This document shows positions 1 to 64,000 of a stretch of DNA of 64,000 bases, in pieces. The position numbers were made by a program, and so were the translations under genes. This DNA is from Dehalococcoidia bacterium (GTDB taxonomy: Bacteria; Chloroflexota; Dehalococcoidia; Lucifugimonadales; GCA-2712585), in the NCBI GenBank assembly GCA_965221895.1, contig CBDCSX010000002.1, positions 2,626,930 through 2,690,929 on the forward strand, read 5' to 3'. The notes beneath the pieces are model-generated. The model saw only the letters and a list, made by a program, of their open reading frames with translations. It was not told where the DNA came from and ran no database searches. Numbering within the stretch: the first letter of the stretch is position 1; each line of letters begins with the position of its first letter.

Positions 1-2
1 GG

Positions 3-38
3 AGCATCGACGAGGTGATAGGCTTTCTGGACGGTTAG
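3..38 (+). CDS. Possible 3' end of an upstream gene (…SIDEVIGFLDG*), partial
   Basis: Open frame from the window edge to TAG at 36-38; too short to identify. Confidence 0.25.
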   Translation, partial: SIDEVIGFLDG

Positions 39-340
39 TTGAAGGAATTGGAGGGGGAAGGGGGGGTCGTGAACCGCGGCTGGGGGGCAGGCTCTGCGCG
101 GGAAAAACTGGAGGGGGCTTGGATGATAGGGGAGGGCGACGATGAGGGACGCGAGGACGGGAGGTGGGGGAAGGGGATGGGTCCCCGCATCCGCGAGGAC
201 AACGGATTGGGAAGGGCGGTTCGCGAACCGCCCTAGAGAGAGGTTGGCCACACGGTTGAATGTAACGGGCGACGACGAGGGACGGCCCTAGGGAAGAAGG
301 GACGGAGCGGGATGTTGTTGGAGGGGGAGGGCGGTTCTTG

Positions 341-642
341 GAGCCTGTTTCAGAAGTCGGACCTCTCCGAGAACTGGGCCTTCTGGATTCCTGCTTTCGC
401 AGGAATAACGGACCTTGGGGCCACATTCCATATTCTCGCCCGGGAGGTCGTCGGAAATCGTCTTGGCATACTTGGCATAAATCATAGGTCGGACCTCTCC
501 GAGAACTGGGCCTTCTGGATTCCTGCTTTCGCAGGAATAACGGACCTTGGGGCCACATTCCATATTCTCGCCAGAGAAGTCGGCGGAAATCGTCTTGGCA
601 TACTTGGTACGAATCATGGGTGAGGACTTTTGAAACAGGCTC
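341..642. mobile_element. MITE family 1, interior type A, internally duplicated or chimeric copy
   Basis: TIRs GAGCCTGTTTCAGAAG…CTTTTGAAACAGGCTC; interior unit present twice; flanks CTTG/ACAA do not form a TSD, consistent with fusion of two copies. Confidence 0.8.
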
Positions 643-878
643 ACAAGGGTCGCCCCTACGGAGGAGGGGTACAGAAAGGCATGATGTTGGAGTGGGAGGG
701 TGGTTCGTGAACCGCCGCTACGGGGGGCAGGCTCTGCGCGGGAAAAACGGGAGGGGGCTTGGATGATGGGGGAGGGCGACGATGAGGGACGCGAGGACAA
801 AGGATGGGGAAGGACGGTTCGCGAACCGTCGCTACGGGGAGGTTGGTCGAACGGTTGAATGTAATGGGCGGCCACGAG

Positions 879-1049
879 GAGCCTGTTTCAAAAGTCTCCG
901 CGCCTCTGTCGGCGGTGAAACGTTGCGACGCCAAGCGTAACCATGCCCAATAATACTACGACATACGACAAGCAGAGACATCGTTTCCGCCCTATGTCGT
1001 TTTGGTCGAACGGGGTCAAAGCCTGGCGTGCTATTTCTGAAACAGGCTC
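879..1049. mobile_element. MITE family 1, interior type B (171 bp)
   Basis: TIRs; TSD CGAG on both sides; removal restores the hairpin GGGCGGCCACGAGGGACGCCCC. Confidence 0.9.
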
Positions 1050-1247
1050 CGAGGGACGCCCCTATGGGAGGTGAGGGAGGGGATGGGTCCCCGCATCCGC
1101 GAGGACAACGGATGGGGAAGGCCGGTTTGCGAACCGGCCCTACGGTGCAAAGTAGGCGATGGGGGATGATGGGGAAAGGCAACCACATGATGTCGCCCTT
1201 ACGCGGGGAGGGATGGGCGTCGGTTTTTTCTCCGTGGGCGGTCTTGT

Positions 1248-1263
1248 TGTCATAGTAATGACA
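1248..1263. promoter_or_regulatory. Palindromic operator candidate TGTCAT-AGTA-ATGACA upstream of the sdh promoter
   Basis: Perfect 6-4-6 inverted repeat 25 nt upstream of the -35 box. Confidence 0.45.
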
Positions 1264-1288
1264 TACGACACATTCGAGGCAGGGGAAA

Positions 1289-1317
1289 TTGACAGTGTAG
1301 GTAGGGCTTATTACAAT
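1289..1317 (+). promoter_or_regulatory. Sigma70-type promoter for the sdh operon
   Basis: TTGACA-17 nt-TACAAT. Confidence 0.7.
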
Positions 1318-1448
1318 GGGCGCTAGCCCCACTATCGTAAACCCCGTGATGGGCCAGACGTGTCCTTGGCGAGGCCGGTGGTGGAAGCTATCCAACTTGA
1401 CCTCGTGGCGGGCATGGTTGGCCCTGCGGGGAAGCGAGAGGAGGGCCC

Positions 1449-3095
1449 TTGCCTCAACATGACGTTCTAGTAGTGGGCGGCGGATTTGCCGGGCTACGGG
1501 CAGCTCTGAGCGCCCGAGCTACCGGCACTGACGTGGCGGTGCTTTCCAAGGTACATCCGATGCGGAGCCACTCGTCCGGCGCACACAGCGGGATCAACGC
1601 CGCCCTCAAGTCGGGGGACTCCTGGGAGGCCCACGCAAAGGACACTATCGCCGCGGGTGGGGACTTATCGGACCGGAGTGCGGTGGAGGTGATGTGCCAG
1701 AGCGCTGCGGTGGACGTGGTGGCGCTGGAGCACATGGGGGTTATCTTCAATCGGGACGCAGAGGGTCGAATAGACGTTACTACTTTTCCCGGTTCCTCAC
1801 AGGCCCGGACGTGCTTCGTGGGAGATTCGGCGGGGCACGTGATATTGCAGGTGCTCTACGAGCAGATAGTGCGGTCGGAAATTCGCACCTACGACGAATG
1901 GTTCGTCGCGGCGCTGCTGATGGAAGATGGGATGTGCAAGGGAGTGATTGCGCGTGACCTGAGGTCGGGAGAGCTTCATCCTTTCCACGCCAAGTCGGTT
2001 GTGATGGCGACAGGGAACCTGGGCAGTATGTACAACGGAGGCACATGCTCGTTGACGGGCACGGGCGACGGTGTGGCCATAGCGTACCGGGCGGGGGTGC
2101 CTCTCATCGACATGGAGATGGTGCAATACCACCCCACGACGCTGGGGGACAGGGGCATTCTGATTACGGAAGCGGTGCGGTCCGAGGGCGCTCACCTGGT
2201 GAACAAGAAGGGCGAGCGGTTCATGGAGCGGTACGACGCGGACGCGATGGAGATGTCGACGCGGGACGTAATAACTCGGGCGGCGCTGACTGAGGTGCGG
2301 AAGAACAGGGGGGACAAGGGCCACGTGTTTCTGGACATGCGGCACATCGACAAGGCCCGCATGAAGGACAGGCTTCAGGAAACTTTGTGGATAATGGACG
2401 ACCTGGAGGGGTTGGACCCTTCGGACGATCTGATTCCGGTGAAGCCGGGAATGCATCGACCCCTGGGCGGCATACAGATTGACACCTTTGGGGCCACAGG
2501 GCTGCCGGGCCTGTACGCTGCGGGGGAGTGCGCTTCCACGGGCGTGCACGGAGCCAACCGGCTGGGAGGCAACTCGTTGTTGGACTGTATAGTCTTCGGT
2601 CGGCGGGCCGGGGAATCGGCCAGCCGCTATGCGCGAGGGGCCACGTGGAGACCCGCGGGTTCCGACCTGGTTATGGAGCAGGAGGCGATTCTCAACGAGG
2701 TAACGGAGAAGGACCCGAACGACGATACGCCCGGGGCCATCCGGCGGGAGTTGGGCGAGGTGATGGACAAGAATGTGGGGATTTTGCGGAGTCAGAGGGG
2801 ATTGAGGAGGGCCGCCAACGCGGTGGTCAAACTGCAGGAACGTCATGCGGCGCTGGGAGTGCGGGACAAGAGCGGGACCTATAACATCGAGCTCAGGTCT
2901 TTGAAAGAGTTGGGGAATATGCTTGACGTGGCTGAGGTGATCATCGCAAGTGCGGAGGCCCGGCAAGAGAGCCGAGGATGTCACTTCAGGTCGGATTTCT
3001 CCGAGAGGGATGACGACAACTGGATGAAGCGCATCGTGGCAACGCGGTCGGGGGACGGGCCGGCGCTCGACTTCGAGCCGGTAGATGCCGGCTAG
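1449..3095 (+). CDS. sdhA: Succinate dehydrogenase/fumarate reductase flavoprotein subunit
   Basis: GGGFAG Rossmann motif, RSHS FAD-His, QYHPT, RD, GANRLGGNSL, ESRGCHFR. Confidence 0.95.
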   Translation: MPQHDVLVVGGGFAGLRAALSARATGTDVAVLSKVHPMRSHSSGAHSGINAALKSGDSWEAHAKDTIAAGGDLSDRSAVEVMCQSAAVDVVALEHMGVIFNRDAEGRIDVTTFPGSSQARTCFVGDSAGHVILQVLYEQIVRSEIRTYDEWFVAALLMEDGMCKGVIARDLRSGELHPFHAKSVVMATGNLGSMYNGGTCSLTGTGDGVAIAYRAGVPLIDMEMVQYHPTTLGDRGILITEAVRSEGAHLVNKKGERFMERYDADAMEMSTRDVITRAALTEVRKNRGDKGHVFLDMRHIDKARMKDRLQETLWIMDDLEGLDPSDDLIPVKPGMHRPLGGIQIDTFGATGLPGLYAAGECASTGVHGANRLGGNSLLDCIVFGRRAGESASRYARGATWRPAGSDLVMEQEAILNEVTEKDPNDDTPGAIRRELGEVMDKNVGILRSQRGLRRAANAVVKLQERHAALGVRDKSGTYNIELRSLKELGNMLDVAEVIIASAEARQESRGCHFRSDFSERDDDNWMKRIVATRSGDGPALDFEPVDAG

Positions 3096-3186
3096 TAAGG
3101 GCGGCGATAGCGCTAAGGATTGAACCGGTCGAGAAGTAGGCAGGGATTCAAGAAACTGCCGTCATAGTCAGGAAGGAGCCTTTAAG

Positions 3187-4155
3187 ATGGAAGTAAAGTT
3201 TGCGGTTAAGCGATACGACCCGATAACCAACGCTGGGAGTTCTACGCAGACGTACAGCGCAGAGGTTGGAGAGGGGGATACCGTTCTTGACGCGTTGCTG
3301 CAGGTACGGGACGAGCAGGACCCGACGCTGGCGTTCCGGGGGAGCTGCCGGACGGGATTTTGCGGCGATTGCACCATGACGGTCAACGGCAAGGGAGCGA
3401 TTACGTGTCGGACCAAGGTGGCGAAGGCGTGGAAGGGCGCCGAGGACGGGGCCATTGAGCTTGAGGCGTTGAAGATGAGCAAGCCGGTCAAGGATTTGGT
3501 GTATAACGCGAGGGAATTTCATTGGGATAAATTCAAGGCTGTGGAGCCGTGGGTGGACCCGGTGCCGCCGCCGCCGGAGGGAGAGCACCTGGTTCCCGGC
3601 GGTCATAGCAAGCACCTGACGGCAGCTATGCGGTGCACCCAGTGCGGTCTGTGCGACCAGGGGTGCACGGTGTTGGTGGTGGACAAGACCTTTGTGGGGC
3701 CGGCGGCTTTGACGAAGGCCTACCGCGCCGTTGCAGATGAGCGGGACAGCCGGAAGCGTCAACGGCTGGACAAGCTAAGCCTCGCCCGGGGGATGTGGGA
3801 CTGCACTCACTGCTTCGAGGCCAGTGAGCATTGTCCGAAGTATATCGAGCCGACGGACCGGATTTTCGACATGCACGACATGGCCATCAAGGCTGAGGCG
3901 GGGCCGCCCAAGGTGGTGCACCACTACAAGAGCTTCGCCGCGTCGGTGAAGGCCCACGGGTGGCTGGACGAGGGGCGGCTGGCGATTGAGACGGAGGGGT
4001 ATACGAACGTGAAGGGGCTGATGAAGCTTTTGCCCTTCGCGGTGAAGGCTGCGATGAAGGGGAAGCGTCCGATGCCGTACATGCTGCACAAGAAGAGACC
4101 CGGCCACGAGCATATCAAGAGGATCTTTGAAAAGTGGGAATCTCAAGCGGAATGA
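3187..4155 (+). CDS. sdhB: Succinate dehydrogenase/fumarate reductase iron-sulfur subunit
   Basis: SCRTGFCGDC 2Fe-2S motif, CTQCGLCDQGC, CTHCFEASEHCP. Confidence 0.95.
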   Translation: MEVKFAVKRYDPITNAGSSTQTYSAEVGEGDTVLDALLQVRDEQDPTLAFRGSCRTGFCGDCTMTVNGKGAITCRTKVAKAWKGAEDGAIELEALKMSKPVKDLVYNAREFHWDKFKAVEPWVDPVPPPPEGEHLVPGGHSKHLTAAMRCTQCGLCDQGCTVLVVDKTFVGPAALTKAYRAVADERDSRKRQRLDKLSLARGMWDCTHCFEASEHCPKYIEPTDRIFDMHDMAIKAEAGPPKVVHHYKSFAASVKAHGWLDEGRLAIETEGYTNVKGLMKLLPFAVKAAMKGKRPMPYMLHKKRPGHEHIKRIFEKWESQAE

Positions 4156-4206
4156 GCCGCTAATTGAATCCGACAACACTATGACAACACAATCAGGAGG
4201 CGCTCC

Positions 4207-5139
4207 ATGATCACCAACGGCCAAGTGAAGCAGGAAGTGAAGACGAAATACGCATTTTACCCTGGCTGCGTGTCGCGGGGCGGCTGTCCGGAACTGTATG
4301 AAGCCGTGACAAAGGTGTCGGAGAAGCTGGGGCTGGAATTGGACGATGATGTGTTGGAAAGCGCGGGGTGCACCGGCGCCGGTGTGTTGAGCAAGGAAGT
4401 ATCGGACCCCATCAACGCTCGAACCTTCGCCCTGGCCGAAAGAGCAGGTCTGCCGATAATGACCATCTGCAGCACCTGCCAAGGGATTATGATGCAGGCG
4501 AACCACCGGCTGAAGGACGAAGAATACCGGTCGATGATCAACCGCAGGTTCCTGGTTGAGGAGGGGTTGACGTACAAGGGGACGACGGACATCCGTCACA
4601 TGCTCTGGGCTATTGTGGAGGACTTTGGGCTGGACAAGCTTAAGGATCTGGTGGTTCGTCCACTGAACGGCCTGCCTGTGGCCCAGTTCTACGGGTGCTA
4701 CATGAAGCGGCCACCGGAATTGATGGTGCCGAAGGAGTTCGCCAAGACTCGGAAGACGGCCCTAGAGGACGTTATTGAGGCGCTGGGCGGGAAGGCGGTC
4801 AAGAGTTCCGGTCGTGGGAAGTGCTGCGGCTTTCCCATTCTGACGTCAAACGAGGCTAATTCCCTTTCAATGTGCGGCGACCACATATTGGACGCCAAAG
4901 CCAAGGGCGCCAGGGCTATGGTTACTCCGTGCCCGCTGTGCCACCTGGAGTTGGACGGGAAGCAGGCGGATGCCGCCGCCCACAGGGGGGAGGAGATCAA
5001 TATGCCGGTGTTCCATTTGCCTCAGCTGGTGGGGCTGGCGTTGGGTTTCAGTTCCAAGGAGATGAACTTGCAGCGGCATCTGGTGTCCACGAAGCCCATT
5101 GAAGACGAGTTGGAGTTGGGCGTTGAGGTGAAGGCGTAG
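4207..5139 (+). CDS. sdhE: CCG-domain (HdrB/SdhE-like) membrane-associated subunit
   Basis: FYPGC…CSTC and FYGC…CCG…PCPLC repeats; directly downstream of sdhB. Confidence 0.85.
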   Translation: MITNGQVKQEVKTKYAFYPGCVSRGGCPELYEAVTKVSEKLGLELDDDVLESAGCTGAGVLSKEVSDPINARTFALAERAGLPIMTICSTCQGIMMQANHRLKDEEYRSMINRRFLVEEGLTYKGTTDIRHMLWAIVEDFGLDKLKDLVVRPLNGLPVAQFYGCYMKRPPELMVPKEFAKTRKTALEDVIEALGGKAVKSSGRGKCCGFPILTSNEANSLSMCGDHILDAKAKGARAMVTPCPLCHLELDGKQADAAAHRGEEINMPVFHLPQLVGLALGFSSKEMNLQRHLVSTKPIEDELELGVEVKA

Positions 5140-5199
5140 GCTTCTGTTTCCCCAGCCGTCCGGCTGGGGAGCGGGGACGATTCCTTCAGCGGATAGCTT

Positions 5200-5673
5200 A
5201 TGGCTAAAAGGTATTGGCTCTTCAAGTCTGAACCTTCCGCCTACTCGTTCGACGATCTCGTTGAAGACGGGGTGGCCGAGTGGGATGGGGTGCGAAATTA
5301 TCAGGCGCGGAATTTGCTGCGGGATGACATCAAGGAGGGGGACGAGGCGCTGTTTTATCACAGCAGTACGAAGCCCCTGGCGGTGATTGGAACCGCCGTT
5401 GTAGTGAAGGGCGGATACCCGGATTTCACGGCGTGGGACCCGGGCTCGGAGCACCCGGACCCGAAGAGCACGCCGGAGAATCCCCTCTGGTTCATGGTTG
5501 ACATAAGGGCGACCTCTCGATTCCTCCGTCCGGTGACGCGGGACATGCTGAAGTCGGCGCCGGAATTGAAGGATATGATGGTGCTTCGCAGGGGGGCGCG
5601 GTTGTCCGTTCAGCCGGTGACGAAGGGGGAGTGGGACTCGGTGGTGCGGATGGGGACGGCAATCGCCGACTGA
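5200..5673 (+). CDS. EVE domain protein
   Basis: YWLFKSEP…WDGVRNYQARN…FYHS…RLSVQPV. Confidence 0.9.
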   Translation: MAKRYWLFKSEPSAYSFDDLVEDGVAEWDGVRNYQARNLLRDDIKEGDEALFYHSSTKPLAVIGTAVVVKGGYPDFTAWDPGSEHPDPKSTPENPLWFMVDIRATSRFLRPVTRDMLKSAPELKDMMVLRRGARLSVQPVTKGEWDSVVRMGTAIAD

Positions 5674-5710
5674 AGGGGAGACCAGTCTTGGTGGGGCCAG
5701 TAGCGACAAG

Positions 5711-5773
5711 GGGCAGGTTTGAAACCTGCCCCTACGTGTGAAGGAGCGTTACGGAGGGGTGGAGGGCGAGGGA
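5711..5773 (+). repeat. Left 63-bp direct repeat bounding the TIR cassette
   Basis: 62/63 identical to 7941-8003; begins with the REP hairpin GGGCAGGTTTGAAACCTGCCCCTAC. Confidence 0.9.
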
Positions 5774-5933
5774 AAGATGGATTCCCGCCCCCGTCTTCAC
5801 GGGGGCAGGCTCTTCGCGGGACGCACCACATAGGCGTTCTGCCCTCGCGCAATCTCAGGTCTATTCTGGAATTGGGGAAGATATGATTATCCAATGACTA
5901 CGGAGATTGAAATGAAAGGTCATCGGTAGGAAA

Positions 5934-6497
5934 ATGGCTATACGGAGGAGAATCTTCTTTAGTTTCCACTATAAGCTGGACAATTGGCGGGCGTCCGAGG
6001 TTAGGAATATGGGCGTGGTCGAGGGCAACACGCCTGTTTCCGACAATACTTGGGAGACCGTCACGCGAGGCGGCGACGCTGCTATTAAGAGGTGGATTGA
6101 CGCCCAGATGTATGGAAAGCCAAGCGTCATTGTCCTGATAGGCGGATACACGTCGAGGCGCAAGTGGGTTAGATACGAGATAGAGAAAGCTTGGAACGAT
6201 GGGAGAGGGTTGGTGGGAATCCACGTTCACAACCTTCGGGACAGCGATCGAAAGCAAACTGTGAAAGGTGCGAATCCCTTCTATAGATTCAGCGTAAACG
6301 GAAAAAGGATGTCCAGCATAGTGAACGCCTTCGACCCTCCATACAAGCGGAGCACCAGCGTATACAACAACATAGCTGCCAACATAGCCGTCTGGGTTGA
6401 GGATGCTATCCGGATCCGGAATAACTATGGAGCGGGCGTTCATCAAGTCGCAAAACGGGTTCGTCAAGAAGCTTCACCAAGGCTCGCTCAAGCCTGA
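5934..6497 (+). CDS. TIR-domain protein (Thoeris ThsB / DUF1863-like); natural stop appears lost
   Basis: RRIFFSFHY…VIVLIG…RKWVRYEI with catalytic Glu; after the expected end (IRNNY) it reads 22 extra codons into the next gene. Confidence 0.85.
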   Translation: MAIRRRIFFSFHYKLDNWRASEVRNMGVVEGNTPVSDNTWETVTRGGDAAIKRWIDAQMYGKPSVIVLIGGYTSRRKWVRYEIEKAWNDGRGLVGIHVHNLRDSDRKQTVKGANPFYRFSVNGKRMSSIVNAFDPPYKRSTSVYNNIAANIAVWVEDAIRIRNNYGAGVHQVAKRVRQEASPRLAQA

Positions 6498-6663
6498 CGA
6501 TGTTTACAAGGTGGCTCCAACGGGCATGGGGCTTCTCGCCGTAGTGCGCTGTTTGGGTTCCGTCTCCATTTGGCTGTTCTATCCCTTGGTTGCCCTCACC
6601 ATTTTCCTCGCTTGGCTGCTCATAATTCCGTCCGACGCTCCGGGCAACAAAGGGCTGTCTTGA
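6427..6663 (+). pseudogene. C-terminal fragment of a small transmembrane protein (probable TIR-system effector)
   Basis: ERAF…CLGSVSIWLFYPLVALTIFLAWLLII hydrophobic helix; resembles from memory the C-half of TM proteins encoded beside DUF1863 TIRs; N-half absent. Confidence 0.5.
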
Positions 6664-7230
6664 CCGTAAAAAAAGATACCCAGACACAAGGTGTTCATTA
6701 GCTGCCACGATGAAGATCGCGAATACAAGAGACGCTTCCGCCAGATGATGGGGGATTCGGTTGTGGACGTTTCGGTGGACGAAGATGACATTGACGACAC
6801 CGGGATGGCAACGGAGACGATTAGTCGGGAGATACGCGACGAGTTCATTCGTCAGTCTTCCGTAACCATAGTACTCCTAGGCCCATGCACTTGGCAGCGA
6901 ATGCACGTGGACTTCGAGATTCATTTCAGTATTCGAGAAACCGACTTCAACCGAAGGTGCGGTCTTTTGGGCATCTTGTTGCCTGAACACCCGGACTACG
7001 GATCGGAAGAATACTGCGATAGATTGATACCTGCCAGACTCCCGGATAACATCGGTGGTAAAAACGCGTACGCAGAGCTTTACGATTGGCCACGGAAGCA
7101 TCCGGGAAGACGAGACAAAGTTCGTCAATGGATAGAAGAAGCGTTCAGTCGGCGAATGAAGATTGTCCCTGACAGCGGCAGGCCGTTGTTGCAAGGTAAT
7201 ATAGGTGGCAGTTGTTTAGATGGGTGGTAG
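6660..7230 (+). CDS. Second TIR-domain protein (DUF1863-like); 5' end frameshifted at an A7 tract or uses an alternative start
   Basis: RHKVFISCH…VTIVLLGPCTWQRMHVDFEI…RCGLLGILLP; TTG at 6660 overlaps the upstream TGA but is one base out of frame across A7 (6668-6674); main ORF 6691-7230. Confidence 0.8.
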
Positions 7231-7256
7231 CGTAAGCCTATGCAACGGGCGTTGCC

Positions 7257-7913
7257 AAATACAAGCCGTACTCCGCCTACAAGCCCTCCAGCGTTCCTTG
7301 GCTGGGCGAGGTGCCGTTCCATTGCGAGGTGAAGTGGCTCAAGGGTCACGTAACAAACGTTATTGACCTCAGTAGACCTCCACGCCACGACGATATTTCC
7401 CTTGCCCTTGAGCATGTCGAAAGCTGGACGGGGAGGTTCACCGCTGCTGGCAATGGGGTTGGATTCGATAGCCAGATGAAACGGTTTGGGGATGGAGACG
7501 TACTCTTCGGCAAGTTGAGGCCCTACCTGGCTAAAGATACTCGACCATGCCGGAATGGGCTTTGCGTAGGCGAATTTTGGTGCTCCGCCGCCGCAATAGG
7601 AATCTGTCACTAGGGTTTCTTAAGCAGTTTCTACGTTCCAAACCAGCTATTCATGTAATTGATGCATCGACTTTTGGGGACCAAATGCCCCGTGCGGGTT
7701 GGAAATTCATCGGTACATACGCCTCATCTCCCGCCACTTGCTGAGCAGACCGCCATTGTGGGGTACCTGGACAAGGCTACCGCTGCCATCGTCCGAGCCC
7801 GCCGCCAAATCGAATTTCGACAGGATTACCGAACCTGCCTCATCTCCGACGTGGTCACGGGTAAGTTGTACGTTCGGCAGGCGATGGTTGATTCTTCGTT
7901 GAGTTCGGAATGA
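7257..7913 (+). pseudogene. hsdS: Type I restriction-modification specificity subunit remnant, frameshifted, about half length
   Basis: KPYSAYKPSSVPWLGEVP, GDVLFGKLRPYL, PPLAEQTAIV..YLD, LISDVVTGK spread over different frames; no start codon. Confidence 0.8.
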
Positions 7914-7940
7914 CGTGCAACGATAGAATGTCTGGGGAGA

Positions 7941-8003
7941 GGGCAGGTTTGAAACCTGCCCCTACGTGTGAAAGAGCGTTACGGAGGGGTGGAGGGCGAG
8001 GGA
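7941..8003 (+). repeat. Right 63-bp direct repeat bounding the TIR cassette
   Basis: 62/63 identical to 5711-5773. Confidence 0.9.
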
Positions 8004-8099
8004 GGATTTCCGCCCCCGCAGGTGCGAGAATGGTAGAGGGGTTGGGGAGATGGATTCCAGTCTTCGTCTTCATGGGGGCAGGCTCTATGAGGGATGCCC

Positions 8100-9518
8100 C
8101 TACGTGGGTGGTTTGGGGGGGCGGTTCCTTCCTAAGTCGTCCAGCTTCTGACGAAGGAGGTTGCGGCGTTGCCTGGGGGTAAGTCGTCTCCAGAACCTTG
8201 TGCTGGGGCCGGAGGGTGGTTTGGTGAATACGCCGGGCTCCTGTGGTGATGGGGTTGTTGGGCTGGGCGCATCGTCGGGAGATTCCTCCACTCTTTCTAT
8301 GGGCCGACGCAAGGCTGGCATGAAGATGGCTATGAGCAGGAGAAGGACCAGCCCCCCTATCGCGTTGGCGGTGAGGGCGACGCTCATGCCGAAGATGGAC
8401 GCGAGTGCGCCAATTTCGACGTTGCCCATCTGACCGGTGCTGATGGCCAAACCCTGGGCGCCAAATACGCGGCTGTGGAAGTTGGTTGGGCTGCTGGTGA
8501 GGAGGATGCCGCTCTGCATTGTGGAGAAACCGCACTGGAAGATGCCCATGGCGATGAGGATGAAGAAGGAGAGGAGGAACCAGGGGGAAAGGGCGAATGC
8601 GAGGAGGAAGATGGCCACGCCGAGGCAGCCGCCCAGGAAGATTCTGCCGCTGATTTTGATGCGGCTTGCCAGCAATCCGATGAGGAGGGAGCCGAAAACG
8701 AAGCCTATGCCGTCGGCGGCGGCCAGGAGGCCCATGAGGCCAGCGCCGACGTGTAGGTGATCGGCGGCAATGACGGGGATGAATAGGTGGTATTGGAATA
8801 ATACGTTCATAACCACACTGGCGGTCAGCACGCCGGCAATGGCAGGGGTGGAATAAGCATATTTCAGTCCTTCGCCGATGCTTTTGATGACGGGACGGCG
8901 GGCAAGGGACGTAACCACGGGAGGGGTCTTCAGCAGGAATATGCAGACGAAGCCAAAAAGGTAGAGGCCGGTCAGGAGAACGTAGACGCTGATGGCGGTG
9001 CCCGATATCAGGAGGAGGACTCCAATGACGAGGGGGCCGACGATTCTGCCGGCGCTGAATCCCAACTGCTCCAAGGAGATGGCCTGCACGAGGTTGTCTT
9101 GGCCGACAACGTGGAACATGAGGGCCCTGCGGCTGGTGTTGTCGAAGGCCCGGCAGGCCCCTCGGATGGCGGCGGCAATGAAAAGGAAGTAGGGATCGAC
9201 GGACCCAATTAGGAGGATGACCAGCACACTAGCGACAACAGCCAAGCTGACTAGGTTGGAGGCCATGATGATGTGTCGCCGGTCCTTCCGGTCGCCGATG
9301 GCACCGGCGAGGAGGGTGAAGGCGAACATGGAGACGGTGTGGCTGAGGCCCAGCAGAGCCACCTGCCACGGAGAGCCGGTGAGCTGATGGATGAACCAAC
9401 CCATGACGAGGAGCTCGGACATGTCTCCGCTGGTGGAGATGCTGCCGTTGCTCAATAGAAACTGGAAGTTCCGGTTTCTTATGAGGTGGAAGAGGGGTTT
9501 TTTGATTCTGGGACGCAC
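8100..9518 (-). CDS. MFS transporter (DHA3/H+ antiporter-like)
   Basis: About 12 hydrophobic segments, GAIGDRKDRR motif A; Pro-rich tail running into the REP region. Confidence 0.9.
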   Translation of the reverse strand: MRPRIKKPLFHLIRNRNFQFLLSNGSISTSGDMSELLVMGWFIHQLTGSPWQVALLGLSHTVSMFAFTLLAGAIGDRKDRRHIIMASNLVSLAVVASVLVILLIGSVDPYFLFIAAAIRGACRAFDNTSRRALMFHVVGQDNLVQAISLEQLGFSAGRIVGPLVIGVLLLISGTAISVYVLLTGLYLFGFVCIFLLKTPPVVTSLARRPVIKSIGEGLKYAYSTPAIAGVLTASVVMNVLFQYHLFIPVIAADHLHVGAGLMGLLAAADGIGFVFGSLLIGLLASRIKISGRIFLGGCLGVAIFLLAFALSPWFLLSFFILIAMGIFQCGFSTMQSGILLTSSPTNFHSRVFGAQGLAISTGQMGNVEIGALASIFGMSVALTANAIGGLVLLLLIAIFMPALRRPIERVEESPDDAPSPTTPSPQEPGVFTKPPSGPSTRFWRRLTPRQRRNLLRQKLDDLGRNRPPKPPT

Positions 9519-9852
9519 GGTTTCTCGTTGGGACGGAGGATGTGGGGCGTGGGTAGAACGTGATAGCTATACATTGTATTGTGATGTAGAGGGGAAACCA
9601 TAGGGTTGGGGCTGCGGACTTGGGCGGGATGGGGGCTGGTGTGGTGGGCGACCACGAGGGAGGGCAGGTTTGAAACCTGCCCCTACGGGCGATATGACGG
9701 ATTGTTTCCGAGGCTGGCGCCACCCTACGGGTTGTTAGCAAGGTGGGTTTCAACAGCATGGAGACAGTCTATTTTCAGAGTAATGATATTTGGCACGTCC
9801 GGGAATGATGGAATCGGGTTGACCTTGTGGGCCTACGTAGAGGGTGGAGACG

Positions 9853-9894
9853 TTGACGTGGGTGTGGATGGGCCGTAAAGGTTGAGTAAGACTC
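9853..9894 (+). promoter_or_regulatory. Degenerate copy of the TA promoter/operator
   Basis: TTGACG -35 and palindrome GAGTAAGACTC, matching 12273-12315. Confidence 0.55.
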
Positions 9895-9913
9895 GGTAAC
9901 GGGGGGGCGGTAG

Positions 9914-10070
9914 ATGCCAAGAACGACGAAGATGATTACGTTCTCGCTGGCCCCGGAGATGGTGGAGAGGGTGGACCGGGTGACGAGACGGCAGGGGAGA
10001 CGGCGGAGAGGGTTCCTGCGAGAGTCAGTGCGGGCAACGGAAGCGGCGGTGGGGGAACCAACGCGGTGTC
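9914..10070 (+). pseudogene. Truncated CopG/ribbon-helix-helix antitoxin (copy 1)
   Basis: MPRTTKMITFSLAPEMVERVD… similar to 12334-12594, then breaks down. Confidence 0.75.
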
Positions 10071-10799
10071 GTGATGGTATATCGTCTCTTTTCTGAACAC
10101 AGTTTGGCGGAGTTGTACGACGCGTTCTGCGCGGGAAGGAAGGACTTCGGGTTCTATCTTCCACTGGTGATGTCGGCGAGAAGCGTACTTGATGTGGGCT
10201 GCGGTACGGGTGAGTTACTTCGCTTGGCGAGGGAAGCTGGACACACCGGCCGACTGTGCGGGCTCGATCCTGCCAATGCGATGCTTGATGAGTCACGGAA
10301 GCGGTCAGACATAGAGTGGGTGCTCGGTGACCTAACTTCGGTGGACTGGTGTCGAGAGTTCGATCTCGTCGTAATGACTGGTCATGCGTTTCAAGTGTTC
10401 GTCGATGACGACCAACTGAGAGAGTCGCTGACCGCAATACGGTCGGCACTTACGGGGGCCGGACGCTTCGTGTTCGAGACACGCAATCCACTCGCCAGGG
10501 AATGGCGGAACTGGACTCCTGGCAACGCGGCAGAGGTTGTGCACAACGGCCGTGTCGTGCAAATGGCACACCAGGTGGAGACCCACGTTGTCGGCGACAT
10601 TGTCTCTTTCACCGCTACATTCACAAGTACAAGCTGGAACCGGCCTCAGATCAGTCGAAGCGCGCTGAGATTCCTTGGGACAGAATTGCTGTCCTCCTTC
10701 CTTTCTGGGGCGGGCTTGGCAATCGAGGAACTGTTCGGAGATTGAGACCTGCAGGAACTTACGGACACTAGTCCGGAGATCATTACCGTAGCACGTTGA
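10071..10799 (+). pseudogene. Class I SAM-dependent methyltransferase with a premature stop near the C-terminus
   Basis: VLDVGCGTG motif I; TGA at 10743-10745 in FGD*D (expected FGDWD), followed in frame by DLQELTDTSPEIITVAR*. Confidence 0.75.
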
Positions 10800-10893
10800 G
10801 CCTGAGCCGGGAGTCGGCAACCTCGGCGGACAGTCTGCTAATGAACTTGGTCAGTGTGGAAGAGGTAGTGAACAGGCCAGAAACGGGGGATAG

Positions 10894-11180
10894 ATGCCAA
10901 GAAGCACAAAGAAGATTGCGTTCTCGCTGTCCACGGAGATGGCGGAGCGGGTGGACCAGGTGACGAGACGGCAGGGGAGATCCAGGAGTGGGTTTCTGCG
11001 GGAGGGTGTGTTGCGATACATTGAGGAGTGTGAGTGAAGACGGCTCTCCAGCATGGAGAACAGAGGGTGAGGGAGAAGAGGATTGGTTCCGAGAACGTGG
11101 CTGACTTGGTGGAAGAATACCTGGCTGAGGTTGGCGACCTCCTACGGGCATGAGAGTTGTTTTGGGCACGAACGTTATGG
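10894..11180 (+). pseudogene. CopG antitoxin with nonsense codon plus the start of a PIN toxin (copy 2)
   Basis: MPRSTKKIAFSL…EECE* (TGG to TGA relative to the intact copy); ATGAGAGTTGTTTTGGGCACGAACG resembles the PIN start at 12591. Confidence 0.8.
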
Positions 11181-11284
11181 GGATGCTCCCTTTGACAAAC
11201 GTTGATTCCTCAGCGTAGGGTAAAATTCCCATAGTTTTAAGAGTAGCTAACATTCTACCGGACGTTGATGGCCGGGTGGATAAA

Positions 11285-11443
11285 ATGGAGAAAACGCAAG
11301 ACGGGGATTACGACCTCATATTGCGGCTGGAGACTAACCACAGCGAATTGATTGCCATCGTCAAAAGCGTGGATAGAATTCTATCCGCAGTCCAACATGA
11401 GTTGACGCATCTACGGCTGTTGCACGAGAGGATAAAAAGATGA
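11285..11443 (+). CDS. Small hypothetical protein (52 aa)
   Basis: Open ATG-to-TGA frame with ATGA overlap onto the next gene; absent from the ORF track because of length. Confidence 0.45.
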   Translation: MEKTQDGDYDLILRLETNHSELIAIVKSVDRILSAVQHELTHLRLLHERIKR

Positions 11444-11865
11444 AAGTGATTGCGATTCTTGGTTTGGTGCTGGCCTTGGCGGTTGCATGTGGTGGAGGCA
11501 ACGTGTTCGACATCGGGGTAGGGGATTGCTTCAACTACGAGGAATCTGATGAGATAACTGATGTCGAGTTCACACAGTGCGATGATCCGCATCAGCGCGA
11601 GGTGTACGCTGAAGTCTCGATCGACGTGGCCGCAGGCATGGCGTACCCTGGTGATTACCGCGTGGATGAAGTGGCGTCTAACCTCTGTTTGAAGCGCTTC
11701 GACGAGTTTGTCGGGACTTCCTACTTCGACTCGGCGCTCGAGATCGAGGCGTTCACCCCGACACGGGATTCGTGGGAAGACGAAGACGACCGAAAAGTCA
11801 GTTGCTTGCTGTACGACCTCGAAGACCTCTACATGGAAGGAACCATGCGGGGCAGCGGCCGATAA
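11440..11865 (+). CDS. Lipoprotein with a Septum_form-like domain
   Basis: Lipobox LAVAC; VGDCF…CDDPHQREVY…C…W..DRKVSCL. Confidence 0.75.
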   Translation: MKVIAILGLVLALAVACGGGNVFDIGVGDCFNYEESDEITDVEFTQCDDPHQREVYAEVSIDVAAGMAYPGDYRVDEVASNLCLKRFDEFVGTSYFDSALEIEAFTPTRDSWEDEDDRKVSCLLYDLEDLYMEGTMRGSGR

Positions 11866-11959
11866 TAGCTGATGACAATTACCTGATTTCCAACTGAGAC
11901 ACTGCCCAGACTTGAGACCGGGCTTGGTAATTGCTAGTTGGCCAATAGAGGAGTTTGGC

Positions 11960-12057
11960 CATGTCTCCGCTGGTGGAGATGCTGCCGTTGCTCAATAGAG
12001 ACTGGAAGGTCCGGTTTCTTATGAGGTCGAAGAGGGGGTTATTGATTCTGGGGCGCA
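11960..12057 (-). pseudogene. Duplicated 5' fragment of the MFS gene (copy of 9420-9517)
   Basis: About 94% identical over 98 bp; differences are mostly non-synonymous. Confidence 0.85.
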
Positions 12058-12272
12058 CTGGTTTTTACGGAAGCGGGCGCGCACGAGGGATGCCCCTACG
12101 GGGGAAGGTGGAAAGGGGTGCCCACGAGGGGCGGCCCTACGGAGGAAGGTGTGGGGAGGGTTGAGCTTAGGACGACGGGATTCTTCGCTGCGCTCAGAAT
12201 GACGTGTTGTACGCCCTTGAATGACAGGAGTGGGTGGACACAAGGCCTAGAACTACATCTAGGGTGGAGACG

Positions 12273-12315
12273 TTGACGTGGGCTTGGAGAGTGCGTAGCA
12301 TGGTGAGTAAGACTC
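12273..12315 (+). promoter_or_regulatory. TA promoter with a palindromic operator candidate
   Basis: TTGACG-17-TAGCAT, then GAGTAAGACTC inverted repeat near the expected transcription start. Confidence 0.65.
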
Positions 12316-12333
12316 GGTAATGGAGAGCGCACA

Positions 12334-12594
12334 GTGCCAAGAACTACGAAGACGATTACATTCTCTTTGCCCCCGGAGTTCGCGGAAAGAGTGGACCAGG
12401 TAACAAAACAGCAGGGAAGGTCCAGGAGCGAGTTTCTGAGGGAGGCTGTGCTTCGTTACATGGAGGAGTGCGAGTGGAGGCAGCTGCTCCAGTATGGAGA
12501 GCGGAGGGCGAGGGAGAAGAGGATTGGCCCTGAGGACGTGGCTGACCTGGTGGAAGAATACCGAGCTGAGGTTGGCAACCAGCTCCAGGCATGA
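12334..12594 (+). CDS. CopG/ribbon-helix-helix antitoxin (intact copy 3)
   Basis: TITFSLPPE…SRSEFLREAVLRY; ATGA overlap with the PIN gene. Confidence 0.85.
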   Translation: MPRTTKTITFSLPPEFAERVDQVTKQQGRSRSEFLREAVLRYMEECEWRQLLQYGERRAREKRIGPEDVADLVEEYRAEVGNQLQA

Positions 12595-12995
12595 GGGTCG
12601 TCTTGGACACGAACGTCATTGTCTCAGGTCTGAACTTTCCTGGTAACGAACGTTTGGTTCTCGACCTCGCCCTGAGGGGACGATACGAGTTGTGCCTATC
12701 CCCATTCATTTTGGAGGAGGTGGCCGGGGTGCTCGTGCGCAAGTTTGGTTGGGCGGAGGAACGCTCATCCGAGGCCGTCAGGGTGTTGCGGGATTCTGCT
12801 ACCGTCATTGAACCCACCATGCGCCTGCAAGTGATTGAAGGGGACCACGCAGACAACCGCATCCTGGAGTGTGCCGCGACTGTTGGTGCTGATTACCTAG
12901 TGACGGGCGATCGGAGACACTTATTGCCTATGGAGAGACATCTGGGTGCGAGAATTCTTAATGCCCCGCGGTTTCTATTGGAGTTGGAGGGGTGA
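12591..12995 (+). CDS. PIN-domain toxin (VapC-like, PIN_3 type)
   Basis: MRVVLDTNV…DNRILECA…ADYLVTGDR.HLL. Confidence 0.92.
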   Translation: MRVVLDTNVIVSGLNFPGNERLVLDLALRGRYELCLSPFILEEVAGVLVRKFGWAEERSSEAVRVLRDSATVIEPTMRLQVIEGDHADNRILECAATVGADYLVTGDRRHLLPMERHLGARILNAPRFLLELEG

Positions 12996-13201
12996 TTGCG
13001 AGGGCTTAAGGAGATTCTTCGCTGCACTCACAGTATCTGTGATGTAAGTCGAGGGGTCTTGGCGTACGGGCGAGGGAAGGCTGACGTGTCTGAGATAGAT
13101 ACTATCCGCCGAAATCTCGAGATTCTTGAGGGGGCATTTCATGACTGTAGGACCGAGAATCCTGACTAGTGTCGGTTCATTTGATTGGAAGGAGTCCCTA
13201 A

Positions 13202-13345
13202 GAGTGTGTCTAATAAATCCCTTTGTTACCTCGAGCGCTCCATGTCACCTTGAGTGAAGCCGAAGGATCTGGAGTTGGAGGGGCGGACTTCGCTGCCTAA
13301 CAGATGTTTATGCTTCGCTCCACCGGTGCCTTTTTAGACACCCTC
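13202..13345. mobile_element. MITE family 3 (144 bp)
   Basis: Imperfect TIRs GAGTGTGTCTAATAA / TTTTTAGACACCCTC with TAA on both sides (3-bp TWA TSD, IS5/IS1031-like). Confidence 0.65.
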
Positions 13346-13350
13346 TAAGT

Positions 13351-14118
13351 GTGGCAATAGAGGCGGCTCAGGCGGCTGGGAGGGTCCTGCTGGCTCGATT
13401 TCGCCCACCGGCAAGCGCTTCTTTGGATCTCCAATATAAAGGACCCGGGGACTTGGTTACTGATGCGGACTTGGCTGCTGACCGAGCCATCACAGATGTG
13501 TTGGATGCACGGGAGGATGCAGGAAACATACTTTCAGAGGAAAGCAGCCATTACAAAGGCGACAGCCATAGAACTTGGCTCATTGATCCTCTATGCGGGA
13601 CACTCCCTTTCAGCACTGGTCTTGCTCAATGGGGCGTGAATATAGCTCTTTGTGTCCGCTCTCAGCTAGAGGTCGGAGTGATCGCGCTTCCAGCAACCGG
13701 TGAAATTCTAAGCGCCGCCCGCGGCCATGGCGCCTTCCTGAACGGCAAGAGATTGGTTAGCCAGGAGCCTCCCGGGCTACTGCCTGATGTCCTGTTGGCG
13801 TTCGAGGGAGACAAACGCAGATTCACTAACTCTCAGCGCGCGCTTGAGCATGCGGCAGGTAAGCAGTACACATTCGCGTCGGCCGCGTTTCCCTTGGCCC
13901 AGATTCTACTGGGCCGACTTCATGGCTTCGTTGGGCTCGACGTAGATGTCCATTCTGCCGCCGGAACCGTGATTGCGAGGGAGTTGGGCATTCGTGTTAC
14001 CGATGAGGCAGGGATTGACGTCAACTGGACACCGGATAATACGTCCGACGCTCTGGTGGTTGCTTGGCCAAGAACCCACTCTACTCTTCTTAGTAGGGTG
14101 AACTTAGAGCCGAATTGA
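13351..14118 (+). CDS. Inositol monophosphatase family protein with variant motifs
   Basis: DLVTDAD…ILSEE…WLIDPLCGT…AAG. Confidence 0.85.
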   Translation: MAIEAAQAAGRVLLARFRPPASASLDLQYKGPGDLVTDADLAADRAITDVLDAREDAGNILSEESSHYKGDSHRTWLIDPLCGTLPFSTGLAQWGVNIALCVRSQLEVGVIALPATGEILSAARGHGAFLNGKRLVSQEPPGLLPDVLLAFEGDKRRFTNSQRALEHAAGKQYTFASAAFPLAQILLGRLHGFVGLDVDVHSAAGTVIARELGIRVTDEAGIDVNWTPDNTSDALVVAWPRTHSTLLSRVNLEPN

Positions 14119-14129
14119 TGATAAAGAAG

Positions 14130-14650
14130 GATTTGGGGAGGACTGGGGAGGGCTGGATTCTCGCCTTCGCAGGAATAACGGAGGGGAGAATCGTCCTTAC
14201 GGGAGAGAATGTTGTCGGACACGGGGTTCATCCCCATACCAACCTTCCCCCCTTGAGGGGGAGGGGATTTGTTGGCGTGCTACTGCAACGAGATTCCTCG
14301 GCTGCGCTTCGCTGCGTTCGAAATGACATTTGGGTAGAGGGTCAAGACGGGCGACCACAAGGAGCCTGTTTCATAAGTCCTCACCCATGATATATGCCAA
14401 GCATTTTAAGACGCTTTTCGACGACTTCCCTAGGGAGAGCATGGAATATGGCCCCAAGGTTCGTCCTTTCTACGAAAGCAGGAATCCAGAAGGCCCAATT
14501 CTCGGAGAGATCCGACTTATGAAACATGCTCCAAGGGTCGCCCCTACGAGGGAAGGTGGCAGGTGGCAGGTGGTGTCCATGTATCGGAAGAGGGCGCCCA
14601 CGAGGGACGCCCCGACGGGGGCAAGGGCAGGTTTGAAACCTGCCTCTACG
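14130..14650. repeat. REP-like cluster
   Basis: Several hairpin types, including GGGCAGGTTTGAAACCTGCC and GATTCTCGCCTTCGCAGGAAT. Confidence 0.85.
14362..14531. mobile_element. MITE family 1, type A (170 bp)
   Basis: TIRs; TSD CAAG; empty site GGGCGACCACAAGGGTCGCCCCTAC. Confidence 0.92.
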
Positions 14651-14672
14651 TAGAAGGTGGTGTCGTGGGGGG

Positions 14673-17141
14673 TTAGGTGGCTACTATGTTGACGAGGCGG
14701 CCGGGGACGTAGACTAGCTTTCGGACGGTTTTGCCCTGGGTGTGAGCCTGAACTCGTGTGCTGGCTAGGGCAAGCTGGCGTACTTCTTCTTCCGAGATGG
14801 AGGCGGGTGCTTGCATGCGGTCTCGGAGGCGTCCGTTGACCTGGATGACAAGGGTAATTGTTTCCTCCGACGTCAGGGCGGGGTCCCACTTGGGGAAGGA
14901 GCGGTTGTGGATGCTGTAGGGGCGGCCCGAGCGTTCCCAGAGCTCCTCTGCCAGGTGGGGTGCTAGGGGGGCCAGCATGAGGAGGAATTTTTCGGCGCAT
15001 TCGCGCCAGAGAGCGGAGTCTACCGCTTTGCCGCTCCACGCCTGGGAGAGGTGGTTGGTGAATTCCATGAGGCCGGCGATGGCGGTGTTGAACTTGAAGC
15101 GGTCCAGGTCTGTATAGACTTTCTCTATGGTCTGGTGAAGCTTTCGGCGGGTGTCGTTTGGGCCGCTGCCGTTGACGGCGTCGGGGAGGTCCGTGGGGTC
15201 ACGCTGGAACAGGTCCCAGATGCGGTTCGTCCAGCGGGAGATGCCGTTGATGCCCGTGTCAGTCCAATCGCCGCCCTGGTCCCATGGGCCGAGGAACATG
15301 AGATAGGCGCGAACGACGTCGGCGCCAAAAGTTTCGACGTACTGGTCGGGGCTGATGACGTTGCCGCGGGACTTGCTCATCTTGGCGCCGCCGGCGATGA
15401 TGGTGCCCTGGTTAAAGAGGCGGAGGAAGGGTTCGTCGAAATTGAGCAGACCCATGTCCCGCATGCCCTTGGTGAAGAAGCGGGCGTAGAGCAGGTGCAT
15501 GACAGCGTGTTCTGCACCGCCGGTGTACTGGTCGACGGGGAGCCAGCGATCCAAGAGGTCGGGGTCAAAGGGGGCACCCTTTTCGGTGGGGCTGGCGAAG
15601 CGGAACATGTACCAGGAGGAATCGACGAAGGTGTCCATAGTGTCGGTCTCTCGCTGGGCGAGCCCGCCGCAGCCGGGGCAGGTGGTGTTGACGAAATCCT
15701 CGTTGATGGCGAGGGGGGACTCGCCGGTGGGCTTGAACTCGGCGTCCAGCGGAAGAAGGACGGGCATCTGGTCGTCCGGAACTGGGACGGTTCCGCAATC
15801 TGCGCAATAGACGAAGGGGATGGGGGTGCCCCAGTAACGCTGGCGGGAGACGAGCCAGTCGCGAATGCGGTGGGAGACGGTGCGGCGACCCCAGTTGTTG
15901 GACTCCACGAGGTCGGCAATGGCCGCGGCTCCTTCTGGGCTGGGCATGCCGTCGAAGGGGGCGGAGTTGACCATCACACCCCGTCCAGTGGAGGCGTGGC
16001 CTGGGTCCGGTTCTTGGCCTTCGGGCGGTGCAATGACGGTGCGGATGGGGAGTCCATGTTTCTGGGCGAACTCGTAGTCGCGCTGGTCGTGGGCGGGGAC
16101 GCCCATGACGATGCCGGTGCCGTAGGTGGTGAGGACGTAGTCGGCGATGTAGAGGGGAATGCGTTCGCCGTTGAGGAAATTTACGGCGTAAGCGCCGAGG
16201 GGGACGCCGGTCTTTTCTCTTTCGGTGGAGAGCCGATCGATTTCTGTCTGGCGGCGGGCCTCCTCAATGTATGCCTGGACGGCGCTGCGCTGCTCAGGGG
16301 TGGTGAGGCTTTCGACGAGGGGGTGTTCGGGCGCAAGGACCATGAATGTGACGCCGTAGATGGTGTCGATACGGGTGGTGAAGGTGCGAATTTCTTTGGT
16401 TTCCAAGTCGTAGTGGGAGATGTCGAAGGCGATTTCGACGCCTTCGCTGCGGCCGATCCAGTTGCGCTGCATGGTGAGGATTTTCTCGGGCCAGTCGATG
16501 AGGCTGCTGAAATCGAGGAGCTCGTCGGCGTACTGGGTAATGCGGAAGAACCATTGCTTGAGGGAGCGACGGGTGACGAGGGCGTCGCAGCGTTCGCAGG
16601 CGCCGTTGACCACCTGCTCGTTGGCGAGGACGGTGTTGCAGGAGGGGCACCAAACTACGGGGGCTTCGCCGCGGTAGACCAGTCCGTGTTTGTAGAACTG
16701 GAGGAAAAGCCACTGGTTCCAGCGATAGTATTCCGGCAGACAGGTGACGATTTCGCGGTCCCAATCGTAGACGGCGCCCATGGTGCGGAGCTGGCGGCGC
16801 ATGTTTTCGACGTTACCCAACGTCCAGGGGTGGGGGTGGATGCCGTTGCGGATGGCGGCGTTTTCGGCGGGAAGGCCGAAGGCGTCGAAGCCCATGGGGT
16901 GGAGGACGTTGAAGCCCTGCATTCGGCGAAAGCGGGCGTGGCAGTCGGAAGGGGCCATGACGTACCAGTGGCCGACGTGTAGGTCGCCGGAGGGGTAGGG
17001 GTACATGGTAAGCTCGTGCCACTTGGGGCGGGGGTCGTCGTCGGGAGTATGGTAGATGCGGTCTTGCTCCCACCGTTGCTGCCACTTGTTGTCGATTTCC
17101 TTGGCGGGGTATCGAACGTCAACGCGTCTTGTGGTGGTCAT
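14673..17141 (-). CDS. leuS: Leucyl-tRNA synthetase
   Basis: PYPSGDLHVGH (HIGH), KMSKS, CP1 editing domain (TTRIDT…GTG..MGVPAHDQRD). Confidence 0.98.
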   Translation of the reverse strand: MTTTRRVDVRYPAKEIDNKWQQRWEQDRIYHTPDDDPRPKWHELTMYPYPSGDLHVGHWYVMAPSDCHARFRRMQGFNVLHPMGFDAFGLPAENAAIRNGIHPHPWTLGNVENMRRQLRTMGAVYDWDREIVTCLPEYYRWNQWLFLQFYKHGLVYRGEAPVVWCPSCNTVLANEQVVNGACERCDALVTRRSLKQWFFRITQYADELLDFSSLIDWPEKILTMQRNWIGRSEGVEIAFDISHYDLETKEIRTFTTRIDTIYGVTFMVLAPEHPLVESLTTPEQRSAVQAYIEEARRQTEIDRLSTEREKTGVPLGAYAVNFLNGERIPLYIADYVLTTYGTGIVMGVPAHDQRDYEFAQKHGLPIRTVIAPPEGQEPDPGHASTGRGVMVNSAPFDGMPSPEGAAAIADLVESNNWGRRTVSHRIRDWLVSRQRYWGTPIPFVYCADCGTVPVPDDQMPVLLPLDAEFKPTGESPLAINEDFVNTTCPGCGGLAQRETDTMDTFVDSSWYMFRFASPTEKGAPFDPDLLDRWLPVDQYTGGAEHAVMHLLYARFFTKGMRDMGLLNFDEPFLRLFNQGTIIAGGAKMSKSRGNVISPDQYVETFGADVVRAYLMFLGPWDQGGDWTDTGINGISRWTNRIWDLFQRDPTDLPDAVNGSGPNDTRRKLHQTIEKVYTDLDRFKFNTAIAGLMEFTNHLSQAWSGKAVDSALWRECAEKFLLMLAPLAPHLAEELWERSGRPYSIHNRSFPKWDPALTSEETITLVIQVNGRLRDRMQAPASISEEEVRQLALASTRVQAHTQGKTVRKLVYVPGRLVNIVAT

Positions 17142-17342
17142 TTTTGGCTGCTTCGTCCTGCTTAGGTTTTATGGTAAGGAATTATACACCGAAGGGAGGG
17201 GAGGTGTGATTCCTCGGCTGTGCTTCGGTGTGCTCAGAAAACCGATAGGGCTGGGCAGCGGTCCGTGGAGTGGACGGTGGGGGTTGGAGTGGATGGGTCC
17301 CCTCCTCCGCGGGAGCACTGTGAGGGGGATTTGTGGCTGGGC

Positions 17343-17458
17343 TTATTCGTTTCAGTGGGGATTCGTTTTTTTCTGTGGTGGAAACGAAGGGTGGGTTGGG
17401 ATAGGGTGATGTGCCATTCAATGGGAAGATGGTAGCAGGGGAGGGCGAATTGAGGCAA
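17343..17458 (-). repeat. Promoter-plus-hairpin repeat, copy 1 of 3
   Basis: Minus strand TTGCCT-18-TACCAT, then TTCGTTTccaccacagaaaAAACGAA; similar at 23711-23830 and 36238-36350. Confidence 0.7.
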
Positions 17459-17479
17459 GGGAAAGTTGGCAATTTGGGG

Positions 17480-17699
17480 GAACTGGATTCCGGCTCGGGG
17501 GCCGGAATGACGGTTATACAAAGGTCTCCCTCCGCGGGAACAACAGGGAGGTACGAGGGCACCGGATGGAAGAGAAGATGGGTCCCCGCATCCGCGAGGA
17601 CAAGAAGTGGGGGAGGTTTTTCACCCACATCCCTTCGACAAGCTCAGGGCAGGCTCTAGCCTTCCCCCATCCGTAGGGGGAAGGGAGGGAGGGGAGGGT
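17480..17699. repeat. REP-like cluster with an isolated MITE family 2 right end
   Basis: GGAATGACGGTTATACAAAGGTCTCC and GTCCCCGCATCCGCGAGGAC. Confidence 0.7.
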
Positions 17700-17728
17700 T
17701 TGACAGTGGGGGAGGATGGTAAGATACT
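17700..17728 (+). promoter_or_regulatory. Sigma70-type promoter candidate
   Basis: TTGACA-17-GATACT upstream of RBS GGAGG and ATG 17763. Confidence 0.5.
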
Positions 17729-17762
17729 GGCTTGAGTACGGCGGTAAATGGAGGAGGCAGGC

Positions 17763-18635
17763 ATGAAGGTGGGCGTAGTCTTTCCCCAAACGGAGATAGG
17801 GACGGACCCTGGAGCCATCAGAGAGTACGCCCAGGCGGCGGAATCGTTGGGATACGACCATATTCTGGCCTACGACCACGTGTTGGGGGCGGACGCCGAC
17901 TATTACGGCAACTGGACCGGTTCCTACAGGCTGGAGGACCAGTTCCACGAACCCTTTGTGCTCTTCGGATACCTGGCGGGCCTGACGAAGACGATTGAGT
18001 TCACCACGGGGATAATCATTCTGCCACAGCGTCAGACGGCGCTGGTGGCGAAGCAGGCGGCGACGCTGGACGTGCTGAGTGGCGGGAGGCTGCGCCTGGG
18101 CATCGGCATAGGCTGGAACTACGTGGAGTACGAGGCGTTGGGGGAGAATTTTAGAAATCGGGGCCGCCGCAGCGAGGAGCAGATAGCGTTAATGCGGGAG
18201 CTGTGGACGAAGGAGGTTGTGACCTTCGAGGGTCGGTGGAACCGGGTTGTCCGGGCGGGGTTGAACCCGCTGCCGGTGCAGCGTCCGATTCCGGTATGGT
18301 TCGGAGGCGGCTCGGAGCAGGTGTTGAAGCGAATTGGGGAGACGGGGGACGGATGGATTACGACCACTCGACAGGTGGGGCTGAATGACGCCTTTCGAGG
18401 GATGATTGAGCGGATTCACGGGCACGCGCGGGAAGCGGGGCGGGATCCTTCGGAGATTGGCATAGAGGGGACGATCAACGCGGGTTCGGGTTCGCCGGAG
18501 GACTGGGCGGACGCCGTTGCCGAATGGGGGACGTACGGGGCGACGCACATTACGCTCAACACGATGAATTCCGGTTACGAGACGCCGGAACAGCATATTG
18601 AGGCCATTAGTCAGTTCAGGGAAGTGACGGGGTGA
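17763..18635 (+). CDS. LLM-class, probably F420-dependent, oxidoreductase
   Basis: MKVGVVFPQTE…YDHV…FHEPFVL…LPQRQT..VAKQAA.LD.LSGGRL; start chosen from the RBS. Confidence 0.9.
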   Translation: MKVGVVFPQTEIGTDPGAIREYAQAAESLGYDHILAYDHVLGADADYYGNWTGSYRLEDQFHEPFVLFGYLAGLTKTIEFTTGIIILPQRQTALVAKQAATLDVLSGGRLRLGIGIGWNYVEYEALGENFRNRGRRSEEQIALMRELWTKEVVTFEGRWNRVVRAGLNPLPVQRPIPVWFGGGSEQVLKRIGETGDGWITTTRQVGLNDAFRGMIERIHGHAREAGRDPSEIGIEGTINAGSGSPEDWADAVAEWGTYGATHITLNTMNSGYETPEQHIEAISQFREVTG

Positions 18636-18696
18636 GGGGAAGAAGGAAGAAGGGAGGGGAATGGCTTCCGGCTTTAGCCGGAATGGCGGTTGGAGT

Positions 18697-18889
18697 GTGT
18701 GCTCCGGGGGCGAGATTCTTCGTCGCGGAGCCTCCTCAGAATGACATGTGGGTAAGGGGAAGAAGGGGGAAGGGAGAATATGAGAGAGGGAATGGGTTTA
18801 GTTGGTGTGCTCCGGGGGCGAGATTCTTCGTCGCGGAGCCTCCTCAGAATGACATGCGGGTAAGGGGAAGAAGGGGGAAGGGAGAATAT
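18697..18889 (+). repeat. Two ~85-bp direct repeats containing a REP-like hairpin
   Basis: 18697-18781 and 18805-18889 differ by about one base. Confidence 0.85.
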
Positions 18890-18966
18890 AGATTCCGGCT
18901 TTCGCCGGAGTGACGGGTCTATTTCGTGTTTAGTATGAAACTGAACTTTTTGGAGTAGGGGGGTAC

Positions 18967-19758
18967 ATGGGTCAAACCTGGGTAGAAGAGTTTCGAGAGT
19001 ACGGGGGAGCGCGGCTGCACCTGATGAAGGGTGGCGAGGGCCCGCCGTTGCTGGCGCTGCACGGCGCGGGAGGGAATCCCGGGCTGATGGCGTACCACCG
19101 GGAACTGGCGGAGTCATTCACTGTGTTTGTACCGTCGCATCCTGGCTTTGAGAAGTCCACCCGCGCCCCGTGGATAGATTCAATCGACGCGGTCGCACAC
19201 TTTTACCTGGGACTGATGGAAGAGATGGGGGTGGATCGGTATTCCGTCCTGGGTTTCTCGATGGGGGGCTGGATCGCGGCGGAGATGGCGGCGATGTGCA
19301 CGCATTCTTTGGATCGGCTGGTCATCTCCTCCGGGGTGGGCATCAGGCCGGAGGAAGGGGAGATTGCGGAGCTATTCACCGCGTCGAGGGAAACGGTGGC
19401 GGGGCTGCGGTTCTTCGACCCTACGCAGGTGCCGGACTACGACGAGCTTTTCGGCCAACCGATGACGCGGGAGCAGGCGGCGGTGGAGCGTGACAACCGG
19501 GAGACGGCGAGCCGGTGGTGCTGGAGTCCGTATATGAACAATCCCAACCTGTCGCATTACTTGAAGCGGGTTTCCACACCCACGCTGATTCTGTGGGGGC
19601 GGGAGGACGCTATCGTTCCAGTGGAGTGTGCCGATCTCTACCGGCAGGCAATCAGGAACTCGAGGGTACACCTGATAGAGCGTTGCGGGCATTCTCCGCA
19701 GATGGAGAAGCCGCAGGAGTTTCTGGACGCAGTTGTACCCTTCCTGCAAGGGGCCTAA
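18967..19758 (+). CDS. Alpha/beta hydrolase
   Basis: HGAGG oxyanion motif, GFSMGG nucleophile, WGREDA acid, CGHSP His. Confidence 0.9.
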   Translation: MGQTWVEEFREYGGARLHLMKGGEGPPLLALHGAGGNPGLMAYHRELAESFTVFVPSHPGFEKSTRAPWIDSIDAVAHFYLGLMEEMGVDRYSVLGFSMGGWIAAEMAAMCTHSLDRLVISSGVGIRPEEGEIAELFTASRETVAGLRFFDPTQVPDYDELFGQPMTREQAAVERDNRETASRWCWSPYMNNPNLSHYLKRVSTPTLILWGREDAIVPVECADLYRQAIRNSRVHLIERCGHSPQMEKPQEFLDAVVPFLQGA

Positions 19759-19791
19759 GGGCCCTATCGGATTTATCTAAGGAGGCGGCCC

Positions 19792-20934
19792 ATGTCCGTT
19801 CAAGTTTATTGGTTCACGGAGCAGCCCTACAGTTTCACGACGGAGGAGCTGCTGGCGGAACATCAAGAGGATTCCTACTTTACGCTGAGCAACCGGTTCT
19901 TCGATCCGCTCAAGGCGCATCAGCTGTACAACGAGTATCACGAGCAGTACGCCTTTGCCGACGAGGTGGGGTTCGACGGAATAATGACCAACGAGCACCA
20001 TAGCGCATGGTGGTGCATGAAGCCGTCGGCGAATATCGACGCAACGGCGATAGCCATGGTGACAAAGAATTGCAAGATTGCGATTCTGGGGAACGTGATC
20101 CCCATTACGGAAAACCCCGTTCGAATAGCGGAAGAGATAGCGATGGTGGACGTGATTTCCGGCGGGCGGGTGATTTCCGGCTTCGTGCGGGGCACGCCGG
20201 TGGAGAGCCTGCAGGCGAACATCAACCCGGCAGAGAACATGGAGCGGTTCGAGGAAGCGCATGATCTTATCATCAAGACGTGGACGTCGGACGGCCCCTT
20301 CCGATGGGAGGGGAAGTATTTTCACAACCGGATAGTGAATCCGTGGATGAAGCCGATACAGAAGCCGCATCCGCCTATCTGGTATCCGGGAACGTCGAGC
20401 GTGGAGAGCGTGGTGTGGGCGGCGGAGCGGGGATATGCCTACATGAGCTTGGGGAGCCTGTTGGACGTGGCGGTGCAGACGAACGAGCTGTATCACAAGA
20501 CGGCCCACGCCGCGGGGTTCGACACGGGGCCGGAGCATTACGGCTACCTGATTCGGGCATTCGTTGCAGATACGGACGAGCGGGCTTACGAGGTAGGCAA
20601 GAATTTCATGTGGAACGAGAAGTATCGGTTCAAGGCCATCGAGGAGCACGGAGACCCGCCGGGATACCGGAGCCGAGATGCGGCGAAGATTGCTTCGCGT
20701 CGGGTGCAGCCGGGGTTTGGGGGATGGACCTACGACCAGCTAATCGAGATGGACAATCTGATAGTGGGCAGCCCGGAGACGGTGATAGCGACGCTGCGCC
20801 GGATTCGCAAGGAGTTGAAGGCGGGGTATCTGCTGATATACGGGCACGAGGGGCCGATGCCTCACGAGGACGTGATGCGGTCGATAGAGTTGTGGGGAAC
20901 GAAGGTTATACCGGCGTTGAGGGAGGATGGTTAG
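19792..20934 (+). CDS. LLM-class flavin-dependent monooxygenase (luciferase-like)
   Basis: GFDGIMTNEHH…NPVRIAEEIAMVDVISGGR…QKPHPPIW. Confidence 0.9.
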   Translation: MSVQVYWFTEQPYSFTTEELLAEHQEDSYFTLSNRFFDPLKAHQLYNEYHEQYAFADEVGFDGIMTNEHHSAWWCMKPSANIDATAIAMVTKNCKIAILGNVIPITENPVRIAEEIAMVDVISGGRVISGFVRGTPVESLQANINPAENMERFEEAHDLIIKTWTSDGPFRWEGKYFHNRIVNPWMKPIQKPHPPIWYPGTSSVESVVWAAERGYAYMSLGSLLDVAVQTNELYHKTAHAAGFDTGPEHYGYLIRAFVADTDERAYEVGKNFMWNEKYRFKAIEEHGDPPGYRSRDAAKIASRRVQPGFGGWTYDQLIEMDNLIVGSPETVIATLRRIRKELKAGYLLIYGHEGPMPHEDVMRSIELWGTKVIPALREDG

Positions 20935-20989
20935 GGGGGATGTAGGGGGCTTTCGCGAGGGACTCCCTGACGGAGGTTGGGTGCAGCTA

Positions 20990-22408
20990 CTATCCTAGTT
21001 CCTGGGACTGTAAGATGGCCAGGGCAATGAGATAGGCGCCGCCCAGAAGCTGGGGTTGGACGAATTCCAGCCGGTCTTCGGGTGTGTGAATGCGGGAGAC
21101 GTCGGGGCCGAAGAGCAATAGCGCAGGGATTTCTGCATCCTGGAAGGGCACGTGGTCGCTGGCAGCTCCCGGCGGCATGGAACCCGGTTGGGCTTCGATT
21201 TCCAACTCCGCCGCTATTTTTAGTGCCAGATCGGTTAATGCCTGGTGACCTGCGACCTCGAGCTGGACGCCGGAGCCGACCACGTCGAAATTCATCATGA
21301 CTTTTGTCCTGGCCCGTTCCGCTTCGGTCAAGGATGCGACATAGTGGCGGCTGCCGTGAAGCCCCAGCTCTTCGGCTCCGAAGGCGATGAATCGGAGGGA
21401 GAAGGGCAGGGAGCGTCCGGCCAGAGCTTCCGCCAATGACAAGACCACGGCGACGCCGGAAGTGTTGTCGTTGGCTCCGGCCCTGGTTGCGGGAACTATG
21501 TCGTAGTGGCCGCCTACGATAACCAGGCCATCGCCGATGCCCTTTATTTCGGCGACCACGTTGCGGGACTCCAGTTCCTGCACTTCTACGTTTACGGATA
21601 TCTCCACTTGGCCATCGGACAACGTGTCAGTCCAGAATTCCCCCACGCTTGTGTCGAAGAGCAGGGCCGGAATTGCAGACTGGCCCGTCAGGAGCGGGGT
21701 GTAACTATTGAAATCGAGGTTGCCGGATATGACGGCGGCGACAGCTCCGGCTTCTGCTGCATTCGTGACGTTCTCGCGCAAATCCTGAAGGGCCTGCTTG
21801 TCGCCCAGAATGCCATCTTGCGGCTGGAACCAGGCGACTTTCCCTTCCAGTCCTTCTGGCGGGAGGTCCTCGCTCCGTTCCAGTCTCACCGGCGTCAATG
21901 GACCGGCGGCGGTTATGCTGTGAGGCGGGGTGGTAAATACTAGGCCGGGGAACTCCTGGCCCTGAACGACGGCGTTGGCGTTTTCTCCGCCGGTTCTATA
22001 CCAGCGCGAAAAATCAAAATGCAGGAAGGTAAAGGGCTGGATCTCTGTTAGGTAGCCCATGGCATGGAAGCGGGCTTGCAGATGTTCGGCGGCCCGCAGC
22101 TCTTCGGTAGTGGCGCTCTCCCGGTGGCCCAATTCATTCAGCAGCTCTTTCAGCAAGGCGTAGACTTGCTCCGAAGCAGTCGCCAATTGGTCTTGGGGCG
22201 ATTGGGTGGGAGAAGGCGCGGGTGCTGGCGTCTGAGGCGGGCGAGTCGGACTGGCGGTAGGCGTTGGAGTGACTGCGGGGGGCGGTTCGGCCGGAGGTGA
22301 CGCAGTGGTCGATCCGGTGGAACAGGCGAGTGAGACGGCTAGAAGGGCGAGGACCCCTGGAATGAACAGAGGCCGGAGGGCCGAATGCAATAGAGAAGGT
22401 GGAATCAT
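20990..22408 (-). CDS. M28 family metallopeptidase, lipoprotein with Pro-rich linker and PA domain
   Basis: Lipobox LAC; GGHYD, GANDNTSG, GAEELGLHGS, NFD, SDH, IHTPED. Confidence 0.9.
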   Translation of the reverse strand: MIPPSLLHSALRPLFIPGVLALLAVSLACSTGSTTASPPAEPPPAVTPTPTASPTRPPQTPAPAPSPTQSPQDQLATASEQVYALLKELLNELGHRESATTEELRAAEHLQARFHAMGYLTEIQPFTFLHFDFSRWYRTGGENANAVVQGQEFPGLVFTTPPHSITAAGPLTPVRLERSEDLPPEGLEGKVAWFQPQDGILGDKQALQDLRENVTNAAEAGAVAAVISGNLDFNSYTPLLTGQSAIPALLFDTSVGEFWTDTLSDGQVEISVNVEVQELESRNVVAEIKGIGDGLVIVGGHYDIVPATRAGANDNTSGVAVVLSLAEALAGRSLPFSLRFIAFGAEELGLHGSRHYVASLTEAERARTKVMMNFDVVGSGVQLEVAGHQALTDLALKIAAELEIEAQPGSMPPGAASDHVPFQDAEIPALLLFGPDVSRIHTPEDRLEFVQPQLLGGAYLIALAILQSQELG

Positions 22409-22554
22409 TCCTGTAAACGGCCTTTACGGGATGGTAAAGGGCACACATTGTAATCAAGCAAGACGGGCGCCCACTAGGGACGCCCTCACGGCGATGACTA
22501 TAAGTGATGTGGAGGGGGCGGGGGTGTGACACCCCCGCCCGGTTTAGGAATCGT

Positions 22555-23055
22555 TTAGGAGGGGTAGACTAGCTCGCCGCCGGTAGTCTGGCGAGAGGGC
22601 TGGCGAACCGGGTTGGCTCCCTTGCTCTGCCAGAACATCTCGGCGATGTCGAGGGTGGCGGTGAGGAGGCCGGTGGCGGCGGCCACGTTGCGGTGAACCC
22701 TTGCTTCGGAGGCGGCCTTCATGGCGTTCCAGAAGGTGTCGTGGAGGTTGGGGAACTGCTCCAGATGCTCGGGCTTGAAGTAGTCTCCCCAGAGGATGCG
22801 GAGTTCCTGCTTGGCGAGCTCGGCGTGGTGCTCCTTGACGGCGGTCATGCGGGCAATCTTGTGGCTGTAAATTTGCGCCTCGTCGTGGGTCGCGTCGGGG
22901 CCGGGCTTTTCAAGGTCGCAAATCAGGGTGGACATTCGGACTACGGTATGGGCGGCGATTTGCGCCAGATGGGGGTCGTAGATGCCGCAGGGAACGTCGC
23001 AGTGGGCGTGGGCATCCTGGGGAGTAAAGCGGGACTTCAGGTTCAAAAAGGACAT
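22555..23055 (-). CDS. sodN: Nickel superoxide dismutase precursor
   Basis: Ni-hook HCDVPCGIYDP after a short prosequence; RBS upstream of ATG 23055. Confidence 0.95.
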   Translation of the reverse strand: MSFLNLKSRFTPQDAHAHCDVPCGIYDPHLAQIAAHTVVRMSTLICDLEKPGPDATHDEAQIYSHKIARMTAVKEHHAELAKQELRILWGDYFKPEHLEQFPNLHDTFWNAMKAASEARVHRNVAAATGLLTATLDIAEMFWQSKGANPVRQPSRQTTGGELVYPS

Positions 23056-23171
23056 TGTTGATCCTCTCCTTATGCGGAATTCATGTGGCTGGAGTATACT
23101 GCAAAATGGGCCTGCTGCCAACGACCAGGGGCCTGTGGGGAAGACTGTCAGTTTGGGATTGAACGCTGCTT

Positions 23172-23663
23172 ATGGGTCTGTTGGATAGGTTGCCGGGGAT
23201 GGGGATTCTACGGGGGTTGGGTCGGATTGGGGTTTACCGGGTTCGAGGCCGGAGTATGGAGCCGCGGTTTTTCGAGGGTGAGTTGCTTCTGGTCTGGGGA
23301 GTCGGCGTCGGCGAAAGGGGGCTGAGACGGGGCGACGTGGTGGTGTTTCGGCACCCCAGCGTGGATGGGCGGTTGATGTTGAAGCGGGTGGCGGCGTTGC
23401 CGGGAGGGCGGGTTGGGGTGGTTGGGGGTCGGGTGATTGTGGAGGGCGGGGCGACGTTGGAGGCGGGTGGCGGCGTCGGCAAAGGCGACGAGGGGATGTG
23501 GGAGATGGAGTGGGTGTTGGGTGAGGACGAGTGGTTTGTGGTGGGGGATAACCTTGAGTCGAGCCTGGACAGTCGTCGGTTGGGGCCGATTCGGGGGTCG
23601 TGGATCAGGGGGCGGGTGTGGTTTCGGTGTTGGCCGTTGTTCAGGGGGAAGGGTGCTGGGTGA
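23172..23663 (+). CDS. sodX: Ni-SOD maturation protease (S26 family)
   Basis: VRGRSMEP…GDVVVF…LKRV…GDN…SLDSRRLG; divergent from sodN. Confidence 0.8.
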   Translation: MGLLDRLPGMGILRGLGRIGVYRVRGRSMEPRFFEGELLLVWGVGVGERGLRRGDVVVFRHPSVDGRLMLKRVAALPGGRVGVVGGRVIVEGGATLEAGGGVGKGDEGMWEMEWVLGEDEWFVVGDNLESSLDSRRLGPIRGSWIRGRVWFRCWPLFRGKGAG

Positions 23664-23710
23664 TGGGAGGTGGGCGGTTTGCGAACCGCCCACACGGGGG
23701 AGGCGACGTT

Positions 23711-23830
23711 TTATTCGTTTCGGGGGGATTCGTTCTTTTCTGTGGTGCAAACGAAGGGTGGATTGGGGGAAGGCGTGGGGATGGGTTTTTTCATGGAGGA
23801 ATGGTAGCAGGGGAGGGGGAGTTTCGGCAA
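23711..23830 (-). repeat. Promoter-plus-hairpin repeat, copy 2 of 3
   Basis: TTGCCG-18-TACCAT on the minus strand plus the conserved hairpin block. Confidence 0.7.
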
Positions 23831-24136
23831 TGGGAGGATAGCAGTGTGGGTGGGGGATGGGTCCCCGCATCCGCGAGGACAACGGGAGTGGGAGGGCGGA
23901 TCTCTAATCGCCTCTACGTGGGAGTCGCCGAACACGACGGGAGGGGAAAGGTGGTTCCCGCACCGCCCCTACGAGGGAGTCGCCGAACACGATGAAGACG
24001 GGCGTCCACGAGGGGTGGTCCTACGGAGACGGCAGGTTGGACGTGACGTGGATAGGGAAGAGGAAGGTCGGTTCGCGTACCCGCCCCTACGGTTGGTCGG
24101 TAGTTGGGAAGTTTGGAGGGCAAGGGCAGGTTTGAA

Positions 24137-24306
24137 GAGCCTGTTTCATAAGTCCTCACCCATGATTTATGCCAAGTATGCCAAGACGATTTCCGACGAC
24201 TTCCCAGGCGAGAATATGGAATATGGCCCCAAGGTCCGTCATTCCTGCGAAAGCAGGAATCCAGAAGGCCCAATTCTCGGAGAGATCCGACTTCTGAAAC
24301 AGGCTC
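24137..24306. mobile_element. MITE family 1, type A (170 bp)
   Basis: TSD TGAA; same flanks without the element at about 24500-24535. Confidence 0.93.
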
Positions 24307-24645
24307 TGAAACCTGCCCCTACGGAGAAGGGGTTGAGTGTAGGGGGTGTGGGGAAGATGGATTCCCGCCCCCGTCTTCACGGGGGCAGGATATTCGCGGG
24401 AAAAACGGAGGGAGGGATGGGTCCCCGCATCCGCGAGGACAACGGAAGGGGGAGGGCGGTTCGCGAACCGCCCCTACGGTTGGTCGGTAGTTGGGAAGTT
24501 TGGAGGGCAAGGGCGGGTTTGAAACCTGCCCCTACGGAGAAGGGGTTGAGTGTAGGGGGTGTGGTAAAGATGGATTCAAGCCCCCGTCTTCACGGGGGTA
24601 GGCTGTTCGCGGGAACAGCGGAGGGAGGGATGGGTCCCCGCATCC

Positions 24646-24768
24646 GGAGACCTTTGCATAACTATCGAATCGCATTCAGATGGCGGTGTAGGACGACTCT
24701 TGACATAGCTAAATCATGGGATTCTGGATTCCGGCTTTCGCCGGAATGACGGTTATGCAAAGGTCTCC
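24646..24768. mobile_element. MITE family 2 (123 bp)
   Basis: TIRs GGAGACCTTTGCATAAC / GTTATGCAAAGGTCTCC; TSD ATCC in the loop of GTCCCCGCATCCGCGAGGAC. Confidence 0.92.
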
Positions 24769-24857
24769 ATCCGCGAGGACAACGGGAGGGGGATGGCGGT
24801 TCTCTAATCGCCTCTACGAGGGAGTCGCCGAACACGACGTAGACGGGCAACCACAAG

Positions 24858-25027
24858 GAGCCTGTTTCAAAAGTCCCCGCGCGTCTGTCCGCGGCAAAAG
24901 GGCGTGACGACAGGCGTAACCATATCCACAAATGCTGCGATATACGACTGTAGATATGCTGTTTCGGCCTTATGCCGTTGTGAACGAACGAGCTCAATGA
25001 CTTGGTTGCTACTTCTGAAACAGGCTC
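24858..25027. mobile_element. MITE family 1, type C (170 bp)
   Basis: TIRs; TSD CAAG; empty alleles at about 25710-25736 and 25830-25858. Confidence 0.92.
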
Positions 25028-25154
25028 CAAGGGTTGCCCCTACGGGGGGAGGGAGGGGTTCCCGCATGCGCGAGAACGACGGGAGGGGAAAGGCGGTTCG
25101 CGAGCTGCCCCTACGTGGGAATCACCGAACGCGACGTAGGCGGGCAACCACAAG

Positions 25155-25325
25155 GAGCCTGTTTCAAAAGTCCCCGTGCCTCTGTCCGCGGCAAAAGGGC
25201 GTGACGACAGGCGTAACCATATCCACAAATGCTGCGATATACGACTAGCAGATATGCTGTTTCCGCCTTATGCCGTTGTGAACGAGCGAGCTCAATGACT
25301 TGGTTGCTACTTCTGAAACAGGCTC
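25155..25325. mobile_element. MITE family 1, type C (171 bp)
   Basis: TIRs; TSD CAAG. Confidence 0.92.
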
Positions 25326-25401
25326 CAAGAGTTGCCCCTACGGAGATAGGGATGGGTCCCTGCATCCGCGAGGACAACGGGAGGGGGAGGGCAGGTTTCA
25401 G

Positions 25402-25572
25402 GAGCCTGTTTCAAAAGTCTCCGCGCCTCTGTCGGCGGTGAAACGTTGCGACGCCAAGCGTAACCATGCCCAATAATACTACTACATACGACAAGCAGAG
25501 ACATCGTTTCCGCCCTATGTCGTTTTGGTCGAACGGGGTCAAAGCCTGGCGTGCTATTTCTGAAACAGGCTC
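25402..25572. mobile_element. MITE family 1, type B (171 bp)
   Basis: Nearly identical to 879-1049; sits in a GGGCAGGTTT/AAACCTGCCC hairpin; TSD imperfect. Confidence 0.88.
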
Positions 25573-25890
25573 TTGAAACCTGCCCCTACGGAGAAGGGGT
25601 TGAGTGTAGGGGGTGTGGGAAAGATGGGTCCCCGCATGCGCGAGTACACGGGGAGGGGACGGGCGGATTCTGAGTTGCTCCTACGAGGGAGTCGCCGAAC
25701 ACGATGTAGGCGGGCAACCACAAGGGTTGCCCTTACGGAGGGAGGGATGGGTCCCCGCATCCGCGATGACACGGGGAGGGGTAGCTGGCGCGAGTCGTCC
25801 CTACGTGGGAATCGGCGGACACGACGTAGGCGGGCAACCACAAGGGTTGTGCCCCTACGGAGACGGCATGTTGGACGTGACGGGCGTGAA

Positions 25891-28650
<2,760 letters not shown>

Positions 28651-28901
28651 GGGTGGTGAAACTCCTAGGAATGCGAATTTACTCATGGAATTGTAACCGA
28701 AACAGGGGGAATAGCATAGATGGGAGGGGTTGGGGGTGGATTCGCGCACCGCCCCTACGGGAAGAGGGGTACGGAGGGGACAACGAGGGAAGCAGGTGGT
28801 GTAAAGGGAGGGGGAAGATGGGTCCCCGCCCCCGTTCTTCACGAGGGCAGGCTATTCGCGAGGACAACGGAAGGAGACGCGGTGTGTGATAAAATATCGA
28901 C

Positions 28902-29348
28902 GTGACTGAATCGGAGCTAATTTACAGCGAAGAGCACCGGAGCACCTTCCTCTCCCATTTCATGTGGTATTTGGGGCTGCTTCTGTTGGTGGCGGCTGTT
29001 CTCTCCCTTGCCTTTGGCTCAGGTTCCTGGACGAACAGGTCTTTCGACGTGGTGGTATTGCTGGCTCTTGGGCTGCTGTTGGCGGGAGGACACTGGCTGA
29101 TGGCGCCGCGTAGGTATGAGGTCTACGAAGGGGGGCTGGCGGTGGTGTACGGGCGACCGCGGGTTAGGCTGGTGAGGTATCCGGAGATTTCGAACATCGA
29201 GGTGATATCCCACCCACTAGGCACGGAGATACGCATACATCTGACCCAGGGGGGAGTGCTGGGGCTTCATCCACTGCATCCGAGGCAGTTTCACGAGAAT
29301 CTGGAGTCGGCGTGGCAGCGGAATAGAGGGTCTTGGTCAGCGATGTGA
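28902..29348 (+). CDS. Hypothetical membrane protein (2 TM plus a PH-like soluble domain)
   Basis: Two hydrophobic helices followed by a beta-rich domain. Confidence 0.6.
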   Translation: MTESELIYSEEHRSTFLSHFMWYLGLLLLVAAVLSLAFGSGSWTNRSFDVVVLLALGLLLAGGHWLMAPRRYEVYEGGLAVVYGRPRVRLVRYPEISNIEVISHPLGTEIRIHLTQGGVLGLHPLHPRQFHENLESAWQRNRGSWSAM

Positions 29349-29422
29349 ACCCTGCGCTAACGTTCGGCTGACGGACGGGCACCACGAGGGACGCCCCTAC
29401 GGAAGAAGAGACGGGGATGTAG

Positions 29423-31644
<2,222 letters not shown>

Positions 31645-31648
<4 letters not shown>

Positions 31649-32115
31649 AGCTGGACGCTGCCGAGGACGACGAGTATGACGCCTGAAACGGCAAAAACGG
31701 TCCCAAGGACGACGCGAGGCGTGACGCGCTCCAGTTGCTGTAAGAAGAGGTGGGTCAGGGCGAGGGTCACCAGGGGGTTGAGGGAAGCCAGGGGGGTGAC
31801 GACGGCGATGGGGGCGCGGGTGACAGCCAAGGTCAAGAGGGTTACGGCGCAGCCTGAGGTGATGCCAGCAGCCATGAAGAAGCCCACATATTTGCGGGGT
31901 AAGCCTGACTTGAAGTTGTAGCCGCGGTGAAATAGCAGAAAGACCAGGGCGGCGCCTATGAGCAGGGAGAATGAGGTGAATACGACGGGAGGAATGTTTT
32001 CTTCCGTTATGGCCTTCTTGGCGATGACGCTGCTGCCTCCGTACAGAGCGGCGGCTGCGAGGGCAAGGGCGAACCCGGCGAGGATTCTTCTCTGTCCGAC
32101 GAGATTAAGCTGCAT
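31645..32115 (-). CDS. Single-domain EamA/DMT family transporter
   Basis: Five hydrophobic segments, APIAVVTPL motif; likely ATG at 32115. Confidence 0.8.
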
Positions 32116-32545
32116 CGGAACGCTTCTCGCTGACAATGAGGACCATGCCTAGGACGGAGACAAGGATGCCAAGGCCGATTAGGAGGTTGGGCCTTTCGCC
32201 GAGGGCGATGAGGGCAAGAAGGGTGGCGAAGATGGGGCTAACGGCGAGCATAGGGGAGGAGCGGGAGGCTCCGGCCAGACTGATGGCGGTGTAGTTGAAG
32301 AGGCGGGCCAGGGGGAAGGTGATGATGGCGAAGAAGAGGAACCAGAGGAAGGCTCGCGGTGTCAGGTCCAGGATGTCGCGGAAGTGGAGAGCAATGGACA
32401 GGGCAAAGGTGAGGAGGAAGCCGGTGCTTAGTGATAGGAAGACGCCAAAAGTCGGGGGGATGCGCTGGAGGCCCAAGCGAGCGAGGACGGCGCTGGAGCC
32501 GAAGCCTATGGCGGCGAGAAGGCCAAAAACAATGGCTAGGGACAT
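32105..32545 (-). CDS. Single-domain EamA/DMT family transporter
   Basis: Five hydrophobic segments, GASRSSP…LGER motif; overlaps the next gene by 11 nt. Confidence 0.8.
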   Translation of the reverse strand: MSLAIVFGLLAAIGFGSSAVLARLGLQRIPPTFGVFLSLSTGFLLTFALSIALHFRDILDLTPRAFLWFLFFAIITFPLARLFNYTAISLAGASRSSPMLAVSPIFATLLALIALGERPNLLIGLGILVSVLGMVLIVSEKRSDAA

Positions 32546-32609
32546 TTTTTCCTCTGCTGCGCGGGGTTCTTCGGGGCTATCCCAGTCTGGGGACGGTGGG
32601 GCATGGCTG

Positions 32610-33383
32610 CTACTTTTTTGCCAAGCTCTGGATGATGGACCCGAAGATGGACAGGCCGTCGGCGCCGCCCATAATTTCCTCGCAGCAACGTTCGGGGTGG
32701 GGCATCATGCCGAGGACGTTGCCGGCCCGGTTGGTGATGCCGGCGATGTTGTTAAGGGAGCCGTTGGGGTTGGAGGCGGGGGTGGCTTTGCCCTCGGGGG
32801 TTGTGTAGCGAAAGAGGACTCTGCCTTCGGCTTCCAGGCTTTCGAGGGTTGCGTTGTCGGCGTAGTAGCTGCCCTCCCCGTGGGAGATGGGGATGCGAAG
32901 GACTTGCCTCTGAGTGCAGGAGCGGGTGAAGGGGGTGTCGTGTCGCTCGACCCGCAGGTGGGTCCACTGGCATCGGAATTGGAGGTGGTTGTTGCGCATG
33001 AGGACGCCGGGGAGGAGCCGGGCCTCGCAGAGCATCTGGAAGCCGTTGCAGATGCCCAACACGAGACCGCCGTTGGCGGCGAAGCGGGCTACGGCGGACA
33101 TGATTGGGGAGAGGCGGGCGATGGCCCCGGGGCGGAGGTAATCGCCGTAGGAGAAGCCGCCGGGAAGGATTATGCAATCTATGTCTGAGAATGAGTCGTC
33201 CTTGTGCCAGAGGTAGCGGGCCTGTTGGCCCAGGACTGCGCCGAGGGCGTGGTGGCAATCGCCGTCGCTCCAGGAGCCGGGGAAGACGACTATGCCGAAG
33301 TTTTTTTTGTTTCCCTGGGGGAGGGCGGTTGTAGAACTGCCCCTACGGGGGAGAATGTTGTCGGACACGGGACTCACCCCCAT
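32610..33383 (-). CDS. purQ: FGAM synthase glutaminase subunit PurQ; true start uncertain (conserved part begins near 33300)
   Basis: [41 protein letters not shown]. Confidence 0.95.
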
Positions 33384-33671
33384 CCTAACCTTCCCCCATC
33401 AAGGGGGAAGGGACTTTGGGGGGTGGGTAGGGTTGGGGGATGGGGTTAGGCATCAGCGGAAGGGAGGAGGGGATCGATTCCCGCCTTCGGGGGAATAACG
33501 GAGGCGTGGGTGACGAGATTCCTCGAGGGACTCGGAATGACAGGTGGGGGTAGGAAGGAGGGGATGGGTTCCCGCCTTCGCGGGAACAACGGAATGGGAA
33601 CGGGAATAATGGGGGTGGGAGGGGGGGTGGGGCATGGGGGGACGTGGAATGACGGAGCGGGCGGCCACAAG

Positions 33672-33841
33672 GAGCCTGTTTCAGAAGTCGGACCTCTCCG
33701 AGAATTGGGCCTTCTGGATTCCTGCTTTCGCAGGAATGACGGACCTTGGGGCCATATTCCATGCTCTCCCTCGGGAAGTCGTCGAAAAGCGTCTTAAAAT
33801 GCTTGGCATATATCATGGGTGAGGACTTATGAAACAGGCTC
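33672..33841. mobile_element. MITE family 1, type A (170 bp), opposite orientation to 14362
   Basis: TIRs; TSD CAAG. Confidence 0.92.
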
Positions 33842-33989
33842 CAAGGGCCGCCCCTACGGGGAATGGTTGGGGGTAGGGACATTGAGCGTGGGATGGCGAG
33901 ATTCCTCGAGGGACTTGGGATGACATGGGGCAGGGGACTCTGGATGACAGGCAAAAAGGGGCGGAATGAAGAGGGAGGGCGGCCACAAG

Positions 33990-34159
33990 GAGCCTGTTTC
34001 AGAAGTCGGACCTCTCCGAGAATTGGGCCTTCTGGATTCCTGCTGTCGCAGGAATGACGGACCTTGGGGCCATATTCCATATTCTCGCCCGGGAGGTCGT
34101 CGGAAATCGTCTTGGCATACTTGGCATAAATCATAGGTGAGGACTTATGAAACAGGCTC
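33990..34159. mobile_element. MITE family 1, type A (170 bp)
   Basis: TIRs; TSD CAAG. Confidence 0.92.
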
Positions 34160-34255
34160 CAAGGGCCGCCTCTACGGGGAAGGGTTGGGTGTTGGGACGT
34201 TGAGCGTGGGATGGCGAGATTCCTCGAGGGACTCGGGATGATAGTGGGCATGGGG

Positions 34256-34711
34256 TTAGGCATCCGAGGCGGAGAGGAGGGCGGTTACTATTCGGTTAAC
34301 GTCGCCGCCCTGGGCTTTGCCGCGCACCTGGGGCATAAGGCGGCCCATGACGCGCCCCTTGTCCTGGGGCCCGGAGGCGCCCACCTGCTGAATGACCTCT
34401 TGGGCGAGTTCGGTTAGCTCGTCGTCTGTGAGTTGTGCGGGAAGATAGCTTTGTAGTATCTGCAACTCTTGGGTTTCCTTGTCCACCAGTTCCTGACGGT
34501 TAGCGTCCTTGTATATCTTAATGCTCTCGTGTCGCTGGCGTACCTGGCGAGTGATGATGTCGAGGACGGCGGAGTCGTCCAGCTGACGCTTCTTGTCAAT
34601 CTCCTCGTAGCCTATGCTGCTTCTCAGCATACGGATGACGGACAGGCGCACCCGGTCCTTGGCGCGCATGGCCTGGTGCAGGTCCGACTGGAGCTTTTCC
34701 TTTAGGGACAT
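34256..34711 (-). CDS. GatB/YqeY domain protein
   Basis: MSLKEKLQSDL..AMRAKD..RLSVIRML…ELQILQSYLP.QL…GRVMG. Confidence 0.92.
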   Translation of the reverse strand: MSLKEKLQSDLHQAMRAKDRVRLSVIRMLRSSIGYEEIDKKRQLDDSAVLDIITRQVRQRHESIKIYKDANRQELVDKETQELQILQSYLPAQLTDDELTELAQEVIQQVGASGPQDKGRVMGRLMPQVRGKAQGGDVNRIVTALLSASDA

Positions 34712-34724
34712 AGGGGGTACTCCT

Positions 34725-35216
34725 TCAGGGGGTCTCGATGAGCTTGATAAGGTTGGCCATTTCAACGGCGGCCATGGCGGCATCGGAGCCCTTGTTGCCG
34801 TGGGATCCGCCGGCACGGTTCATGGCCTGATCCTCGTTTTGGGTGGTGATGACGCCCATACCAATGGGTATGCCGGTCTTGAGAGAGACCTGCGTGAGGG
34901 CGCCGGTGCTTTGGGTAACGACGACGTCGTAGTGGCCGGTCTCTCCCTTGATTACGCAGCCCAAGGCGACGAGGGCGTGAAAGCGGCCGGACTTGGCAAG
35001 GGTGAAGGCGGCGATGCCCAATTCGAGGGCCCCGGGAACCCAGACGACGGTGACGTTAGAGTCGTTGACGCGGCAATCCTTCAGGGTCTGGAGGGCGCCC
35101 TGGAGGAGCTTGGGGGTGATGTCTTCATTGAACCTGGACACGACGATGGCTATCTTGAGCCCTCGTCCGTCGCGCCCGCCGATCAACTCCTGAGGCAAGA
35201 CGGCGTCAGACTCCAT
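34725..35216 (-). CDS. ribH: 6,7-dimethyl-8-ribityllumazine synthase
   Basis: IVVSRFN, WVPGALEL, LGCVIKGETGH, GNKG.DAA. Confidence 0.95.
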   Translation of the reverse strand: MESDAVLPQELIGGRDGRGLKIAIVVSRFNEDITPKLLQGALQTLKDCRVNDSNVTVVWVPGALELGIAAFTLAKSGRFHALVALGCVIKGETGHYDVVVTQSTGALTQVSLKTGIPIGMGVITTQNEDQAMNRAGGSHGNKGSDAAMAAVEMANLIKLIETP

Positions 35217-35907
35217 TCTGAGAGACTTCAGGGTCTTCGTAGCCCACCTGCATGACCTTCTCCAGAAACTGATCTTCGGGGATGGCTCCGGTGAATTCTA
35301 TCATCCGGTTGATGACGGTCTGGGGGACGGAGGAAACGTTGTATTGGCGAGCCAAGTTCGGGAACTCCCTAACCTCGACGACGTCGGCGGTGATGAGCTT
35401 GTTCTCCAGAGCCATTGCGTGTGCCAACCTGGCCACCTCTGGGCAAAACTGTCAAGAGGGTGTGACGAAGACCTGAATGTGCACGGGGCGGTTTACCGTT
35501 CGCAAGGCGCGGCGAGTTGGGAGCATTAGGGGGCTGACTTTTCTGGAAAGGGTGATGATGTCCTGAACGAGGAGGCCAAATTCGTAGCCGGCAGGTACGC
35601 CGTAATACTTGAGTATGCTGCCCCGCTCGGATTCCATGACGATGGCGGGTATGCGTTCGACGCCGCACCTGTCTCGCTCGTCGACGTCGGAGAAGTAGTC
35701 GTAGGTCTCGAGGTTGAGCTTGGGGGAGAGTGCGGTGGTTACTTCCAAGAGTTCCTGAGCCTGGGGACATGTGGGGCATTCTCTACCCGGAAGGACGAGG
35801 GTGGAGGAGGTGGTAGTGGTAAAGAACTTGAGGGTAACGTCCCGCTTGAGTTCTTTGCGTAACCTGCGCTTGAGGTCTGCTCTGTTCTGCTGCGATATGA
35901 GGTTCAT
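35206..35907 (-). CDS. Two-domain thioredoxin-fold protein disulfide oxidoreductase, probable selenoprotein (233 aa, Sec at codon 152)
   Basis: The two track ORFs are in one frame; TGA at 35452-35454 lies in VFVTPS-U-QFC-P, the first Cys of the second CxxC; N-terminal CPTC intact. Confidence 0.85.
35415..35446 (-). promoter_or_regulatory. Bacterial SECIS-like stem-loop
   Basis: TTGC…GTGGCCA-GGT-TGGCAC…GCAA; G-containing apical loop about 22 nt after the UGA. Confidence 0.65.
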
Positions 35908-35999
35908 CCGCCCTCCCGGAGTCTGAATATCGATAGTTTACATCAAGCTATGGGCGTTAGCTAGATTAGAGGGGAAGGAAGTTTGAATTGGAGGTGTTG

Positions 36000-36600
36000 T
36001 CGTGGAAGGGGGCGAGATTCTTCGACTCCGCTTCGCTGCGCTCAGAATGACATGTGGGGTGCGGTGCGCTGGGGATGACATGTTGGGGGGGCTGCGCTCA
36101 TGATGAAATCGGGTTGAGGAAAGATGGGTCCCCGCATTCGCGAGGACACGATGGGGAGGGATAAGATGGGTCCCCGCATCCGCGAGGACAAGAAGTGGGG
36201 GAGGTTGCTGTGCGCGGGATGAAATGGGGGAGAGGGAATTCGTTTCGAGCGTATTCGTTATTTTCTGTGGTGGAAACGAAGGTTAGGTTGGGGTAGGGTC
36301 TAGGGATTTCTTGCTGGGGTATGGTAGCAGGGGAGAGGGTTTAGCAGCAAGGAAATGTTGGTACAGCGGGGAGGAAGATGGGTCCCCGCATTCGCGAGGA
36401 CACGGGAGGGGGTTGAGCGTGGAATGGGGGCGAGATTCTTCGACTTCGCTTCGCTGCGCTCAGAATGATATGTGAGGGTGCGGTGCGCTGGGGATGACAT
36501 GTAAGAAGTTGGTTGGGATGAAAGATGGATTCCGGCTCGGGGGCCGGAATGACGGTTGTGCAAAGGTCTCTTTGCACGGGAATGACAGGAGGGGTTGGGC
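36000..36600. repeat. REP-like cluster including promoter-plus-hairpin repeat copy 3 (36238-36350)
   Basis: GAGATTCTTCGACT..GCTTCGCTGCGCTCAGAATGA at about 36014 and 36431; three GTCCCCGCAT(T/C)CGCGAGGAC. Confidence 0.85.
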
Positions 36601-36615
36601 ATAGGGTGTGGGGGG

Positions 36616-37218
36616 TTAGATTCGGCGATAGATGTGGATGAGGCGGGTGAGCATGGTCCAGGTGGAGAAGAAGGCTATGAAACCCATGGCCAGCAGGATG
36701 GTTGCCTCGCCCAGGAATAGGCCAACGAAGAGGATGGCGACTCGCTCAGGGCGAGTCATGAGGCCGGCGCGGGTGTCGATGCCTAGCGATTCTCCCTTCG
36801 CGCGGAGGTAGCTGACGGCCTGGGAGGTGGCGAGGGCGAGGATGAGCAGGGACATGAAGATGGTCAGGTTTCGGGAGTCGGGGTCGACGCGGAGGGCGTA
36901 GACGGTGAGTCCGAGGTAGAGAGCGGCTTCGCCGAGGCGGTCCATGAGGGAGTCGAGCATTGCGCCGAAGGGAGTGGTCTTGTTGGAGAGGCGGGCGAGG
37001 GCGCCGTCGAAGAGGTCCAGTGCGCCGCCGACGAGGAAGACCAGCGCACCGATTCGGAGGTGTCCCATGGCAACGAGGACGGCGGCTACGCAGGTCACGA
37101 GGAAGCCCAAGAGGGTGACGGCGTTGGGGGTAAAGCCTATACGCTGCAACGCTCGCGCGCCGGGTTTCTCGACGAAGCGGAGGTTGAGGCTTCTAAGGCG
37201 TTCTCGCAGTTGCTGCAC
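36616..37218 (-). CDS. pgsA: CDP-alcohol phosphatidyltransferase (phosphatidylinositol-phosphate synthase-like)
   Basis: TPNAVT…DLFDGALAR…FGAMLDSLMDR..E. Confidence 0.88.
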   Translation of the reverse strand: MQQLRERLRSLNLRFVEKPGARALQRIGFTPNAVTLLGFLVTCVAAVLVAMGHLRIGALVFLVGGALDLFDGALARLSNKTTPFGAMLDSLMDRLGEAALYLGLTVYALRVDPDSRNLTIFMSLLILALATSQAVSYLRAKGESLGIDTRAGLMTRPERVAILFVGLFLGEATILLAMGFIAFFSTWTMLTRLIHIYRRI

Positions 37219-38335
37219 TTTGCTGCCTTTCCATGGTGGCCTGATAGTAGTCTACGACGCGGGTGGCGACTTTCTGCCAAGCGTATTGATTGACGTCTGC
37301 ACGGCCGTTGGCTCCCAACTTCCGGCGCAGGTCCGGGTCTTGGATCAGGCGGGCGAGGGCGGCGGCCAAGCCTTCGCCGTCCTGGGGAGGGGCGAGGAGG
37401 CCCTGATGGCCATCGGTAACGACGTCGGCGTAGCCCTGGATGCGAGATGCGACGATGGGCTTTGAGGCGGCCATGGCTTCCAGCAGGACGATGCCGAAGC
37501 TTTCTTTGCCGATGGCGGGGGAGCAGTAGATGTCGGCGGTCTGGTAGTAGCGGGGGAGCATATTGTGGTCGACGGCTCCGACGAAGACCACGTCCTCAAG
37601 GCTGCGTTCGGCCAGGATGCGGTAGCAGTATTTGTCGGGGTTTCCGGGGCCGACGACAATGAGGCGGGTGTTGGGGAAGTCCCACTTGAGACGGCTGTAG
37701 GCGTCGAGGAGGTAGCGGAGTCCCTTGCGTTTTTCGAGGCGGCCCACAAAGAGGATGTTGATTTTTCCGTCCCGGAATTCCGGGACCGGGGGCACGTCGG
37801 CGGCGAAGAAGTCAAGGTCTATGCCGTTGGGGATGATGGTGTAGTCCTGGGGGAAGAAGTGTTGGACGTGGCTGAGGGCGGCGGGAGATACGGCGATGCG
37901 TCCGTTGAGGCGTCGGAACCAGTGCTTGAGGATGGGGCTGCTCCAACGGTACATGCGGGTGCTACCGTGGAAGGCGTGGAAGGTGCCGACGTTGACGGAA
38001 TTGGAGCATTGGAGCACTGCGAGGGGCAGGTAGGGAGCCAGGGGCTCGTGGAGGTGGATGACGTCGAACTTCTCCTCGCGGAGGATGCGCCGCACCCGCC
38101 GGTAGAGCCAGGCCGAAAGGGATATGCGGGCGATGGAGCCTCCGCTTGGGATGGGCACACTGCGGCCGAGGGGGATGAAGTTCTGCTCCTGGCCGTCGAT
38201 TCTAGAGGGGGAGAAGGGGGCGAGAATCTTCACGGAGTGGCCCATGTCCGTCAGCCGGTGGCTCAGCTGGGAGATATGGGCGGTTACGCCACCGGGCCAG
38301 GTGAAGTCGTAAGGCGACACCAGGGCGATCTTCAT
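37193..38335 (-). CDS. pimA: GT4 glycosyltransferase, PimA-like mannosyltransferase
   Basis: MKIALVSPYDF..PGGV, HLHEP, ESFGIVLLE (EX7E); between ino1 and pgsA. Confidence 0.75.
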   Translation of the reverse strand: MKIALVSPYDFTWPGGVTAHISQLSHRLTDMGHSVKILAPFSPSRIDGQEQNFIPLGRSVPIPSGGSIARISLSAWLYRRVRRILREEKFDVIHLHEPLAPYLPLAVLQCSNSVNVGTFHAFHGSTRMYRWSSPILKHWFRRLNGRIAVSPAALSHVQHFFPQDYTIIPNGIDLDFFAADVPPVPEFRDGKINILFVGRLEKRKGLRYLLDAYSRLKWDFPNTRLIVVGPGNPDKYCYRILAERSLEDVVFVGAVDHNMLPRYYQTADIYCSPAIGKESFGIVLLEAMAASKPIVASRIQGYADVVTDGHQGLLAPPQDGEGLAAALARLIQDPDLRRKLGANGRADVNQYAWQKVATRVVDYYQATMERQQSAATARTP

Positions 38336-38375
38336 CCAGTGACCTCGCGCAGGAACGTCATCGAATTCTCCAGGT

Positions 38376-39446
38376 CTAGCTGTCGGAGATGAAGTCCTCC
38401 ACCATCTGCCGGGCCACATTGTCGGTGTACTGGATGGGCGGAGACTTCATGAAGTAGGCGCTGGGGCCGACTACGGCTCCTGATTCGCCTCTATCCAGGG
38501 CGAGCTTGCAGCAGCGAATGGCATCCACCACGACGCCGGCGGAGTTGGGGCTGTCCCAAACTTCCAGCTTGAGTTCGAGGTTGATGGGCGCGCCGCCGAA
38601 GGAGTGGCCCTCCATGCGAATGTAGCACCATTTTCTGTCTTGCAGCCAGGGAACGTGGTCGCTGGGTCCGACGTGGATGTCGCTAGCGGCTATCTCATCG
38701 TCGAACTGGGAGGTTACGGCGTTGGTCTTGGAAATCTTCTTGGAGGTGAGCCTCTCCCGCTCCAGCATATTCAGGAAGTCCGTGTTGCCGCCGAAGTTAA
38801 GCTGGTAGGTCCTATCGACAGTGACGCCCCGGTCATGGAATAGGCGGGTGAGGACGCGGTGGGTGATGGTGGCGCCGAGCTGGGACTTAATGTCGTCGCC
38901 AATGACGGGAAGGCCGCGGTCTTTGAAGCGGGTTTGCCAGTAGTCTTCGCGGGCGATGAATACGGGGATGCAGTTGATGAAGCCACATCCGGCGTTGAGA
39001 ATTTGCTCCACGTACCACTTGGTGGCGTTTTCGCTGCCCACGGGGAGATAGCTGATGACGACGTCGCACTCCCGCTCTTTGAGGATCCGGATAACGTCTG
39101 CGGTGGGGCCGGGGGCCTTGGTGACGACGTCTGCAACGTACTTGCCGAGGCTGTCGTGGGTCATACCGCGGTCGACCGTAACGCCGGTCAGGGGAACGTC
39201 GGCGAAGCTGATGGTGTTGTTGGGTTTTGCGGTGATGGCTTCGGCGAGGTCTTTGCCGACCTTGTTTTTGTCGACGTCGAAGGCGGCGACGATGTTTATG
39301 TCGCCGATTTCGTAGCCACCGATGGTGGGATGCATGATGCCGGGGATGGTTTCGTCGTCGGGAATCTCGCGATACTTATGGATACCCTGGACGAGGGATG
39401 AGGCGCAGTTGCCCACGCCTATGATAGCTACGTTAATTTTTCCCAC
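38376..39446 (-). CDS. ino1: myo-inositol-1-phosphate synthase
   Basis: [43 protein letters not shown]. Confidence 0.96.
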
Positions 39447-39514
39447 TCAGATGCTCCTTACTATGGACGGTTGGAACCGTTGAAGAATATTAGTTGATGA
39501 ATACCAAGTGTTGC

Positions 39515-39543
39515 ATTGTAGCAAGTATGGACGAACGTCTCAA
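39515..39543 (-). promoter_or_regulatory. Sigma70-type promoter for ino1-pimA-pgsA
   Basis: TTGAGA-17-TACAAT on the minus strand. Confidence 0.6.
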
Positions 39544-39638
39544 GCGGGGGAAGGTTTGCGCGTGTTAATGGGGAGCTTGTGGGAGGATGAATGATGGATT
39601 TCTGTCCCCTTATTCACGGGCCAGGCTCTAGGCGGGGG

Positions 39639-40241
39639 TTAGTCGGCGGAGTTGGCGAAGCCGAGGTTTATGGGCAGGTCGTAGCTGATTAGCTGGGTGC
39701 CGATGATATGGTCTCGATGAACGGCGAAATGGTTTTCCCAGTGGCGTGAGTCGTTGCTATGAGGGCGGTTATCGCCCATGACGAAGTATTCGTTGTGGCC
39801 CAGAGGGTCGAATTCCAAATTCTCGCGGCGGGGCGTGGTGGTGAGGTAGGGCTCGGTTAGGCGATCGCCGTCGACGTGGGTGACGCCACGAAGGATGGAG
39901 ACCTGTTCGCCCGGGAGTCCGATGATTCGTTTGATGAAGGTCCTTTCGGTGTCCAGAGGATAACGAAAGACAATGATGTCTCCCCGCTGGGGGCCTTGCG
40001 AATGGAAGGGGTACACCTCTCCGAGATGGGAGGCATCCCAGAAGGGGATGAGGGCGGAGAATCGGGCCATGTCCACCTTGAGCTTGTGAAGCTTGTTGAC
40101 GGCTACGTACTGACCCGGCTCGATGGTTGCGGCCATGCTGGAGCCTTCCACCTTGAAGTTCTGGATACTGAACTGGAGGAGGAGGAATATAACGAGGGCC
40201 AGGATTAGAGCTTCGTCGAACTCTCTAAGCTGTCTGAGTAT
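39639..40241 (-). CDS. lepB: Signal peptidase I; N-terminal TM segment lacks a canonical start (ATA at 40241?)
   Basis: VEGSSM Ser, RGDIIVF, FIKRIIGLPG Lys, GDNR..S.DSR; frame open upstream of 40151 through a TM helix. Confidence 0.8.
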   Translation of the reverse strand: MLRQLREFDEALILALVIFLLLQFSIQNFKVEGSSMAATIEPGQYVAVNKLHKLKVDMARFSALIPFWDASHLGEVYPFHSQGPQRGDIIVFRYPLDTERTFIKRIIGLPGEQVSILRGVTHVDGDRLTEPYLTTTPRRENLEFDPLGHNEYFVMGDNRPHSNDSRHWENHFAVHRDHIIGTQLISYDLPINLGFANSAD

Positions 40242-40406
40242 TTTCTTTCCCTTGGGGTTATTTGGCCATGAGCTATAGAGTACGAGGGTATTGGGCTTGC
40301 CGGACCTATTATCGCCTGCGGGCGCTTAGAGGTTCAAGGCTAGGGTGAGCGGGGACATAAACATTGCAAGGGTATCTTGGGCAGGATTGAAACCAGCCTA
40401 AACGCG

Positions 40407-41282
40407 TCAGGTCGAGGCGATGGAGGCGTCAACGGGTGGGGTGGTGAGGGGGTGCAGGAAGCCGACTATCAGGCTGGCGGCAACGTCGGGGTGGTCTTCG
40501 TGGAGGAGGCCGAGGTCTTCGAGTACGTGGGACTCGGCATAGGGGGTGCGCTGTTGGAGGTACTGCGATTCGGCTTCGGTGAATAGCTGCGGCCCGCCGG
40601 AGCGGACGAGGAGGGTTGGAGCTTTGAGGCTTGGGAGGCTGTTTCTGATGGCTCTCATTCGAAGGGCATTGTAGTGCAGGTTTGTCCGTGCGGCCATGCG
40701 GAGAAAGCCGAGGCGGGCGGCGGGGGATTGGGAGTTTGAACGGTGGTCCTGATGTTGACTTTCGTATCGATTTTGGGCTGAGGCTTGGCCAAGGTTGATG
40801 TTGAGTCGACGCACGAGCAGGTCTCCCAATAGGGAGCGGTGCAGAAGGCCGTGAAGTCCGGGGCTGCGGTTGGGGAGGAATACGCCGGAGTCGGTGAGAA
40901 CGAGGGCGAGGGTGTTGTCGGGGCGGTTGATGGCGTAGTCGAGGGCGACGAGGCCGCCCCACTCGTGGCCAACGAGGACGACATTGCGGAGGTCGAGCTC
41001 CCGGATGAAGGTTTCCAGGTTGTCGCTGTGGAAATCGAAGGTGTGGAGGGAAGTGTCGTCGGGTGTATCCGACTGTCCGAAGCCGATGGCGTCGGGGGCG
41101 AAGCAGCGCCATCCGGCGGCGACTAGGTAGGGGAAGAAGTGGCGGTAGGCGTGGGCGGAGGAACGGCTGCCGTGGAGCATGATGACGGTGAAGGGGGCTT
41201 CCGTGCCGGAGTGGTGGTAGTGCATGCGGAAGCCGTTGACGATGAGGAAAGTGTCGGGGTATGGGAAGTTGTGGTTGGTCAT
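40407..41282 (-). CDS. Haloalkane-dehalogenase-like alpha/beta hydrolase with altered catalytic residues
   Basis: APDAIGFGQSD; GHEWGG instead of HDWG; expected GH His replaced (GLLHED). Confidence 0.7.
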   Translation of the reverse strand: MTNHNFPYPDTFLIVNGFRMHYHHSGTEAPFTVIMLHGSRSSAHAYRHFFPYLVAAGWRCFAPDAIGFGQSDTPDDTSLHTFDFHSDNLETFIRELDLRNVVLVGHEWGGLVALDYAINRPDNTLALVLTDSGVFLPNRSPGLHGLLHRSLLGDLLVRRLNINLGQASAQNRYESQHQDHRSNSQSPAARLGFLRMAARTNLHYNALRMRAIRNSLPSLKAPTLLVRSGGPQLFTEAESQYLQQRTPYAESHVLEDLGLLHEDHPDVAASLIVGFLHPLTTPPVDASIAST

Positions 41283-41349
41283 GGCGGTTTAGTCTGGGTG
41301 AGTGCTAGCGATAGATATGTGGGACTTATGGTCCCTCACGATTTGGGGT

Positions 41350-41700
41350 AAAGGGCAACGAGATTCTTAGACTTCAGTTCGCTCAGAATTACTATGGCCA
41401 AGAAAGACCACATAAGGCGATGAAAATGGATGCGTAATAAGGCTAGATTCCGGCTTTCGCCGGAATGACGGTTGGGATCGGGGTCTTGTAGCAGATGAAG
41501 GGGAGGTTGCGAACCGCCCCTGTGAGGTAGAATGTCGTCGGGTACGGGGTTCACCCCCCATCCCCCGTATTCACGAGGGCAGGCTCTAACCTTCCCCCAT
41601 CATGGGGGAAGGGATTTGTAGGCGCTGAACGGGCTATTTTCATAGCAATGACATTTGGGAAGGGGGGATGGGTCCCCGCATCCGCGAGGACATGGGGAGG
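41350..41700. repeat. REP-like cluster
   Basis: GATTCCGGCTTTCGCCGGAATGAC, GTCCCCGCATCCGCGAGGAC and others. Confidence 0.8.
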
Positions 41701-41703
41701 GGG

Positions 41704-42654
41704 TTAGAAGATGGCGATGGGGTTGACGGGTGCGCCGGTACCGTTGGCCATGCGGAGGGGGTTGGCCACCGCTAGGAATTCGTAGCGGTTCTCCTGTTTG
41801 CAGATTCTGGCAACTTCTTCGAAGTTGCAGTTGTCGAGGATCCAGCAGCCCATGGCGGTGAGGATGACCTGGTGGACGGGGAGGGAGAATTCCGGGTAGC
41901 CGCTGGGGATAACGTCCTGGGCGAGGTCTCCGCCGAGCATGGCGATGTCCCGCTCCCGCAGCCAAGGGAGGCAGGCGGCGTGGAGGCCGGAGGCTCCGGC
42001 TTCGTTGGGGTTACGGGGGCCGATGGCGTTGCGGCGTTCCCAGTTGCCGGTACGGATGAGCAGGAGGTCGCCGGCCTCGACTTTGACGTTGAAGGCTTCC
42101 TCGGCGGCGTCCAGGTCTTCGGGGAAGATGGCCTCGCCTGCGTCCATGTAGTCGACGCCCTTAAGGGTGGGGAAGTCGAAGAGGACGGCGCGGGTGACGA
42201 CGCCATCCTTAAGCAGGTCTATGCTTTCCATTGTGGCGCCGCTGCGGGTGCGGACGGCGTCGGCGGGATGGCCGTTATACATTTTGTCGCCGTCGAACCA
42301 GTGGGAGAGGGCGTCGACGTGGGTCATGACGTAGCCGTGGAAGATGAAGCCGATGTATTCGCTAGCGCTGTGGGAGGCCTGTTCGGCCTTGCCGGGGGTG
42401 GTGTTCCAGCCTTCGCCGCTTTCAATCATGTGGAGGGTAGGGGGCACTTGCCCGTCGGCGGTGGTCTCGGCGATGATGGGGCGGCCCATGGTGACGCTGA
42501 TGCCCTTTTCGACAAGGGAGACGGCTTGGAGGCGCTTCTCGGGGGTGATGAGGTTCATGGCGCCCAACTGGTCGTCGGCGCCCCAACGGCCCCAGTTGCT
42601 GAGGGATTTATGGTATTCGCGTACTTCTGCAGAAGTGGGTAGAGTCCTGGCCAT
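41704..42654 (-). CDS. Cyclase family protein (kynurenine formamidase-like metal hydrolase)
   Basis: FHG..MTHVDALSH, GDLLLIRTG, ILDNCNFE, GTGAPVNPIAIF. Confidence 0.9.
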   Translation of the reverse strand: MARTLPTSAEVREYHKSLSNWGRWGADDQLGAMNLITPEKRLQAVSLVEKGISVTMGRPIIAETTADGQVPPTLHMIESGEGWNTTPGKAEQASHSASEYIGFIFHGYVMTHVDALSHWFDGDKMYNGHPADAVRTRSGATMESIDLLKDGVVTRAVLFDFPTLKGVDYMDAGEAIFPEDLDAAEEAFNVKVEAGDLLLIRTGNWERRNAIGPRNPNEAGASGLHAACLPWLRERDIAMLGGDLAQDVIPSGYPEFSLPVHQVILTAMGCWILDNCNFEEVARICKQENRYEFLAVANPLRMANGTGAPVNPIAIF

Positions 42655-42692
42655 GGCTCCTCCTCGATGGTGAAGATGTGATTAGATGCCGT

Positions 42693-42721
42693 ATTCTAGA
42701 ATTGGGCGGGGGCGGTGTCAA
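42693..42721 (-). promoter_or_regulatory. Sigma70-type promoter
   Basis: TTGACA-17-TAGAAT on the minus strand. Confidence 0.7.
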
Positions 42722-42841
42722 TGAAGGGGGATATTGAATGCACACCTGCAGTCCTTCTATGACACAGGGCAGGTTTGAAACCTGCCCCTACCTATGTGAC
42801 GTGGATTGACCGCAATGGGCCAAGATTCTGACTTAATTGGG

Positions 42842-43474
42842 TTAGATGGGGACTTTTGCGACGCCTTGGCAGATTTCGAGGCGGGCGTAGCGGATGAAGA
42901 CGCCGCCCATGGGCTGGGCGATGGGGCCGTTGATGGCGAGGCAGGCGATGACGTGGCGTCGGCCTGGTTCGGCGCTGGGGGTGATGAGGATGTTGTTGCG
43001 GGCGTTGTAGCCTACGACGGGGGAGAGGCGGTTGTCGACGATGGCGTTGGCGGGTCGATAGTCGAGGCTGAATGAGGGGCAGTCTACCCAGACTTCGCCG
43101 TAGTCGTCGGCGCAGGTCTCGAACCATATCTGGGCGTCGGCCACGTCCACGCCTTTGACCTGTTCCGGCAGGGTGATGGTGAAGCGGTACCAGGCGAAGG
43201 TGAAGCCGGCGCCGACGACGTCCCGTATGTTGGCGGGGGTTTCCCAAGAGGAGTCGTCGAAGTCGGCGAGGCGAGGTGGCGCTTCGATAAACTTGCCGGC
43301 GACGAGGCCCTCGTTGGGCTCGCCGGGTATGAGGCCGGGGGCCCATTTTAGGGAGCCGTTGACGAGGGACAGGTCTTGCGGGTCGTCCAGGTTAAGGACG
43401 ACGGCGGGGCGGAGCCTGTCCGGGGTGAAGGTCTTTTTGAGTTCAGCGTAGGCTTCGTCGGCGGATTTTGACAT
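42842..43474 (-). CDS. Hypothetical protein with a possible galactose-binding jelly-roll domain
   Basis: FDDSSW…AWYRFTITLP…ADDYGEVWVD resembles GH2 sugar-binding modules. Confidence 0.55.
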   Translation of the reverse strand: MSKSADEAYAELKKTFTPDRLRPAVVLNLDDPQDLSLVNGSLKWAPGLIPGEPNEGLVAGKFIEAPPRLADFDDSSWETPANIRDVVGAGFTFAWYRFTITLPEQVKGVDVADAQIWFETCADDYGEVWVDCPSFSLDYRPANAIVDNRLSPVVGYNARNNILITPSAEPGRRHVIACLAINGPIAQPMGGVFIRYARLEICQGVAKVPI

Positions 43475-43539
43475 TTTTATTTCCTTGTGGGTTTGTATTT
43501 GCGTTAAGCTAACTCATGTGGTGAACAGGTGCAAGTTTC

Positions 43540-43800
43540 TCCAAGAGTTCCCGCCTTCGCAGACCTTTGAATAACTGCCAGCGGGAGTCCATATTGGGCA
43601 GAATGGAAAGCATGGGGGGAAACCCCCATGCCCCGTGTTCACTAGGGTGGGCTGTGCACGGGAGAGGGGGATGGGTCCCCGCATTCGCGAGGACAAGAGG
43701 GGGGAGCACCCCCATCCTAACCTTCCCCCCTCAAGGGGGAAGGGAGAAGATGGCTTCCCGCCTTCGCGGGAATAACGGAGGGCGGAGGCGGGAATGATGG
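43540..43800. repeat. REP-like cluster
   Basis: GTCCCCGCATTCGCGAGGAC, CCTAACCTTCCCCCCTCAAGGGGGAAGG, TTCCCGCCTTCGCGGGAA. Confidence 0.75.
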
Positions 43801-43828
43801 TTGTGAAATTGATTCCCTTGCAGGCGCC

Positions 43829-45058
43829 TTATTCGACGGACCCGGCCCCGGCGGGGATGCGGCGCTTGTGGGTTACGGGGTCGAGGTTCCAGAAGCGGAT
43901 GGGGTTATCGGAGAGGAATTTTTTCATCGACTCGGCGGAAAGCTCGGGGTGGTCGAGGACTTTCTGGACGGAGAAGGGGGAGAGGCAGTCGAAATGGGAG
44001 TAGTCGGAGCCGATGATGATTCCGTTGGGGCCGACTTTCTTCTCCAGGAAGGGGAGGTAGTCGGCTTCCTCGGGCTCGAAGCAGATGAACAGCTGGTCGC
44101 CGAAGTAGTCGCAGGGGTCTTCGTGGCGTGGTGCGGGGACGGAGTCGGGCATGATTTCGTAGTGCTCTTCGAGCCGGTCCATGTAGAAGGGGAGCCAGCC
44201 GCAACCCTGCTCAATCCAGGCTATTTTCAGTTCGGGGAATCGGTCGAGGACGCCGCTGGCGATGAAGCCGACGACGGAGAAGGGGGCGTCTATGCCCATG
44301 AAGAGGTGCTTGAGGAACTCGTTGTCGAGTCGGCGCATGCCGACGGACTCGTGTAGCTGCTGGTGTATGGAGATGGGCATTCCAAGACGCTGGCATTCTT
44401 CAAGGACGGGCCAGAATTTTTCCTGGTAGGTCCACTCGCCCTTGAACTGGCAGGGGATGTAGGCGCCACCAAGGCCAAGGTCTGCGGCGCGGCGAAGCTC
44501 TTCGACGGCCATGTTGATATCGTGTAGGGGTAGGATTGCAGTGCCGCGGACGCGGTCCTGGTAGCCGTCGGTCCATTCGGTAATCCAGTCGTTCCAGCCC
44601 TTGGCGAAGTGGTAGGCGACCTCGGGGTTGTCGATGGTGTTGAGGAGGTTCTGGTGGAGGACGCAGAAGACGAAGGTGACGTCGAAGCCCTCTTCGTCAA
44701 GGTCCTTGACGCGAAACTTGGGGTTGCGCTCGCCCTCACGGTTGTACCACTGGTCTTCGCTATGGGGTGCGAAGTTGGCCAGCTTACCGTAGGGGCCGGT
44801 ACGGAAGTCGGAGTTGGGGAAGACTTTGGAGTGCTCGAGGACCCAGATGCTGTCGTACTGGCGGGTGGAGCTATCGCCGCTGCCGCGAACGAGAGCGTTC
44901 CGATCCTTCCAATTGCTGTCGGTGAATTTTCGGGGTGCGAAGGGCTGGAGTTCCGGGGGGAACCGGCGCCAGAGTTCGCACTTGGTTTCGTCGATGTGGG
45001 AGTCGGAGTCGACGATGTAGTAGTCGGGGAGTTCGCCGCCGTAGTAAGTTCTGGGCAT
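43829..45058 (-). CDS. Amidohydrolase family protein (Amidohydro_2)
   Basis: VDSDSHIDE, MPISIH, GVLDRFPELKIAWIEQGCGWLPF, IGSDYSHFD. Confidence 0.9.
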   Translation of the reverse strand: MPRTYYGGELPDYYIVDSDSHIDETKCELWRRFPPELQPFAPRKFTDSNWKDRNALVRGSGDSSTRQYDSIWVLEHSKVFPNSDFRTGPYGKLANFAPHSEDQWYNREGERNPKFRVKDLDEEGFDVTFVFCVLHQNLLNTIDNPEVAYHFAKGWNDWITEWTDGYQDRVRGTAILPLHDINMAVEELRRAADLGLGGAYIPCQFKGEWTYQEKFWPVLEECQRLGMPISIHQQLHESVGMRRLDNEFLKHLFMGIDAPFSVVGFIASGVLDRFPELKIAWIEQGCGWLPFYMDRLEEHYEIMPDSVPAPRHEDPCDYFGDQLFICFEPEEADYLPFLEKKVGPNGIIIGSDYSHFDCLSPFSVQKVLDHPELSAESMKKFLSDNPIRFWNLDPVTHKRRIPAGAGSVE

Positions 45059-45262
45059 GAGGTTCTCCTTGGTGAGGTTGGGGTTTAGGTGTCGTTAATT
45101 GAATAACAATGCTGGGGGGAAAGTCAATTGGGGAGGGGGGTGGTGGGTGGTATAATCGGTATCGATTGTAGGAGAATTGGCCATAGGTTGTGTCTTTAGG
45201 GTTCTCAGCTGGCTGGAGAGCAAGAAGTAGATTTGCCCGTTGGCTTCAACATCGGAGTGGGA

Positions 45263-45709
45263 ATGGTAGAAAAAGCGCAAGATACAAAATTGCTTAGTCG
45301 CGAGCCAAATGATTCACTAGACGTTAGTCGGCAGTTGGCAGAATTGAGGAATCTGAAAGACGGTTGGGCAGATGGAATTCAGGCTGCCGACCAATGGGGT
45401 GAGGGGTTTGGGAAGGCTCCCACGGCACGAGGGCTTGATTGGTTGGGGGAGACGTTTGAGGAACGATACTCAGACAACCTGCCGCGACCATATTTATACC
45501 CAACGCCCGAAGGCGGCGTGTCATTGGAATGGTCTATTGGACGAAACGAGGCTAGCCTTGAGATAGATCTAATCAAACATTCGGCTGAGTGGCATTGCCT
45601 TAACCTGAGTTCCGGGCGTTCGACGGAAGAAGCTTTTGACTTGGACGACGATGAAGATTGGGAACGTCTGGCGTCAATGATCCGACAATTGGGCCTTAAG
45701 GACGAGTGA
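45263..45709 (+). CDS. Hypothetical protein, putative antitoxin-like partner
   Basis: LRNLKDGW.DG…PYLYPTPEGGVSLEW; GTGA overlap with the next gene; RBS GGAG before ATG 45263. Confidence 0.6.
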   Translation: MVEKAQDTKLLSREPNDSLDVSRQLAELRNLKDGWADGIQAADQWGEGFGKAPTARGLDWLGETFEERYSDNLPRPYLYPTPEGGVSLEWSIGRNEASLEIDLIKHSAEWHCLNLSSGRSTEEAFDLDDDEDWERLASMIRQLGLKDE

Positions 45710-46095
45710 ACAGCGAAACCCTGCTGCTGCGGCAAGTCAGTCCCAACTTTGTTCGGCAAGGCCGCGTGACATCCCAAGCTTTCACTCCTACCCCAAAGGA
45801 CCAACAGAGGCTATCTGCATATGATGGCGATCAGATAAGCGCCGAGGCTTCCTGGTTTCACTTCACAGAAACTTTAGGATTGGACTCTGCCGGAGTCTTG
45901 GCGGTTTCGGTGGGAGAATGCGAATCGCGAGGGACACTTGCCATCCCAGATCCTGAGTCATTTCCTGAGCACGTTCTTATTGACTTCAACGAGTTATCAA
46001 GGAAGGGGAGCAAGGATGCGGCCAAGATTTTGAGGAACCTGGCTGAAGAGCGGGGCTGGCAGTATGAGCCGGCCGTGGGAGAGGGATACTTGTAA
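45706..46095 (+). CDS. Hypothetical protein, putative ADP-ribosyltransferase-fold toxin
   Basis: LLRQ…SQAF…RLSAY…G…PEHVLIDF (R…S…H pattern), 129 aa. Confidence 0.5.
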   Translation: MNSETLLLRQVSPNFVRQGRVTSQAFTPTPKDQQRLSAYDGDQISAEASWFHFTETLGLDSAGVLAVSVGECESRGTLAIPDPESFPEHVLIDFNELSRKGSKDAAKILRNLAEERGWQYEPAVGEGYL

Positions 46096-46139
46096 CTTCA
46101 GCGGGATTTGATATCCTCTACGATAGCACTATCTGAGAG

Positions 46140-47891
46140 GTGGTTATGCACCAGCAGGGCGGCACCATCGAGAATGCGTTGGACAGCATCGCCAAGCATG
46201 AATACGTACTGCCAGCGATTCAGCGGGAGTTCGTCTGGGGGCCTGAGAAGGTCTGCAACCTGTTCGACAGCTTGATGCAGGGATATCCGTTCGGTGAGCT
46301 CATGTTGTGGCGAATAGACGCAGAGAATGCAGGCGATTATAAGTGGTACGACTTCGTTAGGGACTATCACCAGCGCGATAAACCCCATTGCCCAAAATTG
46401 GGAGCCATTTACGATAGGCCGCTTACGGCGGTGCTGGACGGTCAGCAGCGATTGACGGCATTCAACATTGGCTTGAGAGGTTCCATGGCTAGGAAGCTGC
46501 CTTACAGATGGTGGAGTAATCCTGGAGCTTTTCCTGAGCGAGTCTTGTCCCTGAATCTTCTGGCAGGTCCTGAACCGGACGAGGATGGCAGCAGGTATGA
46601 ATTTGAGTTTGTTGATGAGCACAGGATTGGATTGGAAGAGGATAAACTTTGGTTCAAGGTTGCGGATATTCTGACATTCAAAGAGGGAGCGGACATTCAT
46701 GATTGGGTAGAAGATAGAGATCTATGTAAGGAGGAAAGAAAGCGTGCTTACAGGACGCTAGATCTGCTTTATCGTAGGGTGCGTAGCGACAATACAGTTG
46801 CCTTCTATGAAGAGAAGAGCCAGGACATCGAGCGCGTGCTGAATATCTTCATTCGCTGCAACAGAGGTGGTACGCCCCTTTCGTACTCCAATCTTTTGCT
46901 GAGCATAGCAGTGTCTCAATGGAAGAATCTGGATGCCAGAAAGGAAGTGTATGGGTTGGTAGATGAAATGAACCGGATCCGCCCGGGACTTCTGTTCAAT
47001 GCGGACTTCGTGCTGAAGGCAGGCCTGATGCTGACGGATATTGCCAGCGTGGGATTTCAGGTGAGGAACTTTACCTACGAAAGCATGACGAAACTTGAGG
47101 ACAACTGGCAAGGAATTCGGAATGCTCTGATGGAAACGGCGCAGCTGGTAGGCACCTATGGGTTCGACAGCAGAACGCTTCGGGCCATGAACTCCCTGTT
47201 GCCGATTGCTTACTACCTATACAGGAAAGGATCGCCGACGGATTTTGACACAAGCGACAAGTACGTCCGAGACAGGATGATAATTCGCCGGTGGCTGACT
47301 CGTTCAATCCTCAAGGAATCGGGTATTTGGGGAAGCGGTCTTGATACCCTGCTCACCGCATTGAGGGGGGTCATTCGAAACACGGATTGCGTTGAATTCC
47401 CCGTTGCAGAGTTGAGGAGGGCGATGGCGCAGCGAGGCAAGTCTTTGGTCTTTTCTGAGGAAGAGATAGAGGATTTGGCAGACATGGGCGGCAACGACAG
47501 ACGCATTTTCCCAATGCTGACCATGCTGTTTCCCGAACTCGACTCACGCGATGGATCAGACATCGACCATGTGTTTCCTAAGAGCAGGTTCACGTCAAAG
47601 CGACTAACAGACGCAGGCGTCGGGGAGGAGCGGGTGGAGGAATTTCGTGACCACTGCAACCGAATTGCCAATTTCCAACTGCTGGATAGGACCGTCAACA
47701 ATGAGAAGCGGGCAACGCTACCCGCCGATTGGCTGGATGTTCATCGCCCCGACGAACAGAGGCGCCAGGTCTATTGCGAACGCCATCTACTAGGGGACGT
47801 GCCGCGGGATATTACCGGCTTTGAAGGATTCTATTTGACGAGGCGGGAGAGTGTGAAGGAGCGCATTCGCCAACTGGTGAACACTGCGTAA
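46140..47891 (+). CDS. DUF262/DUF1524 (GmrSD-family) modification-dependent restriction endonuclease
   Basis: LPAIQREFVW, VLDGQQRLT, FIRCNRGGT.L; C-terminal DIDHVFP…NRIANFQLL…N HNH-like motif. Confidence 0.88.
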   Translation: MVMHQQGGTIENALDSIAKHEYVLPAIQREFVWGPEKVCNLFDSLMQGYPFGELMLWRIDAENAGDYKWYDFVRDYHQRDKPHCPKLGAIYDRPLTAVLDGQQRLTAFNIGLRGSMARKLPYRWWSNPGAFPERVLSLNLLAGPEPDEDGSRYEFEFVDEHRIGLEEDKLWFKVADILTFKEGADIHDWVEDRDLCKEERKRAYRTLDLLYRRVRSDNTVAFYEEKSQDIERVLNIFIRCNRGGTPLSYSNLLLSIAVSQWKNLDARKEVYGLVDEMNRIRPGLLFNADFVLKAGLMLTDIASVGFQVRNFTYESMTKLEDNWQGIRNALMETAQLVGTYGFDSRTLRAMNSLLPIAYYLYRKGSPTDFDTSDKYVRDRMIIRRWLTRSILKESGIWGSGLDTLLTALRGVIRNTDCVEFPVAELRRAMAQRGKSLVFSEEEIEDLADMGGNDRRIFPMLTMLFPELDSRDGSDIDHVFPKSRFTSKRLTDAGVGEERVEEFRDHCNRIANFQLLDRTVNNEKRATLPADWLDVHRPDEQRRQVYCERHLLGDVPRDITGFEGFYLTRRESVKERIRQLVNTA

Positions 47892-47913
47892 TTGAGGAAT
47901 CCGGCCGAATTCG

Positions 47914-48723
47914 CTATTGGATGGTGTAGAGGGCTTGGATGTTGATGGTGATTTCGAGGTCGCCGGTGCGGATGGCGGTGGGGGCGGAGCGGGCCATTGC
48001 TTCGGAGGCGAAGGCAGCGGGCAGCGCGGGGGAGGCTCCTCCTCCGCCTTGGGACACGGAGACCAGGTCGCCGAGGGTGACGCCGGAGAGTTCTGCCATT
48101 CGTTCCGCCCGTGCTTTGGCGTCAGCGATGGCCTGGGCCAGGGCCTCGTCTTCGAGGGTGGTGGTGTCTTCGATGGCAAAGTTGATGCCGTTTACCCGTA
48201 CCGGATCGCCACCCGCTTCCACCACGTCGGTTATCATTTCGCCGAGGCTGTCCAGGTTTCGCACCTTGACGCTGAGCTCGTTGGTGACCTGATAGCCGGA
48301 AACCTCGGGAGCACCATCGTTGCTGTAGTCGTACTGGGTGTTGATGTTGAAGTATCGGGTCTGGGTGTCCTTCTCGTCGACGTTATAGCTCGCAAGGACC
48401 TGGAGAATACTCTCCAAGGAGGTGTTGGCGGTGTTTAGGGCTTCGCCGACTGAGGGGGAGAGGACCTGTACCCCCAGGTTGATTAGAGCGAGATCAGGCT
48501 CCGCGCTGGCAGTCCCTGAACCGGAGACGATGATGCCCTGACCAGGGACGCCGGACTCTTCGTTGACGGCTTCCGCCGCCATTCTTGCCGCCGCCGCCAC
48601 GTCTCCAGCGGAGGCGGAGCCGGTGTAGGGGGCCGGGCTGGCGCCGTTGCAGGCCACGGCTAAGAGCACGAGAACTGCCAATGCTGGCAGTATGGCGATC
48701 TTGGTTAGGGGAAGCATCTTCAC
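47914..48723 (-). CDS. SIMPL (DUF541) domain lipoprotein
   Basis: Lipobox LAVAC; IIVSGSG…PDLA…GYQVTN…AIADAKARAE.MA..SGV.LG. Confidence 0.9.
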   Translation of the reverse strand: MKMLPLTKIAILPALAVLVLLAVACNGASPAPYTGSASAGDVAAAARMAAEAVNEESGVPGQGIIVSGSGTASAEPDLALINLGVQVLSPSVGEALNTANTSLESILQVLASYNVDEKDTQTRYFNINTQYDYSNDGAPEVSGYQVTNELSVKVRNLDSLGEMITDVVEAGGDPVRVNGINFAIEDTTTLEDEALAQAIADAKARAERMAELSGVTLGDLVSVSQGGGGASPALPAAFASEAMARSAPTAIRTGDLEITINIQALYTIQ

Positions 48724-48827
48724 CTCTTGGACGCCGCGCAGGGGTCGTTTCGGGCGGCTGCTTTGACGGGATTGTCACTCAATGGTAGCATCGGTCGAAA
48801 GCATTGTACAAATGGGAGGGGGTTGTT

Positions 48828-49733
48828 ATGGCGAGCAAGGTAGGCAGCGGTGATTTCATTTACGAAGTAGAGGAGGACTGGGCGAAACTGCCGGAAGGCT
48901 GGGAGATGACGGCGGCAGCAGTGGCGGGGGACTCACAGGACCGGATTTATGCCTTTGACAGGGGGGACCATCCAGTGATGGTCTTCGACAGAGAGGGCAA
49001 CTACCTCTATTCCTGGGGCCACGACCTGATAAAGATGGCCCACGCGATCTACGTGGACGGCGGGGACAATGTTTGGCTGGTGGACAGCCACGGTGGTCAG
49101 GTGATGAAGTTCACGCCGGAGGGGCGGCCGCTGATGCGCATTGGGACGCGGGATTACCGCTCGGACACCGGGGTGGACCCGAAGGACTTTGGGTCGGACA
49201 CGTATTTGCGAGTGACCCATGCCGGTGGGCCATTCAACATTCCTGCCAGCGTCGCGATTGCCCCCTCGGGGGAGGTGTTCGTGGCGGACGGGTACGCCAA
49301 TTGCAGGGTACACCGGTTTTCGGCGGAGGGGGAGCATCTGGCCTCGTGGGGGGCGCCGGGCGAAGGGCCGGGACAGTTCCATCTGCCACACGGCATTTGG
49401 GTTGACCGCCACGGCCGGCTGCTGGTAGCAGATCGGGAGAATGACCGGGTGCAGATGTTCACACAGGACGGGGACCCGCTGGGTCAGTGGCCGACGAAGC
49501 TGATAGGACCGGCGATGGTGTTTGTGGACGGGGAGGACGTGGCCTACGTACCGGAGCACAACGGAGGGCTGTTCAGCGTTCTGACGTTGGAGGGAGAGCG
49601 GGTGGCGCAGTGGGGATCTGAGGTGACGCGGGCGTGTCACGGCGTATGGGCGGACTCCCGTCGGGACGTGTACTTTGTGCAGCCGGGGTCGTCGGGAGGC
49701 AAGCGGAAGGTGGTGAAGTACCACCGGATTTGA
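48828..49733 (+). CDS. NHL-repeat beta-propeller protein (PAL-like)
   Basis: FNIPASVA, VFVADGYANCRVHRF, GQFHLPHGI, VADRENDRVQ. Confidence 0.9.
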   Translation: MASKVGSGDFIYEVEEDWAKLPEGWEMTAAAVAGDSQDRIYAFDRGDHPVMVFDREGNYLYSWGHDLIKMAHAIYVDGGDNVWLVDSHGGQVMKFTPEGRPLMRIGTRDYRSDTGVDPKDFGSDTYLRVTHAGGPFNIPASVAIAPSGEVFVADGYANCRVHRFSAEGEHLASWGAPGEGPGQFHLPHGIWVDRHGRLLVADRENDRVQMFTQDGDPLGQWPTKLIGPAMVFVDGEDVAYVPEHNGGLFSVLTLEGERVAQWGSEVTRACHGVWADSRRDVYFVQPGSSGGKRKVVKYHRI

Positions 49734-49857
49734 TGGGTGGTGGGCTGAAGTCACCGAATGTAAATGAGACTGTGGCAAGGGTTTGCGAACGTGGTACTTC
49801 CGTGCGCCAAAATGGTGCAATACTAGGACTAAGAGTTAGATTTGAAAGGAGGAGTGC

Positions 49858-50142
49858 ATGCTCGAACCAGTAAAGGTGGAATCCAGACCAGGATACCGAA
49901 TCTGGATCGAGTTCTCTGACGGAGAGTCCGGCGAGGTTGACCTATCGCACTTGGCCGGTCAGGGCGTGTTCGTCGCATGGAACGAGCCCGGCTTCTTTGA
50001 AAAAGTGCACGTAGATTCCTTCGGCGCAATTGCATGGAGCGATGAGATAGACCTTTGCCCGGAATCCCTATACATCGACCTCACGGGCAAGCCCGTTGAG
50101 GAAGTGATGCCCGGAGTGCGATTCATATCTCAAGATGCCTGA
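49858..50142 (+). CDS. DUF2442 family protein (antitoxin-like), copy 1
   Basis: YRIWIEFSDG.SGEVDLS…GVF..W…F…IAW…DLCPESLY. Confidence 0.88.
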   Translation: MLEPVKVESRPGYRIWIEFSDGESGEVDLSHLAGQGVFVAWNEPGFFEKVHVDSFGAIAWSDEIDLCPESLYIDLTGKPVEEVMPGVRFISQDA

Positions 50143-50395
50143 ACTGTGCAGGTTTCATGGCATTGTTATTGCAATCCACTTCAATGAGCATGGGCCTGCC
50201 CACTTTCACGCGAAATATGGCGGCAACAGAGCCCTTATTGAAGTAGCCAATCTTAATACCATACGTGGTCGACTTCCCACACGGGCGCGGAGACTTGTTG
50301 TGGAATGGGGATCTGTGCATCAGGAGGAACTTCGGAGGGCCTGGGATAAAGCGCAGCGGATGGAGCCGCCCGGAAAGATAGCGCCATTGGAGTGA
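50135..50395 (+). CDS. DUF4160 family protein (HicA-like toxin candidate), copy 1
   Basis: MPELCRFHGIVIAIHFNEHGPAHFHAKY…LP.RA.RLV.EW…IAPLE. Confidence 0.88.
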   Translation: MPELCRFHGIVIAIHFNEHGPAHFHAKYGGNRALIEVANLNTIRGRLPTRARRLVVEWGSVHQEELRRAWDKAQRMEPPGKIAPLE

Positions 50396-50423
50396 ATGCG
50401 GGGAGGGGCGAATGACGTGGGGG

Positions 50424-50490
50424 CGTCTATTTTGTGCAGCCGGGGTCGTCCGGGGGGAAGCGGAAGGTGGTGAAGCACCACCGGGTGTGA
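50424..50490 (+). repeat. Diverged duplicate of the NHL gene 3' end (about 49667-49733)
   Basis: Encodes VYFVQPGSSGGKRKVVKHHRV* vs VYFVQPGSSGGKRKVVKYHRI*. Confidence 0.85.
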
Positions 50491-50617
50491 TGGGGAGTGG
50501 GGGCTGGAGATGTTGCATGAAGGAGATATTTCGCAAGGGTTGGCGGACTGGGTACTTCCCTGTACCCAAATGGTACAATAGCAGGGTTTATTGGCTGATT
50601 TTGGAATGGAGATGTGA

Positions 50618-50902
50618 ATGATTAGACCAATGAAGGTAGAACCTAGGCCGGGTTACCGGATATGGATTGAGTACGCCGACGGAGTTGCCGGGGAGGTTGA
50701 CTTGTCGGACGTGGCCGGTCGAGGGGTGTTCGCCGCATGGAATCAGCCGGGATTCTTTGAAAAAGTCTACGTCAGTTGTCACCGCTCTATTGCATGGGAT
50801 GACGATTTAGAGATATGTCCGGACGCGCTATATATGGAAATCACAGGTAAGTCCTTCGAGGAATTGACAGGCCAAGTAGAGCCTGTGCCCCTGGATGGCT
50901 GA
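50618..50902 (+). CDS. DUF2442 family protein, copy 2
   Basis: Paralog of 49858-50142, same length. Confidence 0.88.
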   Translation: MIRPMKVEPRPGYRIWIEYADGVAGEVDLSDVAGRGVFAAWNQPGFFEKVYVSCHRSIAWDDDLEICPDALYMEITGKSFEELTGQVEPVPLDG

Positions 50903-51155
50903 GCTCTGTCGGTTCTACGGTATAATTGTCCGAATATATAATTGAGAACATGCACCACCTCACTTCCATGCAGAATACAGCGGTCGTGAGGCCCAGGTAG
51001 GCATTGAGAGTTCTTCCGTGATTCGTGGCCACCTTCCTCCACGGGCTCGAAGGCTCGTGACTGAATGGGCGTCCCTTCATCAGAGGGAACTACTGGAAGC
51101 ATGGAACCGAGCGCAGAGGAGGGAGCCTCCGGGGAAGATAGCGCCATTGGAGTGA
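50895..51155 (+). pseudogene. DUF4160 family protein, copy 2, with a nonsense codon
   Basis: MAELCRFYGIIVRIYN*EHAPPHFH…KIAPLE*; TGA at 50943-50945; same 261-nt length as copy 1. Confidence 0.88.
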
Positions 51156-51262
51156 GGGGCTATAGGGTGTCAGGCTTTGTGTTGTGGGAGTGGGGGGTTG
51201 CTGGTAGAATTCGTCACGATTTTGGGTGTCGAGAATCTTCATTCTTGCTGACTAGGAGAGCC

Positions 51263-51835
51263 GTGGTTCTAAGCGACAGATCGATTCGTGAGGCGGTGGA
51301 AAAGGGGCGCGTCGTCATCGAACCGTTGGATGACGACGACATTCAGCCCGCCAGCGTGGACGTGCACCTGGCCGACGAGTTGCTGGTGTTTCGAAATGCC
51401 CGTCGACCTTACATCGACCTGAGGAGGGAGATGGATGACCTGACGGACATGGTGAAGATTTCCGACGAAGACGGGTTCAATCTTCATCCCGGGGAGTTCG
51501 TCCTGGCCAGCACGAGGGAGCACATCGAGATTCCCGACGACCTGGTGGCGCGGCTTGAAGGGAAGAGCTCGCTGGGGCGAGTGGGGTTGGTCATCCACTC
51601 AACGGCGGGATACGTGGACCCGGGCTGGAAGGGACGGTTGACCCTGGAGTTGACGAACATTGCCCGCCTGCCCATCTGCCTTTACCGGGGGATGAAGATA
51701 GGCCAGATATCGTTTCTGCAGCTGACGACGCCGGCCGAGAGGCTGTACGGGTCGAAGGCCCTGGGCAGCAAGTACCAGGGGCAAACGGGACCCACAGCCA
51801 GCCGGTATTATAAGAATTTCAGCCAAGACACGTAG
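51263..51835 (+). CDS. dcd: dCTP deaminase
   Basis: LSDRSI…IQPASVD…LEGKSSLGR.GL…AGYVDPGW.G; GTG at 51263 with RBS AGGAG. Confidence 0.95.
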   Translation: MVLSDRSIREAVEKGRVVIEPLDDDDIQPASVDVHLADELLVFRNARRPYIDLRREMDDLTDMVKISDEDGFNLHPGEFVLASTREHIEIPDDLVARLEGKSSLGRVGLVIHSTAGYVDPGWKGRLTLELTNIARLPICLYRGMKIGQISFLQLTTPAERLYGSKALGSKYQGQTGPTASRYYKNFSQDT

Positions 51836-51841
51836 TACGCA

Positions 51842-52933
51842 ATGGAATACATGAAGCGGGCCTTGGCCTTGGCCAACGCCGCAGTCGGGGAAAACAGCCC
51901 GAACCCCTCTGTGGGTGCTGTGGTGGTTAAGGATGGGCGGATAGTGGGAGAAGGGGCAACCCTGCCGCCGGGCGAGGGCCACGCAGAATGGGTGGCGCTT
52001 CGTCAGGCCGGCGGTGCGGCGAAGGGGGCCGACCTCTACACGACACTGGAACCATGCTGCATTCAGGGGAAGACGCCGCCGTGTACGGGCGTTATTCTGG
52101 CCGCGGGCGTGAAGAGGGTCTACGCGTCTATATTGGACCCGAACCCCAGAATCAATGGACGTGGGGCGGCGCTTCTTCGGGAAGAAGGCGTGGAGATTCA
52201 TCTGGGGCAGGGGGCGCGGGAAGCGGAGGAGATGTATGAAGGGTTCGCCAAGTTCATCACCACGGGCCTACCCTTCGTGACGGCGAAGTACGCCATGAGC
52301 CTGGACGGGAAGATAGCAACCTTCGAAGGGGACTCCCAGTGGATTACCGGGCCGGCGTCTCGGAGGTTGGTGCACCAGCGCCGGCGGGCGTCGGACGCTA
52401 TTATGGTGGGGATCAACACGGCGCTGCGGGACAATCCGAAGTTGACGGCGCGGGACGACGAGGGGGGTAATCTGGACAGACAGCCGCTGCGGGTGGTGGT
52501 AGACGGGGAGGGTCGGACGCCGACGCACGCCGCGATGCTCCGGCAGCCCGGGGGGACGCTCATTGCCACGTGTAAGGCGTCGGCGCGGGCCGCTGCTTGT
52601 CTGGAGGGAGCGGGGGCGGAGGTTGTGCGCCTTCCCGAAATAGACGGCTACGTGGACCTGGAGGCTTTGCTAGAAGAGTTGGGACGCCGGGAGGTGGTGA
52701 ATCTGCTGGTTGAGGGGGGCGGGACGCTGATGGGTTCGCTTTTCGACCAAGGGTTGGTGGACAAGACATGGGCGTTCATTGCGCCGATAATCATCGGCGG
52801 GCGGGACGCTCTTTCGCCAGTGGAGGGCCACGGCGTCGGCCTGGTATCCAGAGCCATGAGCTTGCGCTGCCCACAGGTGAAGCAGGTGGGAGACGACGTG
52901 CTGGTGACGGGTTATCCTGAGGCGAGGGAGTAG
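51842..52933 (+). CDS. ribD: Riboflavin biosynthesis deaminase/reductase
   Basis: PNPSVG, HAE, TLEPCC…TPPC, SLDGKIA…SQWITG, VEGGG. Confidence 0.95.
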   Translation: MEYMKRALALANAAVGENSPNPSVGAVVVKDGRIVGEGATLPPGEGHAEWVALRQAGGAAKGADLYTTLEPCCIQGKTPPCTGVILAAGVKRVYASILDPNPRINGRGAALLREEGVEIHLGQGAREAEEMYEGFAKFITTGLPFVTAKYAMSLDGKIATFEGDSQWITGPASRRLVHQRRRASDAIMVGINTALRDNPKLTARDDEGGNLDRQPLRVVVDGEGRTPTHAAMLRQPGGTLIATCKASARAAACLEGAGAEVVRLPEIDGYVDLEALLEELGRREVVNLLVEGGGTLMGSLFDQGLVDKTWAFIAPIIIGGRDALSPVEGHGVGLVSRAMSLRCPQVKQVGDDVLVTGYPEARE

Positions 52934-52934
52934 A

Positions 52935-53594
52935 GTGTTTACCGGCATTGTGGAAGAAACCGGGGTGGTGGAGTTTTGTCGTCCTGTGAAGCGTCGCACG
53001 GATGCTAGGGAGATAGGGCAGGACGAGAGCGCGGATTTACATAATTACCGGCTACGAGTGAAGGCGCTACGGGTGTTGGAAGACCTGGCCGTTGCCGACA
53101 GCATTGCCGTTAACGGGGCTTGCCTGACGGTGGTGTCGCGGGATGAGAGTGGCTTCGAGGCGGACGTGGTGCCGGAAACGCTGCGTCGAACGAACCTGGG
53201 CGCGCTGGTGGTGGGATCCATGGTGAACCTGGAGCGATCTCTTGCCGTTAACGGTCGACTGGGGGGGCACGTTGTACAGGGACACGTGGACGGCGTGGGA
53301 GTGGTCGAGGAGATCAGTCCGGAGGGCGGCGCGCAGATTATTCGGGTGAAAGCGCCTGAAGAGCTAATGCGCTACATTGTAGGAAAGGGGTTCATTGGGC
53401 TGGATGGCATCAGCTTGACGGTGGTGAGCGTCCTTGATTCCTCTTTCACAATCTCTGTGATACCATATACTCTCGAAAACACGAACCTGCAGGAACGCGA
53501 GATTAGCGACTCAGTGAACCTGGAAGTGGACATACTGGCTAAGTACGTGGAAAGCCTTCTGCCGCATCAGAGAATGGCCGGGGCCTTGAGCTAA
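52935..53594 (+). CDS. ribE: Riboflavin synthase (alpha subunit)
   Basis: MFTGIVEE, SIAVNGACLTV, GGHVVQGHVD, VNLEVD. Confidence 0.95.
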   Translation: MFTGIVEETGVVEFCRPVKRRTDAREIGQDESADLHNYRLRVKALRVLEDLAVADSIAVNGACLTVVSRDESGFEADVVPETLRRTNLGALVVGSMVNLERSLAVNGRLGGHVVQGHVDGVGVVEEISPEGGAQIIRVKAPEELMRYIVGKGFIGLDGISLTVVSVLDSSFTISVIPYTLENTNLQEREISDSVNLEVDILAKYVESLLPHQRMAGALS

Positions 53595-53596
53595 CT

Positions 53597-54808
53597 ATGC
53601 CTCTCATCTCCATTGAAGAGGCGATAGAGGAGTTCAGGCAGGGCAAGTTCCTCATCGTCGTGGACGACGCCAAGCGCGAGAATGAGGGAGACCTAACCAT
53701 CGCCGCAGAGGCGGTGACGCCGGAAGCCATCAACTTCATGATAACGAACGCGCGGGGGATGTTGTGCGTGCCAGTGACGCGGGACTGCCTGGAGCGGCTG
53801 AACATACCGATGATGGCCAAGGACGAATCGGAAGCCATTCACGGCACGGCCTACGCCATGTCCATCGACTATCTGAAAGACAATACTACGGGCATTTCGG
53901 CCTATGACCGGGCGGCCACTATTCGCGCCCTTCTGGACCCGACTGCGAGACCGGAAGACTTCGCCCAACCGGGGCACACATTTCCATTGCGCTACTGCGA
54001 AGGCGGAGTGCTTGCTCGGCCCGGGCATACGGAGGCGAGCGTGGACTTGGCCAGGCTGGCGGGGATGCAGCCCGCCGCCGCCATCTGCGAGGTAACGAAC
54101 CAGAACGGCACTATGGCCCGTATGCCGGACCTGGAGGATTTTTCCAAGGAGCATGGCATCAACCTGATATCCATTGCACAGTTGATTGCCCACCGGAGGA
54201 GAACGGAGAGGCTAGCGGAGCGGGTTGGGGAGGCACGGCTGCCCACCCAGTACGCGGACTTTACCATCTACGGGTACAGGAGCAGGTACGGCAGCGAGCA
54301 GCACGCGGCGTTGGTTCTGGGGAGTTGGGAGCCGGAGGAAGCTGTGCTGGTGCGAATTCATAGCCAGTGCTCTACGGGAGACGTATTCGGGAGTCTGCGC
54401 TGCGACTGTGGGGCACAGGTAGAGCACGCGCTGCAGGCTATCGCCGAAGAGGGGAAGGGCGTGTTCATCTACATGGGCCAGGAAGGGCGAGGGATTGGGC
54501 TGCACAATAAGATTCTGTCATATCATCTGCAGGACGATGGGTTAGACACGGTGGAGGCCAACGAACAGTTGGGTTTCGAGCCGGACCCCCGCAGCTACAG
54601 CCTGGGCGCGCAGATTCTTGTGGACTTGGGGGTGCGGAGGCTTCGGCTGATGACGAACAACCCCCGGAAGATAACGGGGCTTTCTGGGCACGGGCTGGAG
54701 ATTGTGGAGCGGATACCGGCGCCTGTGAAGCTGACGAAGGAAAACAGGAAGTACCTGAAGGCGAAGCACGAGAAGCTGGGGCATATATTTAGCGTTGATG
54801 ATGGGTAG
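53597..54808 (+). CDS. ribBA: Bifunctional DHBP synthase / GTP cyclohydrolase II
   Basis: RENEGDL, GHTEASVDL, RIHSQC.TGD.FGS.RCDCG, QEGRGIGL. Confidence 0.95.
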   Translation: MPLISIEEAIEEFRQGKFLIVVDDAKRENEGDLTIAAEAVTPEAINFMITNARGMLCVPVTRDCLERLNIPMMAKDESEAIHGTAYAMSIDYLKDNTTGISAYDRAATIRALLDPTARPEDFAQPGHTFPLRYCEGGVLARPGHTEASVDLARLAGMQPAAAICEVTNQNGTMARMPDLEDFSKEHGINLISIAQLIAHRRRTERLAERVGEARLPTQYADFTIYGYRSRYGSEQHAALVLGSWEPEEAVLVRIHSQCSTGDVFGSLRCDCGAQVEHALQAIAEEGKGVFIYMGQEGRGIGLHNKILSYHLQDDGLDTVEANEQLGFEPDPRSYSLGAQILVDLGVRRLRLMTNNPRKITGLSGHGLEIVERIPAPVKLTKENRKYLKAKHEKLGHIFSVDDG

Positions 54809-54893
54809 CGGGTTGTAGGGGAAGATGGTTTCCCGCATCTGTTTTCACGGGGACAGGCTCTCCGCGAGGGGACGGGGATGGGTCCCCGCATCC

Positions 54894-55016
54894 GGAGACC
54901 TTTGCATAACTATCGAATCGCATTCAAATGGCGGTGTAAGACGACTTTTGACATAGCTAAATCATGGGATTCTAGATTCCGGCTTTCGCCGGAATGACGG
55001 TTATGCAAAGGTCTCC
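54894..55016. mobile_element. MITE family 2 (123 bp)
   Basis: Nearly identical to 24646-24768; TSD ATCC in the same hairpin loop. Confidence 0.92.
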
Positions 55017-55234
55017 ATCCGAGAGGACAACGGGAGGGGGATGTGGGAATGACAGGTGGGGGGCGTTCGGGATAGCGTGGGAGTGGTGGATGGTACGGGA
55101 GCAGGGTGGTTATGGGGTGCAAGGGTTGGTTTGAAACCTGCTGCGTAATGGACTAGGGTTGCTTCCTCGGTTACACTCTGCCTAGCTATGGATGGAAGTT
55201 TGCAAGGTTAGCTTCCGCACAGCAATTTTTCCTT

Positions 55235-58200
55235 GTGGTGTTAAGTTCAGCGGTTAGTATGGTTGGCAGTTCGCAAGACCCGCTTCGTTTGTTTCATCCG
55301 GTTGTCCGGGAGTGGTTTGAGTCCCGGTTTGAACAGCCTACGCCCCCACAGCAGCGTGGCTGGCCCTCCATTCACGCTGGACGGCACACACTCATCGCCG
55401 CGCCCACCGGCTCCGGAAAGACGCTGGCTGCATTTCTAGCCGCCATCGACTCCCTTTTTCGTCAGGCCACTTCCGGCGAGCTTCCCGATCAGTGCCAGGT
55501 GGTCTACGTATCACCGCTCAAGGCCCTGAGCAACGACGTTCATAAGAATCTCTCAGAACCCCTGCAGGAAATTCGCCAGGCCGCTGCCGAAAAGGGGTTG
55601 GAGCTGCCGGAAATTCGCGTACTACTCCGGACGGGGGACACTCCTTCTTCTCAGCGGCAGGCGATGGTGAAGAGGCCACCACACATACTCGTCACGACGC
55701 CGGAGTCCCTGTACATTCTGCTCACATCGGTGAAGGCGCGGAATATGCTGAGGAGCGTGAAGACTGTCATTGTTGACGAGATTCACGCGCTGGCCCAGGA
55801 CAAACGGGGATCGCATCTATCGCTGTCGATGGAGCGGCTGAATCATCTTTCGGACGCGGACCCTGTGCGGATCGGACTTTCCGCCACGCAGCGACCCATT
55901 GAAGAAATGGCGCGTTTCCTAGTGGGGTCGCCCAACGTAGACGCGCTTGGAAATCCGCAGTGCGATATTGTCGACGAGGGGCATAGACGCGACATCGACC
56001 TGAGCCTGGAGATTCCGCCCACGCCGCTGGAGGCGGTCTGCGCTCACGAGGCTTGGGATGAGATCTACAACCGGCTGGCGGAGATAATCGAGGAGCACCG
56101 CACGACGCTGGTATTCGTGAACACGCGTCGCCTGGCAGAGAGGGTCGCCTATAACCTGAGCAAGAGGTTGGGGGACGAGAACGTGACTTCGCATCACGGA
56201 AGCTTGTCCAAAGAGCAGCGTCTCCATGCTGAGAAACGTCTCAAGAGCGGTAGTCTGAAGGCCCTCGTCGCTACGGCTTCGTTGGAATTGGGCATCGACA
56301 TTGGGGACGTGGACATGGTCTGCCAGCTTTCTTCCACACGCTCGATAGCCACATTGCTGCAGCGGGTGGGGCGCTCCGGGCATGCACTCGGGCGGACGCC
56401 CAAGGGGGCGATATTCCCCCTCACGCGGGACGACCTGGTGGAGTGTGTGGCGCTGCTGGGGGCAATCAAGAGGGGCTCGCTTGACCGGTTGAGCATACCG
56501 GAGAAACCACTGGACGTTCTGGCCCAACAGATGGTCGCGGCCATTGCGATGGAGGACTGGGACGAAGACGCGCTGTTTGACATGTGTCGCCAAGCGTACC
56601 CTTACCGCGACCTGAGCCGCGACGAATTTGATCAGGTGAGCAGGATGCTCTCGGAGGGGTTCTCGACCCGACGGGGCAGGCGGAGCGCGTATTTACACTA
56701 TGACGGAATCGGACGCCGGTTCAACGCCCGTCGTGGGGCGCGGCTGGCGGCGATCACTTCCGGTGGAGCGATACCGGAGAACGCCGACTACCAGGTGATT
56801 CTGGAGCCCCAGAATATTCCGGTAGGTACCGTCAATGAGGACTTCGCAATTGAGAGCATGGCGGGTGACATTTTCCAATTGGGGATTTCATCGTGGCGGA
56901 TACGGAAGGTGGAGCAGGGGAAGGTGCGGGTGGAAGACGCCCGCGGACTGCCGCCAACGATTCCGTTTTGGTTGGGTGAGGCACCGGCGCGGACGGACGA
57001 ATTATCTGACGCAGTGTCCGAGCTGAGGACATCGGTGGAGGGACACTTTCCTGACCTGCTGCAGGCGCAACGCTGGCTGAGCACGCAGACGGGTATCGAG
57101 TCGGCAGCCGCGCAGCAGCTGGTGGAATACCTGTGGGCCACGAAGAAGACGCTTGGGGTGGTGCCCAGCCAACAGAATGTGGTTTTCGAGCGGTTCTTCG
57201 ATGAAACCGGAGGGATGCAGTTGGTCATTCACTCGCCCTTTGGAGGCCGAATCAACCGGGCGTGGGGGCTGGCCCTACGAAAGCGGTTCTGCCGCACGTT
57301 CAACTTCGAGCTTCAGGCTGCCGCTAACGACAATTCGATTGTGCTTTCGTTGGGGCCGCAGCACAGCTTTCCGCTGGAGGAAGTCTTTGCATATCTGAAG
57401 CCGCAAACGGCGAAAGACGTGCTGACGCAGGCGCTGCTGGCGGCGCCTATGTTTCAGACACGGTGGAGGTGGAACGCGACACGCTCGCTGGCGGTGCTGC
57501 GGTGGCAGGGTGGCAGGAAGGTGCCCATGCCGATACAGCGGATGCGCTCCGACGACCTGCTGTCGGCGGTCTTTCCCGAGCAGACGGCGTGCCAGGAAAA
57601 CCTGGTGGGGGACGTGGAAATCCCCGACCATCCCATCGTCAACGAGGTGGTGAGGGACTGCCTGACGGAGGCGATGGACGTGGACGGGTTTACGCAGATT
57701 CTCAGCGACGCTGCCGAAAAGCGGCTGAACCTGGTGGCCGTGGACTCGGTGGAACCCTCACCGATGGCCCACGAGATACTGACGGCCAAACCCTACGCCT
57801 TTCTGGACGACGCGCCCCTGGAGGAGCGCCGGACGCAGGCGGTCTTCATGCGCCGGACGGTAGATGTCAACAAAGCTGATGACGTGGGCCAGCTGGACCA
57901 GGAGGCCATTCGGCGGGTACGGGAGCAGGCGTGGCCCGTAGTGGAAACGGTGGACGAACTGCACGACGCGCTGCTGCTTCTGGGGTTCATGACGCAGGAA
58001 GAGATGCGACCATTCCAGCCCTTCCTGTCGGAGCTTTTGGGGCTGAAGCGCGCGACAGAATTTTTCGTGACGCCCAGCCATTCCCTGTTCATTGCATGCG
58101 AGCGGCTGCCGCAGTTTCAAGCCATCATGCCTGGGCGGTCAATTCGGCCTGTGGTTGAGCCGCCTCCTCGGGAGCGCGCCGTTGAGTGGACGCCTGAGGA

Positions 58201-59599
58201 CGCGCTGCGGGAGATTATCAGAAGCAGACTGGAGGGTCTTGGGCCGGTAATGGTCGCTCGCCTGGCGGATTCTATTGGGATGCCGGAAAGGGCGATTGAC
58301 CGGGCGTTGATTGCGTTGGAGGGAGAAGGCTTTGCTATTCGCGGGCAGTTTGAACTTCGGGACGGCCCGGTGGAATGGTGCGATCGTCGGCTGCTGGCGC
58401 GGATTCACCGGTACACGCTGGACCGGCTTCGGAAGGAAGTGGAGCCGGTATCTCCCGCGGATTTCATGCGCTTTCTGTTCATCTGGCACCACCTGGACCC
58501 GGAATACCGGGTGGAAGGGCCGATGGGGCTGACGGCGCTGCTGGACCTGCTGGAGGGCTTTCAAGCGCCGGCGTCGGCGTGGGAGAACCATCTGCTGCCG
58601 GCGCGGATGAATCGGTACAACAACGCATGGCTGGACCAGCTTTGTCTGTCTGGGCAGGTGGCGTGGGCGCGGTTGCATCCGCCGTCGAATTCCGGCGGCG
58701 GACGCCGGACGAACGCGTCGCACAACTTACCGGTGGCGCTGATATTCCGGGAGAATCTTTCGTTTCATCTGTCGCTAGCGGCGGGGACGCCCGTCGAAAA
58801 GGGCCATCTCAGCGGACTCGCCGAGCACATATTGGAGGTGCTGGAACGGAGGGGGGCGTGTTTCTTCCAGGAGATTGTGCAGCAGACGCGACAGCTTTCG
58901 GGCAACGTGAAGCGGGGCTTGGCCGAGTTGGTCTCGTTGGGCCTTGTGACCTGCGACGGCTTTGCCGGACTGCGGGACCTCATTGCGCCGCAACGACGTC
59001 CCGTTCCCAACCGGCCCCGCAGTCCTCGTGGCCGCAAGCTAATCCTGCGGACGGTGGACAGGACGGCATCGGGACGGTGGTCCAAGCTGGAGCGGGACAC
59101 GGAGGATGACGTCGTTTCGGCAGAACAGGTGGAATTCAGCGCGCGGCAGCTTCTGAAGCGGTATGGGGTGGTATTCCACAAGCTGCTGATTCGCGAGTCC
59201 CACACGCCGCCGTGGCGGGAACTTCTGCGGGTCTATCGGAGGATGGAGGCGCGGGGCGAAATCCGCGGGGGCCGATTCATCACGGGTTTCTCGGGGGAAC
59301 AGTATGCTCTTCCAGAGGCCGTGGGTCAGCTTCGCGCCCTGCGGCGCAGCAAGTCTCGGGGGAATCTCGTGACCGTCAACGGTGCGGACCCGTTGAACCT
59401 GGTGGGTATCTTGACGCCGGGCGCCCGCGTACCGTCGTTGTCCGGCAACCGGATCCTGTTCAAGGACGGCGAGGCTGTGGCAGCGAGGGTCAGCGGGAGT
59501 ATCACCGATCTGGGGTCGTTGGACCAGAATTTGCTGCCCGCCGTCCACGCGGCCCTTAGAGGTCTAGACAGGTCACTATCATACCGACAAGAAAATTAA
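55235..59599 (+). CDS. lhr: Lhr-family DEAD/DEAH helicase, long form (start 55235 or 55259)
   Basis: APTGSGKT, DEIH, LSAT, SLELGIDIG, QRVGRSGH, C-terminal winged-helix region. Confidence 0.9.
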   Translation: MVLSSAVSMVGSSQDPLRLFHPVVREWFESRFEQPTPPQQRGWPSIHAGRHTLIAAPTGSGKTLAAFLAAIDSLFRQATSGELPDQCQVVYVSPLKALSNDVHKNLSEPLQEIRQAAAEKGLELPEIRVLLRTGDTPSSQRQAMVKRPPHILVTTPESLYILLTSVKARNMLRSVKTVIVDEIHALAQDKRGSHLSLSMERLNHLSDADPVRIGLSATQRPIEEMARFLVGSPNVDALGNPQCDIVDEGHRRDIDLSLEIPPTPLEAVCAHEAWDEIYNRLAEIIEEHRTTLVFVNTRRLAERVAYNLSKRLGDENVTSHHGSLSKEQRLHAEKRLKSGSLKALVATASLELGIDIGDVDMVCQLSSTRSIATLLQRVGRSGHALGRTPKGAIFPLTRDDLVECVALLGAIKRGSLDRLSIPEKPLDVLAQQMVAAIAMEDWDEDALFDMCRQAYPYRDLSRDEFDQVSRMLSEGFSTRRGRRSAYLHYDGIGRRFNARRGARLAAITSGGAIPENADYQVILEPQNIPVGTVNEDFAIESMAGDIFQLGISSWRIRKVEQGKVRVEDARGLPPTIPFWLGEAPARTDELSDAVSELRTSVEGHFPDLLQAQRWLSTQTGIESAAAQQLVEYLWATKKTLGVVPSQQNVVFERFFDETGGMQLVIHSPFGGRINRAWGLALRKRFCRTFNFELQAAANDNSIVLSLGPQHSFPLEEVFAYLKPQTAKDVLTQALLAAPMFQTRWRWNATRSLAVLRWQGGRKVPMPIQRMRSDDLLSAVFPEQTACQENLVGDVEIPDHPIVNEVVRDCLTEAMDVDGFTQILSDAAEKRLNLVAVDSVEPSPMAHEILTAKPYAFLDDAPLEERRTQAVFMRRTVDVNKADDVGQLDQEAIRRVREQAWPVVETVDELHDALLLLGFMTQEEMRPFQPFLSELLGLKRATEFFVTPSHSLFIACERLPQFQAIMPGRSIRPVVEPPPRERAVEWTPEDALREIIRSRLEGLGPVMVARLADSIGMPERAIDRALIALEGEGFAIRGQFELRDGPVEWCDRRLLARIHRYTLDRLRKEVEPVSPADFMRFLFIWHHLDPEYRVEGPMGLTALLDLLEGFQAPASAWENHLLPARMNRYNNAWLDQLCLSGQVAWARLHPPSNSGGGRRTNASHNLPVALIFRENLSFHLSLAAGTPVEKGHLSGLAEHILEVLERRGACFFQEIVQQTRQLSGNVKRGLAELVSLGLVTCDGFAGLRDLIAPQRRPVPNRPRSPRGRKLILRTVDRTASGRWSKLERDTEDDVVSAEQVEFSARQLLKRYGVVFHKLLIRESHTPPWRELLRVYRRMEARGEIRGGRFITGFSGEQYALPEAVGQLRALRRSKSRGNLVTVNGADPLNLVGILTPGARVPSLSGNRILFKDGEAVAARVSGSITDLGSLDQNLLPAVHAALRGLDRSLSYRQEN

Positions 59600-59610
59600 A
59601 GGAGACCCTC

Positions 59611-60048
59611 ATGTCAAATCAAGACGTACAGCAGGTCCAAGAGGTCATCGATCAATGGATGGCGGCCCTTAATGCTTGCGATACGGAGGCCGTTAAGAAA
59701 GTGTGGGACGAGTCGTATTCCGACCTGATTTACATTGCCGAGGAGAACAACGACGCACTTCACGGCTGGGAAGGGGTTGAGGGCTACTACAACGGGTTGG
59801 CGGACGTCAGTGAGGCTGACTGGGAGATGGACAACGTGAAGATAGACGTTATGGGCGACGTGGCCTGGGTCTATCTGACATACGTTGTGGAGGCCCACAT
59901 AATGAGCTTTGGGCGCACGGTGGTGTTTCCGGGACGCAACACCTTCATATTGCGGAAGAACGCGGGGGAGTGGAAGATAATTCACTATCACGAGTCGCTG
60001 TCTCGGGACGAGAGCAGGAAGACTTGGGACTGGTATTTTCAGAAGTAG
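59611..60048 (+). CDS. NTF2/SnoaL-like protein
   Basis: W..ALNA.D…GDVAW…T.ILRK..GEWKIIHYHES. Confidence 0.85.
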   Translation: MSNQDVQQVQEVIDQWMAALNACDTEAVKKVWDESYSDLIYIAEENNDALHGWEGVEGYYNGLADVSEADWEMDNVKIDVMGDVAWVYLTYVVEAHIMSFGRTVVFPGRNTFILRKNAGEWKIIHYHESLSRDESRKTWDWYFQK

Positions 60049-60056
60049 GTGATGTA

Positions 60057-60422
60057 ATGATAAAAACGCAGGGATTGAGTCATATTCATATTGCCGTTCG
60101 AGACGTGCAGCGTTCCTTTGCGTTCTACAGCAACGCATTTGGCATGGAAGTAAGCTTTTGGGTGGGTTCCTCCATGGTGTTTTTGACAACTCCAGGAGCC
60201 AAGGACACCTTTACTTTGAGAGAGGCCGGAGCGGAAGAACCTGTGGGACCGGGTGGAGGATTCGGACACTTCGGCTTTCGACTGGAAGAGAAAGAGGGGT
60301 TGGACGCGGCCGTTAAGGATGTGGTCGCGGCCGGCGGGACGCTAGTCTCACGGGGAGAACATGCTCCGGGACATTCCTACGCCTATGTTACTGACCCGGA
60401 CGGCTACGTCATCGAGCTATGA
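60057..60422 (+). CDS. VOC/glyoxalase family protein
   Basis: LSHIHIAV.D…FY…FG…HFGF…YVTDPDGYVIEL. Confidence 0.9.
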   Translation: MIKTQGLSHIHIAVRDVQRSFAFYSNAFGMEVSFWVGSSMVFLTTPGAKDTFTLREAGAEEPVGPGGGFGHFGFRLEEKEGLDAAVKDVVAAGGTLVSRGEHAPGHSYAYVTDPDGYVIEL

Positions 60423-60467
60423 ACCCTTGGTTGGGGTGGACGACGGACTGCGTCGGAGAAAATGCCA

Positions 60468-60496
60468 TTGCCAATAACCCAGGCTATGCTTATAAT
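60468..60496 (+). promoter_or_regulatory. Sigma70-type promoter of the XDH-family operon
   Basis: TTGCCA-17-TATAAT. Confidence 0.75.
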
Positions 60497-60545
60497 CTAG
60501 CCATATTTTCCCGTTGTTGATACCCTTCTTCTAGGAGGCATTGCC

Positions 60546-61418
60546 CTGCAAGACTTTGAATATGTAGCACCCACAAATCTCAAGGAAGCCGTCGCCCTGA
60601 TGGCGGAAAAAGGGCCTAAAGCTAAGGCTCTGGCCGGCGGCACCGACATCCTTGTCCAGCTTCGGGGCCACCGTTTCGTCATAGACAGACTGGTGGACGT
60701 GAAGGCCGTCCCGGAGTTGAACGAGTTGTCATGTTCCGCCGATGAGGGCCTTACGCTGGGGGCCGCCGTTGCCTGCCACCGGATCTACGAGGATGAGACC
60801 GTCATGGGACTATATTCGGGCTTGGTGGACGCGGCTTTTCTCATTGGAGGCATTCAGATCCAGGGTCGCGCCAGCGTCGGGGGGAACCTTTGCAACGCCT
60901 CGCCCAGCGGTGACACGATACCCATCCTGATAGCTCTAGGCGTGACTTGCGTTGTTGAGGGGCCCAACGGCAGCCGGACCCTTCCGGTGGAGGAGTTCTG
61001 TGTTGGCCCGGGCAAGAATGCCCTGGAGGACGGGGAGCTGCTGGTGGCACTGAAGTTTCCGCCGCCTACCTCGAACTCCGGCGCCCACTATCTGCGGTTC
61101 ATACCTCGTAACGAGATGGACATTGCGGTAGCCGGGGTTGGCGCGAGCGTGGTCTTGGAGGACGACAAGGAACGTATAAAGTCGGCCCGCATTGCCCTTG
61201 CCGCCGTGGGGCCTACGCCGATCTTCGCGAAAGAAGCGAGCGCATTGTTGGTGGGAATGGCCGCCAACGAGGAGTCCTACGAGGCTGCTGCGGAAGCGGC
61301 GAAGGCTGCTGTGCGGCCTATAAGCGACATGCGCGGCACGGCGAAGCAGCGAGTCCATCTTTCGGGCGTTCTGACCAAGCGCGCTCTTCGGGAAGCGGTC
61401 ACGAGAGCGCAGGGTTAG
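60546..61418 (+). CDS. Xanthine dehydrogenase family FAD-binding subunit (CoxM-like), probable CTG start
   Basis: AGGAGG 7 nt before CTG CAA GAC TTT GAA TAT (MQDFEY); LAGGTD, RASVGGNLCNASP.GD. Confidence 0.9.
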   Translation: MQDFEYVAPTNLKEAVALMAEKGPKAKALAGGTDILVQLRGHRFVIDRLVDVKAVPELNELSCSADEGLTLGAAVACHRIYEDETVMGLYSGLVDAAFLIGGIQIQGRASVGGNLCNASPSGDTIPILIALGVTCVVEGPNGSRTLPVEEFCVGPGKNALEDGELLVALKFPPPTSNSGAHYLRFIPRNEMDIAVAGVGASVVLEDDKERIKSARIALAAVGPTPIFAKEASALLVGMAANEESYEAAAEAAKAAVRPISDMRGTAKQRVHLSGVLTKRALREAVTRAQG

Positions 61419-61606
61419 CCGGTCGTTGCGGCGGTGCGAGGACAACGAGATTCTTCGACTCCGCTGCGCTGCGCTCAGAATGACATAGTGGGGGACGCTC
61501 AGAATGACATGGTGGGGGCGTCTAGGATAACTCAGAATAACGAGGTGGGGGCGCTTAGATTGGCGAGCGACCCTGTAGCCAGGAACGTAATAGTGAGGAA
61601 TTGTAT

Positions 61607-62101
61607 ATGAGCAAGAAAATCCACGTTCAGACAAACATCAACGGCTCCGACGTCGACCTGCTCTGCGAGAACCGACAGAGCCTTCTCGAAGTGCTTCGGG
61701 ACGTGCTTAACATGACGGGCACGAAGGAGGGTTGCAACGACGGCAACTGCGGGGCCTGCAGCGTCATCGTAGACGGGCTTCTTATTGATTCCTGCCTGAT
61801 GCTGGGCGTGGAAGCCGAGGGCAAGAAGATAACTACTATAGAGGGCGTGGCCTACACCCACGGGTTGCACCCGATTCAGCAGTCATTCCTGGAGAATGCC
61901 GCGCTGCAGTGCGGCATCTGCACCCCTGGCTTCATCGTCGCCGCCAAGTCGCTGCTGGAGCAGGAGCCTGAGGCAGACGAGGCCCGCGTTCGGCACTGGC
62001 TTGCCGGCAACCTATGCCGGTGCACGGGCTACGACAAGATAGTTCGAGCCGTACTGGACGCCGGAAAGACCATGGCGGCCCAATCCAAGTCGGAGAGTTA
62101 A
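61607..62101 (+). CDS. Xanthine dehydrogenase family 2x[2Fe-2S] subunit (CoxS-like)
   Basis: GC.DGNCGAC, QCGICTPG, NLCRCTGY. Confidence 0.95.
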   Translation: MSKKIHVQTNINGSDVDLLCENRQSLLEVLRDVLNMTGTKEGCNDGNCGACSVIVDGLLIDSCLMLGVEAEGKKITTIEGVAYTHGLHPIQQSFLENAALQCGICTPGFIVAAKSLLEQEPEADEARVRHWLAGNLCRCTGYDKIVRAVLDAGKTMAAQSKSES

Positions 62102-62102
62102 T

Positions 62103-64000
62103 ATGGCAGTTTCACACGTTTCCACCACTGAAGAGAAGCCTGAGTTCAAGGTAGTCGGAACGCGTCCGATCCGTCACGACGGATTGGAGAAGGTGACGGG
62201 GCAGGCCCGTTACAGCGCGGATATAAGCCTACCGGGGATGCTTCATGGGAAGGTTCTTCGGAGTCCCCACGCCCACGCGATCATCAAGTCCATTGACGCC
62301 AGCCGCGCCTTGGCTTTGCCGGGAGTGGAGGCAGTGATGACGTCGGAGGACCTGCCCCAGCCTTCCGGTCGCGTCGCTGATTTGGGCGAAGGCGCGATGA
62401 TGAATCCGAAGTTTCTCAGCAACAACACCCTGGCCTCGGGCAAGGTGCTCTACAAGGGCCATGCCGTTGCAGCCGTCGCTGCCGTCAACCAGCATGTGGC
62501 GGAAGAGGCGCTTAATCTGATTGACGTTGAATATGAAGTTCTGCCGCCAGTGTTGAACGCGCTGGACGCTATGAAAGAGGGCGCGCCCGTGCTCCACGAG
62601 CGGCTCTATACGGCGGACAACCCGTTCGTGCGGCCCGGCGGTCTGCGGGACGACTCGGACGCTAACGCCGGTTCCAACGTGGCCAGTCGCTTCGTTTTTG
62701 AACTGGGCGACCTGGAAAAAGGTTTTGCCGAAGCGGACATTATCGTCGAGAGGGAGTTCAAGACCAAGGCCGTGCATCAAGGCTACATAGAGCCGCATTC
62801 AGCCACTGCGACGTGGAACCGAGACGGCCGCATAACCATCTGGTGCGGCTCGCAGGGGCAGTTTGCCATGCGAGACCAGTCGGCGCTGGTTCTGGGCATT
62901 CCCGTATCGCAGATCAAGGTCATCCCCTTGGAAATCGGAGGAGGCTTTGGAGGCAAAACCCTGGTATACCTGGAGCCGGTGGCCGCGCTTCTTTCGAAGA
63001 AGACGGGCCGGCCGGTGAAGGTTTCCATGAGCCGCCAGGAAGTGTTTGAAGGGACGGGGCCTACGTCCGGCTCCTTCATGAAGGTGAAGATGGGCGCGAC
63101 GAGGGACGGACGCATTACGGCAACGACGGCTACGCTTATATATGAGGCGGGGGCCTTTCCCGGCTCGCCCATTAACCCCGGCACCCAGTGCATGTTTGGG
63201 CCCTACGACATTGAAAACGGGCGCGTGGTGGGGTACGACGTTGTGATCAACGCTCCGAAGACGGCGGCCTACCGGGCGCCGGGGGCGCCGGCGGCGGCAT
63301 ACGCCGCGGAAAGCGTCATTGACGAGCTGGCGGAAAAGCTGAACCTGGACCCCATAGACTTCCGGCTGCGGAACGGGGCCAAGGAGGGGACGCGCCGGCT
63401 TACGGGTCCCGTCTTCCCACGTATCGGATACCTGGAGACACTGCAGGCAGCGAAGGAGCATCCCCACTACTCTGCGCCGCTTTCGGGGCCGAATCGAGGG
63501 CGAGGGATAGCCGGCGGCTTTTGGTTCAACGGCTCCGGTCCTTCCAGCGCCACGGCCAGCGTCGACCAGGACGGGACGGTCAGCCTAATAGAGGGGTCGC
63601 CGGACATTGGCGGCTCCCGCGCCGCGGTGGCCATGCAGATGGCTGAAGTCCTCGGCATTCCCGCCGAAGACGTACACCCATCCATTGGCGATACGGACTC
63701 CATCGGCTTCACGTCGACCACCGGCGGCAGCGGGGTGGCCTTCAAGACGGGCTGGGCGAGCTACGAGGCGGCGCAGGACATCAAGCGGCAGATGATTGAG
63801 CGGGCGGCATACATCTGGGACGTGCCTGCCGAGAACGTGGACTTGGTAGACGGCGTGTTCCAGCACAGGTCTGACCCGGAACTGCGCTTCACATTCAAGG
63901 AGCTTGCATCGCTGCTTCTGGAGACGGGCGGGCCCATCGTGGGGCGCGCCGCCGTCAACCCCGGTGGCGTCGGTGGGGCCTTCGCTGTCCATATAGCCGA
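62103..64000 (+). CDS. Xanthine dehydrogenase family molybdopterin-binding subunit, partial (runs off the window)
   Basis: Translated by hand: VVGTRPIRHDGLEKVTGQARYSAD…LRSPHAHA, GGGFGGK, AYRAPG; absent from the ORF track because there is no stop in the window. Confidence 0.92.
   Translation, partial: MAVSHVSTTEEKPEFKVVGTRPIRHDGLEKVTGQARYSADISLPGMLHGKVLRSPHAHAIIKSIDASRALALPGVEAVMTSEDLPQPSGRVADLGEGAMMNPKFLSNNTLASGKVLYKGHAVAAVAAVNQHVAEEALNLIDVEYEVLPPVLNALDAMKEGAPVLHERLYTADNPFVRPGGLRDDSDANAGSNVASRFVFELGDLEKGFAEADIIVEREFKTKAVHQGYIEPHSATATWNRDGRITIWCGSQGQFAMRDQSALVLGIPVSQIKVIPLEIGGGFGGKTLVYLEPVAALLSKKTGRPVKVSMSRQEVFEGTGPTSGSFMKVKMGATRDGRITATTATLIYEAGAFPGSPINPGTQCMFGPYDIENGRVVGYDVVINAPKTAAYRAPGAPAAAYAAESVIDELAEKLNLDPIDFRLRNGAKEGTRRLTGPVFPRIGYLETLQAAKEHPHYSAPLSGPNRGRGIAGGFWFNGSGPSSATASVDQDGTVSLIEGSPDIGGSRAAVAMQMAEVLGIPAEDVHPSIGDTDSIGFTSTTGGSGVAFKTGWASYEAAQDIKRQMIERAAYIWDVPAENVDLVDGVFQHRSDPELRFTFKELASLLLETGGPIVGRAAVNPGGVGGAFAVHIA

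Follow-up and report, generated by a model that had tools for sequence, protein, structure and literature searches.

The 64,000-nt stretch analysed here (the window) raises the question of how a family of short repeats comes to lie in the loops of REP hairpins, and whether it is the structure or the sequence of the hairpin that is selected. An earlier note had listed nine such elements, and a search with the TIR GAGCCTGTTTCANAAG (2 mismatches allowed) retrieved the same set: 18 matches in the window, forming 9 inward-facing pairs (Table 1), against a chance expectation of 0.13. The seven clean 4-bp TSDs it had described (CAAG five times, CGAG and TGAA once each) were recovered as well. When an element is excised together with one copy of its TSD, what remains is a palindrome of 20/21 nt in which 7-8 of the 8 outer stem positions pair and, again as claimed, the TSD forms the loop. 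The two empty alleles reported for the window are genuine: the rebuilt 24137 site matches 24467-24583 at 111 of 116 aligned positions, and the rebuilt 24858 site aligns with about 25680-25781.

Table 1. MITEs of the window and empty paralogues of two of their targets.
Feature	Position	Length	Strand	TSD	Target or flanks
Type-A MITE, partial head-to-tail dimer	341-642	302 bp	.	none	chimeric: left REP half class-2-like (gggcggttCTTG), right half class-1 (aCAAGggtcgcccctacgg)
Type-B1 MITE	879-1049	171 bp	.	CGAG	REP GGGCGGCC-ACGAG-GGACGCCC-CTAT
Type-A MITE	14362-14531	170 bp	.	CAAG	REP GGGCGACC-ACAAG-GGTCGCCC-CTAC
Type-A MITE	24137-24306	170 bp	.	TGAA	class-3 REP GGGCAGGTT-TGA-AACCTGCCC-CTAC
Empty paralogue of the 24137 target	24511-24531		+		palindrome GGGCGGGTTTGAAACCTGCCC; ~50 bp homologous flank per side
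Type-B2 MITE	24858-25027	170 bp	.	CAAG	REP GGGCAACC-ACAAG-GGTTGCCC-CTAC
Type-B2 MITE	25155-25325	171 bp	.	CAAG	REP GGGCAACC-ACAAG-AGTTGCCC-CTAC
Type-B1 MITE	25402-25572	171 bp	.	no clean TSD	class-3 REP; flanks gggcaggttTCAG / TTGAaacctgccc
Empty paralogue of the 24858 target	25712-25732		+		palindrome GGGCAACCACAAGGGTTGCCC
Type-A MITE, opposite orientation	33672-33841	170 bp	.	CAAG	REP GGGCGGCC-ACAAG-GGCCGCCC-CTAC
Type-A MITE, opposite orientation	33990-34159	170 bp	.	CAAG	REP GGGCGGCC-ACAAG-GGCCGCCT-CTAC

The whole 3.6-Mb assembly contains 39 copies of this non-coding, multi-copy MITE (170-171 bp, with nearly invariant TIRs of 16-18 bp), and all 39 are flanked by REP half-sites, which bears out at the genome scale the proposal that REPs are the landing pads and that the insertions occur in the centre of the loop. 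The TSD is clean in 30 copies (4 bp long in all but one, which has 5 bp) and corresponds to the hairpin loop (CAAG 21, CGAG 3, CGCG 2, CGGG 1, TGAA 2, TTCAA 1). Of the remaining nine copies, four carry chimeric flanks that probably stem from recombination between MITEs, and another three, 25402 among them, are irregular. By their interiors the copies fall into types A, B1 and B2, which have in common only the ~18-bp ends GAGCCTGTTTCANAAGTC; the interiors are 71-100% alike. Six B1 copies with 99-100% identity lie at different REPs, which shows that the family has been active recently. In a tandem array (C2:2237971-2241515) four paralogous REPs carry differing MITE types in differing orientations and must therefore have been hit independently, while the unrelated outer flanks of the filled sites contradict segmental copying as their origin. 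The orientation of the MITE with respect to the REP is weakly biased (15:5 and 13:4, p ~0.04-0.05). MITEs are found in REPs also in the same-genus genomes G007, G008 and G010; at the gene orthologous to that of the 14362 site, no TIR of this family was found within ~1.5 kb in G008 and G010. Comparison of orthologous sites across the genus yielded no more than the absence of the MITE, because conservation does not extend to the intergenic REP clusters.

As the flanks are mutually inverted repeats, the REP arms could be regarded as part of the element, i.e. as long TIRs, rather than as its target. This has practically no chance of being correct: a direct 4-bp repeat separates the arm from the TIR, copies of a single MITE type lie between arms of different REP classes, some REPs with homologous outer flanks are empty, and the GTAG head is present on one side only. 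A second explanation invokes random or CAAG-preferring insertion with survival only in neutral REP loops, in keeping with the predominance of CAAG among the clean TSDs and with the intergenic, presumably insertion-tolerant location of REPs. However, the position is base-exact in all copies, the recent, near-identical B1 copies are all at REP apexes, the loops hit also include CGCG, CGGG and TGAA, and chance placement on ~126 REP sites in 3.6 Mb has a probability of ~1e-115 even when the insertion-tolerant share of the genome is set as low as 12%. We consider such a retention bias extremely improbable.

A cognate transposase is absent from the window, as the earlier note had stated, and also from the whole assembly (97% complete). 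The only "full-length" TIR pair (C2:2245233-2246640, 1408 bp) was rejected as an autonomous parent because it turned out to be a type-A MITE with a nested, unrelated IS, an ordinary IS5-family element of 1217 bp (TIR GGAACACTCTGAACAAG) inserted at TAAG, of which ~11 further copies occur outside REPs. A resident IS1182-family element (6 copies, ~1635 bp, ends CTGAGAGCCTGTGAGCAAAAG, 28% protein identity) was judged an unlikely mobiliser, since its ends agree at only 12 of 18 positions and a different repeat harbours its copies. Full-length elements with a TTT-TIR were not found in the forty nearest relatives, and the best 80 protein relatives in the contig search were all of the TCT type. Only an order-wide pattern scan identified the autonomous partners, in two Dehalococcoidia genomes of the same order: 9 copies of 1678 bp in G084 and 5 copies of 1681 bp in G206, with ends GAGCCTGTTTCATAAGTC (TIRs GAGCCTGTTTCATAAG / GAGCCTGTTTCA(A/G)ATG) whose terminal 18 bp are identical to those of the MITEs. 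Their single ORF encodes a transposase of 515-522 aa, which matches the profile NF033551 with 360.7 bits (G084) and 366 bits (G206), above the cut-off of 270. Elements of the IS1182 family are 1.3-1.95 kb long, with a single ORF and TIRs, and the partners fit this range in all three respects. The ends are thus of the IS1182 type, one of the two named in the earlier suggestion of IS5/IS1182-like ends. Most partner copies in G084 and G206 are themselves in REP apexes with the loop as TSD (TGGAA, ACGAG, CTCG); of the exceptions in G084, copy L117 lies in a non-REP hairpin, the loop of which is likewise duplicated, and copy L116 has no convincing hairpin at its target.

It is quite probable that the MITEs are non-autonomous elements moved in trans by a DDE transposase of the IS1182 family, an enzyme that picks REP apexes. 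Since this genome has no cognate transposase, the mobilisation in trans is what we infer, and the enzyme may have been lost or may act from another replicon or another member of the population. Supplied in trans, it would act on the matching ~18-bp ends of the MITEs, select the apex of a GTAG-headed (RAYT-type) REP palindrome and cut the two strands around the tip of the hairpin with a stagger of 4 bp, at times 5 bp. Such cuts would therefore duplicate the loop as the TSD and leave the stem arms on opposite sides of the element. The closest studied system is that of IS1272/TnSha1, IS1182-family elements of staphylococci, which target inverted-repeat/hairpin DNA in repeated independent insertions (PMC5678879, PMC4923244). 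The likeness comprises both the IS family of the partners and the hairpin targeting, but IS1272 deletes the stem-loop in part or completely and leaves no TSD, whereas here both stem arms remain whole and the 4-5 bp of the loop are duplicated, so that the present elements do not qualify as "stem-loop replacing". The chemistry or geometry must therefore differ from that of the only studied relative; a mode that duplicates the loop and keeps the stem has been drawn solely as a hypothetical "pathway c" (PMC5678879).

The targets are canonical REPs, with GTAG at one end of a G+C-rich 20/21-nt palindrome. A census found 89 empty and 39 filled GTAG-headed palindromes (about 126 sites in 3.6 Mb). Three target classes can be distinguished, but all are variants of one superfamily with GGGC...GCCC-CTAC in common, which is at odds with the earlier wording that there is "no shared target sequence" and that "several different REP families" are hit. 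The classes are used very unequally (class 1: 26 filled, 13 empty; class 2: 4 filled, 52 empty; Fisher p=6.6e-10), and in all 26 class-1 and both clean class-3 copies the TSD adjoins the 8-nt GTAG-proximal arm. Hairpins with a perfect stem of 8 bp and a loop of 3-5 nt number 569 in the genome, only ~65 of which are GTAG-REP-like, and none of the 39 MITE copies was found in the other ~500.

These figures bear on recognition of pure structure, in which any extruded cruciform or hairpin would suffice regardless of sequence. It is suggested by the use of three REP classes with differing stems and loops, by the non-REP hairpin of L117 and by the targets of IS1272/TnSha1, which have no common primary sequence (PMC5678879, PMC4923244). 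Here, in contrast, the targets are confined to one REP superfamily despite the excess of other hairpins; the abundant families CTTCCCCC-N5-GGGGGAAG, ATTCCGGC-N4-GCCGGAAT and GTCCCCGC-ATCC-GCGAGGAC have zero insertions of this MITE family, and even the perfect 20-nt class-2 palindrome, the most abundant REP, is seldom filled compared with class 1. We regard pure structure recognition as unlikely, and the earlier proposal that structure is recognised rather than sequence is not supported as worded. Instead, target choice by the transposase would seem to need a hairpin-forming palindrome, as in IS1272, plus a REP-specific sequence or context, for which the GGGC/GCCC stem, the GTAG head or the preferred C-purine-N-G loop are candidates. 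Sequence data alone do not allow the respective shares of structure and sequence to be told apart.

GTAG-type REPs with RAYT have been described, and GTAG REPs have already been reported in Chloroflexi (Nunvar 2010, PMC2817692; Di Nocera 2013, PMC3733652). The present system agrees with them in the GTAG head, the 20-21-nt G+C-rich palindrome and the presence of a RAYT gene with adjoining REPs; here, however, the REPs are the target, not the element, and their copy number is modest. The single RAYT gene of the genome is a 171-aa ORF at about C2:1870780-1871295, which matches PF01797 (27.7 bits, above the cut-off of 23) and falls slightly below the cut-off for NF047646 (77.2 against 80, E=1e-21). 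Two REPs of class 2 follow directly 3' of its stop codon, and an IS630-like element lies on its 5' side. RAYT or another REP-binding host protein might thus guide a transposase that does not read the DNA itself, as every target has the GTAG head recognised by RAYTs and the spacing of the TSD from the GTAG-proximal arm is constant at 8 nt. Nonetheless, the class bias tracks neither REP abundance nor the class that flanks RAYT, and in G084 a non-REP hairpin has served as a target, which makes recruitment rather improbable, more so than recognition of structure.

REPs as landing pads are known for IS1397/ISKpn1 (IS3), ISPpu9/ISPpu10/IS621 (IS110), ISRm22 (IS4), ISRm5 (IS256) and ISNm1106 (IS5) (Tobes and Pareja 2006, PMC1525189), copies of which lie specifically inside REP palindromes. 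Those elements belong to five other transposase families, IS1182 not being among them, and are autonomous elements of Proteobacteria, whereas here MITEs are found in Dehalococcoidia (Chloroflexota), with autonomous partners only in other genomes. The REP-loop inserters IS1397 and ISKpn1 work alike, but the present elements, with their IS1182 partner, are not members of that group. With both hairpin targeting and REP targeting published, the term "unusual" in the earlier note was an overstatement; our analysis links the two phenomena and broadens them to include non-autonomous elements and the Dehalococcoidia.

A sister IS lineage has the TIR GAGCCTGTCTCAGAAG, one base off, and a protein 66-67% identical to that of the REP-targeting lineage; its element in G040, the one on which the profiles were run, contains Pfam DUF772, DDE_Tnp_1_6 and DDE_Tnp_1. 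Homologous MITEs of the sister lineage occur in the genome studied here, at non-REP sites with A/T-rich TSDs beside a GAAAAGTTC motif. Because these homologous MITEs insert elsewhere, the target choice follows from the transposase lineage and not from the interior of the MITE. REP-targeting and non-REP-targeting transposases of this similarity, homologous MITEs with a one-base difference in the TIR and with different targets, and three REP classes of very different occupancy together form a comparative set for the determinants of target choice. We speculate that the IS1182 lineage could read a combined code of hairpin apex and REP identity (GGGC stem, GTAG head or REP-bound RAYT), re-set from the REP apex to the GAAAAGTTC-adjacent site between sisters 33% diverged. 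The genome also contains a second MITE family that is specialised on a different family of hairpins. The combined code is a tentative idea with a minor chance of being right; if true, it would, together with this second family, offer a natural, tractable system for how DDE transposases gain hairpin-specific, re-targetable integration.

For annotation, the finding accounts for a large part of the intergenic DNA rich in repeats in this genome, and it shows that what looks like a "full-length" copy may be an artefact of nesting.

The 16-nt TIR GAGCCTGTTTCANAAG (2 mismatches allowed) gave 18 matches in the window, which form nine pairs facing inward, against a chance level of 0.13 estimated from shuffles, in agreement with the nine elements described in the earlier note. 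Eight of these family-1 MITEs are 170-171 bp long, and the remaining one (302 bp) is a type-A head-to-tail partial dimer lacking the two abutting TIRs; the REP flanks on its two sides differ in class, a sign that adjacent copies may have recombined. The flanks also bear out the earlier reading: seven elements have clean TSDs (five CAAG, one CGAG, one TGAA), whereas 341 and 25402 lack one. Once an element is excised together with one TSD copy, what remains is a palindrome of 20/21 nt in which 7-8 of the 8 outer positions are paired. The two empty paralogous sites in the window are also real (111/116 and ~89/101 identical), with homology extending far past the palindrome.

In the whole assembly (3.61 Mb, 59% G+C, two contigs, 97% complete) all 39 copies of family 1 are flanked by REP half-sites and 30 exhibit clean TSDs (in REP orientation: CAAG 21, CGAG 3, CGCG 2, CGGG 1, TGAA 2, TTCAA 1); the localization in REP loops claimed from the window holds genome-wide. 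Of the nine others, four have a left half of one REP class and a right half of another, a mixture likely produced when copies recombined; in two the TSD or an end is mutated, and three are odd. The interior types A, B1 and B2 have only their ends in common, B1 and B2 being substantially different. Six B1 copies are 99-100% identical, each in a different REP with unrelated outer flanks; they result from recent transposition rather than segmental copying. In each of four tandem units (89-96% identical) the corresponding REP is occupied by a MITE, with types and orientations that vary (A-, A+, B1-, A+), which indicates that the hits were independent. The units are ~1.1 kb long, and each encodes the N-terminal part of a protein that by eye resembles a Nudix (NudF-type) one. 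The 37 typed MITEs genome-wide are weakly biased in the way each type points with respect to the REP's GTAG side (A 15:5, B 13:4, p ~0.04-0.05 each).

The earlier note counted several REP families as targets; these are in fact variants of one superfamily, which bear a GTAG head (read as CTAC on the opposite strand) and form three classes. The genome encodes one Y1 transposase of the RAYT type (PF01797, score: 27.7, cut-off 23; NF047646, score: 77.2, below the cut-off of 80, E=1e-21) and class-2 REPs are found directly 3' of its stop codon, thus the target palindromes are ordinary RAYT-type REPs, previously known from Chloroflexi (PMC3733652). The TSD invariably adjoins the 8-nt GTAG-proximal arm, and in the 21-nt REPs the odd loop base stays unduplicated on the distal side. 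GC skew in this genome is strongly regional, up to +0.2 over 200 kb including the window, -0.15 in other blocks and ~0 elsewhere (skewed blocks: C2 2.5-2.7 Mb, 1.0-1.35 Mb and 2.2-2.3 Mb; C1 0.1-0.3 Mb); these blocks are enriched in REPs and MITEs, and REP orientation matches the sign of the local skew.

Family-1 targets, candidate partners and other features (C1 and C2: the two contigs of the assembly, the window being C2:2626930-2690929; positions without a contig are those of the window; G084 and G206: other Dehalococcoidia genomes)
Feature	Location	Sequence or size	Copies or sites
REP class 1		GGGCGNCC-ACAAG/ACGAG-GGNCGCCC	26 filled, 13 empty
REP class 2		GGGCGGTT-CGCG-AACCGCCC, perfect 20-mer	4 filled, 52 empty
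REP class 3		GGGCRGGTT-TGA-AACCYGCCC	4 filled, 22 empty
Partial dimer	341-642		
Second-family MITE	24646-24768		
Second-family MITE	54894-55016		
Tandem units with MITEs	C2:2237971-2241515		4
Whole tandem array	C2:2237108-2241705		
Sole long TIR pair	C2:2245233-2246640	1408 bp	
Remnant of related element	C1:732229-732432	45 aa	
Resident IS1182-family element	C2:2693846-2695480	~1635 bp	six copies
Resident IS1182-family element, another copy	C1:253737	459-aa open frame	
Sister-lineage site	C2:496352		
Autonomous partner, G084		1678 bp, transposase 515 aa	9 copies
Autonomous partner, G206		1681 bp, transposase 522 aa	5 copies

The earlier note proposed that structure or a REP-bound protein is recognized rather than sequence. 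The palindrome is clearly involved in targeting; however, occupancy differs strongly between classes 1 and 2 (p=6.6e-10), and among the 569 hairpins with a perfect 8-bp stem and a 3-5-nt loop in the whole genome, of which ~65 are GTAG-REP-like, no family-1 insertion was found in the non-GTAG-REP ones. The latter include the hairpin family GTCCCCGC-NNNN-GCGAGGAC, to which another MITE family is dedicated. The elements of this second family (123 bp, TIR GGAGACCTTTGCATAAC, 45 copies genome-wide) sit at the apex of the palindromic repeat GGGTCCCCGC-NNNN-GCGAGGACAAC with 4-bp TSDs of freely variable sequence (ATCC, GAAT, GGAT, ATGC, ACAC, CTCC and others), and no full-length copy is present in this genome. 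Each MITE family thus has its own hairpin family, and structure alone is insufficient to explain the insertion data. The reading that fits best is that targeting combines the apex of a hairpin with sequence or context specific to REPs, for which the GGGC stem, GTAG head, loop preference or a bound protein may be responsible.

REP targeting is on record for the IS3, IS110, IS4, IS256 and IS5 families in a report that mentions neither IS1182 nor MITEs (PMC1525189). Palindrome targeting by some IS1182 members was noted by Siguier et al. 2015 (cited in PMC5678879, PMC4923244), and for IS1272/TnSha1 of this family, structure-dependent targeting of hairpins is documented (PMC5678879, PMC4923244). 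IS1272 deletes the stem-loop without a TSD, whereas here the loop is duplicated (in PMC5678879 only a hypothetical pathway), the targets are restricted to REPs, and non-autonomous copies alone represent family 1 in this genome.

The 1408-bp TIR pair was rejected as a parent, since it is a type-A MITE with a common 1217-bp IS5-family element nested at TAAG, whose ends are quite different from those of the MITE. In this IS5-family copy the transposase gene is broken at the conserved LFYN/LSDP junction by a ~20-nt G+C-rich palindrome CCTGCCCTCGCGAAGGCGGG; the other ~11 copies have no interruption there. In the same genome tblastn found no cognate transposase, only the 45-aa remnant and a distant IS1182-family element (six copies, 28% identity, ends GAGCCTGTGAGCAAAAG); the gene may sit on a replicon missing from the assembly. 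This resident ~1635-bp element has ends CTGAGAGCCTGTGAGCAAAAG, one copy lies 2.9 kb past the window end, and at least four are inserted between the halves of another repeat, GTCATT / CGAAGCGGAGTCGAGGAATCTC.

The full-length IS with the same ends, envisaged in the earlier note, was found outside the genome: an order-wide pattern scan for the terminal 18 bp identified autonomous elements sharing them in G084 and G206, with transposases of the IS1182 family (NCBIfam NF033551, 361 and 366 bits, cut-off 270). Most of their copies are at GTAG-REP apexes, with the loop as a 4-5-bp TSD (TGGAA, ACGAG, CTCG); one (L117) duplicated the loop of a non-REP hairpin, GAAGGTCGGCT-TTAGG-AGGCGGCCTTC, and one (L116) has no clear hairpin at its site. 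Another genome, G165, contains 172-bp MITEs with the family-1 left end, and same-genus genomes likewise have family MITEs in REPs.

A sister IS1182 lineage common in other Dehalococcoidia (TIR GAGCCTGTCTCAGAAG, one base different; transposase 66-67% identical) provides a natural control. Its 4-bp TSDs are A/T-rich (AATT, AGTA, TACT and others) and lie beside a GAAAAGTTC motif, often inside another repeat, CCTCCCAGCGAAAAGTTCGCA/NNNN/CAGTACAC..GGCCCACC, and among the copies examined none is in a GTAG-REP. The genome studied here has four sister-lineage MITEs with interiors homologous to type B, of which 0/4 are in a REP and one is precisely in the sister-lineage repeat; target choice therefore tracks the end/transposase lineage and not the MITE interior. 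Across many species (loci L033-L112 and the C2 site) the sister lineage recurs at GAAAAGTTCGCA/NNNN/CAGTACAC within a conserved ~45-nt repeat, and at other sites a GAAAAGTTC-like motif is found ~6 bp from the cut.

Follow-up and report, generated by a model that had tools for sequence, protein, structure and literature searches.

In the genome of a Dehalococcoidia bacterium, remnants of defense genes occupy 2.2 kb between two nearly identical 63-bp direct repeats derived from a REP element, which raises the question of whether such DNA enters and leaves by recombination at a REP module. A sequence-only reading of the 64,000-nucleotide stretch analysed here (the window) had proposed this. If the repeats did mediate entry and exit, they would represent an integrase-free, REP-based turnover of defense genes, helping to explain how hotspots between core genes are refilled. 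Our evidence points to a REP-rich hotspot that holds a slowly eroding relic of a TIR system embedded in a type I R-M operon, the repeats being a by-product of local repeat dynamics.

An eroded R-M fragment at the EVE–MFS junction

The repeats are flanked on the left by a conserved EVE-domain gene (5200..5673, plus strand; Pfam PF01878, 173 bits) and on the right by a conserved MFS transporter gene (8100..9518, minus strand; PF05977 and PF07690, with orthologues). Orthologues of the EVE gene adjoin the MFS gene in 12 congeners. The gap between the two genes measures only 20–320 bp in eight congeneric species; in G009 it consists of 726 bp of repeats and in G007 it is filled with other cargo, including an IS110, while the TIR cassette lies at this site in three species, the genome under study (G000), G010, and G008. 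The 2.2 kb are accessory DNA at a conserved junction. Since eight congeners have the EVE and MFS genes side by side, this junction is a hotspot, with fixed flanking genes and cargo that varies or is missing among relatives.

The gene content previously read from the sequence was confirmed: the 2.2 kb hold a TIR gene, a fragment of a transmembrane protein (TM) gene, a second TIR gene, and an hsdS remnant. As also claimed, no ORF between the repeats encodes an integrase; the direct repeats of an integrase-borne island are present, but an integrase or recombinase gene is absent. TIR1 (5934..6497, plus strand) is a ThsB-like TIR protein (PF08937, 84 bits; PADLOC ThsB, 230 bits) that also matches PADLOC PDC-M50B (192.7 bits), which identifies it as component B of the candidate system PDC-M50. 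Its native end lies near 6430, the final 22 residues forming a new tail made by a deletion; the orthologues in G010 and G008 are 172–176 aa long and end in ...NNYGG. When the junctions of G000 and G010 are aligned, the deletion maps to a TGGAG microhomology (6428..6432, plus strand), and 1,463 bp of G010 are missing here, namely the N-terminal half of the TM gene and an IS5-family element. The remaining two-helix ORF (6427..6663, plus strand) is a pseudogene, the C-terminal fragment of a PDC-M50A-type small membrane protein, and matches residues 68–160 of the intact 161-aa homologue of G008. This intact homologue scores 96.6 bits against PDC-M50A; the window fragment gave no PADLOC match and is not an intact component A, and in G010 the gene is interrupted by an IS. 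TIR2 (6691..7230, plus strand; PF08937, 53.5 bits) is encoded after the TM gene in G007, in G008, and at three other loci of this genome. The hsdS pseudogene (7250..7913, plus strand) retains N- and C-terminal pieces, recognized by PADLOC as type I specificity subunit at 7311–7613 and 7659–7913; it is frameshifted, has lost ~700 nt internally, and is colinear with the intact hsdS found after TIR2 in G007 and at C2:681016–682362. It is the only type I R-M gene at the locus, complete operons being located elsewhere in the genome, and no ThsA, the Thoeris effector, is encoded among the locus ORFs.

The order of these genes reveals their origin. The cargo is colinear with an intact type I R-M operon of G007 (hsdM-abiE-TIR1-TM-TIR2-X-hsdS-hsdR), and two R-M operons of this genome contain the shorter core TM-TIR2-hsdS. 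Instead of a discrete cassette, the locus holds part of a type I R-M operon in which a TIR-TM-TIR system had been embedded. This yields a clean annotation of the relic, with G007 as the intact TIR-TM-TIR reference inside such an operon and the TM-TIR core also available in this genome. TIR2 is followed by an extra gene both in G008 (239 aa) and in G007 (167 aa); the two show no homology to each other and give no polarity to the history. Recent copying of the cassette from other TM-TIR loci of the same genome was rejected, the best nucleotide matches being 68–83% over <250 nt.

A composite REP unit with a locus-specific linker

Positions 5711–5773 and 7941–8003 are indeed identical at 62 of 63 sites, the lone mismatch being G at 5743 and A at 7973. 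These repeats are the best-kept part of two copies of a composite REP unit of 117–160 bp, made of a GTAG-headed REP hairpin (H1), a G-rich linker (the tail), and a second hairpin element (H2), so that the similarity extends past 63 bp (81% between 5775–5827 and 8048–8100). In the left copy, H1 (GGGGCAGGTTTGAAACCTGCCCC; 5709..5735, no strand assigned) is an inverted repeat with its GTAG head on the minus strand (CTAC, 5732–5735) and forms a stable hairpin in a DNA fold; its right counterpart spans 7939..7965 (no strand assigned). H1 is a multicopy palindrome with a GTAG-type tetranucleotide beside the hairpin: the 25-nt hairpin on its own has ~24 copies in the genome, and GTAGGGG-plus-hairpin sites number 76. 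The 37-nt linker follows at 5736..5772 and 7966..8002 (both plus strand) and represents a divergent form of the linker found in other REP composites. The left H2 (5775..5827, plus strand) is a nested hairpin (TCCCGC...GCGGGA) from a family of ~75 copies; the right H2 (8048..8103, plus strand) is decayed and runs into a third REP head that is truncated and whose CTAC contains the MFS stop codon (8100–8102). A 44-nt insert consisting of a small hairpin and a spacer (8004..8047, plus strand) separates tail and H2 in the right copy. It is specific to the long form of the unit, represented here by the right copy, the left being the short form, and recurs in the single copy of G008 and in copy c of G010.

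The sequence-only reading had not seen the tail with other REP copies of the window. This stands for the exact sequence, which has two matches in the window against none expected from shuffles and only these two copies in the 3.61-Mb genome, with up to six mismatches tolerated. It does not stand for the layout: composite relatives of the tail with 73–82% identity occur at 24511–24614 and 24307–24401 of the window and elsewhere in the genome, all arranged as REP hairpin-CTAC, G-rich linker, ...AAAGATGG, and second hairpin. A module common throughout the genome would have spoken against a role in mobility, and the exact tail occurs just twice. That two independent REP insertions came to lie here by chance was ruled out, because both copies share a linker unique in the genome. 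A search of 13 congeners and 185,579 species genomes recovered the tail at this locus only, in G000, G010, and G008. The unit belongs to a dispersed family of composites, of which this sub-variant is confined to the EVE–MFS hotspot of three sister species, in 1, 2, or 4 copies. Such composites of different hairpin types joined by recurring linkers are familiar from the BIMEs of Escherichia coli, and the arrangement here is the same.

History of the bracket in three sister species

The cassette and both copies of the module are common to G000 and G010, with 94.5–96.6% identity in the flanks and mostly 91–98% in the cargo. Since the island and its repeats have diverged to an extent similar to that of the flanks, the arrangement is older than the separation of these species, and neither lineage has excised the cassette. 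G008 carries the cassette with a single copy of the module, which could result from secondary loss; its right end differs, hsdS being absent and an unrelated 239-aa gene present. G010 has four copies, one of which replaces ~125 nt of the hsdS pseudogene and two of which lie 294 bp apart without any gene in between, indicating that the module multiplies independently of the cargo. The sequence-only reading had named relatives with both repeats and no cargo as evidence against itself, and this gene-free pair of G010 comes close to that situation.

That reading, in which the cassette entered and leaves by recombination at the REP module, through a RecA-type single crossover or a RAYT, with the repeats as attL/attR-like scars, is quite unlikely in light of these observations. 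It does account for repeats that bracket precisely the accessory DNA without an integrase, and a short left and a long right copy are just what a single crossover within hairpin plus tail would produce if a circle with the short form met a resident site with the long form. Empty sites in congeners are also in its favor, as is the lack of cargo DNA in G011, the closest relative by its MFS protein (97% aa identity), in an assembly that is 70% complete and in which the 1.7-kb MFS contig ends inside an H2 repeat. An empty site with a single repeat had been predicted. EVE–MFS sites are empty in eight congeners, but none of these has the tail-bearing module, and no empty site with a single such module was found in the 185,579 species genomes or in JGI metagenomes. 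The EVE relatives in the metagenomes were too distant (≤74% identity), and exact-protein look-ups for strain-level variants returned nothing or the same G008 genome only. Along with the absence of the tail from empty sites, an arrangement that predates the G000/G010 split and is excised in neither species, a single copy beside the G008 cargo, and extra copies unrelated to cargo in G010 all argue against the module as a route of entry or exit.

The RAYT gene anticipated by the same reading does have a candidate in the genome, a 171-aa RAYT-like ORF (C2:1870779–1871294) that scores 77.2 bits against NF047646 (cut-off 80) and 27.7 bits against Pfam Y1_Tnp (cut-off 23). GTAG REPs flank this ORF. 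However, the two GTAGGGGCG..TCGCGA.. REPs that follow it are of a different subfamily from H1, and the gene has no close orthologue in G008 or in G010, the species in which the module is most multiplied. Transport of gene cargo is not a known activity of RAYTs.

Another way to obtain the bracket is a homology-facilitated insertion from a related lineage, in which donor DNA made of flank, module, and cassette would have recombined homologously at one end and illegitimately at the other. The resident module would then be left beside that of the donor, as ordinary flanking homology and not as a REP-specific site. Similar duplications accompany several insertions in this genus. In the window, a methyltransferase gene and other genes are enclosed by copies of the MFS 5' end (9408–9523 and 11948–12064) together with three CopG 5' copies; this insert is present in G000 and G008 and missing in G010 and G009. 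In G007, an ~200-bp copy of the MFS 3' end lies to the left of the IS110-containing insert at the same site. We nevertheless regard this origin as unlikely for the present cargo: no donor lineage came to light, a repeat of this length does not separate an orthologous from a paralogous origin, and the extra copies of G010 are left unexplained.

The near-identity of the repeats might also reflect selection and not recency, if hairpin and tail were kept at both ends by a function in RNA 3'-end formation, stability, or insulation between the convergent EVE, cassette, and MFS transcripts. The seven copies of the three species differ at 1–13 of 63 sites (2–7 of 63 between orthologous copies), the adjacent H2 has fallen to 81% identity in the right copy, and the hairpins lie 38 nt past the EVE stop and 27 nt past that of hsdS, all of which favors such a function. 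On the other hand, a scan for terminators and promoters found nothing at the modules, which have no T-run terminator, no Rfam family matches between 5500 and 8300, folding of the right unit is not significantly more stable than that of shuffled sequences (z = −1.67), and the tail is missing from all other congeners, so that we consider such a role highly improbable.

The explanation that we prefer, with a probability of about 0.5, is a local change in copy number of the REP unit around an eroding island; the 128 short direct-repeat pairs that lie ≤30 kb apart in this genome count in its favor. The comparison shows that the cargo, the eroded rest of a type I R-M operon that housed a TIR-TM-TIR system (PDC-M50-like), was in place before the split of the three species, and that it was then inherited vertically and decayed in a different way in each. 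The decay proceeded by IS insertion in G010, by microhomology deletion here, and by loss or replacement of hsdS in G008. During this erosion, the bracket most likely arose by a change in copy number of the REP unit, through duplication, gene conversion, or patch replacement, for which G010 is the precedent, where one copy occupies the position of 125 nt of hsdS and a further one is arranged in tandem. The two copies of G000 differ from each other at one site and from their respective G010 orthologues at two and four sites; this lower divergence within G000, in very few sites, may be a sign of gene conversion or of an event that happened later. The bracket probably does not record how the cassette entered, and the locus does not show a new route for the movement of defense genes. 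Judging from repeat length, the near-identity over 63–83 bp could support a rare RecA-dependent deletion of the relic. A more general scheme for this clade, in which locus-specific REP composites spread over short ranges, overwrite their neighbors as in the hsdS of G010, and, together with duplicated flanks, drive an integrase-free turnover of defense genes at core-gene hotspots, seems very doubtful to us.

Comparison with known systems

Short GC-rich extragenic hairpins with a GTAG head and tens of copies relate the module to REP/BIME and REPIN-RAYT elements, as does the single-copy RAYT-like gene flanked by REPs (Bertels & Rainey 2011, PMC3116915; PMC3337134; PMC5581495). The duplicated unit differs from a REPIN in that it joins a single REP hairpin, through a linker, to a different and unrelated hairpin and does not form an inverted REP doublet, and from REPIN-RAYT systems in that the sub-variant is restricted to one locus.

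Regarding the cargo, both TIR proteins match the ThsB TIR family of Thoeris; unlike Thoeris, their partner is a small membrane protein and not a ThsA with a SIR2 or Macro effector. The order TIR1-TM-TIR2-hsdS equals that of the intact embedded operon of G007, and TIR1 and the intact TM homologue match the two components of the PADLOC candidate PDC-M50; by definition, PDCs are genes located inside R-M systems (Payne et al. 2024, bioRxiv 10.1101/2024.01.29.577857). Unlike a working R-M-embedded system, the window is devoid of hsdM, hsdR, and abiE, hsdS survives as a pseudogene, and the TM gene lacks its N-terminal half; the locus is a relic and not a functional embedded system. The site itself resembles core defense hotspots (Johnson et al. 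2023, PMC10250203), being a junction of two core genes that is empty or variably filled without an integrase, and it departs from them in a cargo that is decayed and largely vertical in its three species and in its dense packing with REP and MITE repeats.

Anatomy of the repeat module

Between the conserved genes EVE (5200..5673, + strand) and MFS (8100..9518, - strand), the direct repeats at 5711-5773 and 7941-8003 match at 62 of 63 positions, as the sequence-only reading had described, and their similarity extends further than it had stated: 5775-5827 and 8048-8100 are 81% identical, and a 44-nt insert in the right copy (8004-8047) separates the tail from H2. Each copy of this module has three parts: H1, a perfect hairpin with CTAC directly 3' of it (GTAG when read on the opposite strand); the tail, a G-rich 37-nt linker with the 3' terminus AAAGATGG; and H2, a nested hairpin whose family numbers ~75 copies in the genome (G000). 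REPs, such as those of E. coli with their RAYT, are typified by a GTAG head. The hairpin is indeed a true REP by its head and its many copies: 76 sites combine GTAGGGG with a hairpin across the genome, in several subfamilies, and the 25-nt H1 hairpin alone has ~24 copies.

The tail occurs twice in the window (zero expected from shuffles) and just twice in the entire 3.61-Mb, two-contig genome with up to 6 mismatches tolerated. In a search of 13 congeners and 185,579 species genomes, it was confined to the EVE-MFS locus of G000 and of the congeners G010 and G008, and JGI metagenomes gave no match. That no other REP copy in the window was seen with it holds for the exact tail, but not for the layout, since REP hairpin-CTAC, linker, and H2 recur in this order at 73-82% identity in the window (24511-24614, 24307-24401) and at other genomic sites; the module is thus a local, diverged form of a composite repeat that is dispersed in the genome. 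When folded as single-stranded DNA, the left unit forms strong hairpins (z = -4.8), whereas those of the longer right unit are not strong (z = -1.7); the modules match no Rfam family and contain no T-run terminator. That the hairpin-plus-tail segment has a selected function, which would be compatible with the other readings, seems to us improbable.

Elsewhere, the linker-plus-H2 element (GGAGAAGGGGTTGAGTGTAGGGGGTGTGGTAAAGATGG plus hairpin) adjoins the CTAC of at least two REP hairpin types (24307-24401, 24511-24614, and C2:2283894-2284496, on the second contig) and may insert beside REP heads. A REP head, GTAGGGGC (8096-8103), encloses the MFS stop codon TAG (8100-8102, minus strand); MFS of G008 has a longer C-terminus and lacks that REP, from which it follows that REP insertion reshaped the 3' end of the gene. 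On C2, GTAG-headed REPs are mostly in + orientation at 1.8-2.29 Mb and all in - orientation at 2.5-2.67 Mb; this flip (~2.25-2.5 Mb) lies close to the cumulative GC-skew minimum (~2.25 Mb), which suggests that REP deposition or selection is strand-specific with respect to replication.

Cargo and history of the EVE-MFS site

Pfam and PADLOC profile matches bore out the proposed gene content: a ThsB-type TIR1 (5934-6497; PF08937, 84 bits; PADLOC ThsB, 230 bits, and PDC-M50B, 193 bits), the C-terminal half of a PDC-M50A-type membrane protein (TM; small ORF 6427-6663), a second TIR, TIR2 (6691-7230), and two pieces of a type I specificity subunit, hsdS (7311-7613 and 7659-7913). Rather than a self-contained cassette, this cargo is what erosion has left of a restriction-modification (R-M) operon in which a TIR system was embedded, because its gene order is colinear with an intact operon of the congener G007 (hsdM-abiEi-abiEii-TIR1-TM-TIR2-X-hsdS-hsdR), because TM-TIR2 modules lie within two complete type I R-M operons of G000 (C2:677,990-687,230 and C2:2,175,634-2,185,692), and because PADLOC defines its PDC candidates by their embedding in BREX, DISARM, or type I R-M systems (bioRxiv 10.1101/2024.01.29.577857). 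A third G000 copy of TM-TIR2, at C2:822,759-823,772, is solo. The two operons read hsdM-abiEi-abiEii-TM-TIR-hsdS-hsdR and hsdM-TM-TIR-X-hsdS-PIN-hsdR; as the three other TM-plus-TIR (PDC-M50-like) modules of G000 lack a ThsB-like TIR1, TM and the second TIR seem to make up the conserved core. Recent copying of the cargo from other G000 loci was rejected, the best nucleotide matches being short stretches at 68-83%.

EVE and MFS are convergent neighbors across the genus. The site between them is empty in eight congeners (gap of 20-320 bp), holds only REPs and MITEs in G009 (726 bp), an IS110-family element and a small ORF in G007, and the TIR cassette in G000, G010, and G008, the closest complete genomes. 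G000 and G010 share 94.5-96.6% identity in the flanks and mostly 91-98% in the cargo (by 100-nt bins, a few stretches falling lower); since cargo divergence resembles that of the flanks, their common ancestor already had the cassette and both copies of the module. An IS5-family element (target duplication CTAG) interrupts the PDC-M50A homolog of G010, and G000 lacks 1,463 bp covering the position of this insertion, with TGGAG microhomology at the deletion junction (6428-6432). In G008, TIR1 is 89.5% identical, TM (intact PDC-M50A homolog, 161 aa, 96.6 bits) and TIR2 are divergent, an unrelated 239-aa gene takes the place of hsdS, and a single module copy, of the long form, stands on the left.

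Origin of the bracketing repeats

We favor, with a probability of roughly one half, local change in copy number of the REP composite, which would have shifted while a former R-M/defense island eroded at the EVE-MFS site. This reading is preferred because short direct-repeat pairs are common in G000 (128 pairs at most 30 kb apart) and because G010 offers a direct precedent with four module copies: one on the left, one occupying the place of ~125 nt of the hsdS pseudogene, and two on the right, separated by 294 bp that contain only a MITE and repeat sequence. The two G000 copies differ at 1/63 positions, the left one from its G010 orthologue at 2/63, the right one from its own at 4/63, and both from the G008 copy at 6-7/63, which hints at some homogenization within G000, albeit from very few sites. 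The long-form module of G010 contains, at intergenic 3780-3900 of the oriented locus L025, a ~120-bp MITE whose terminal inverted repeats read GGAGACCTTTGCATAAC...GTTATGCAAAGGTCTCC; relatives of this MITE fill the G009 gap.

The sequence-only reading had the cassette enter and leave by recombination at the REP module, integrase-free, possibly through RAYT or RecA. The cargo is indeed accessory DNA in a conserved hotspot and contains no integrase, and the short-left, long-right arrangement is the expected product of one crossover within the hairpin plus tail. RecA could in principle delete the DNA between repeats of 63-83 bp, as the minimal efficient processing segment of E. coli measures ~25-50 bp. 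A genome scan found a RAYT-like gene (C2:1870779-1871294; NF047646, 77.2 bits, cut-off 80; Pfam Y1_Tnp, 27.7, cut-off 23), but the two REPs adjoining it downstream belong to another subfamily, and neither G010 nor G008 has a close orthologue of it. In G011, the closest relative, no cargo DNA appears in an assembly that is only 70% complete and whose MFS contig ends within the H2 repeat. However, the arrangement is of long standing and has stayed stable in two lineages, G008 has cargo with one module copy, the extra copies of G010 are unrelated to cargo, and no empty site carries the module. None of the comparisons made supports this specific route, which we regard as unlikely.

Somewhat less doubtful is a homology-facilitated insertion from a relative that duplicated a piece of flank, a pattern seen again nearby. 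Beside the site, in a second bracketed insert (9408-12619), two copies of the MFS 5' end (9408-9523 and 11948-12064, 91%) and three of a CopG 5' region (9915, 10895, 12335) flank a methyltransferase gene together with a small ORF that has a Septum_form domain (PF13845). This insert is present in G000 and G008 (89.7% identity) and absent from G010 and G009, implying loss between repeats or independent gain. At the G007 site (locus L027), a ~200-bp pseudo-copy of the MFS 3' end (2003-2200 vs. 4106-4200, 58 bp identical) lies left of an insert with a small membrane ORF and an IS110-family transposase, and intact MFS follows on the right. On the first contig, a 19.6-kb defense island (C1:71,143-91,067, locus L067; SIR2-like, Mrr-STAND NTPase, HEPN, PD-T7-1, and type IIG/ISP R-M enzyme genes) is flanked by two copies, in direct orientation and 97% identical, of a 153-bp MITE that has terminal inverted repeats; with ~13 copies genome-wide and ~0.4 such pairs expected, this bracket may be due to chance.

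The original observation is correct, and its most probable explanation is an ordinary one. The EVE-MFS module is closer in kind to a BIME than to a REPIN, and the locus adds one more case to kinds already known: REP/BIME-like repeats, a core-gene defense hotspot, and decaying R-M-embedded defense genes.

Follow-up and report, generated by a model that had tools for sequence, protein, structure and literature searches.

A probable pseudogenised type V Thoeris anti-phage operon (thsB1-thsF-thsB2) in an uncultured Dehalococcoidia genome

Genes and repeats at the locus

The window, a stretch of 64,000 nucleotides of contig CBDCSX010000002.1 from an uncultured Dehalococcoidia genome, carries two genes for ThsB-type TIR proteins, one on either side of a short membrane ORF (Table 1). 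An EVE-domain gene lies upstream of this cassette, and a remnant of hsdS and an MFS transporter gene lie downstream. The cassette is now located between two REP-like repeats, adjoining housekeeping genes. The left and right repeats pair with each other as two direct repeat families, D1 and D2 (98 % and 81 % identity), and the window contains 6 copies of their core, where 0 are expected. The GC content is 52-54 % within the repeat bracket and 58-62 % outside it. An Rfam search of window positions 5000-9000 gave no match, and a scan for promoters and terminators returned counts no higher than chance.

Table 1. Features of the cassette, its flanks and one paralogous operon of the same genome (window positions unless another sequence is named)
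Feature	Position	Strand	Description
Left REP-like repeat	5711-5827	+	brackets the cassette; core GGGCAGGTTTGAAACCTGCCCCTAC
thsB1 (TIR1)	5934-6497	+	187 aa; motif KWVRYEIEKAW
thsF remnant (membrane ORF)	6427-6663	+	ATG at 6427, stop at 6663, 78 aa
Deletion junction	6428-6432	+	TGGAG microhomology
Displaced 5' end of thsB2	6660-6690	+	TTG at 6660; A7 run at 6668-6674
thsB2 body (TIR2)	6691-7230	+	179 aa from GTG; motif MHVDFEIHF
hsdS remnant	7233-7913	+	half-size Type I specificity subunit, no start codon, in-frame stops at 7611 and 7656
Right REP-like repeat	7941-8100	+	brackets the cassette
Own-genome paralogous operon	G000:C2:822996-824193

Both TIR proteins match Pfam PF08937 (ThsB_TIR, formerly DUF1863; 7.9e-24 for TIR1 and 3.3e-14 for TIR2) and keep the catalytic-type Glu (VRYEI in TIR1, VDFEI in TIR2). 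TIR1 also matches the PADLOC models ThsB (3.7e-69, with residues 4-165 of 187 spanning the whole profile) and PDC-M50B (1.2e-57). Its core (5934-6428) looks intact when set against its homologues, which are 164-172 aa long and of which the closest end in ...IRNNYGG*. The natural stop of thsB1 is gone, and over its last 22 codons (6432-6497, AGVHQVAKRVRQEASPRLAQA) the gene reads thsF out of frame.

TIR2 belongs to the class that, in about 63 of 80 loci, immediately follows thsF. In an alignment with 7 orthologues and paralogues its C-terminus is full length and the GTG is its sole in-frame start. The TTG start overlaps the thsF stop, and the A7 run shifts it out of frame with the gene body. In the same-genus genome G010 the run is A6 and the gene reads TTG ACC GTA AAA AAG ATA CCC... 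(MTVKKIPRHKVF); thsB2 of the relative L002 begins MTANIPRHKVF. The extra A may mark a genuine frameshift or reflect an error in homopolymer sequencing. Residues beside the catalytic Glu of thsB2 also depart from the family (WQRKHVDWEI to WQRMHVDFEI). The dN/dS values against relatives are 0.25-0.41 for thsB1 and 0.19-0.28 for thsB2; with values of 0.2-0.4, both TIR genes may have worked until recently or may even work today.

Deletion in thsF and decay of the site

The relatives L001, L002 and L003 are syntenic with the window and show the order TIR (172 aa), 145/146-aa gene, TIR, with the middle gene intact. Collinearity between the window and L001 extends to 6432 and resumes in the middle of the 145-aa gene, so that 249 bp between two TGGAG pentamers are absent. 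At the junction the window has a single copy of the pentamer, where the intact relatives have two, spaced by 249 bp. Their ends lie at 6514 (left) and 6763 (right) in L001 and L002 alike, and alignment with the G010 copy of the locus yields an identical junction position. Because the flanks of the deletion are 90-94 % identical to the relatives, the missing 249 bp are far beyond chance. The deletion takes out the stop codon of thsB1, the spacer and the first 79 codons of thsF, and its junction creates the in-frame ATG of the thsF stub. An earlier sequence-only reading had described two DUF1863-type TIRs with their catalytic Glu around a short transmembrane ORF, and a deletion that fused the end of the first TIR to the middle of the membrane gene at the bases AAT AAC TAT GGA GCG (6420-6434). 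The Pfam matches and the comparison with L001 and L002 confirm both points.

The thsF remnant corresponds to codon 80 to the end and retains the cytoplasmic linker and TM3 of a 3-TM effector, aligning to positions 79-144 of 146 in a purpose-built family HMM (E 3e-22). Its identity to the 3' half of the copy in G010 is 97.4 %. Missing from it are the conserved N-terminal helix and TM1 and TM2, a part that holds 12 of the 16 invariant or nearly invariant positions of the family. Among the invariant positions are R27, K36 and E80. A PADLOC search with the remnant gave no match to PDC-M50A or any other model at E<=1, nor did a Pfam search with the 78/88-aa fragment; the intact orthologues alone were informative. 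The dN/dS of the stub against G010 is 0.67, from just 6 differences, too few to conclude anything.

The remnant downstream of thsB2 matches PADLOC Specificity_I (2.9e-12 and 8e-13) and, by tblastn, HsdS of the loci L046, which has an intact dual-TIR operon, and L024. In intact relatives the thsB-thsF-thsB cassette lies between hsdM and hsdS. Three intact paralogous operons are found elsewhere in the same genome, two of them also nested between hsdM and hsdS; across copies, the nesting occurs with or without AbiEi/AbiEii. Lesions are not confined to the window. The syntenic thsF of G010 carries a 1212-bp IS insertion and frameshifts, independent of the window's deletion, thsB2 of L001 is C-terminally truncated, and hsdS is decayed in the window and in L001. 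Decay at this site is thus recurrent within the genus.

Homopolymer length errors are common in long-read assemblies, and the A7 run is especially suspect. The genome was assembled from a metagenome into 2 contigs, and the locus is mosaic, the thsF remnant being 97 % identical to G010 and thsB1 only 88 %. An organism with an intact thsF, in which the 249-bp gap, the extra A or both were introduced by assembly or polishing of a mixed-strain metagenome bin, is accordingly conceivable. However, a clean 249-bp loss between 5-nt direct repeats is a typical signature of replication slippage or microhomology deletion and not of a polishing error. The independent and real lesions at the same locus in the relatives (the IS in G010, the truncation in L001) and the likewise decayed adjacent hsdS in the window and L001 also argue for genuine decay, which makes an artefact improbable.

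The remains of the operon could also still be in use, either with the ThsB pair signalling in trans to the three intact paralogous ThsF proteins or with the 78-aa stub modulating those effectors. The dN/dS of 0.19-0.41 for the two thsB genes, the presence of these paralogues and the ATG made by the junction point in this direction. However, at 6-12 % divergence, dN/dS is largely a record of the period that preceded the lesions. Moreover, thsB2 has lost its start and deviates from the family near its catalytic Glu, and the stub lacks three quarters of the conserved positions (12/16) and has the higher dN/dS given above, on its few differences. Continued use is therefore unlikely. There is likewise only a small chance that the two ThsB sensors in particular were kept after the loss of the effector and feed their signal in trans to the three paralogues. 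If they do, the Thoeris operons of these Dehalococcoidia would form a network of shared sensors and effectors, in which the effector gene is lost first and repeatedly (by deletion here, by an IS in the sister genome), perhaps as the costly part.

Effector family and proposed mechanism

The intact orthologues in L001 and L002 match PADLOC PDC-M50A (1.4e-26 and 2.4e-28). Type V Thoeris has been validated from Bacillus thuringiensis DAR 81934 and Bacillus sp. 1NLA3E (Yirmiya et al., bioRxiv 10.64898/2025.12.03.692087). The B. thuringiensis effector (P0511) was located through its TIR, a protein with 100 % identity to the entry in Table S1 of Yirmiya et al.; the effector matches the same PDC-M50A models at 1.8e-48. 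Against the 101-sequence alignment of the family, B. thuringiensis ThsF reaches an hhalign probability of 99.4 % (E 1.8e-21, 123 columns), and in BLASTP this effector and the L001 protein share 44 % identical residues across 70 aa (E 1e-15). By direct comparison, PADLOC PDC-M50A and ThsF are evidently one family, and the intact middle protein is homologous to the validated type V effector. The AlphaFold2 model of the intact orthologue, a prediction that the sequence-only reading had called for, has three helices (12-53, 56-96 and 124-144; pLDDT 96.3), in agreement with the 'three membrane-spanning helices' of Yirmiya et al. (bioRxiv 10.64898/2025.12.03.692087).

The association with TIR genes is general. 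Among 80 Dehalococcoidia/Chloroflexota loci, recovered with a 17-sequence alignment, a TIR gene adjoins this membrane protein in 77, and in about 35 there is a TIR on both sides. A TIR-X-TIR pair (IMG 2620551307 and 2620551309) is listed as 'DUF2270 - Type V' in Table S1 (Yirmiya et al., bioRxiv 10.64898/2025.12.03.692087). This pair is near-identical to the type of the present clade: its first TIR is 93 % identical to P0063, whose locus has the order hsdM-AbiEi-AbiEii-TIR-157aa-TIR-hsdS-hsdR.

These results bear on the proposal of the sequence-only reading that the effector is unrecognised and that the intact ancestor was a distinct TIR-signalling type with a small membrane effector. The proposal accords with the absence of a Pfam family for the intact effector at E<=1, of annotation on its homologues in the searched protein collection and of a solved-structure relative (best Foldseek E of the AlphaFold model against PDB 1.5), and with the failure of the window fragment alone to match anything in PADLOC. 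However, the intact protein is PDC-M50A and a homologue of ThsF, and Table S1 already has this TIR-X-TIR layout under type V, so that a so far unrecognised type is very improbable. Other parts of the reading hold: the operon is Thoeris-like, with a TIR, a membrane effector and a TIR, the homologues of the membrane fragment are TIR-associated, and neither a SIR2-SLOG nor a TM-Macro ThsA is matched in Pfam or PADLOC. Its suggestion of a PADLOC run succeeds for TIR1, which is recognised as ThsB and PDC-M50B, and for the membrane protein through the intact orthologues, the remnant itself giving no match.

Like validated type V operons, the window has a ThsB-type TIR with its catalytic Glu beside the effector; the complete three-helix effector is missing, and the last helix only is kept. 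The window copy is, on this evidence, best regarded as a pseudogene of the ThsF family and not as a working member. PDC-M50 is defined by A and B side by side, and in the window B is present (TIR1) and A is absent at E<=1, so PADLOC would most likely make no PDC-M50 call on it. A literature search for 'PDC-M50' found no paper.

The mechanism of the intact form is that demonstrated for the B. thuringiensis system, and we infer it for this clade. Phage infection would trigger the ThsB TIR to convert NAD+ into a cyclic ADP-ribose isomer (3'cADPR in the validated case). This signal would bind the small three-helix membrane protein ThsF, whose predicted ring-shaped oligomer would breach the membrane and thereby abort the infection. 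For the Bacillus ThsF, an inter-protomer pocket has been proposed. The reverse assignment, with the TIRs themselves as NAD+-depleting effectors and the membrane protein as their sensor or anchor, is allowed for unverified configurations in the limitations section of Yirmiya et al. (bioRxiv 10.64898/2025.12.03.692087). It is hardly credible here: the validated type V TIR makes 3'cADPR upon infection only, added 3'cADPR is toxic only to cells carrying the system (bioRxiv 10.64898/2025.12.03.692087), and all Thoeris types tested so far use ThsB-class TIRs (PF08937) to produce the signal. The nature of the signal may vary within type V, as 3'cADPR failed to activate a second variant (Yirmiya et al., bioRxiv 10.64898/2025.12.03.692087).

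The locus is thus very probably a pseudogenised type V Thoeris operon, thsB1-thsF-thsB2. In its history, the 249-bp deletion between TGGAG pentamers would have struck the end of thsB1 and the front of thsF, leaving ThsB1, through the loss of its stop, with a 22-residue nonsense tail and limiting any ThsF product to the last third. One extra A in the A-run would have severed thsB2 from its TTG start, and hsdS, which follows such cassettes in relatives, would have been reduced to a fragment with stop codons. Because of the deletion, the shift at the A-run and the decayed hsdS, the cassette is to all appearances a dead remnant of a defence island that was once inside a Type I restriction-modification operon.

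As a discovery, the finding carries little weight: its type of system is known, being catalogued as PADLOC PDC-M50 and validated as type V Thoeris. The identity of PDC-M50A with ThsF matters to annotation pipelines, as does the irreproducible DUF2270 label considered below. The dual-TIR form, thsB-thsF-thsB with two TIR classes, is common in Dehalococcoidia and often nested between hsdM and hsdS, and is absent from the discussion in the type V paper (Yirmiya et al., bioRxiv 10.64898/2025.12.03.692087). Furthermore, one syntenic locus within the genus offers a natural decay series (deletion, IS insertion, truncation), useful for studies of defence loss.

Comparison with known systems

Validated type V operons share with the window a ThsB-type TIR beside a 3-TM protein of about 140-150 aa. 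Unlike in these operons, the effector of the window is cut down to its last third, two different TIR genes instead of one flank it, and the host is a Dehalococcoidia bacterium. The TIRs fall in clusters 2661146773 and 2741407742 and not in the validated type V TIR clusters, so the signal may differ. Clade TIRs in general cluster apart from the validated ones, and the signal and anti-phage activity of the clade are putative. In a tblastn search of plasmids with the B. thuringiensis type V TIR, the best two matches (B. cereus and Priestia) are other Thoeris contexts without a ThsF gene. PADLOC PDC-M50 (PADLOC-DB v2.0.0, 2023) agrees with the locus in both components, TIR1 matching PDC-M50B and the intact orthologues of the middle gene PDC-M50A; however, it is defined as two genes, whereas at this locus the effector is succeeded by another TIR, different from the first.

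Type II Thoeris (ThsB with a TM-Macro effector, ThsA/ThsC) likewise combines a TIR sensor with a membrane-spanning effector, presumably with abortive infection as the outcome. It is rejected here: neither Pfam nor PADLOC gives a Macro or ThsA match for the remnant or its intact orthologues, and the whole intact effector is 145 aa long. Type I is rejected as well: no SIR2-SLOG ThsA lies beside ThsB, the neighbours being the EVE-domain gene, the hsdS remnant and the MFS transporter. Type VII, with its SLATT effector, is rejected too, only 1 of the 101 family members having a weak match to SLATT_6 (E 0.0077).

DUF2270 (PF10028) is the label given to ThsF by Yirmiya et al. (bioRxiv 10.64898/2025.12.03.692087). 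The two are similar in layout, with a helix at the N-terminus, then a TM hairpin and, behind TM2, a conserved acidic/aromatic motif. In contrast, the canonical DUF2270 proteins cover 184 positions of the profile, and no link to TIR genes is seen at the loci examined. The Pfam model gives weak matches from 12 of the 101 family members (best E 1.2e-3) and none for the orthologues (E<=1), the own-genome paralogues (E<=10) or the validated ThsF, and a six-frame search of the window's own genome at E<=10 also gave no match. An hhalign comparison of the family with 14 canonical Chloroflexota DUF2270 proteins reaches E 0.07 over the TM1-TM2 hairpin only, which is insufficient as proof of membership. 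The label therefore appears to rest on remote similarity that HMMER does not reproduce.

Finally, the locus resembles the cassettes nested between hsdM and hsdS, such as AbiE and PrrC-type insertions. Unlike in such operons, no hsdM or hsdR remains in the window; like them, it retains its hsdS, as a remnant right after thsB2.

Deletion in the middle gene of the cassette

The first and third ORFs of the cassette (thsB1 and thsB2, encoding TIR1 and TIR2) carry ThsB-type TIR domains (Pfam PF08937), and both retain the Glu of the catalytic motif (KWVRYEIEKAW in TIR1, MHVDFEIHF in TIR2), in agreement with the sequence-only reading, which had described two such TIRs flanking a short TM ORF. The PADLOC profile is exhausted at residue 165 of TIR1, leaving a 22-residue tail without a match; TIR1 homologues are 164-172 aa long, and the nearest ones terminate in IRNNYGG and a stop. 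The middle ORF of the window has no match in Pfam or PADLOC. In all three syntenic relatives (L001, L002 and L003) the layout is TIR (172 aa), unknown protein (145/146 aa) and TIR (163/192 aa). Against L001, the window is 90% identical up to 6432 and 92% identical where the alignment resumes at 6682, and the break is located inside a TGGAG pentamer. In the relatives this pentamer stands at the end of thsB1 (TATGGAG-GGTGA) and then within thsF, the middle gene, at codons 79-80 (GTTGGAG-CGAGCG); the window keeps only one of the two (6428-6432) and, compared with both L001 and L002, is exactly 249 bp short. As a consequence, the stop codon and last Gly of thsB1 are replaced by an out-of-frame read into the next gene, and codons 1-79 of thsF are gone; an ATG-GAG arises at the junction by chance, in frame with the surviving 3′ part. 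At the level of the assembly the deletion is evidently real, an assembly artefact being unlikely, and it accounts for the TIR stop and effector N-terminus that had been suspected to be lost.

Features of the cassette, its surroundings and related loci (window coordinates unless a locus is named)
Feature	Coordinates	Strand	Remarks
EVE-domain protein gene	5200-5673		directly upstream of cassette; PF01878, 4.5e-51
REP-like element, left copy	5711-5827	+	brackets cassette
REP-like element, right copy	7941-8100	+	brackets cassette
REP-like element copies	5711-5735, 7941-7965, 9662-9686, 14625-14649, 24511-24535, 42767-42791	+	
TIR1 ORF (thsB1)	5934-6497	+	187 aa; PF08937 7.9e-24; PADLOC ThsB 3.7e-69; PDC-M50B 1.2e-57
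Middle ORF (thsF remnant)	6397-6663	+	88 aa; other frame, overlaps TIR1 ORF; ATG at 6427 gives 78 aa
TIR2 ORF (thsB2)	6691-7230	+	179 aa; GTG is sole possible start; PF08937 3.3e-14
TIR2 residues WQRMHVDFEI	6891-6920		
hsdS remnant (Type I specificity subunit)	7233-7913	+	half-size; start codon absent; in-frame stops 7611, 7656
Type V Thoeris paralogues, own genome (L024, L025, L026)	G000:C2:2177857-2179038, 822996-824193, 682683-683416		apparently intact
IS5-like element in thsF of G010 (same-genus genome)	L132 (G010:C1:879500-888500), about 4287-5498 in reverse-complement coordinates	minus (locus)	1212 bp

The effector family and type V Thoeris

Intact orthologues of the middle protein match all four PADLOC PDC-M50A models (best 1.4e-26 and 2.4e-28); no Pfam family was found for them. 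The family has 3,120 representatives (50% clustering, E<=1e-3), nearly all of 135-165 aa, and the source annotation of the listed homologues gives no function ("hypothetical protein" wherever they are named). An AlphaFold2 model of the intact protein, built from a 101-sequence alignment, has very high confidence (pLDDT 96.3, pTM 0.86) and consists of a long helix (residues 12-53, an amphipathic N-terminal part and TM1), a second helix (56-96, TM2 and a cytoplasmic extension), a short helix (114-120) and TM3 (124-144). No solved structure resembling the model was found. Positions R27, K36 and E80 are invariant, and of the 16 positions that are invariant or almost so, 12 precede residue 80. Lacking the conserved N-terminal helix, TM1 and TM2, the window effector cannot work.

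Thoeris types V-XI were defined by Yirmiya et al. (bioRxiv 10.64898/2025.12.03.692087). Type V pairs a TIR with a three-TM protein, labelled DUF2270 and renamed ThsF. The validated examples come from B. thuringiensis DAR 81934 and Bacillus sp. 1NLA3E; for the B. thuringiensis effector, assembly into a ring-shaped homo-oligomer is predicted, with positively charged pockets between the protomers. IMG genes 2620551307 and 2620551309 are entered as "DUF2270 - Type V" in Table S1 (bioRxiv 10.64898/2025.12.03.692087). One gene separates these two; the former is about 75% like TIR1 of the window and the latter belongs to the TIR2 class. P0063, which shares 93% identity with 2620551307, is encoded in the locus hsdM-AbiEi-AbiEii-TIR164-157aa-TIR191-hsdS-hsdR, where the 157-aa gene is PDC-M50A. 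In the validated B. thuringiensis system, the TIR (P0391) agrees with its Table S1 sequence at 100% identity, and the next gene encodes a 141-aa protein that matches PDC-M50A (1.8e-48), the family alignment (hhalign probability 99.4%, E 1.8e-21, 123 columns) and the L001 protein (BLASTP E 1e-15), so that PDC-M50A and ThsF constitute a single family. The window cassette is thus evidently a relative of type V, and the proposal of an unrecognised effector from a possibly distinct type does not hold; that the cassette represents an unrecognised new type is very improbable. The Pfam label itself appears weak: PF10028 (DUF2270) matches neither the validated ThsF nor the orthologues and own-genome paralogues, it matches marginally in only 12 of 101 family members, and comparison with canonical DUF2270 proteins of the phylum yields hhalign E 0.07 over the TM hairpin. 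Published tables already show both variants, the dual-TIR layout and the nesting inside R-M operons.

Genomic context and further decay

Relatives come nearly all from uncultured Dehalococcoidia/Chloroflexota, sponge metagenome bins being the source of some. A TIR adjoins thsF in 77 of 80 loci, contrary to the refuting condition named in the sequence-only reading, that homologues of the TM fragment lack TIR association. The downstream partner is constant (TIR2 class) and the upstream TIR variable, the main layouts being thsF-TIR2 class (28 loci), short TIR-thsF-TIR2 (17), TIR1-thsF-TIR2 (14) and short TIR-thsF (8). Three more operons, apparently intact, are present in the genome that carries the window (3.6 Mb, 2 contigs; 11 PF08937 matches in all). 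Two of them occupy the hsdM-hsdS interval of Type I R-M operons, one after an AbiEi/AbiEii pair and the other with a 315-aa gene (unknown) behind; the third adjoins a PIN-family toxin-antitoxin pair. Further ThsB_TIR genes (G000:C2:2774743-2775648, C2:2170416-2170703, C1:449681-449929) include an adjacent pair, and no ThsF-family gene was detected alongside.

The placement of the relatives' thsB-thsF-thsB cassette between hsdM and hsdS, as in two of the own-genome operons, explains the hsdS remnant after thsB2; no hsdM or hsdR lies near it. In L002 a 227-aa ORF (L002:7569-8252), with no Pfam or PADLOC match, stands in its place. G+C is 52-54% across the whole 2.3-kb cassette vs. 58-62% around it. 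A REP-like palindromic element, GGGCAGGTTTGAAACCTGCCCCTAC (translating as GRFETCPY), has six copies on the + strand of the window (none expected), and the two longer copies bracketing the cassette share a stretch of 63 nt (98% identity) and a further one of 53 nt (81%). The syntenic cassettes of L001, L002 and G010 are flanked by the same element. Window and three syntenic loci have common flanks: on the upstream side fumarate reductase/succinate dehydrogenase-type genes and the EVE-domain gene, on the downstream side an MFS transporter. The EVE-domain gene keeps its position in all syntenic relatives and is therefore part of the flank, not of the cassette.

Decay extends beyond the deletion. 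No in-frame start precedes the GTG of thsB2; the TTG at 6660, which overlaps the stop of thsF, is one base out of frame with the thsB2 body because of an A7 run (6668-6674). At this place G010 has A6 and reads MTVKKIPRHKVF..., matching MTANIPRHKVF of L002. The run reflects either a genuine frameshift or an error in homopolymer length, and an artefact is likelier here than for the deletion. The syntenic thsF of G010 is broken differently, by an IS5-like insertion at CTAG (330-aa transposase, inverted repeats GGAACCTCTGAACA/TGTTCAGAGTGTTCC), two frameshifts and R27W, which constitutes an independent inactivation of the same gene. In L001, the closest relative (TIR1 90% identical), thsF is intact and thsB2 (L001:6976-7467) ends in EEAFSR, without the last ~25-30 residues present in all other copies. 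In L002, the thsF 3′ half and thsB2 are only about 50% identical to those of the window, which points to replacement of the cassette by recombination. Around the catalytic Glu of TIR2, the window, G010 and L001 read WQRMHVD(F/L)EI, with M for K and F or L for W, where the other five aligned sequences conserve WQRKHVDWEI; the change could reflect relaxed constraint or altered activity of the syntenic lineage. Pairwise dN/dS values of 0.25-0.41 (thsB1) and 0.19-0.28 (thsB2) speak for past, not necessarily present, constraint on the TIRs, over most of their divergence; the value for the thsF stub vs. G010 is 0.67, from six differences only. That the orphan TIRs are still used in trans with the paralogous effectors is unlikely. 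The locus belongs, as a pseudogenised copy, to a known type of system that was validated recently: what the sequence-only reading observed stands, and its interpretation does so in part.

The intact ancestor and known Thoeris types

A type V ThsB produces 3′cADPR upon infection; this is the signal of the B. thuringiensis system and is toxic to cells carrying it (bioRxiv 10.64898/2025.12.03.692087). The intact ancestor would have sensed infection through one of its ThsB proteins or through both and made a cADPR-type signal, which may have opened or assembled ThsF in the membrane, aborting the infection. It is highly improbable that the TIRs are themselves the NADase effectors. The validated B. 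thuringiensis system and the relatives of the window cassette have in common the effector family, the linkage to TIR genes and the three-helix membrane architecture. The window TIRs fall in clusters whose tested members belong to other Thoeris types than V: those of the TIR2 cluster made 2′cADPR, in type VI, and those of the TIR1 cluster yielded no known signal, in type XI (bioRxiv 10.64898/2025.12.03.692087).

Follow-up and report, generated by a model that had tools for sequence, protein, structure and literature searches.

The window analysed here, a stretch of 64,000 nucleotides from the metagenome-assembled genome (MAG) of an uncultured Dehalococcoidia bacterium (two contigs totalling 3.6 Mb; 97% complete), carries two standard open reading frames, 35452..35907 (151 aa) and 35206..35436 (76 aa), which share one frame on the minus strand. 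When TGA is read as selenocysteine (Sec, U), the interval 35206..35907 becomes a frame of 233 codons whose sole interruption is the TGA at 35452-35454, codon 152, with the translation ...RPVHIQVFVTPS-U-QFC-PEVARLAH... around this residue. The initial annotation had placed the two frames in register and the TGA at the first Cys of a C-terminal redox motif (TPS-U-QFC), leaving out the strand; translation bears out both points, with the residue in question being U152 and both frames lying on the minus strand. The features of the locus are as follows.

35206..35907, minus strand: complete coding sequence of a predicted Sec-containing protein disulfide oxidoreductase (PDO), 233 residues, with ATG at 35905-35907 and the true stop, TGA, at 35206-35208
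35452..35454, minus strand: predicted Sec codon UGA, codon 152, the first position of the C-terminal UxxC, aligned to Cys in homologs
35443..35454, minus strand: C-terminal active-site motif U-Q-F-C, from the translation and the homolog alignment
35767..35778, minus strand: N-terminal CxxC (C-P-T-C, residues 44-47) in the first thioredoxin-fold unit
35911..35917, minus strand: putative Shine-Dalgarno sequence, GGGAGGG, 3 nt upstream of the ATG, as read from the sequence
34725..35216, minus strand: ribH (6,7-dimethyl-8-ribityllumazine synthase), the downstream gene, from the list of open reading frames

The start of ribH overlaps the stop of the PDO gene by 11 nt, and ribH is a conserved neighbour that is probably co-transcribed with the PDO gene. 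The gene order is unchanged in relatives, running from the CDP-OH-P transferase (CDP-alcohol phosphatidyltransferase) through PDO and ribH (DMRL_synthase) to yqeY. All these neighbours, including purQ, are housekeeping genes (the first serving inositol-phospholipid synthesis) and give no clue to the redox partner; no gene for such a partner lies adjacent to the PDO gene.

A REP-like palindromic repeat, TCCCCGCATYCGCGAGGA / TTCCCGCCTTCGCGGGAA, is present in 18 copies in the 64-kb window (182-43772), against 0.04 expected, and all copies are on the plus strand and intergenic (for example, 36129-36146, 36171-36188, 36383-36400, 33478-33495 and 33569-33586). Three of the copies fall within the 700 bp that separate the start of the PDO gene (35907) from the gene for the CDP-alcohol phosphatidyltransferase (36616..37218); because the corresponding gap measures only ~50-60 bp in two relatives (L025 and L027), the repeats have expanded in the genome studied here. 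Downstream of yqeY, the segments 33659-33958 and 33977-34276 form a tandem-like direct repeat of 300 nt (88% identity, spacing 318), accompanied by additional short repeats (families D3-D7) at 33436-34281 and 36008-36502. The long open reading frame 33385..34263, which runs across the 300-nt repeat, is probably spurious.

The full-length translation has a Pfam match to Thioredoxin_3 and an equivalog match to the NCBIfam profile TIGR02187.2, "PDO_seleno_TRX" (229.2 bits, where the curated cut-off is 185), in which residues 6-220 align to profile positions 2-208 of 209. By comparison, the AhpF profile TIGR03140 yielded 53.4 bits against a cut-off of 502.9, and the 233-aa protein is devoid of the flavoprotein module. 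The closest sequences in the PDB were the PDO of Aquifex aeolicus (2YWM/2AYT, E 6e-36) and those of Pyrococcus furiosus (1A8L), P. horikoshii (1J08) and Aeropyrum pernix (2HLS), with the AhpF N-terminal domain ranking after the PDOs; in the alignment with the Aquifex protein (2AYT/2YWM), U152 pairs with the first Cys of CGYC. In an AlphaFold2 model built with 35 homologs (mean pLDDT 91.2, pTM 0.86), U152 falls after strand 142-148 and before helix 155-168, where the CxxC of the second thioredoxin fold is canonically found. Foldseek matched this model, with its two thioredoxin-fold units in one chain, to 2YWM, 2AYT and 1A8L at TM-scores of 0.86-0.88 (rmsd 2.1-2.6 Å), compared with 0.72-0.81 for AhpF N-terminal domains. 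Both C44 and C47 are invariant in two homolog alignments and C155 in one of these, as are V194-P195 of the cis-Pro loop in the homolog alignment. By family and predicted fold, the protein is a two-domain thioredoxin-fold protein disulfide oxidoreductase.

Cys-type PDOs (PfPDO 1A8L, Aquifex 2AYT/2YWM and Aeropyrum 2HLS) likewise consist of two fused thioredoxin folds in ~226-237 aa with a CxxC in each unit, and are related to the present protein at 31-34% identity and TM-scores of 0.81-0.88. They come from hyperthermophiles, however, and use Cys (CPYC/CGYC) where the present protein has Sec. The N-terminal domain of AhpF (1ZYN, 1HYU, 4O5Q, 5H29) has in common with it the double-thioredoxin fold and a redox-active CxxC in the second unit, but in AhpF, a protein of ~520 aa, this domain is fused to a TrxR-like FAD/NADH module, whereas the present protein is free-standing, and the AhpF domain lacks the N-terminal CxxC that is found here as CPTC. 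By analogy, the likeness to AhpF suggests a role as an electron shuttle from a flavoprotein reductase to a peroxiredoxin.

The division of the region into two standard open reading frames could mean that it harbours two independent genes, one for a 151-aa N-terminal protein and the other for a 69-76-aa Thioredoxin_3 protein restarted at an internal GTG or ATG. Public gene calls do annotate the region in this way, and a GTG is located 15 nt after the TGA. The initial annotation had predicted that standard annotation would report a split pseudogene; the split is indeed found in the public calls (151 aa and 69-76 aa), but the parts are listed as two genes and not as a pseudogene. Several observations speak against two genes. 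A protein restarted downstream would be missing the entire UxxC motif, and the segment Q-[FY]-C-P, with the invariant C155, is situated after the TGA but ahead of the earliest codon at which translation could restart (GTG 35436), in no standard open reading frame, yet is conserved. The called starts vary among relatives, resulting in products of 69, 73 and 76 aa, and no ribosome-binding site precedes the GTG at 35436. Moreover, the two halves jointly make up a single two-domain PDO fold, and the Cys-form homologs are single proteins of 228-256 aa. We therefore regard two separate genes as highly improbable.

The distribution of the TGA among homologs was traced in a set of 82 distinct sequences, taken from genome contigs and from relatives. 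At codon 152, the alignment column contains TGA in 33 sequences (UxxC), Cys in 34 (CxxC) and Asp, Ser or Asn in 15, which is the outcome of the homolog alignment that the initial annotation had suggested as a check for Cys/Sec at this position. Among the TGA forms are orthologs of 76-98% identity, in which the frame is open behind the TGA, as well as sequences of 40-43% identity from MAGs that bear the labels Chloroflexia, Thermomicrobiaceae, Bacillota and Sphingomonadaceae. Among 61 related genomes, a family-level PDO was detected in 35, of which 27 carry exactly one TGA in it, and selA was found in 25 of these 27. The remaining two are G006, at 95% completeness in 10 contigs, and G053, at 74% completeness, where selA may merely have escaped assembly. 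Another genome of the same order, G049, encodes two family-level PDOs (C9:15703-16350 and C4:48066-48707) with one in-frame TGA each and appears to have a duplicated Sec-PDO.

Pairwise comparison of orthologs over the 81 codons after the TGA gave dN/dS values of 0.02-0.12, against 0.09-0.19 before it; purifying selection acts strongly on the segment behind the TGA, which is no less constrained than the part ahead of it. This bears on the possibility that the locus is a pseudogene, in which a nonsense mutation from TGC or TGT to TGA, a single step, inactivated a Cys-type PDO. The annotation of a single genome cannot separate such a pseudogene from a Sec gene. Across genomes, however, 33 distinct sequences share the TGA, with protein identities as low as ~40% and lineages outside Dehalococcoidia among them; selection has persisted behind the stop, and C155/P156 are conserved ahead of the restart codon. 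Furthermore, the gene is the only family-level PDO copy in its genome, which also encodes the Sec machinery (see below). Inactivation is accordingly an even poorer explanation than two genes.

Given that the genome was assembled from a metagenome, a sequencing or assembly error might also have produced a false TGA. The identical codon recurs, however, in many independent assemblies from different studies, including some that are 97-98% identical, and with dozens of separately produced assemblies agreeing on the TGA, such an error is very unlikely, more so than inactivation.

The RNA past the UGA reads CAGUUUUGCCCAGAG, then GUGGCCAGGUUGGCACAC, and the latter folds as (((((((...)))).))) at -6.7 kcal/mol into a hairpin with a stem of 6-7 bp, one bulged A and a GGU loop. 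The hairpin starts 15 nt after the UGA and its loop follows at ~21-22 nt; a hairpin with a GGT loop some 22 nt downstream of the TGA had been reported in the initial annotation, and both its coordinates and its distance proved correct. Two nested elements were delineated.

35419..35436, minus strand: putative bacterial SECIS upper hairpin, GUGGCC-A-GGU-U-GGC(A)CAC, with the GGU loop at 35427-35429
35407..35454, minus strand: UGA with the whole putative SECIS region, a 48-nt fold of -13.1 kcal/mol with a weak lower stem pairing GCC (35442-35444) with GGC (35411-35413)

The GCC/GGC lower stem may be part of the SECIS region; it is not kept in relatives. The lower stem CCAGAG/CUCUGG found in the window was considered as part of the element and rejected, not being conserved in relatives.

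According to the summary in PMC13188914 of the bSECISearch consensus from Zhang & Gladyshev 2005, a bacterial SECIS (bSECIS) has a loop of 3-9 nt on a stem of 4-16 bp, with G in the first two loop positions; it follows the pattern N1-G-[G/U]-N-N2, in which N1 and N2 are paired, with 16-37 nt between UGA and loop and a minimum free energy (MFE) of at most -7.5 kcal/mol. The loop (A-GGU-U), stem (6-7 bp) and spacing (21-22 nt) of the present hairpin fit this description. Its energy depends on the length considered: the bare 18 nt (-6.7 kcal/mol) fall just short of the -7.5 rule, and only the longer contexts of 30 nt (~-8.3 kcal/mol) and 48 nt (-13.1 kcal/mol) pass it. The SECIS of the E. coli fdhF type is likewise a hairpin within the coding sequence, immediately 3' of the UGA, and the GG(U) that starts a small, A-U-closed apical loop in that type and in the bSECISearch consensus also occurs here, with the spacing in range. 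Relative to the same references, the present stem, at 6-7 bp and with one A or C bulged, is short, and the minimal hairpin has an energy of only -6.7 kcal/mol; binding of SelB to it is predicted.

In the 34 distinct Sec-form sequences, 92.6% of the pair cells hold standard pairs, compared with 7-58% when the 3' partners are slid. Because the TGA is present in 33 distinct homologs from independent assemblies and the hairpin is paired to this extent, the combination of the two is more than chance. The codons GTG GCC AGG TTG are near-invariant at synonymous sites in the Sec forms, although part of the nucleotide conservation of the hairpin stems from conservation of the VARLAH peptide itself. The Arg codon AGG is used by 28 of 33 Sec forms as opposed to 2 of the 10 Dehalococcoidia-type Cys forms that have Arg there; the Dehalococcoidia Cys forms mostly use CGN for this Arg and are mostly without the hairpin. 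Consistently, the mean energy of the local hairpin is -10.1 kcal/mol in Sec forms and -5.8 kcal/mol in Cys forms.

The argument for a SECIS relies on this contrast between Sec and Cys forms, in synonymous codons and hairpin energy, and not on stability or covariation. Folding z-scores were non-significant in the GC-rich sequence (-1.7 for 18 nt, +0.3 for 48 nt and +1.0 for 76 nt), and among the 34 sequences a single compensatory pair change was detected, which is not above the level in shuffles. A scan of 35100-36000 against Rfam at E <= 10 returned two chance matches and no SECIS family; to our knowledge, Rfam holds no general model for bacterial SECIS, which renders this null result uninformative. 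On balance, the hairpin is a good candidate SECIS that fits the consensus, as judged from sequence comparison, short of proof.

The selA, selB, selC and selD genes that the initial annotation expected elsewhere in the genome are all found in this 97%-complete assembly. We identified selA (562 bits) and selB (359 bits against a cut-off of 242), both free of internal stops, selD (379 bits; G000:C2:2295131-2296051, locus L012, outside the window) and tRNA-Sec (74.7 bits), which ARAGORN calls as tRNA-SeC with the anticodon TCA. The selD gene is itself a selenoprotein candidate: it contains one in-frame TGA in the context ...LTSLANCAG-U-ASKFSHEDL..., the usual Sec/Cys site, followed by an open frame of 331 codons. 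Within the window, the scan for further in-frame TGAs with redox-like motifs covered 29 frames, and for none of the four others tested did Pfam support a family match spanning the TGA.

Genome-wide reassignment of TGA to Trp or Gly (codes 4/25) has nothing specific in its favour and is the least probable explanation, of negligible weight, since TGA terminates 16 of the 46 long open frames in the window, the end of this very gene included, selA and selB are without internal stops, homologs have Cys and not Trp or Gly at the column, and a dedicated tRNA-Sec is present.

We conclude that 35206..35907 is a genuine selenoprotein gene in which the in-frame TGA is predicted to encode Sec, and assign this reading a probability of about 0.93. 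In the mechanism that we envisage, SelB carrying Sec-tRNA(Sec) would bind the hairpin 15 nt 3' of the UGA and deliver Sec to codon 152, after which the ribosome would read on to the true stop at 35206-35208. In the mature protein, Sec152 would be the attacking nucleophile, with Cys155 in the resolving role, and the product would presumably carry reducing equivalents by cycling between selenenylsulfide and selenol-thiol forms. By analogy with PDOs and the AhpF N-terminal domain, it would probably be reduced by a flavoprotein of the thioredoxin-reductase type and may pass the electrons on to substrate or protein disulfides or to peroxiredoxins.

Relatives also provide glimpses of how Sec may be lost from this site. 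Three Cys forms (TGC; L097, L058 and L060) keep a SECIS-like hairpin, GTGGCCAGGTTGGCCCAC or near-identical, at -9.8 to -12.0 kcal/mol, which looks like a 'fossil SECIS' left by a recent conversion of Sec to Cys. In SAR202-type and other Dehalococcoidia/Chloroflexota MAGs (L080, L083, L085-L093, L098, L102 and L105), Asp, Ser or Asn replaces the first Cys/Sec, as in TPS-D-TDC and TPG-S-AQC; the second Cys is also absent from L091, L102 and L105, and the codon at the Sec column is TCA, one step from TGA, in L083 and L085. To judge by their motifs, these forms may be monothiol or redox-inactive derivatives. We tentatively suggest, at somewhat below even odds, that Sec-PDO is the ancestral as well as the majority state in this Dehalococcoidia order, and that repeated, recent exits from selenium use have occurred since, represented by the Cys forms with a fossil SECIS and by the Asp, Ser and Asn forms. 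If Sec was indeed ancestral, these proteins would constitute a natural series for studying how Sec sites vanish and whether the xxxC variants gained another, monothiol function.

The family, the position of Sec, the mechanism and the selenium-rich host class are all already established. In the table of a recent review (PMC13188914), the family is entered as a UxxC selenoprotein with one Sec, predicted with high confidence, and the prediction is credited there to Kryukov & Gladyshev 2004. An example is ABB15282.1 of Carboxydothermus hydrogenoformans, and Zhang et al. 2006 reported the family in C. hydrogenoformans and Symbiobacterium thermophilum (PMC1794560). The present protein has in common with the known Sec PDOs (TIGR02187) the NCBIfam equivalog, the UxxC position with one Sec and the Sec/Cys pairing; it differs in its host, an uncultured member of Dehalococcoidia among whose relatives the Sec form is the majority (27 of 35 genomes), and in the combination of the UQFC motif with an N-terminal CPTC. 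In the literature, as far as searched, we found no experimental work on any Sec member of TIGR02187. The gene is thus an unannotated member of a known selenoprotein family that gene callers still split.

The main value of the finding lies in annotation, and it offers nothing new on Sec decoding or on the function of the family. What is specific to this case is that the ortholog group stands in public collections as truncated proteins of 150-151 aa and fragments of 69-76 aa. The mis-split conceals what is probably a central redox protein and makes the selenoproteome of an abundant uncultured lineage look smaller than it is. The prevalence of the Sec form in this order is in keeping with published evidence of high selenoprotein numbers in some Dehalococcoidia; BSepDB (2026) lists MAGs of this class with 46-49 selenoprotein genes (PMC13326102).
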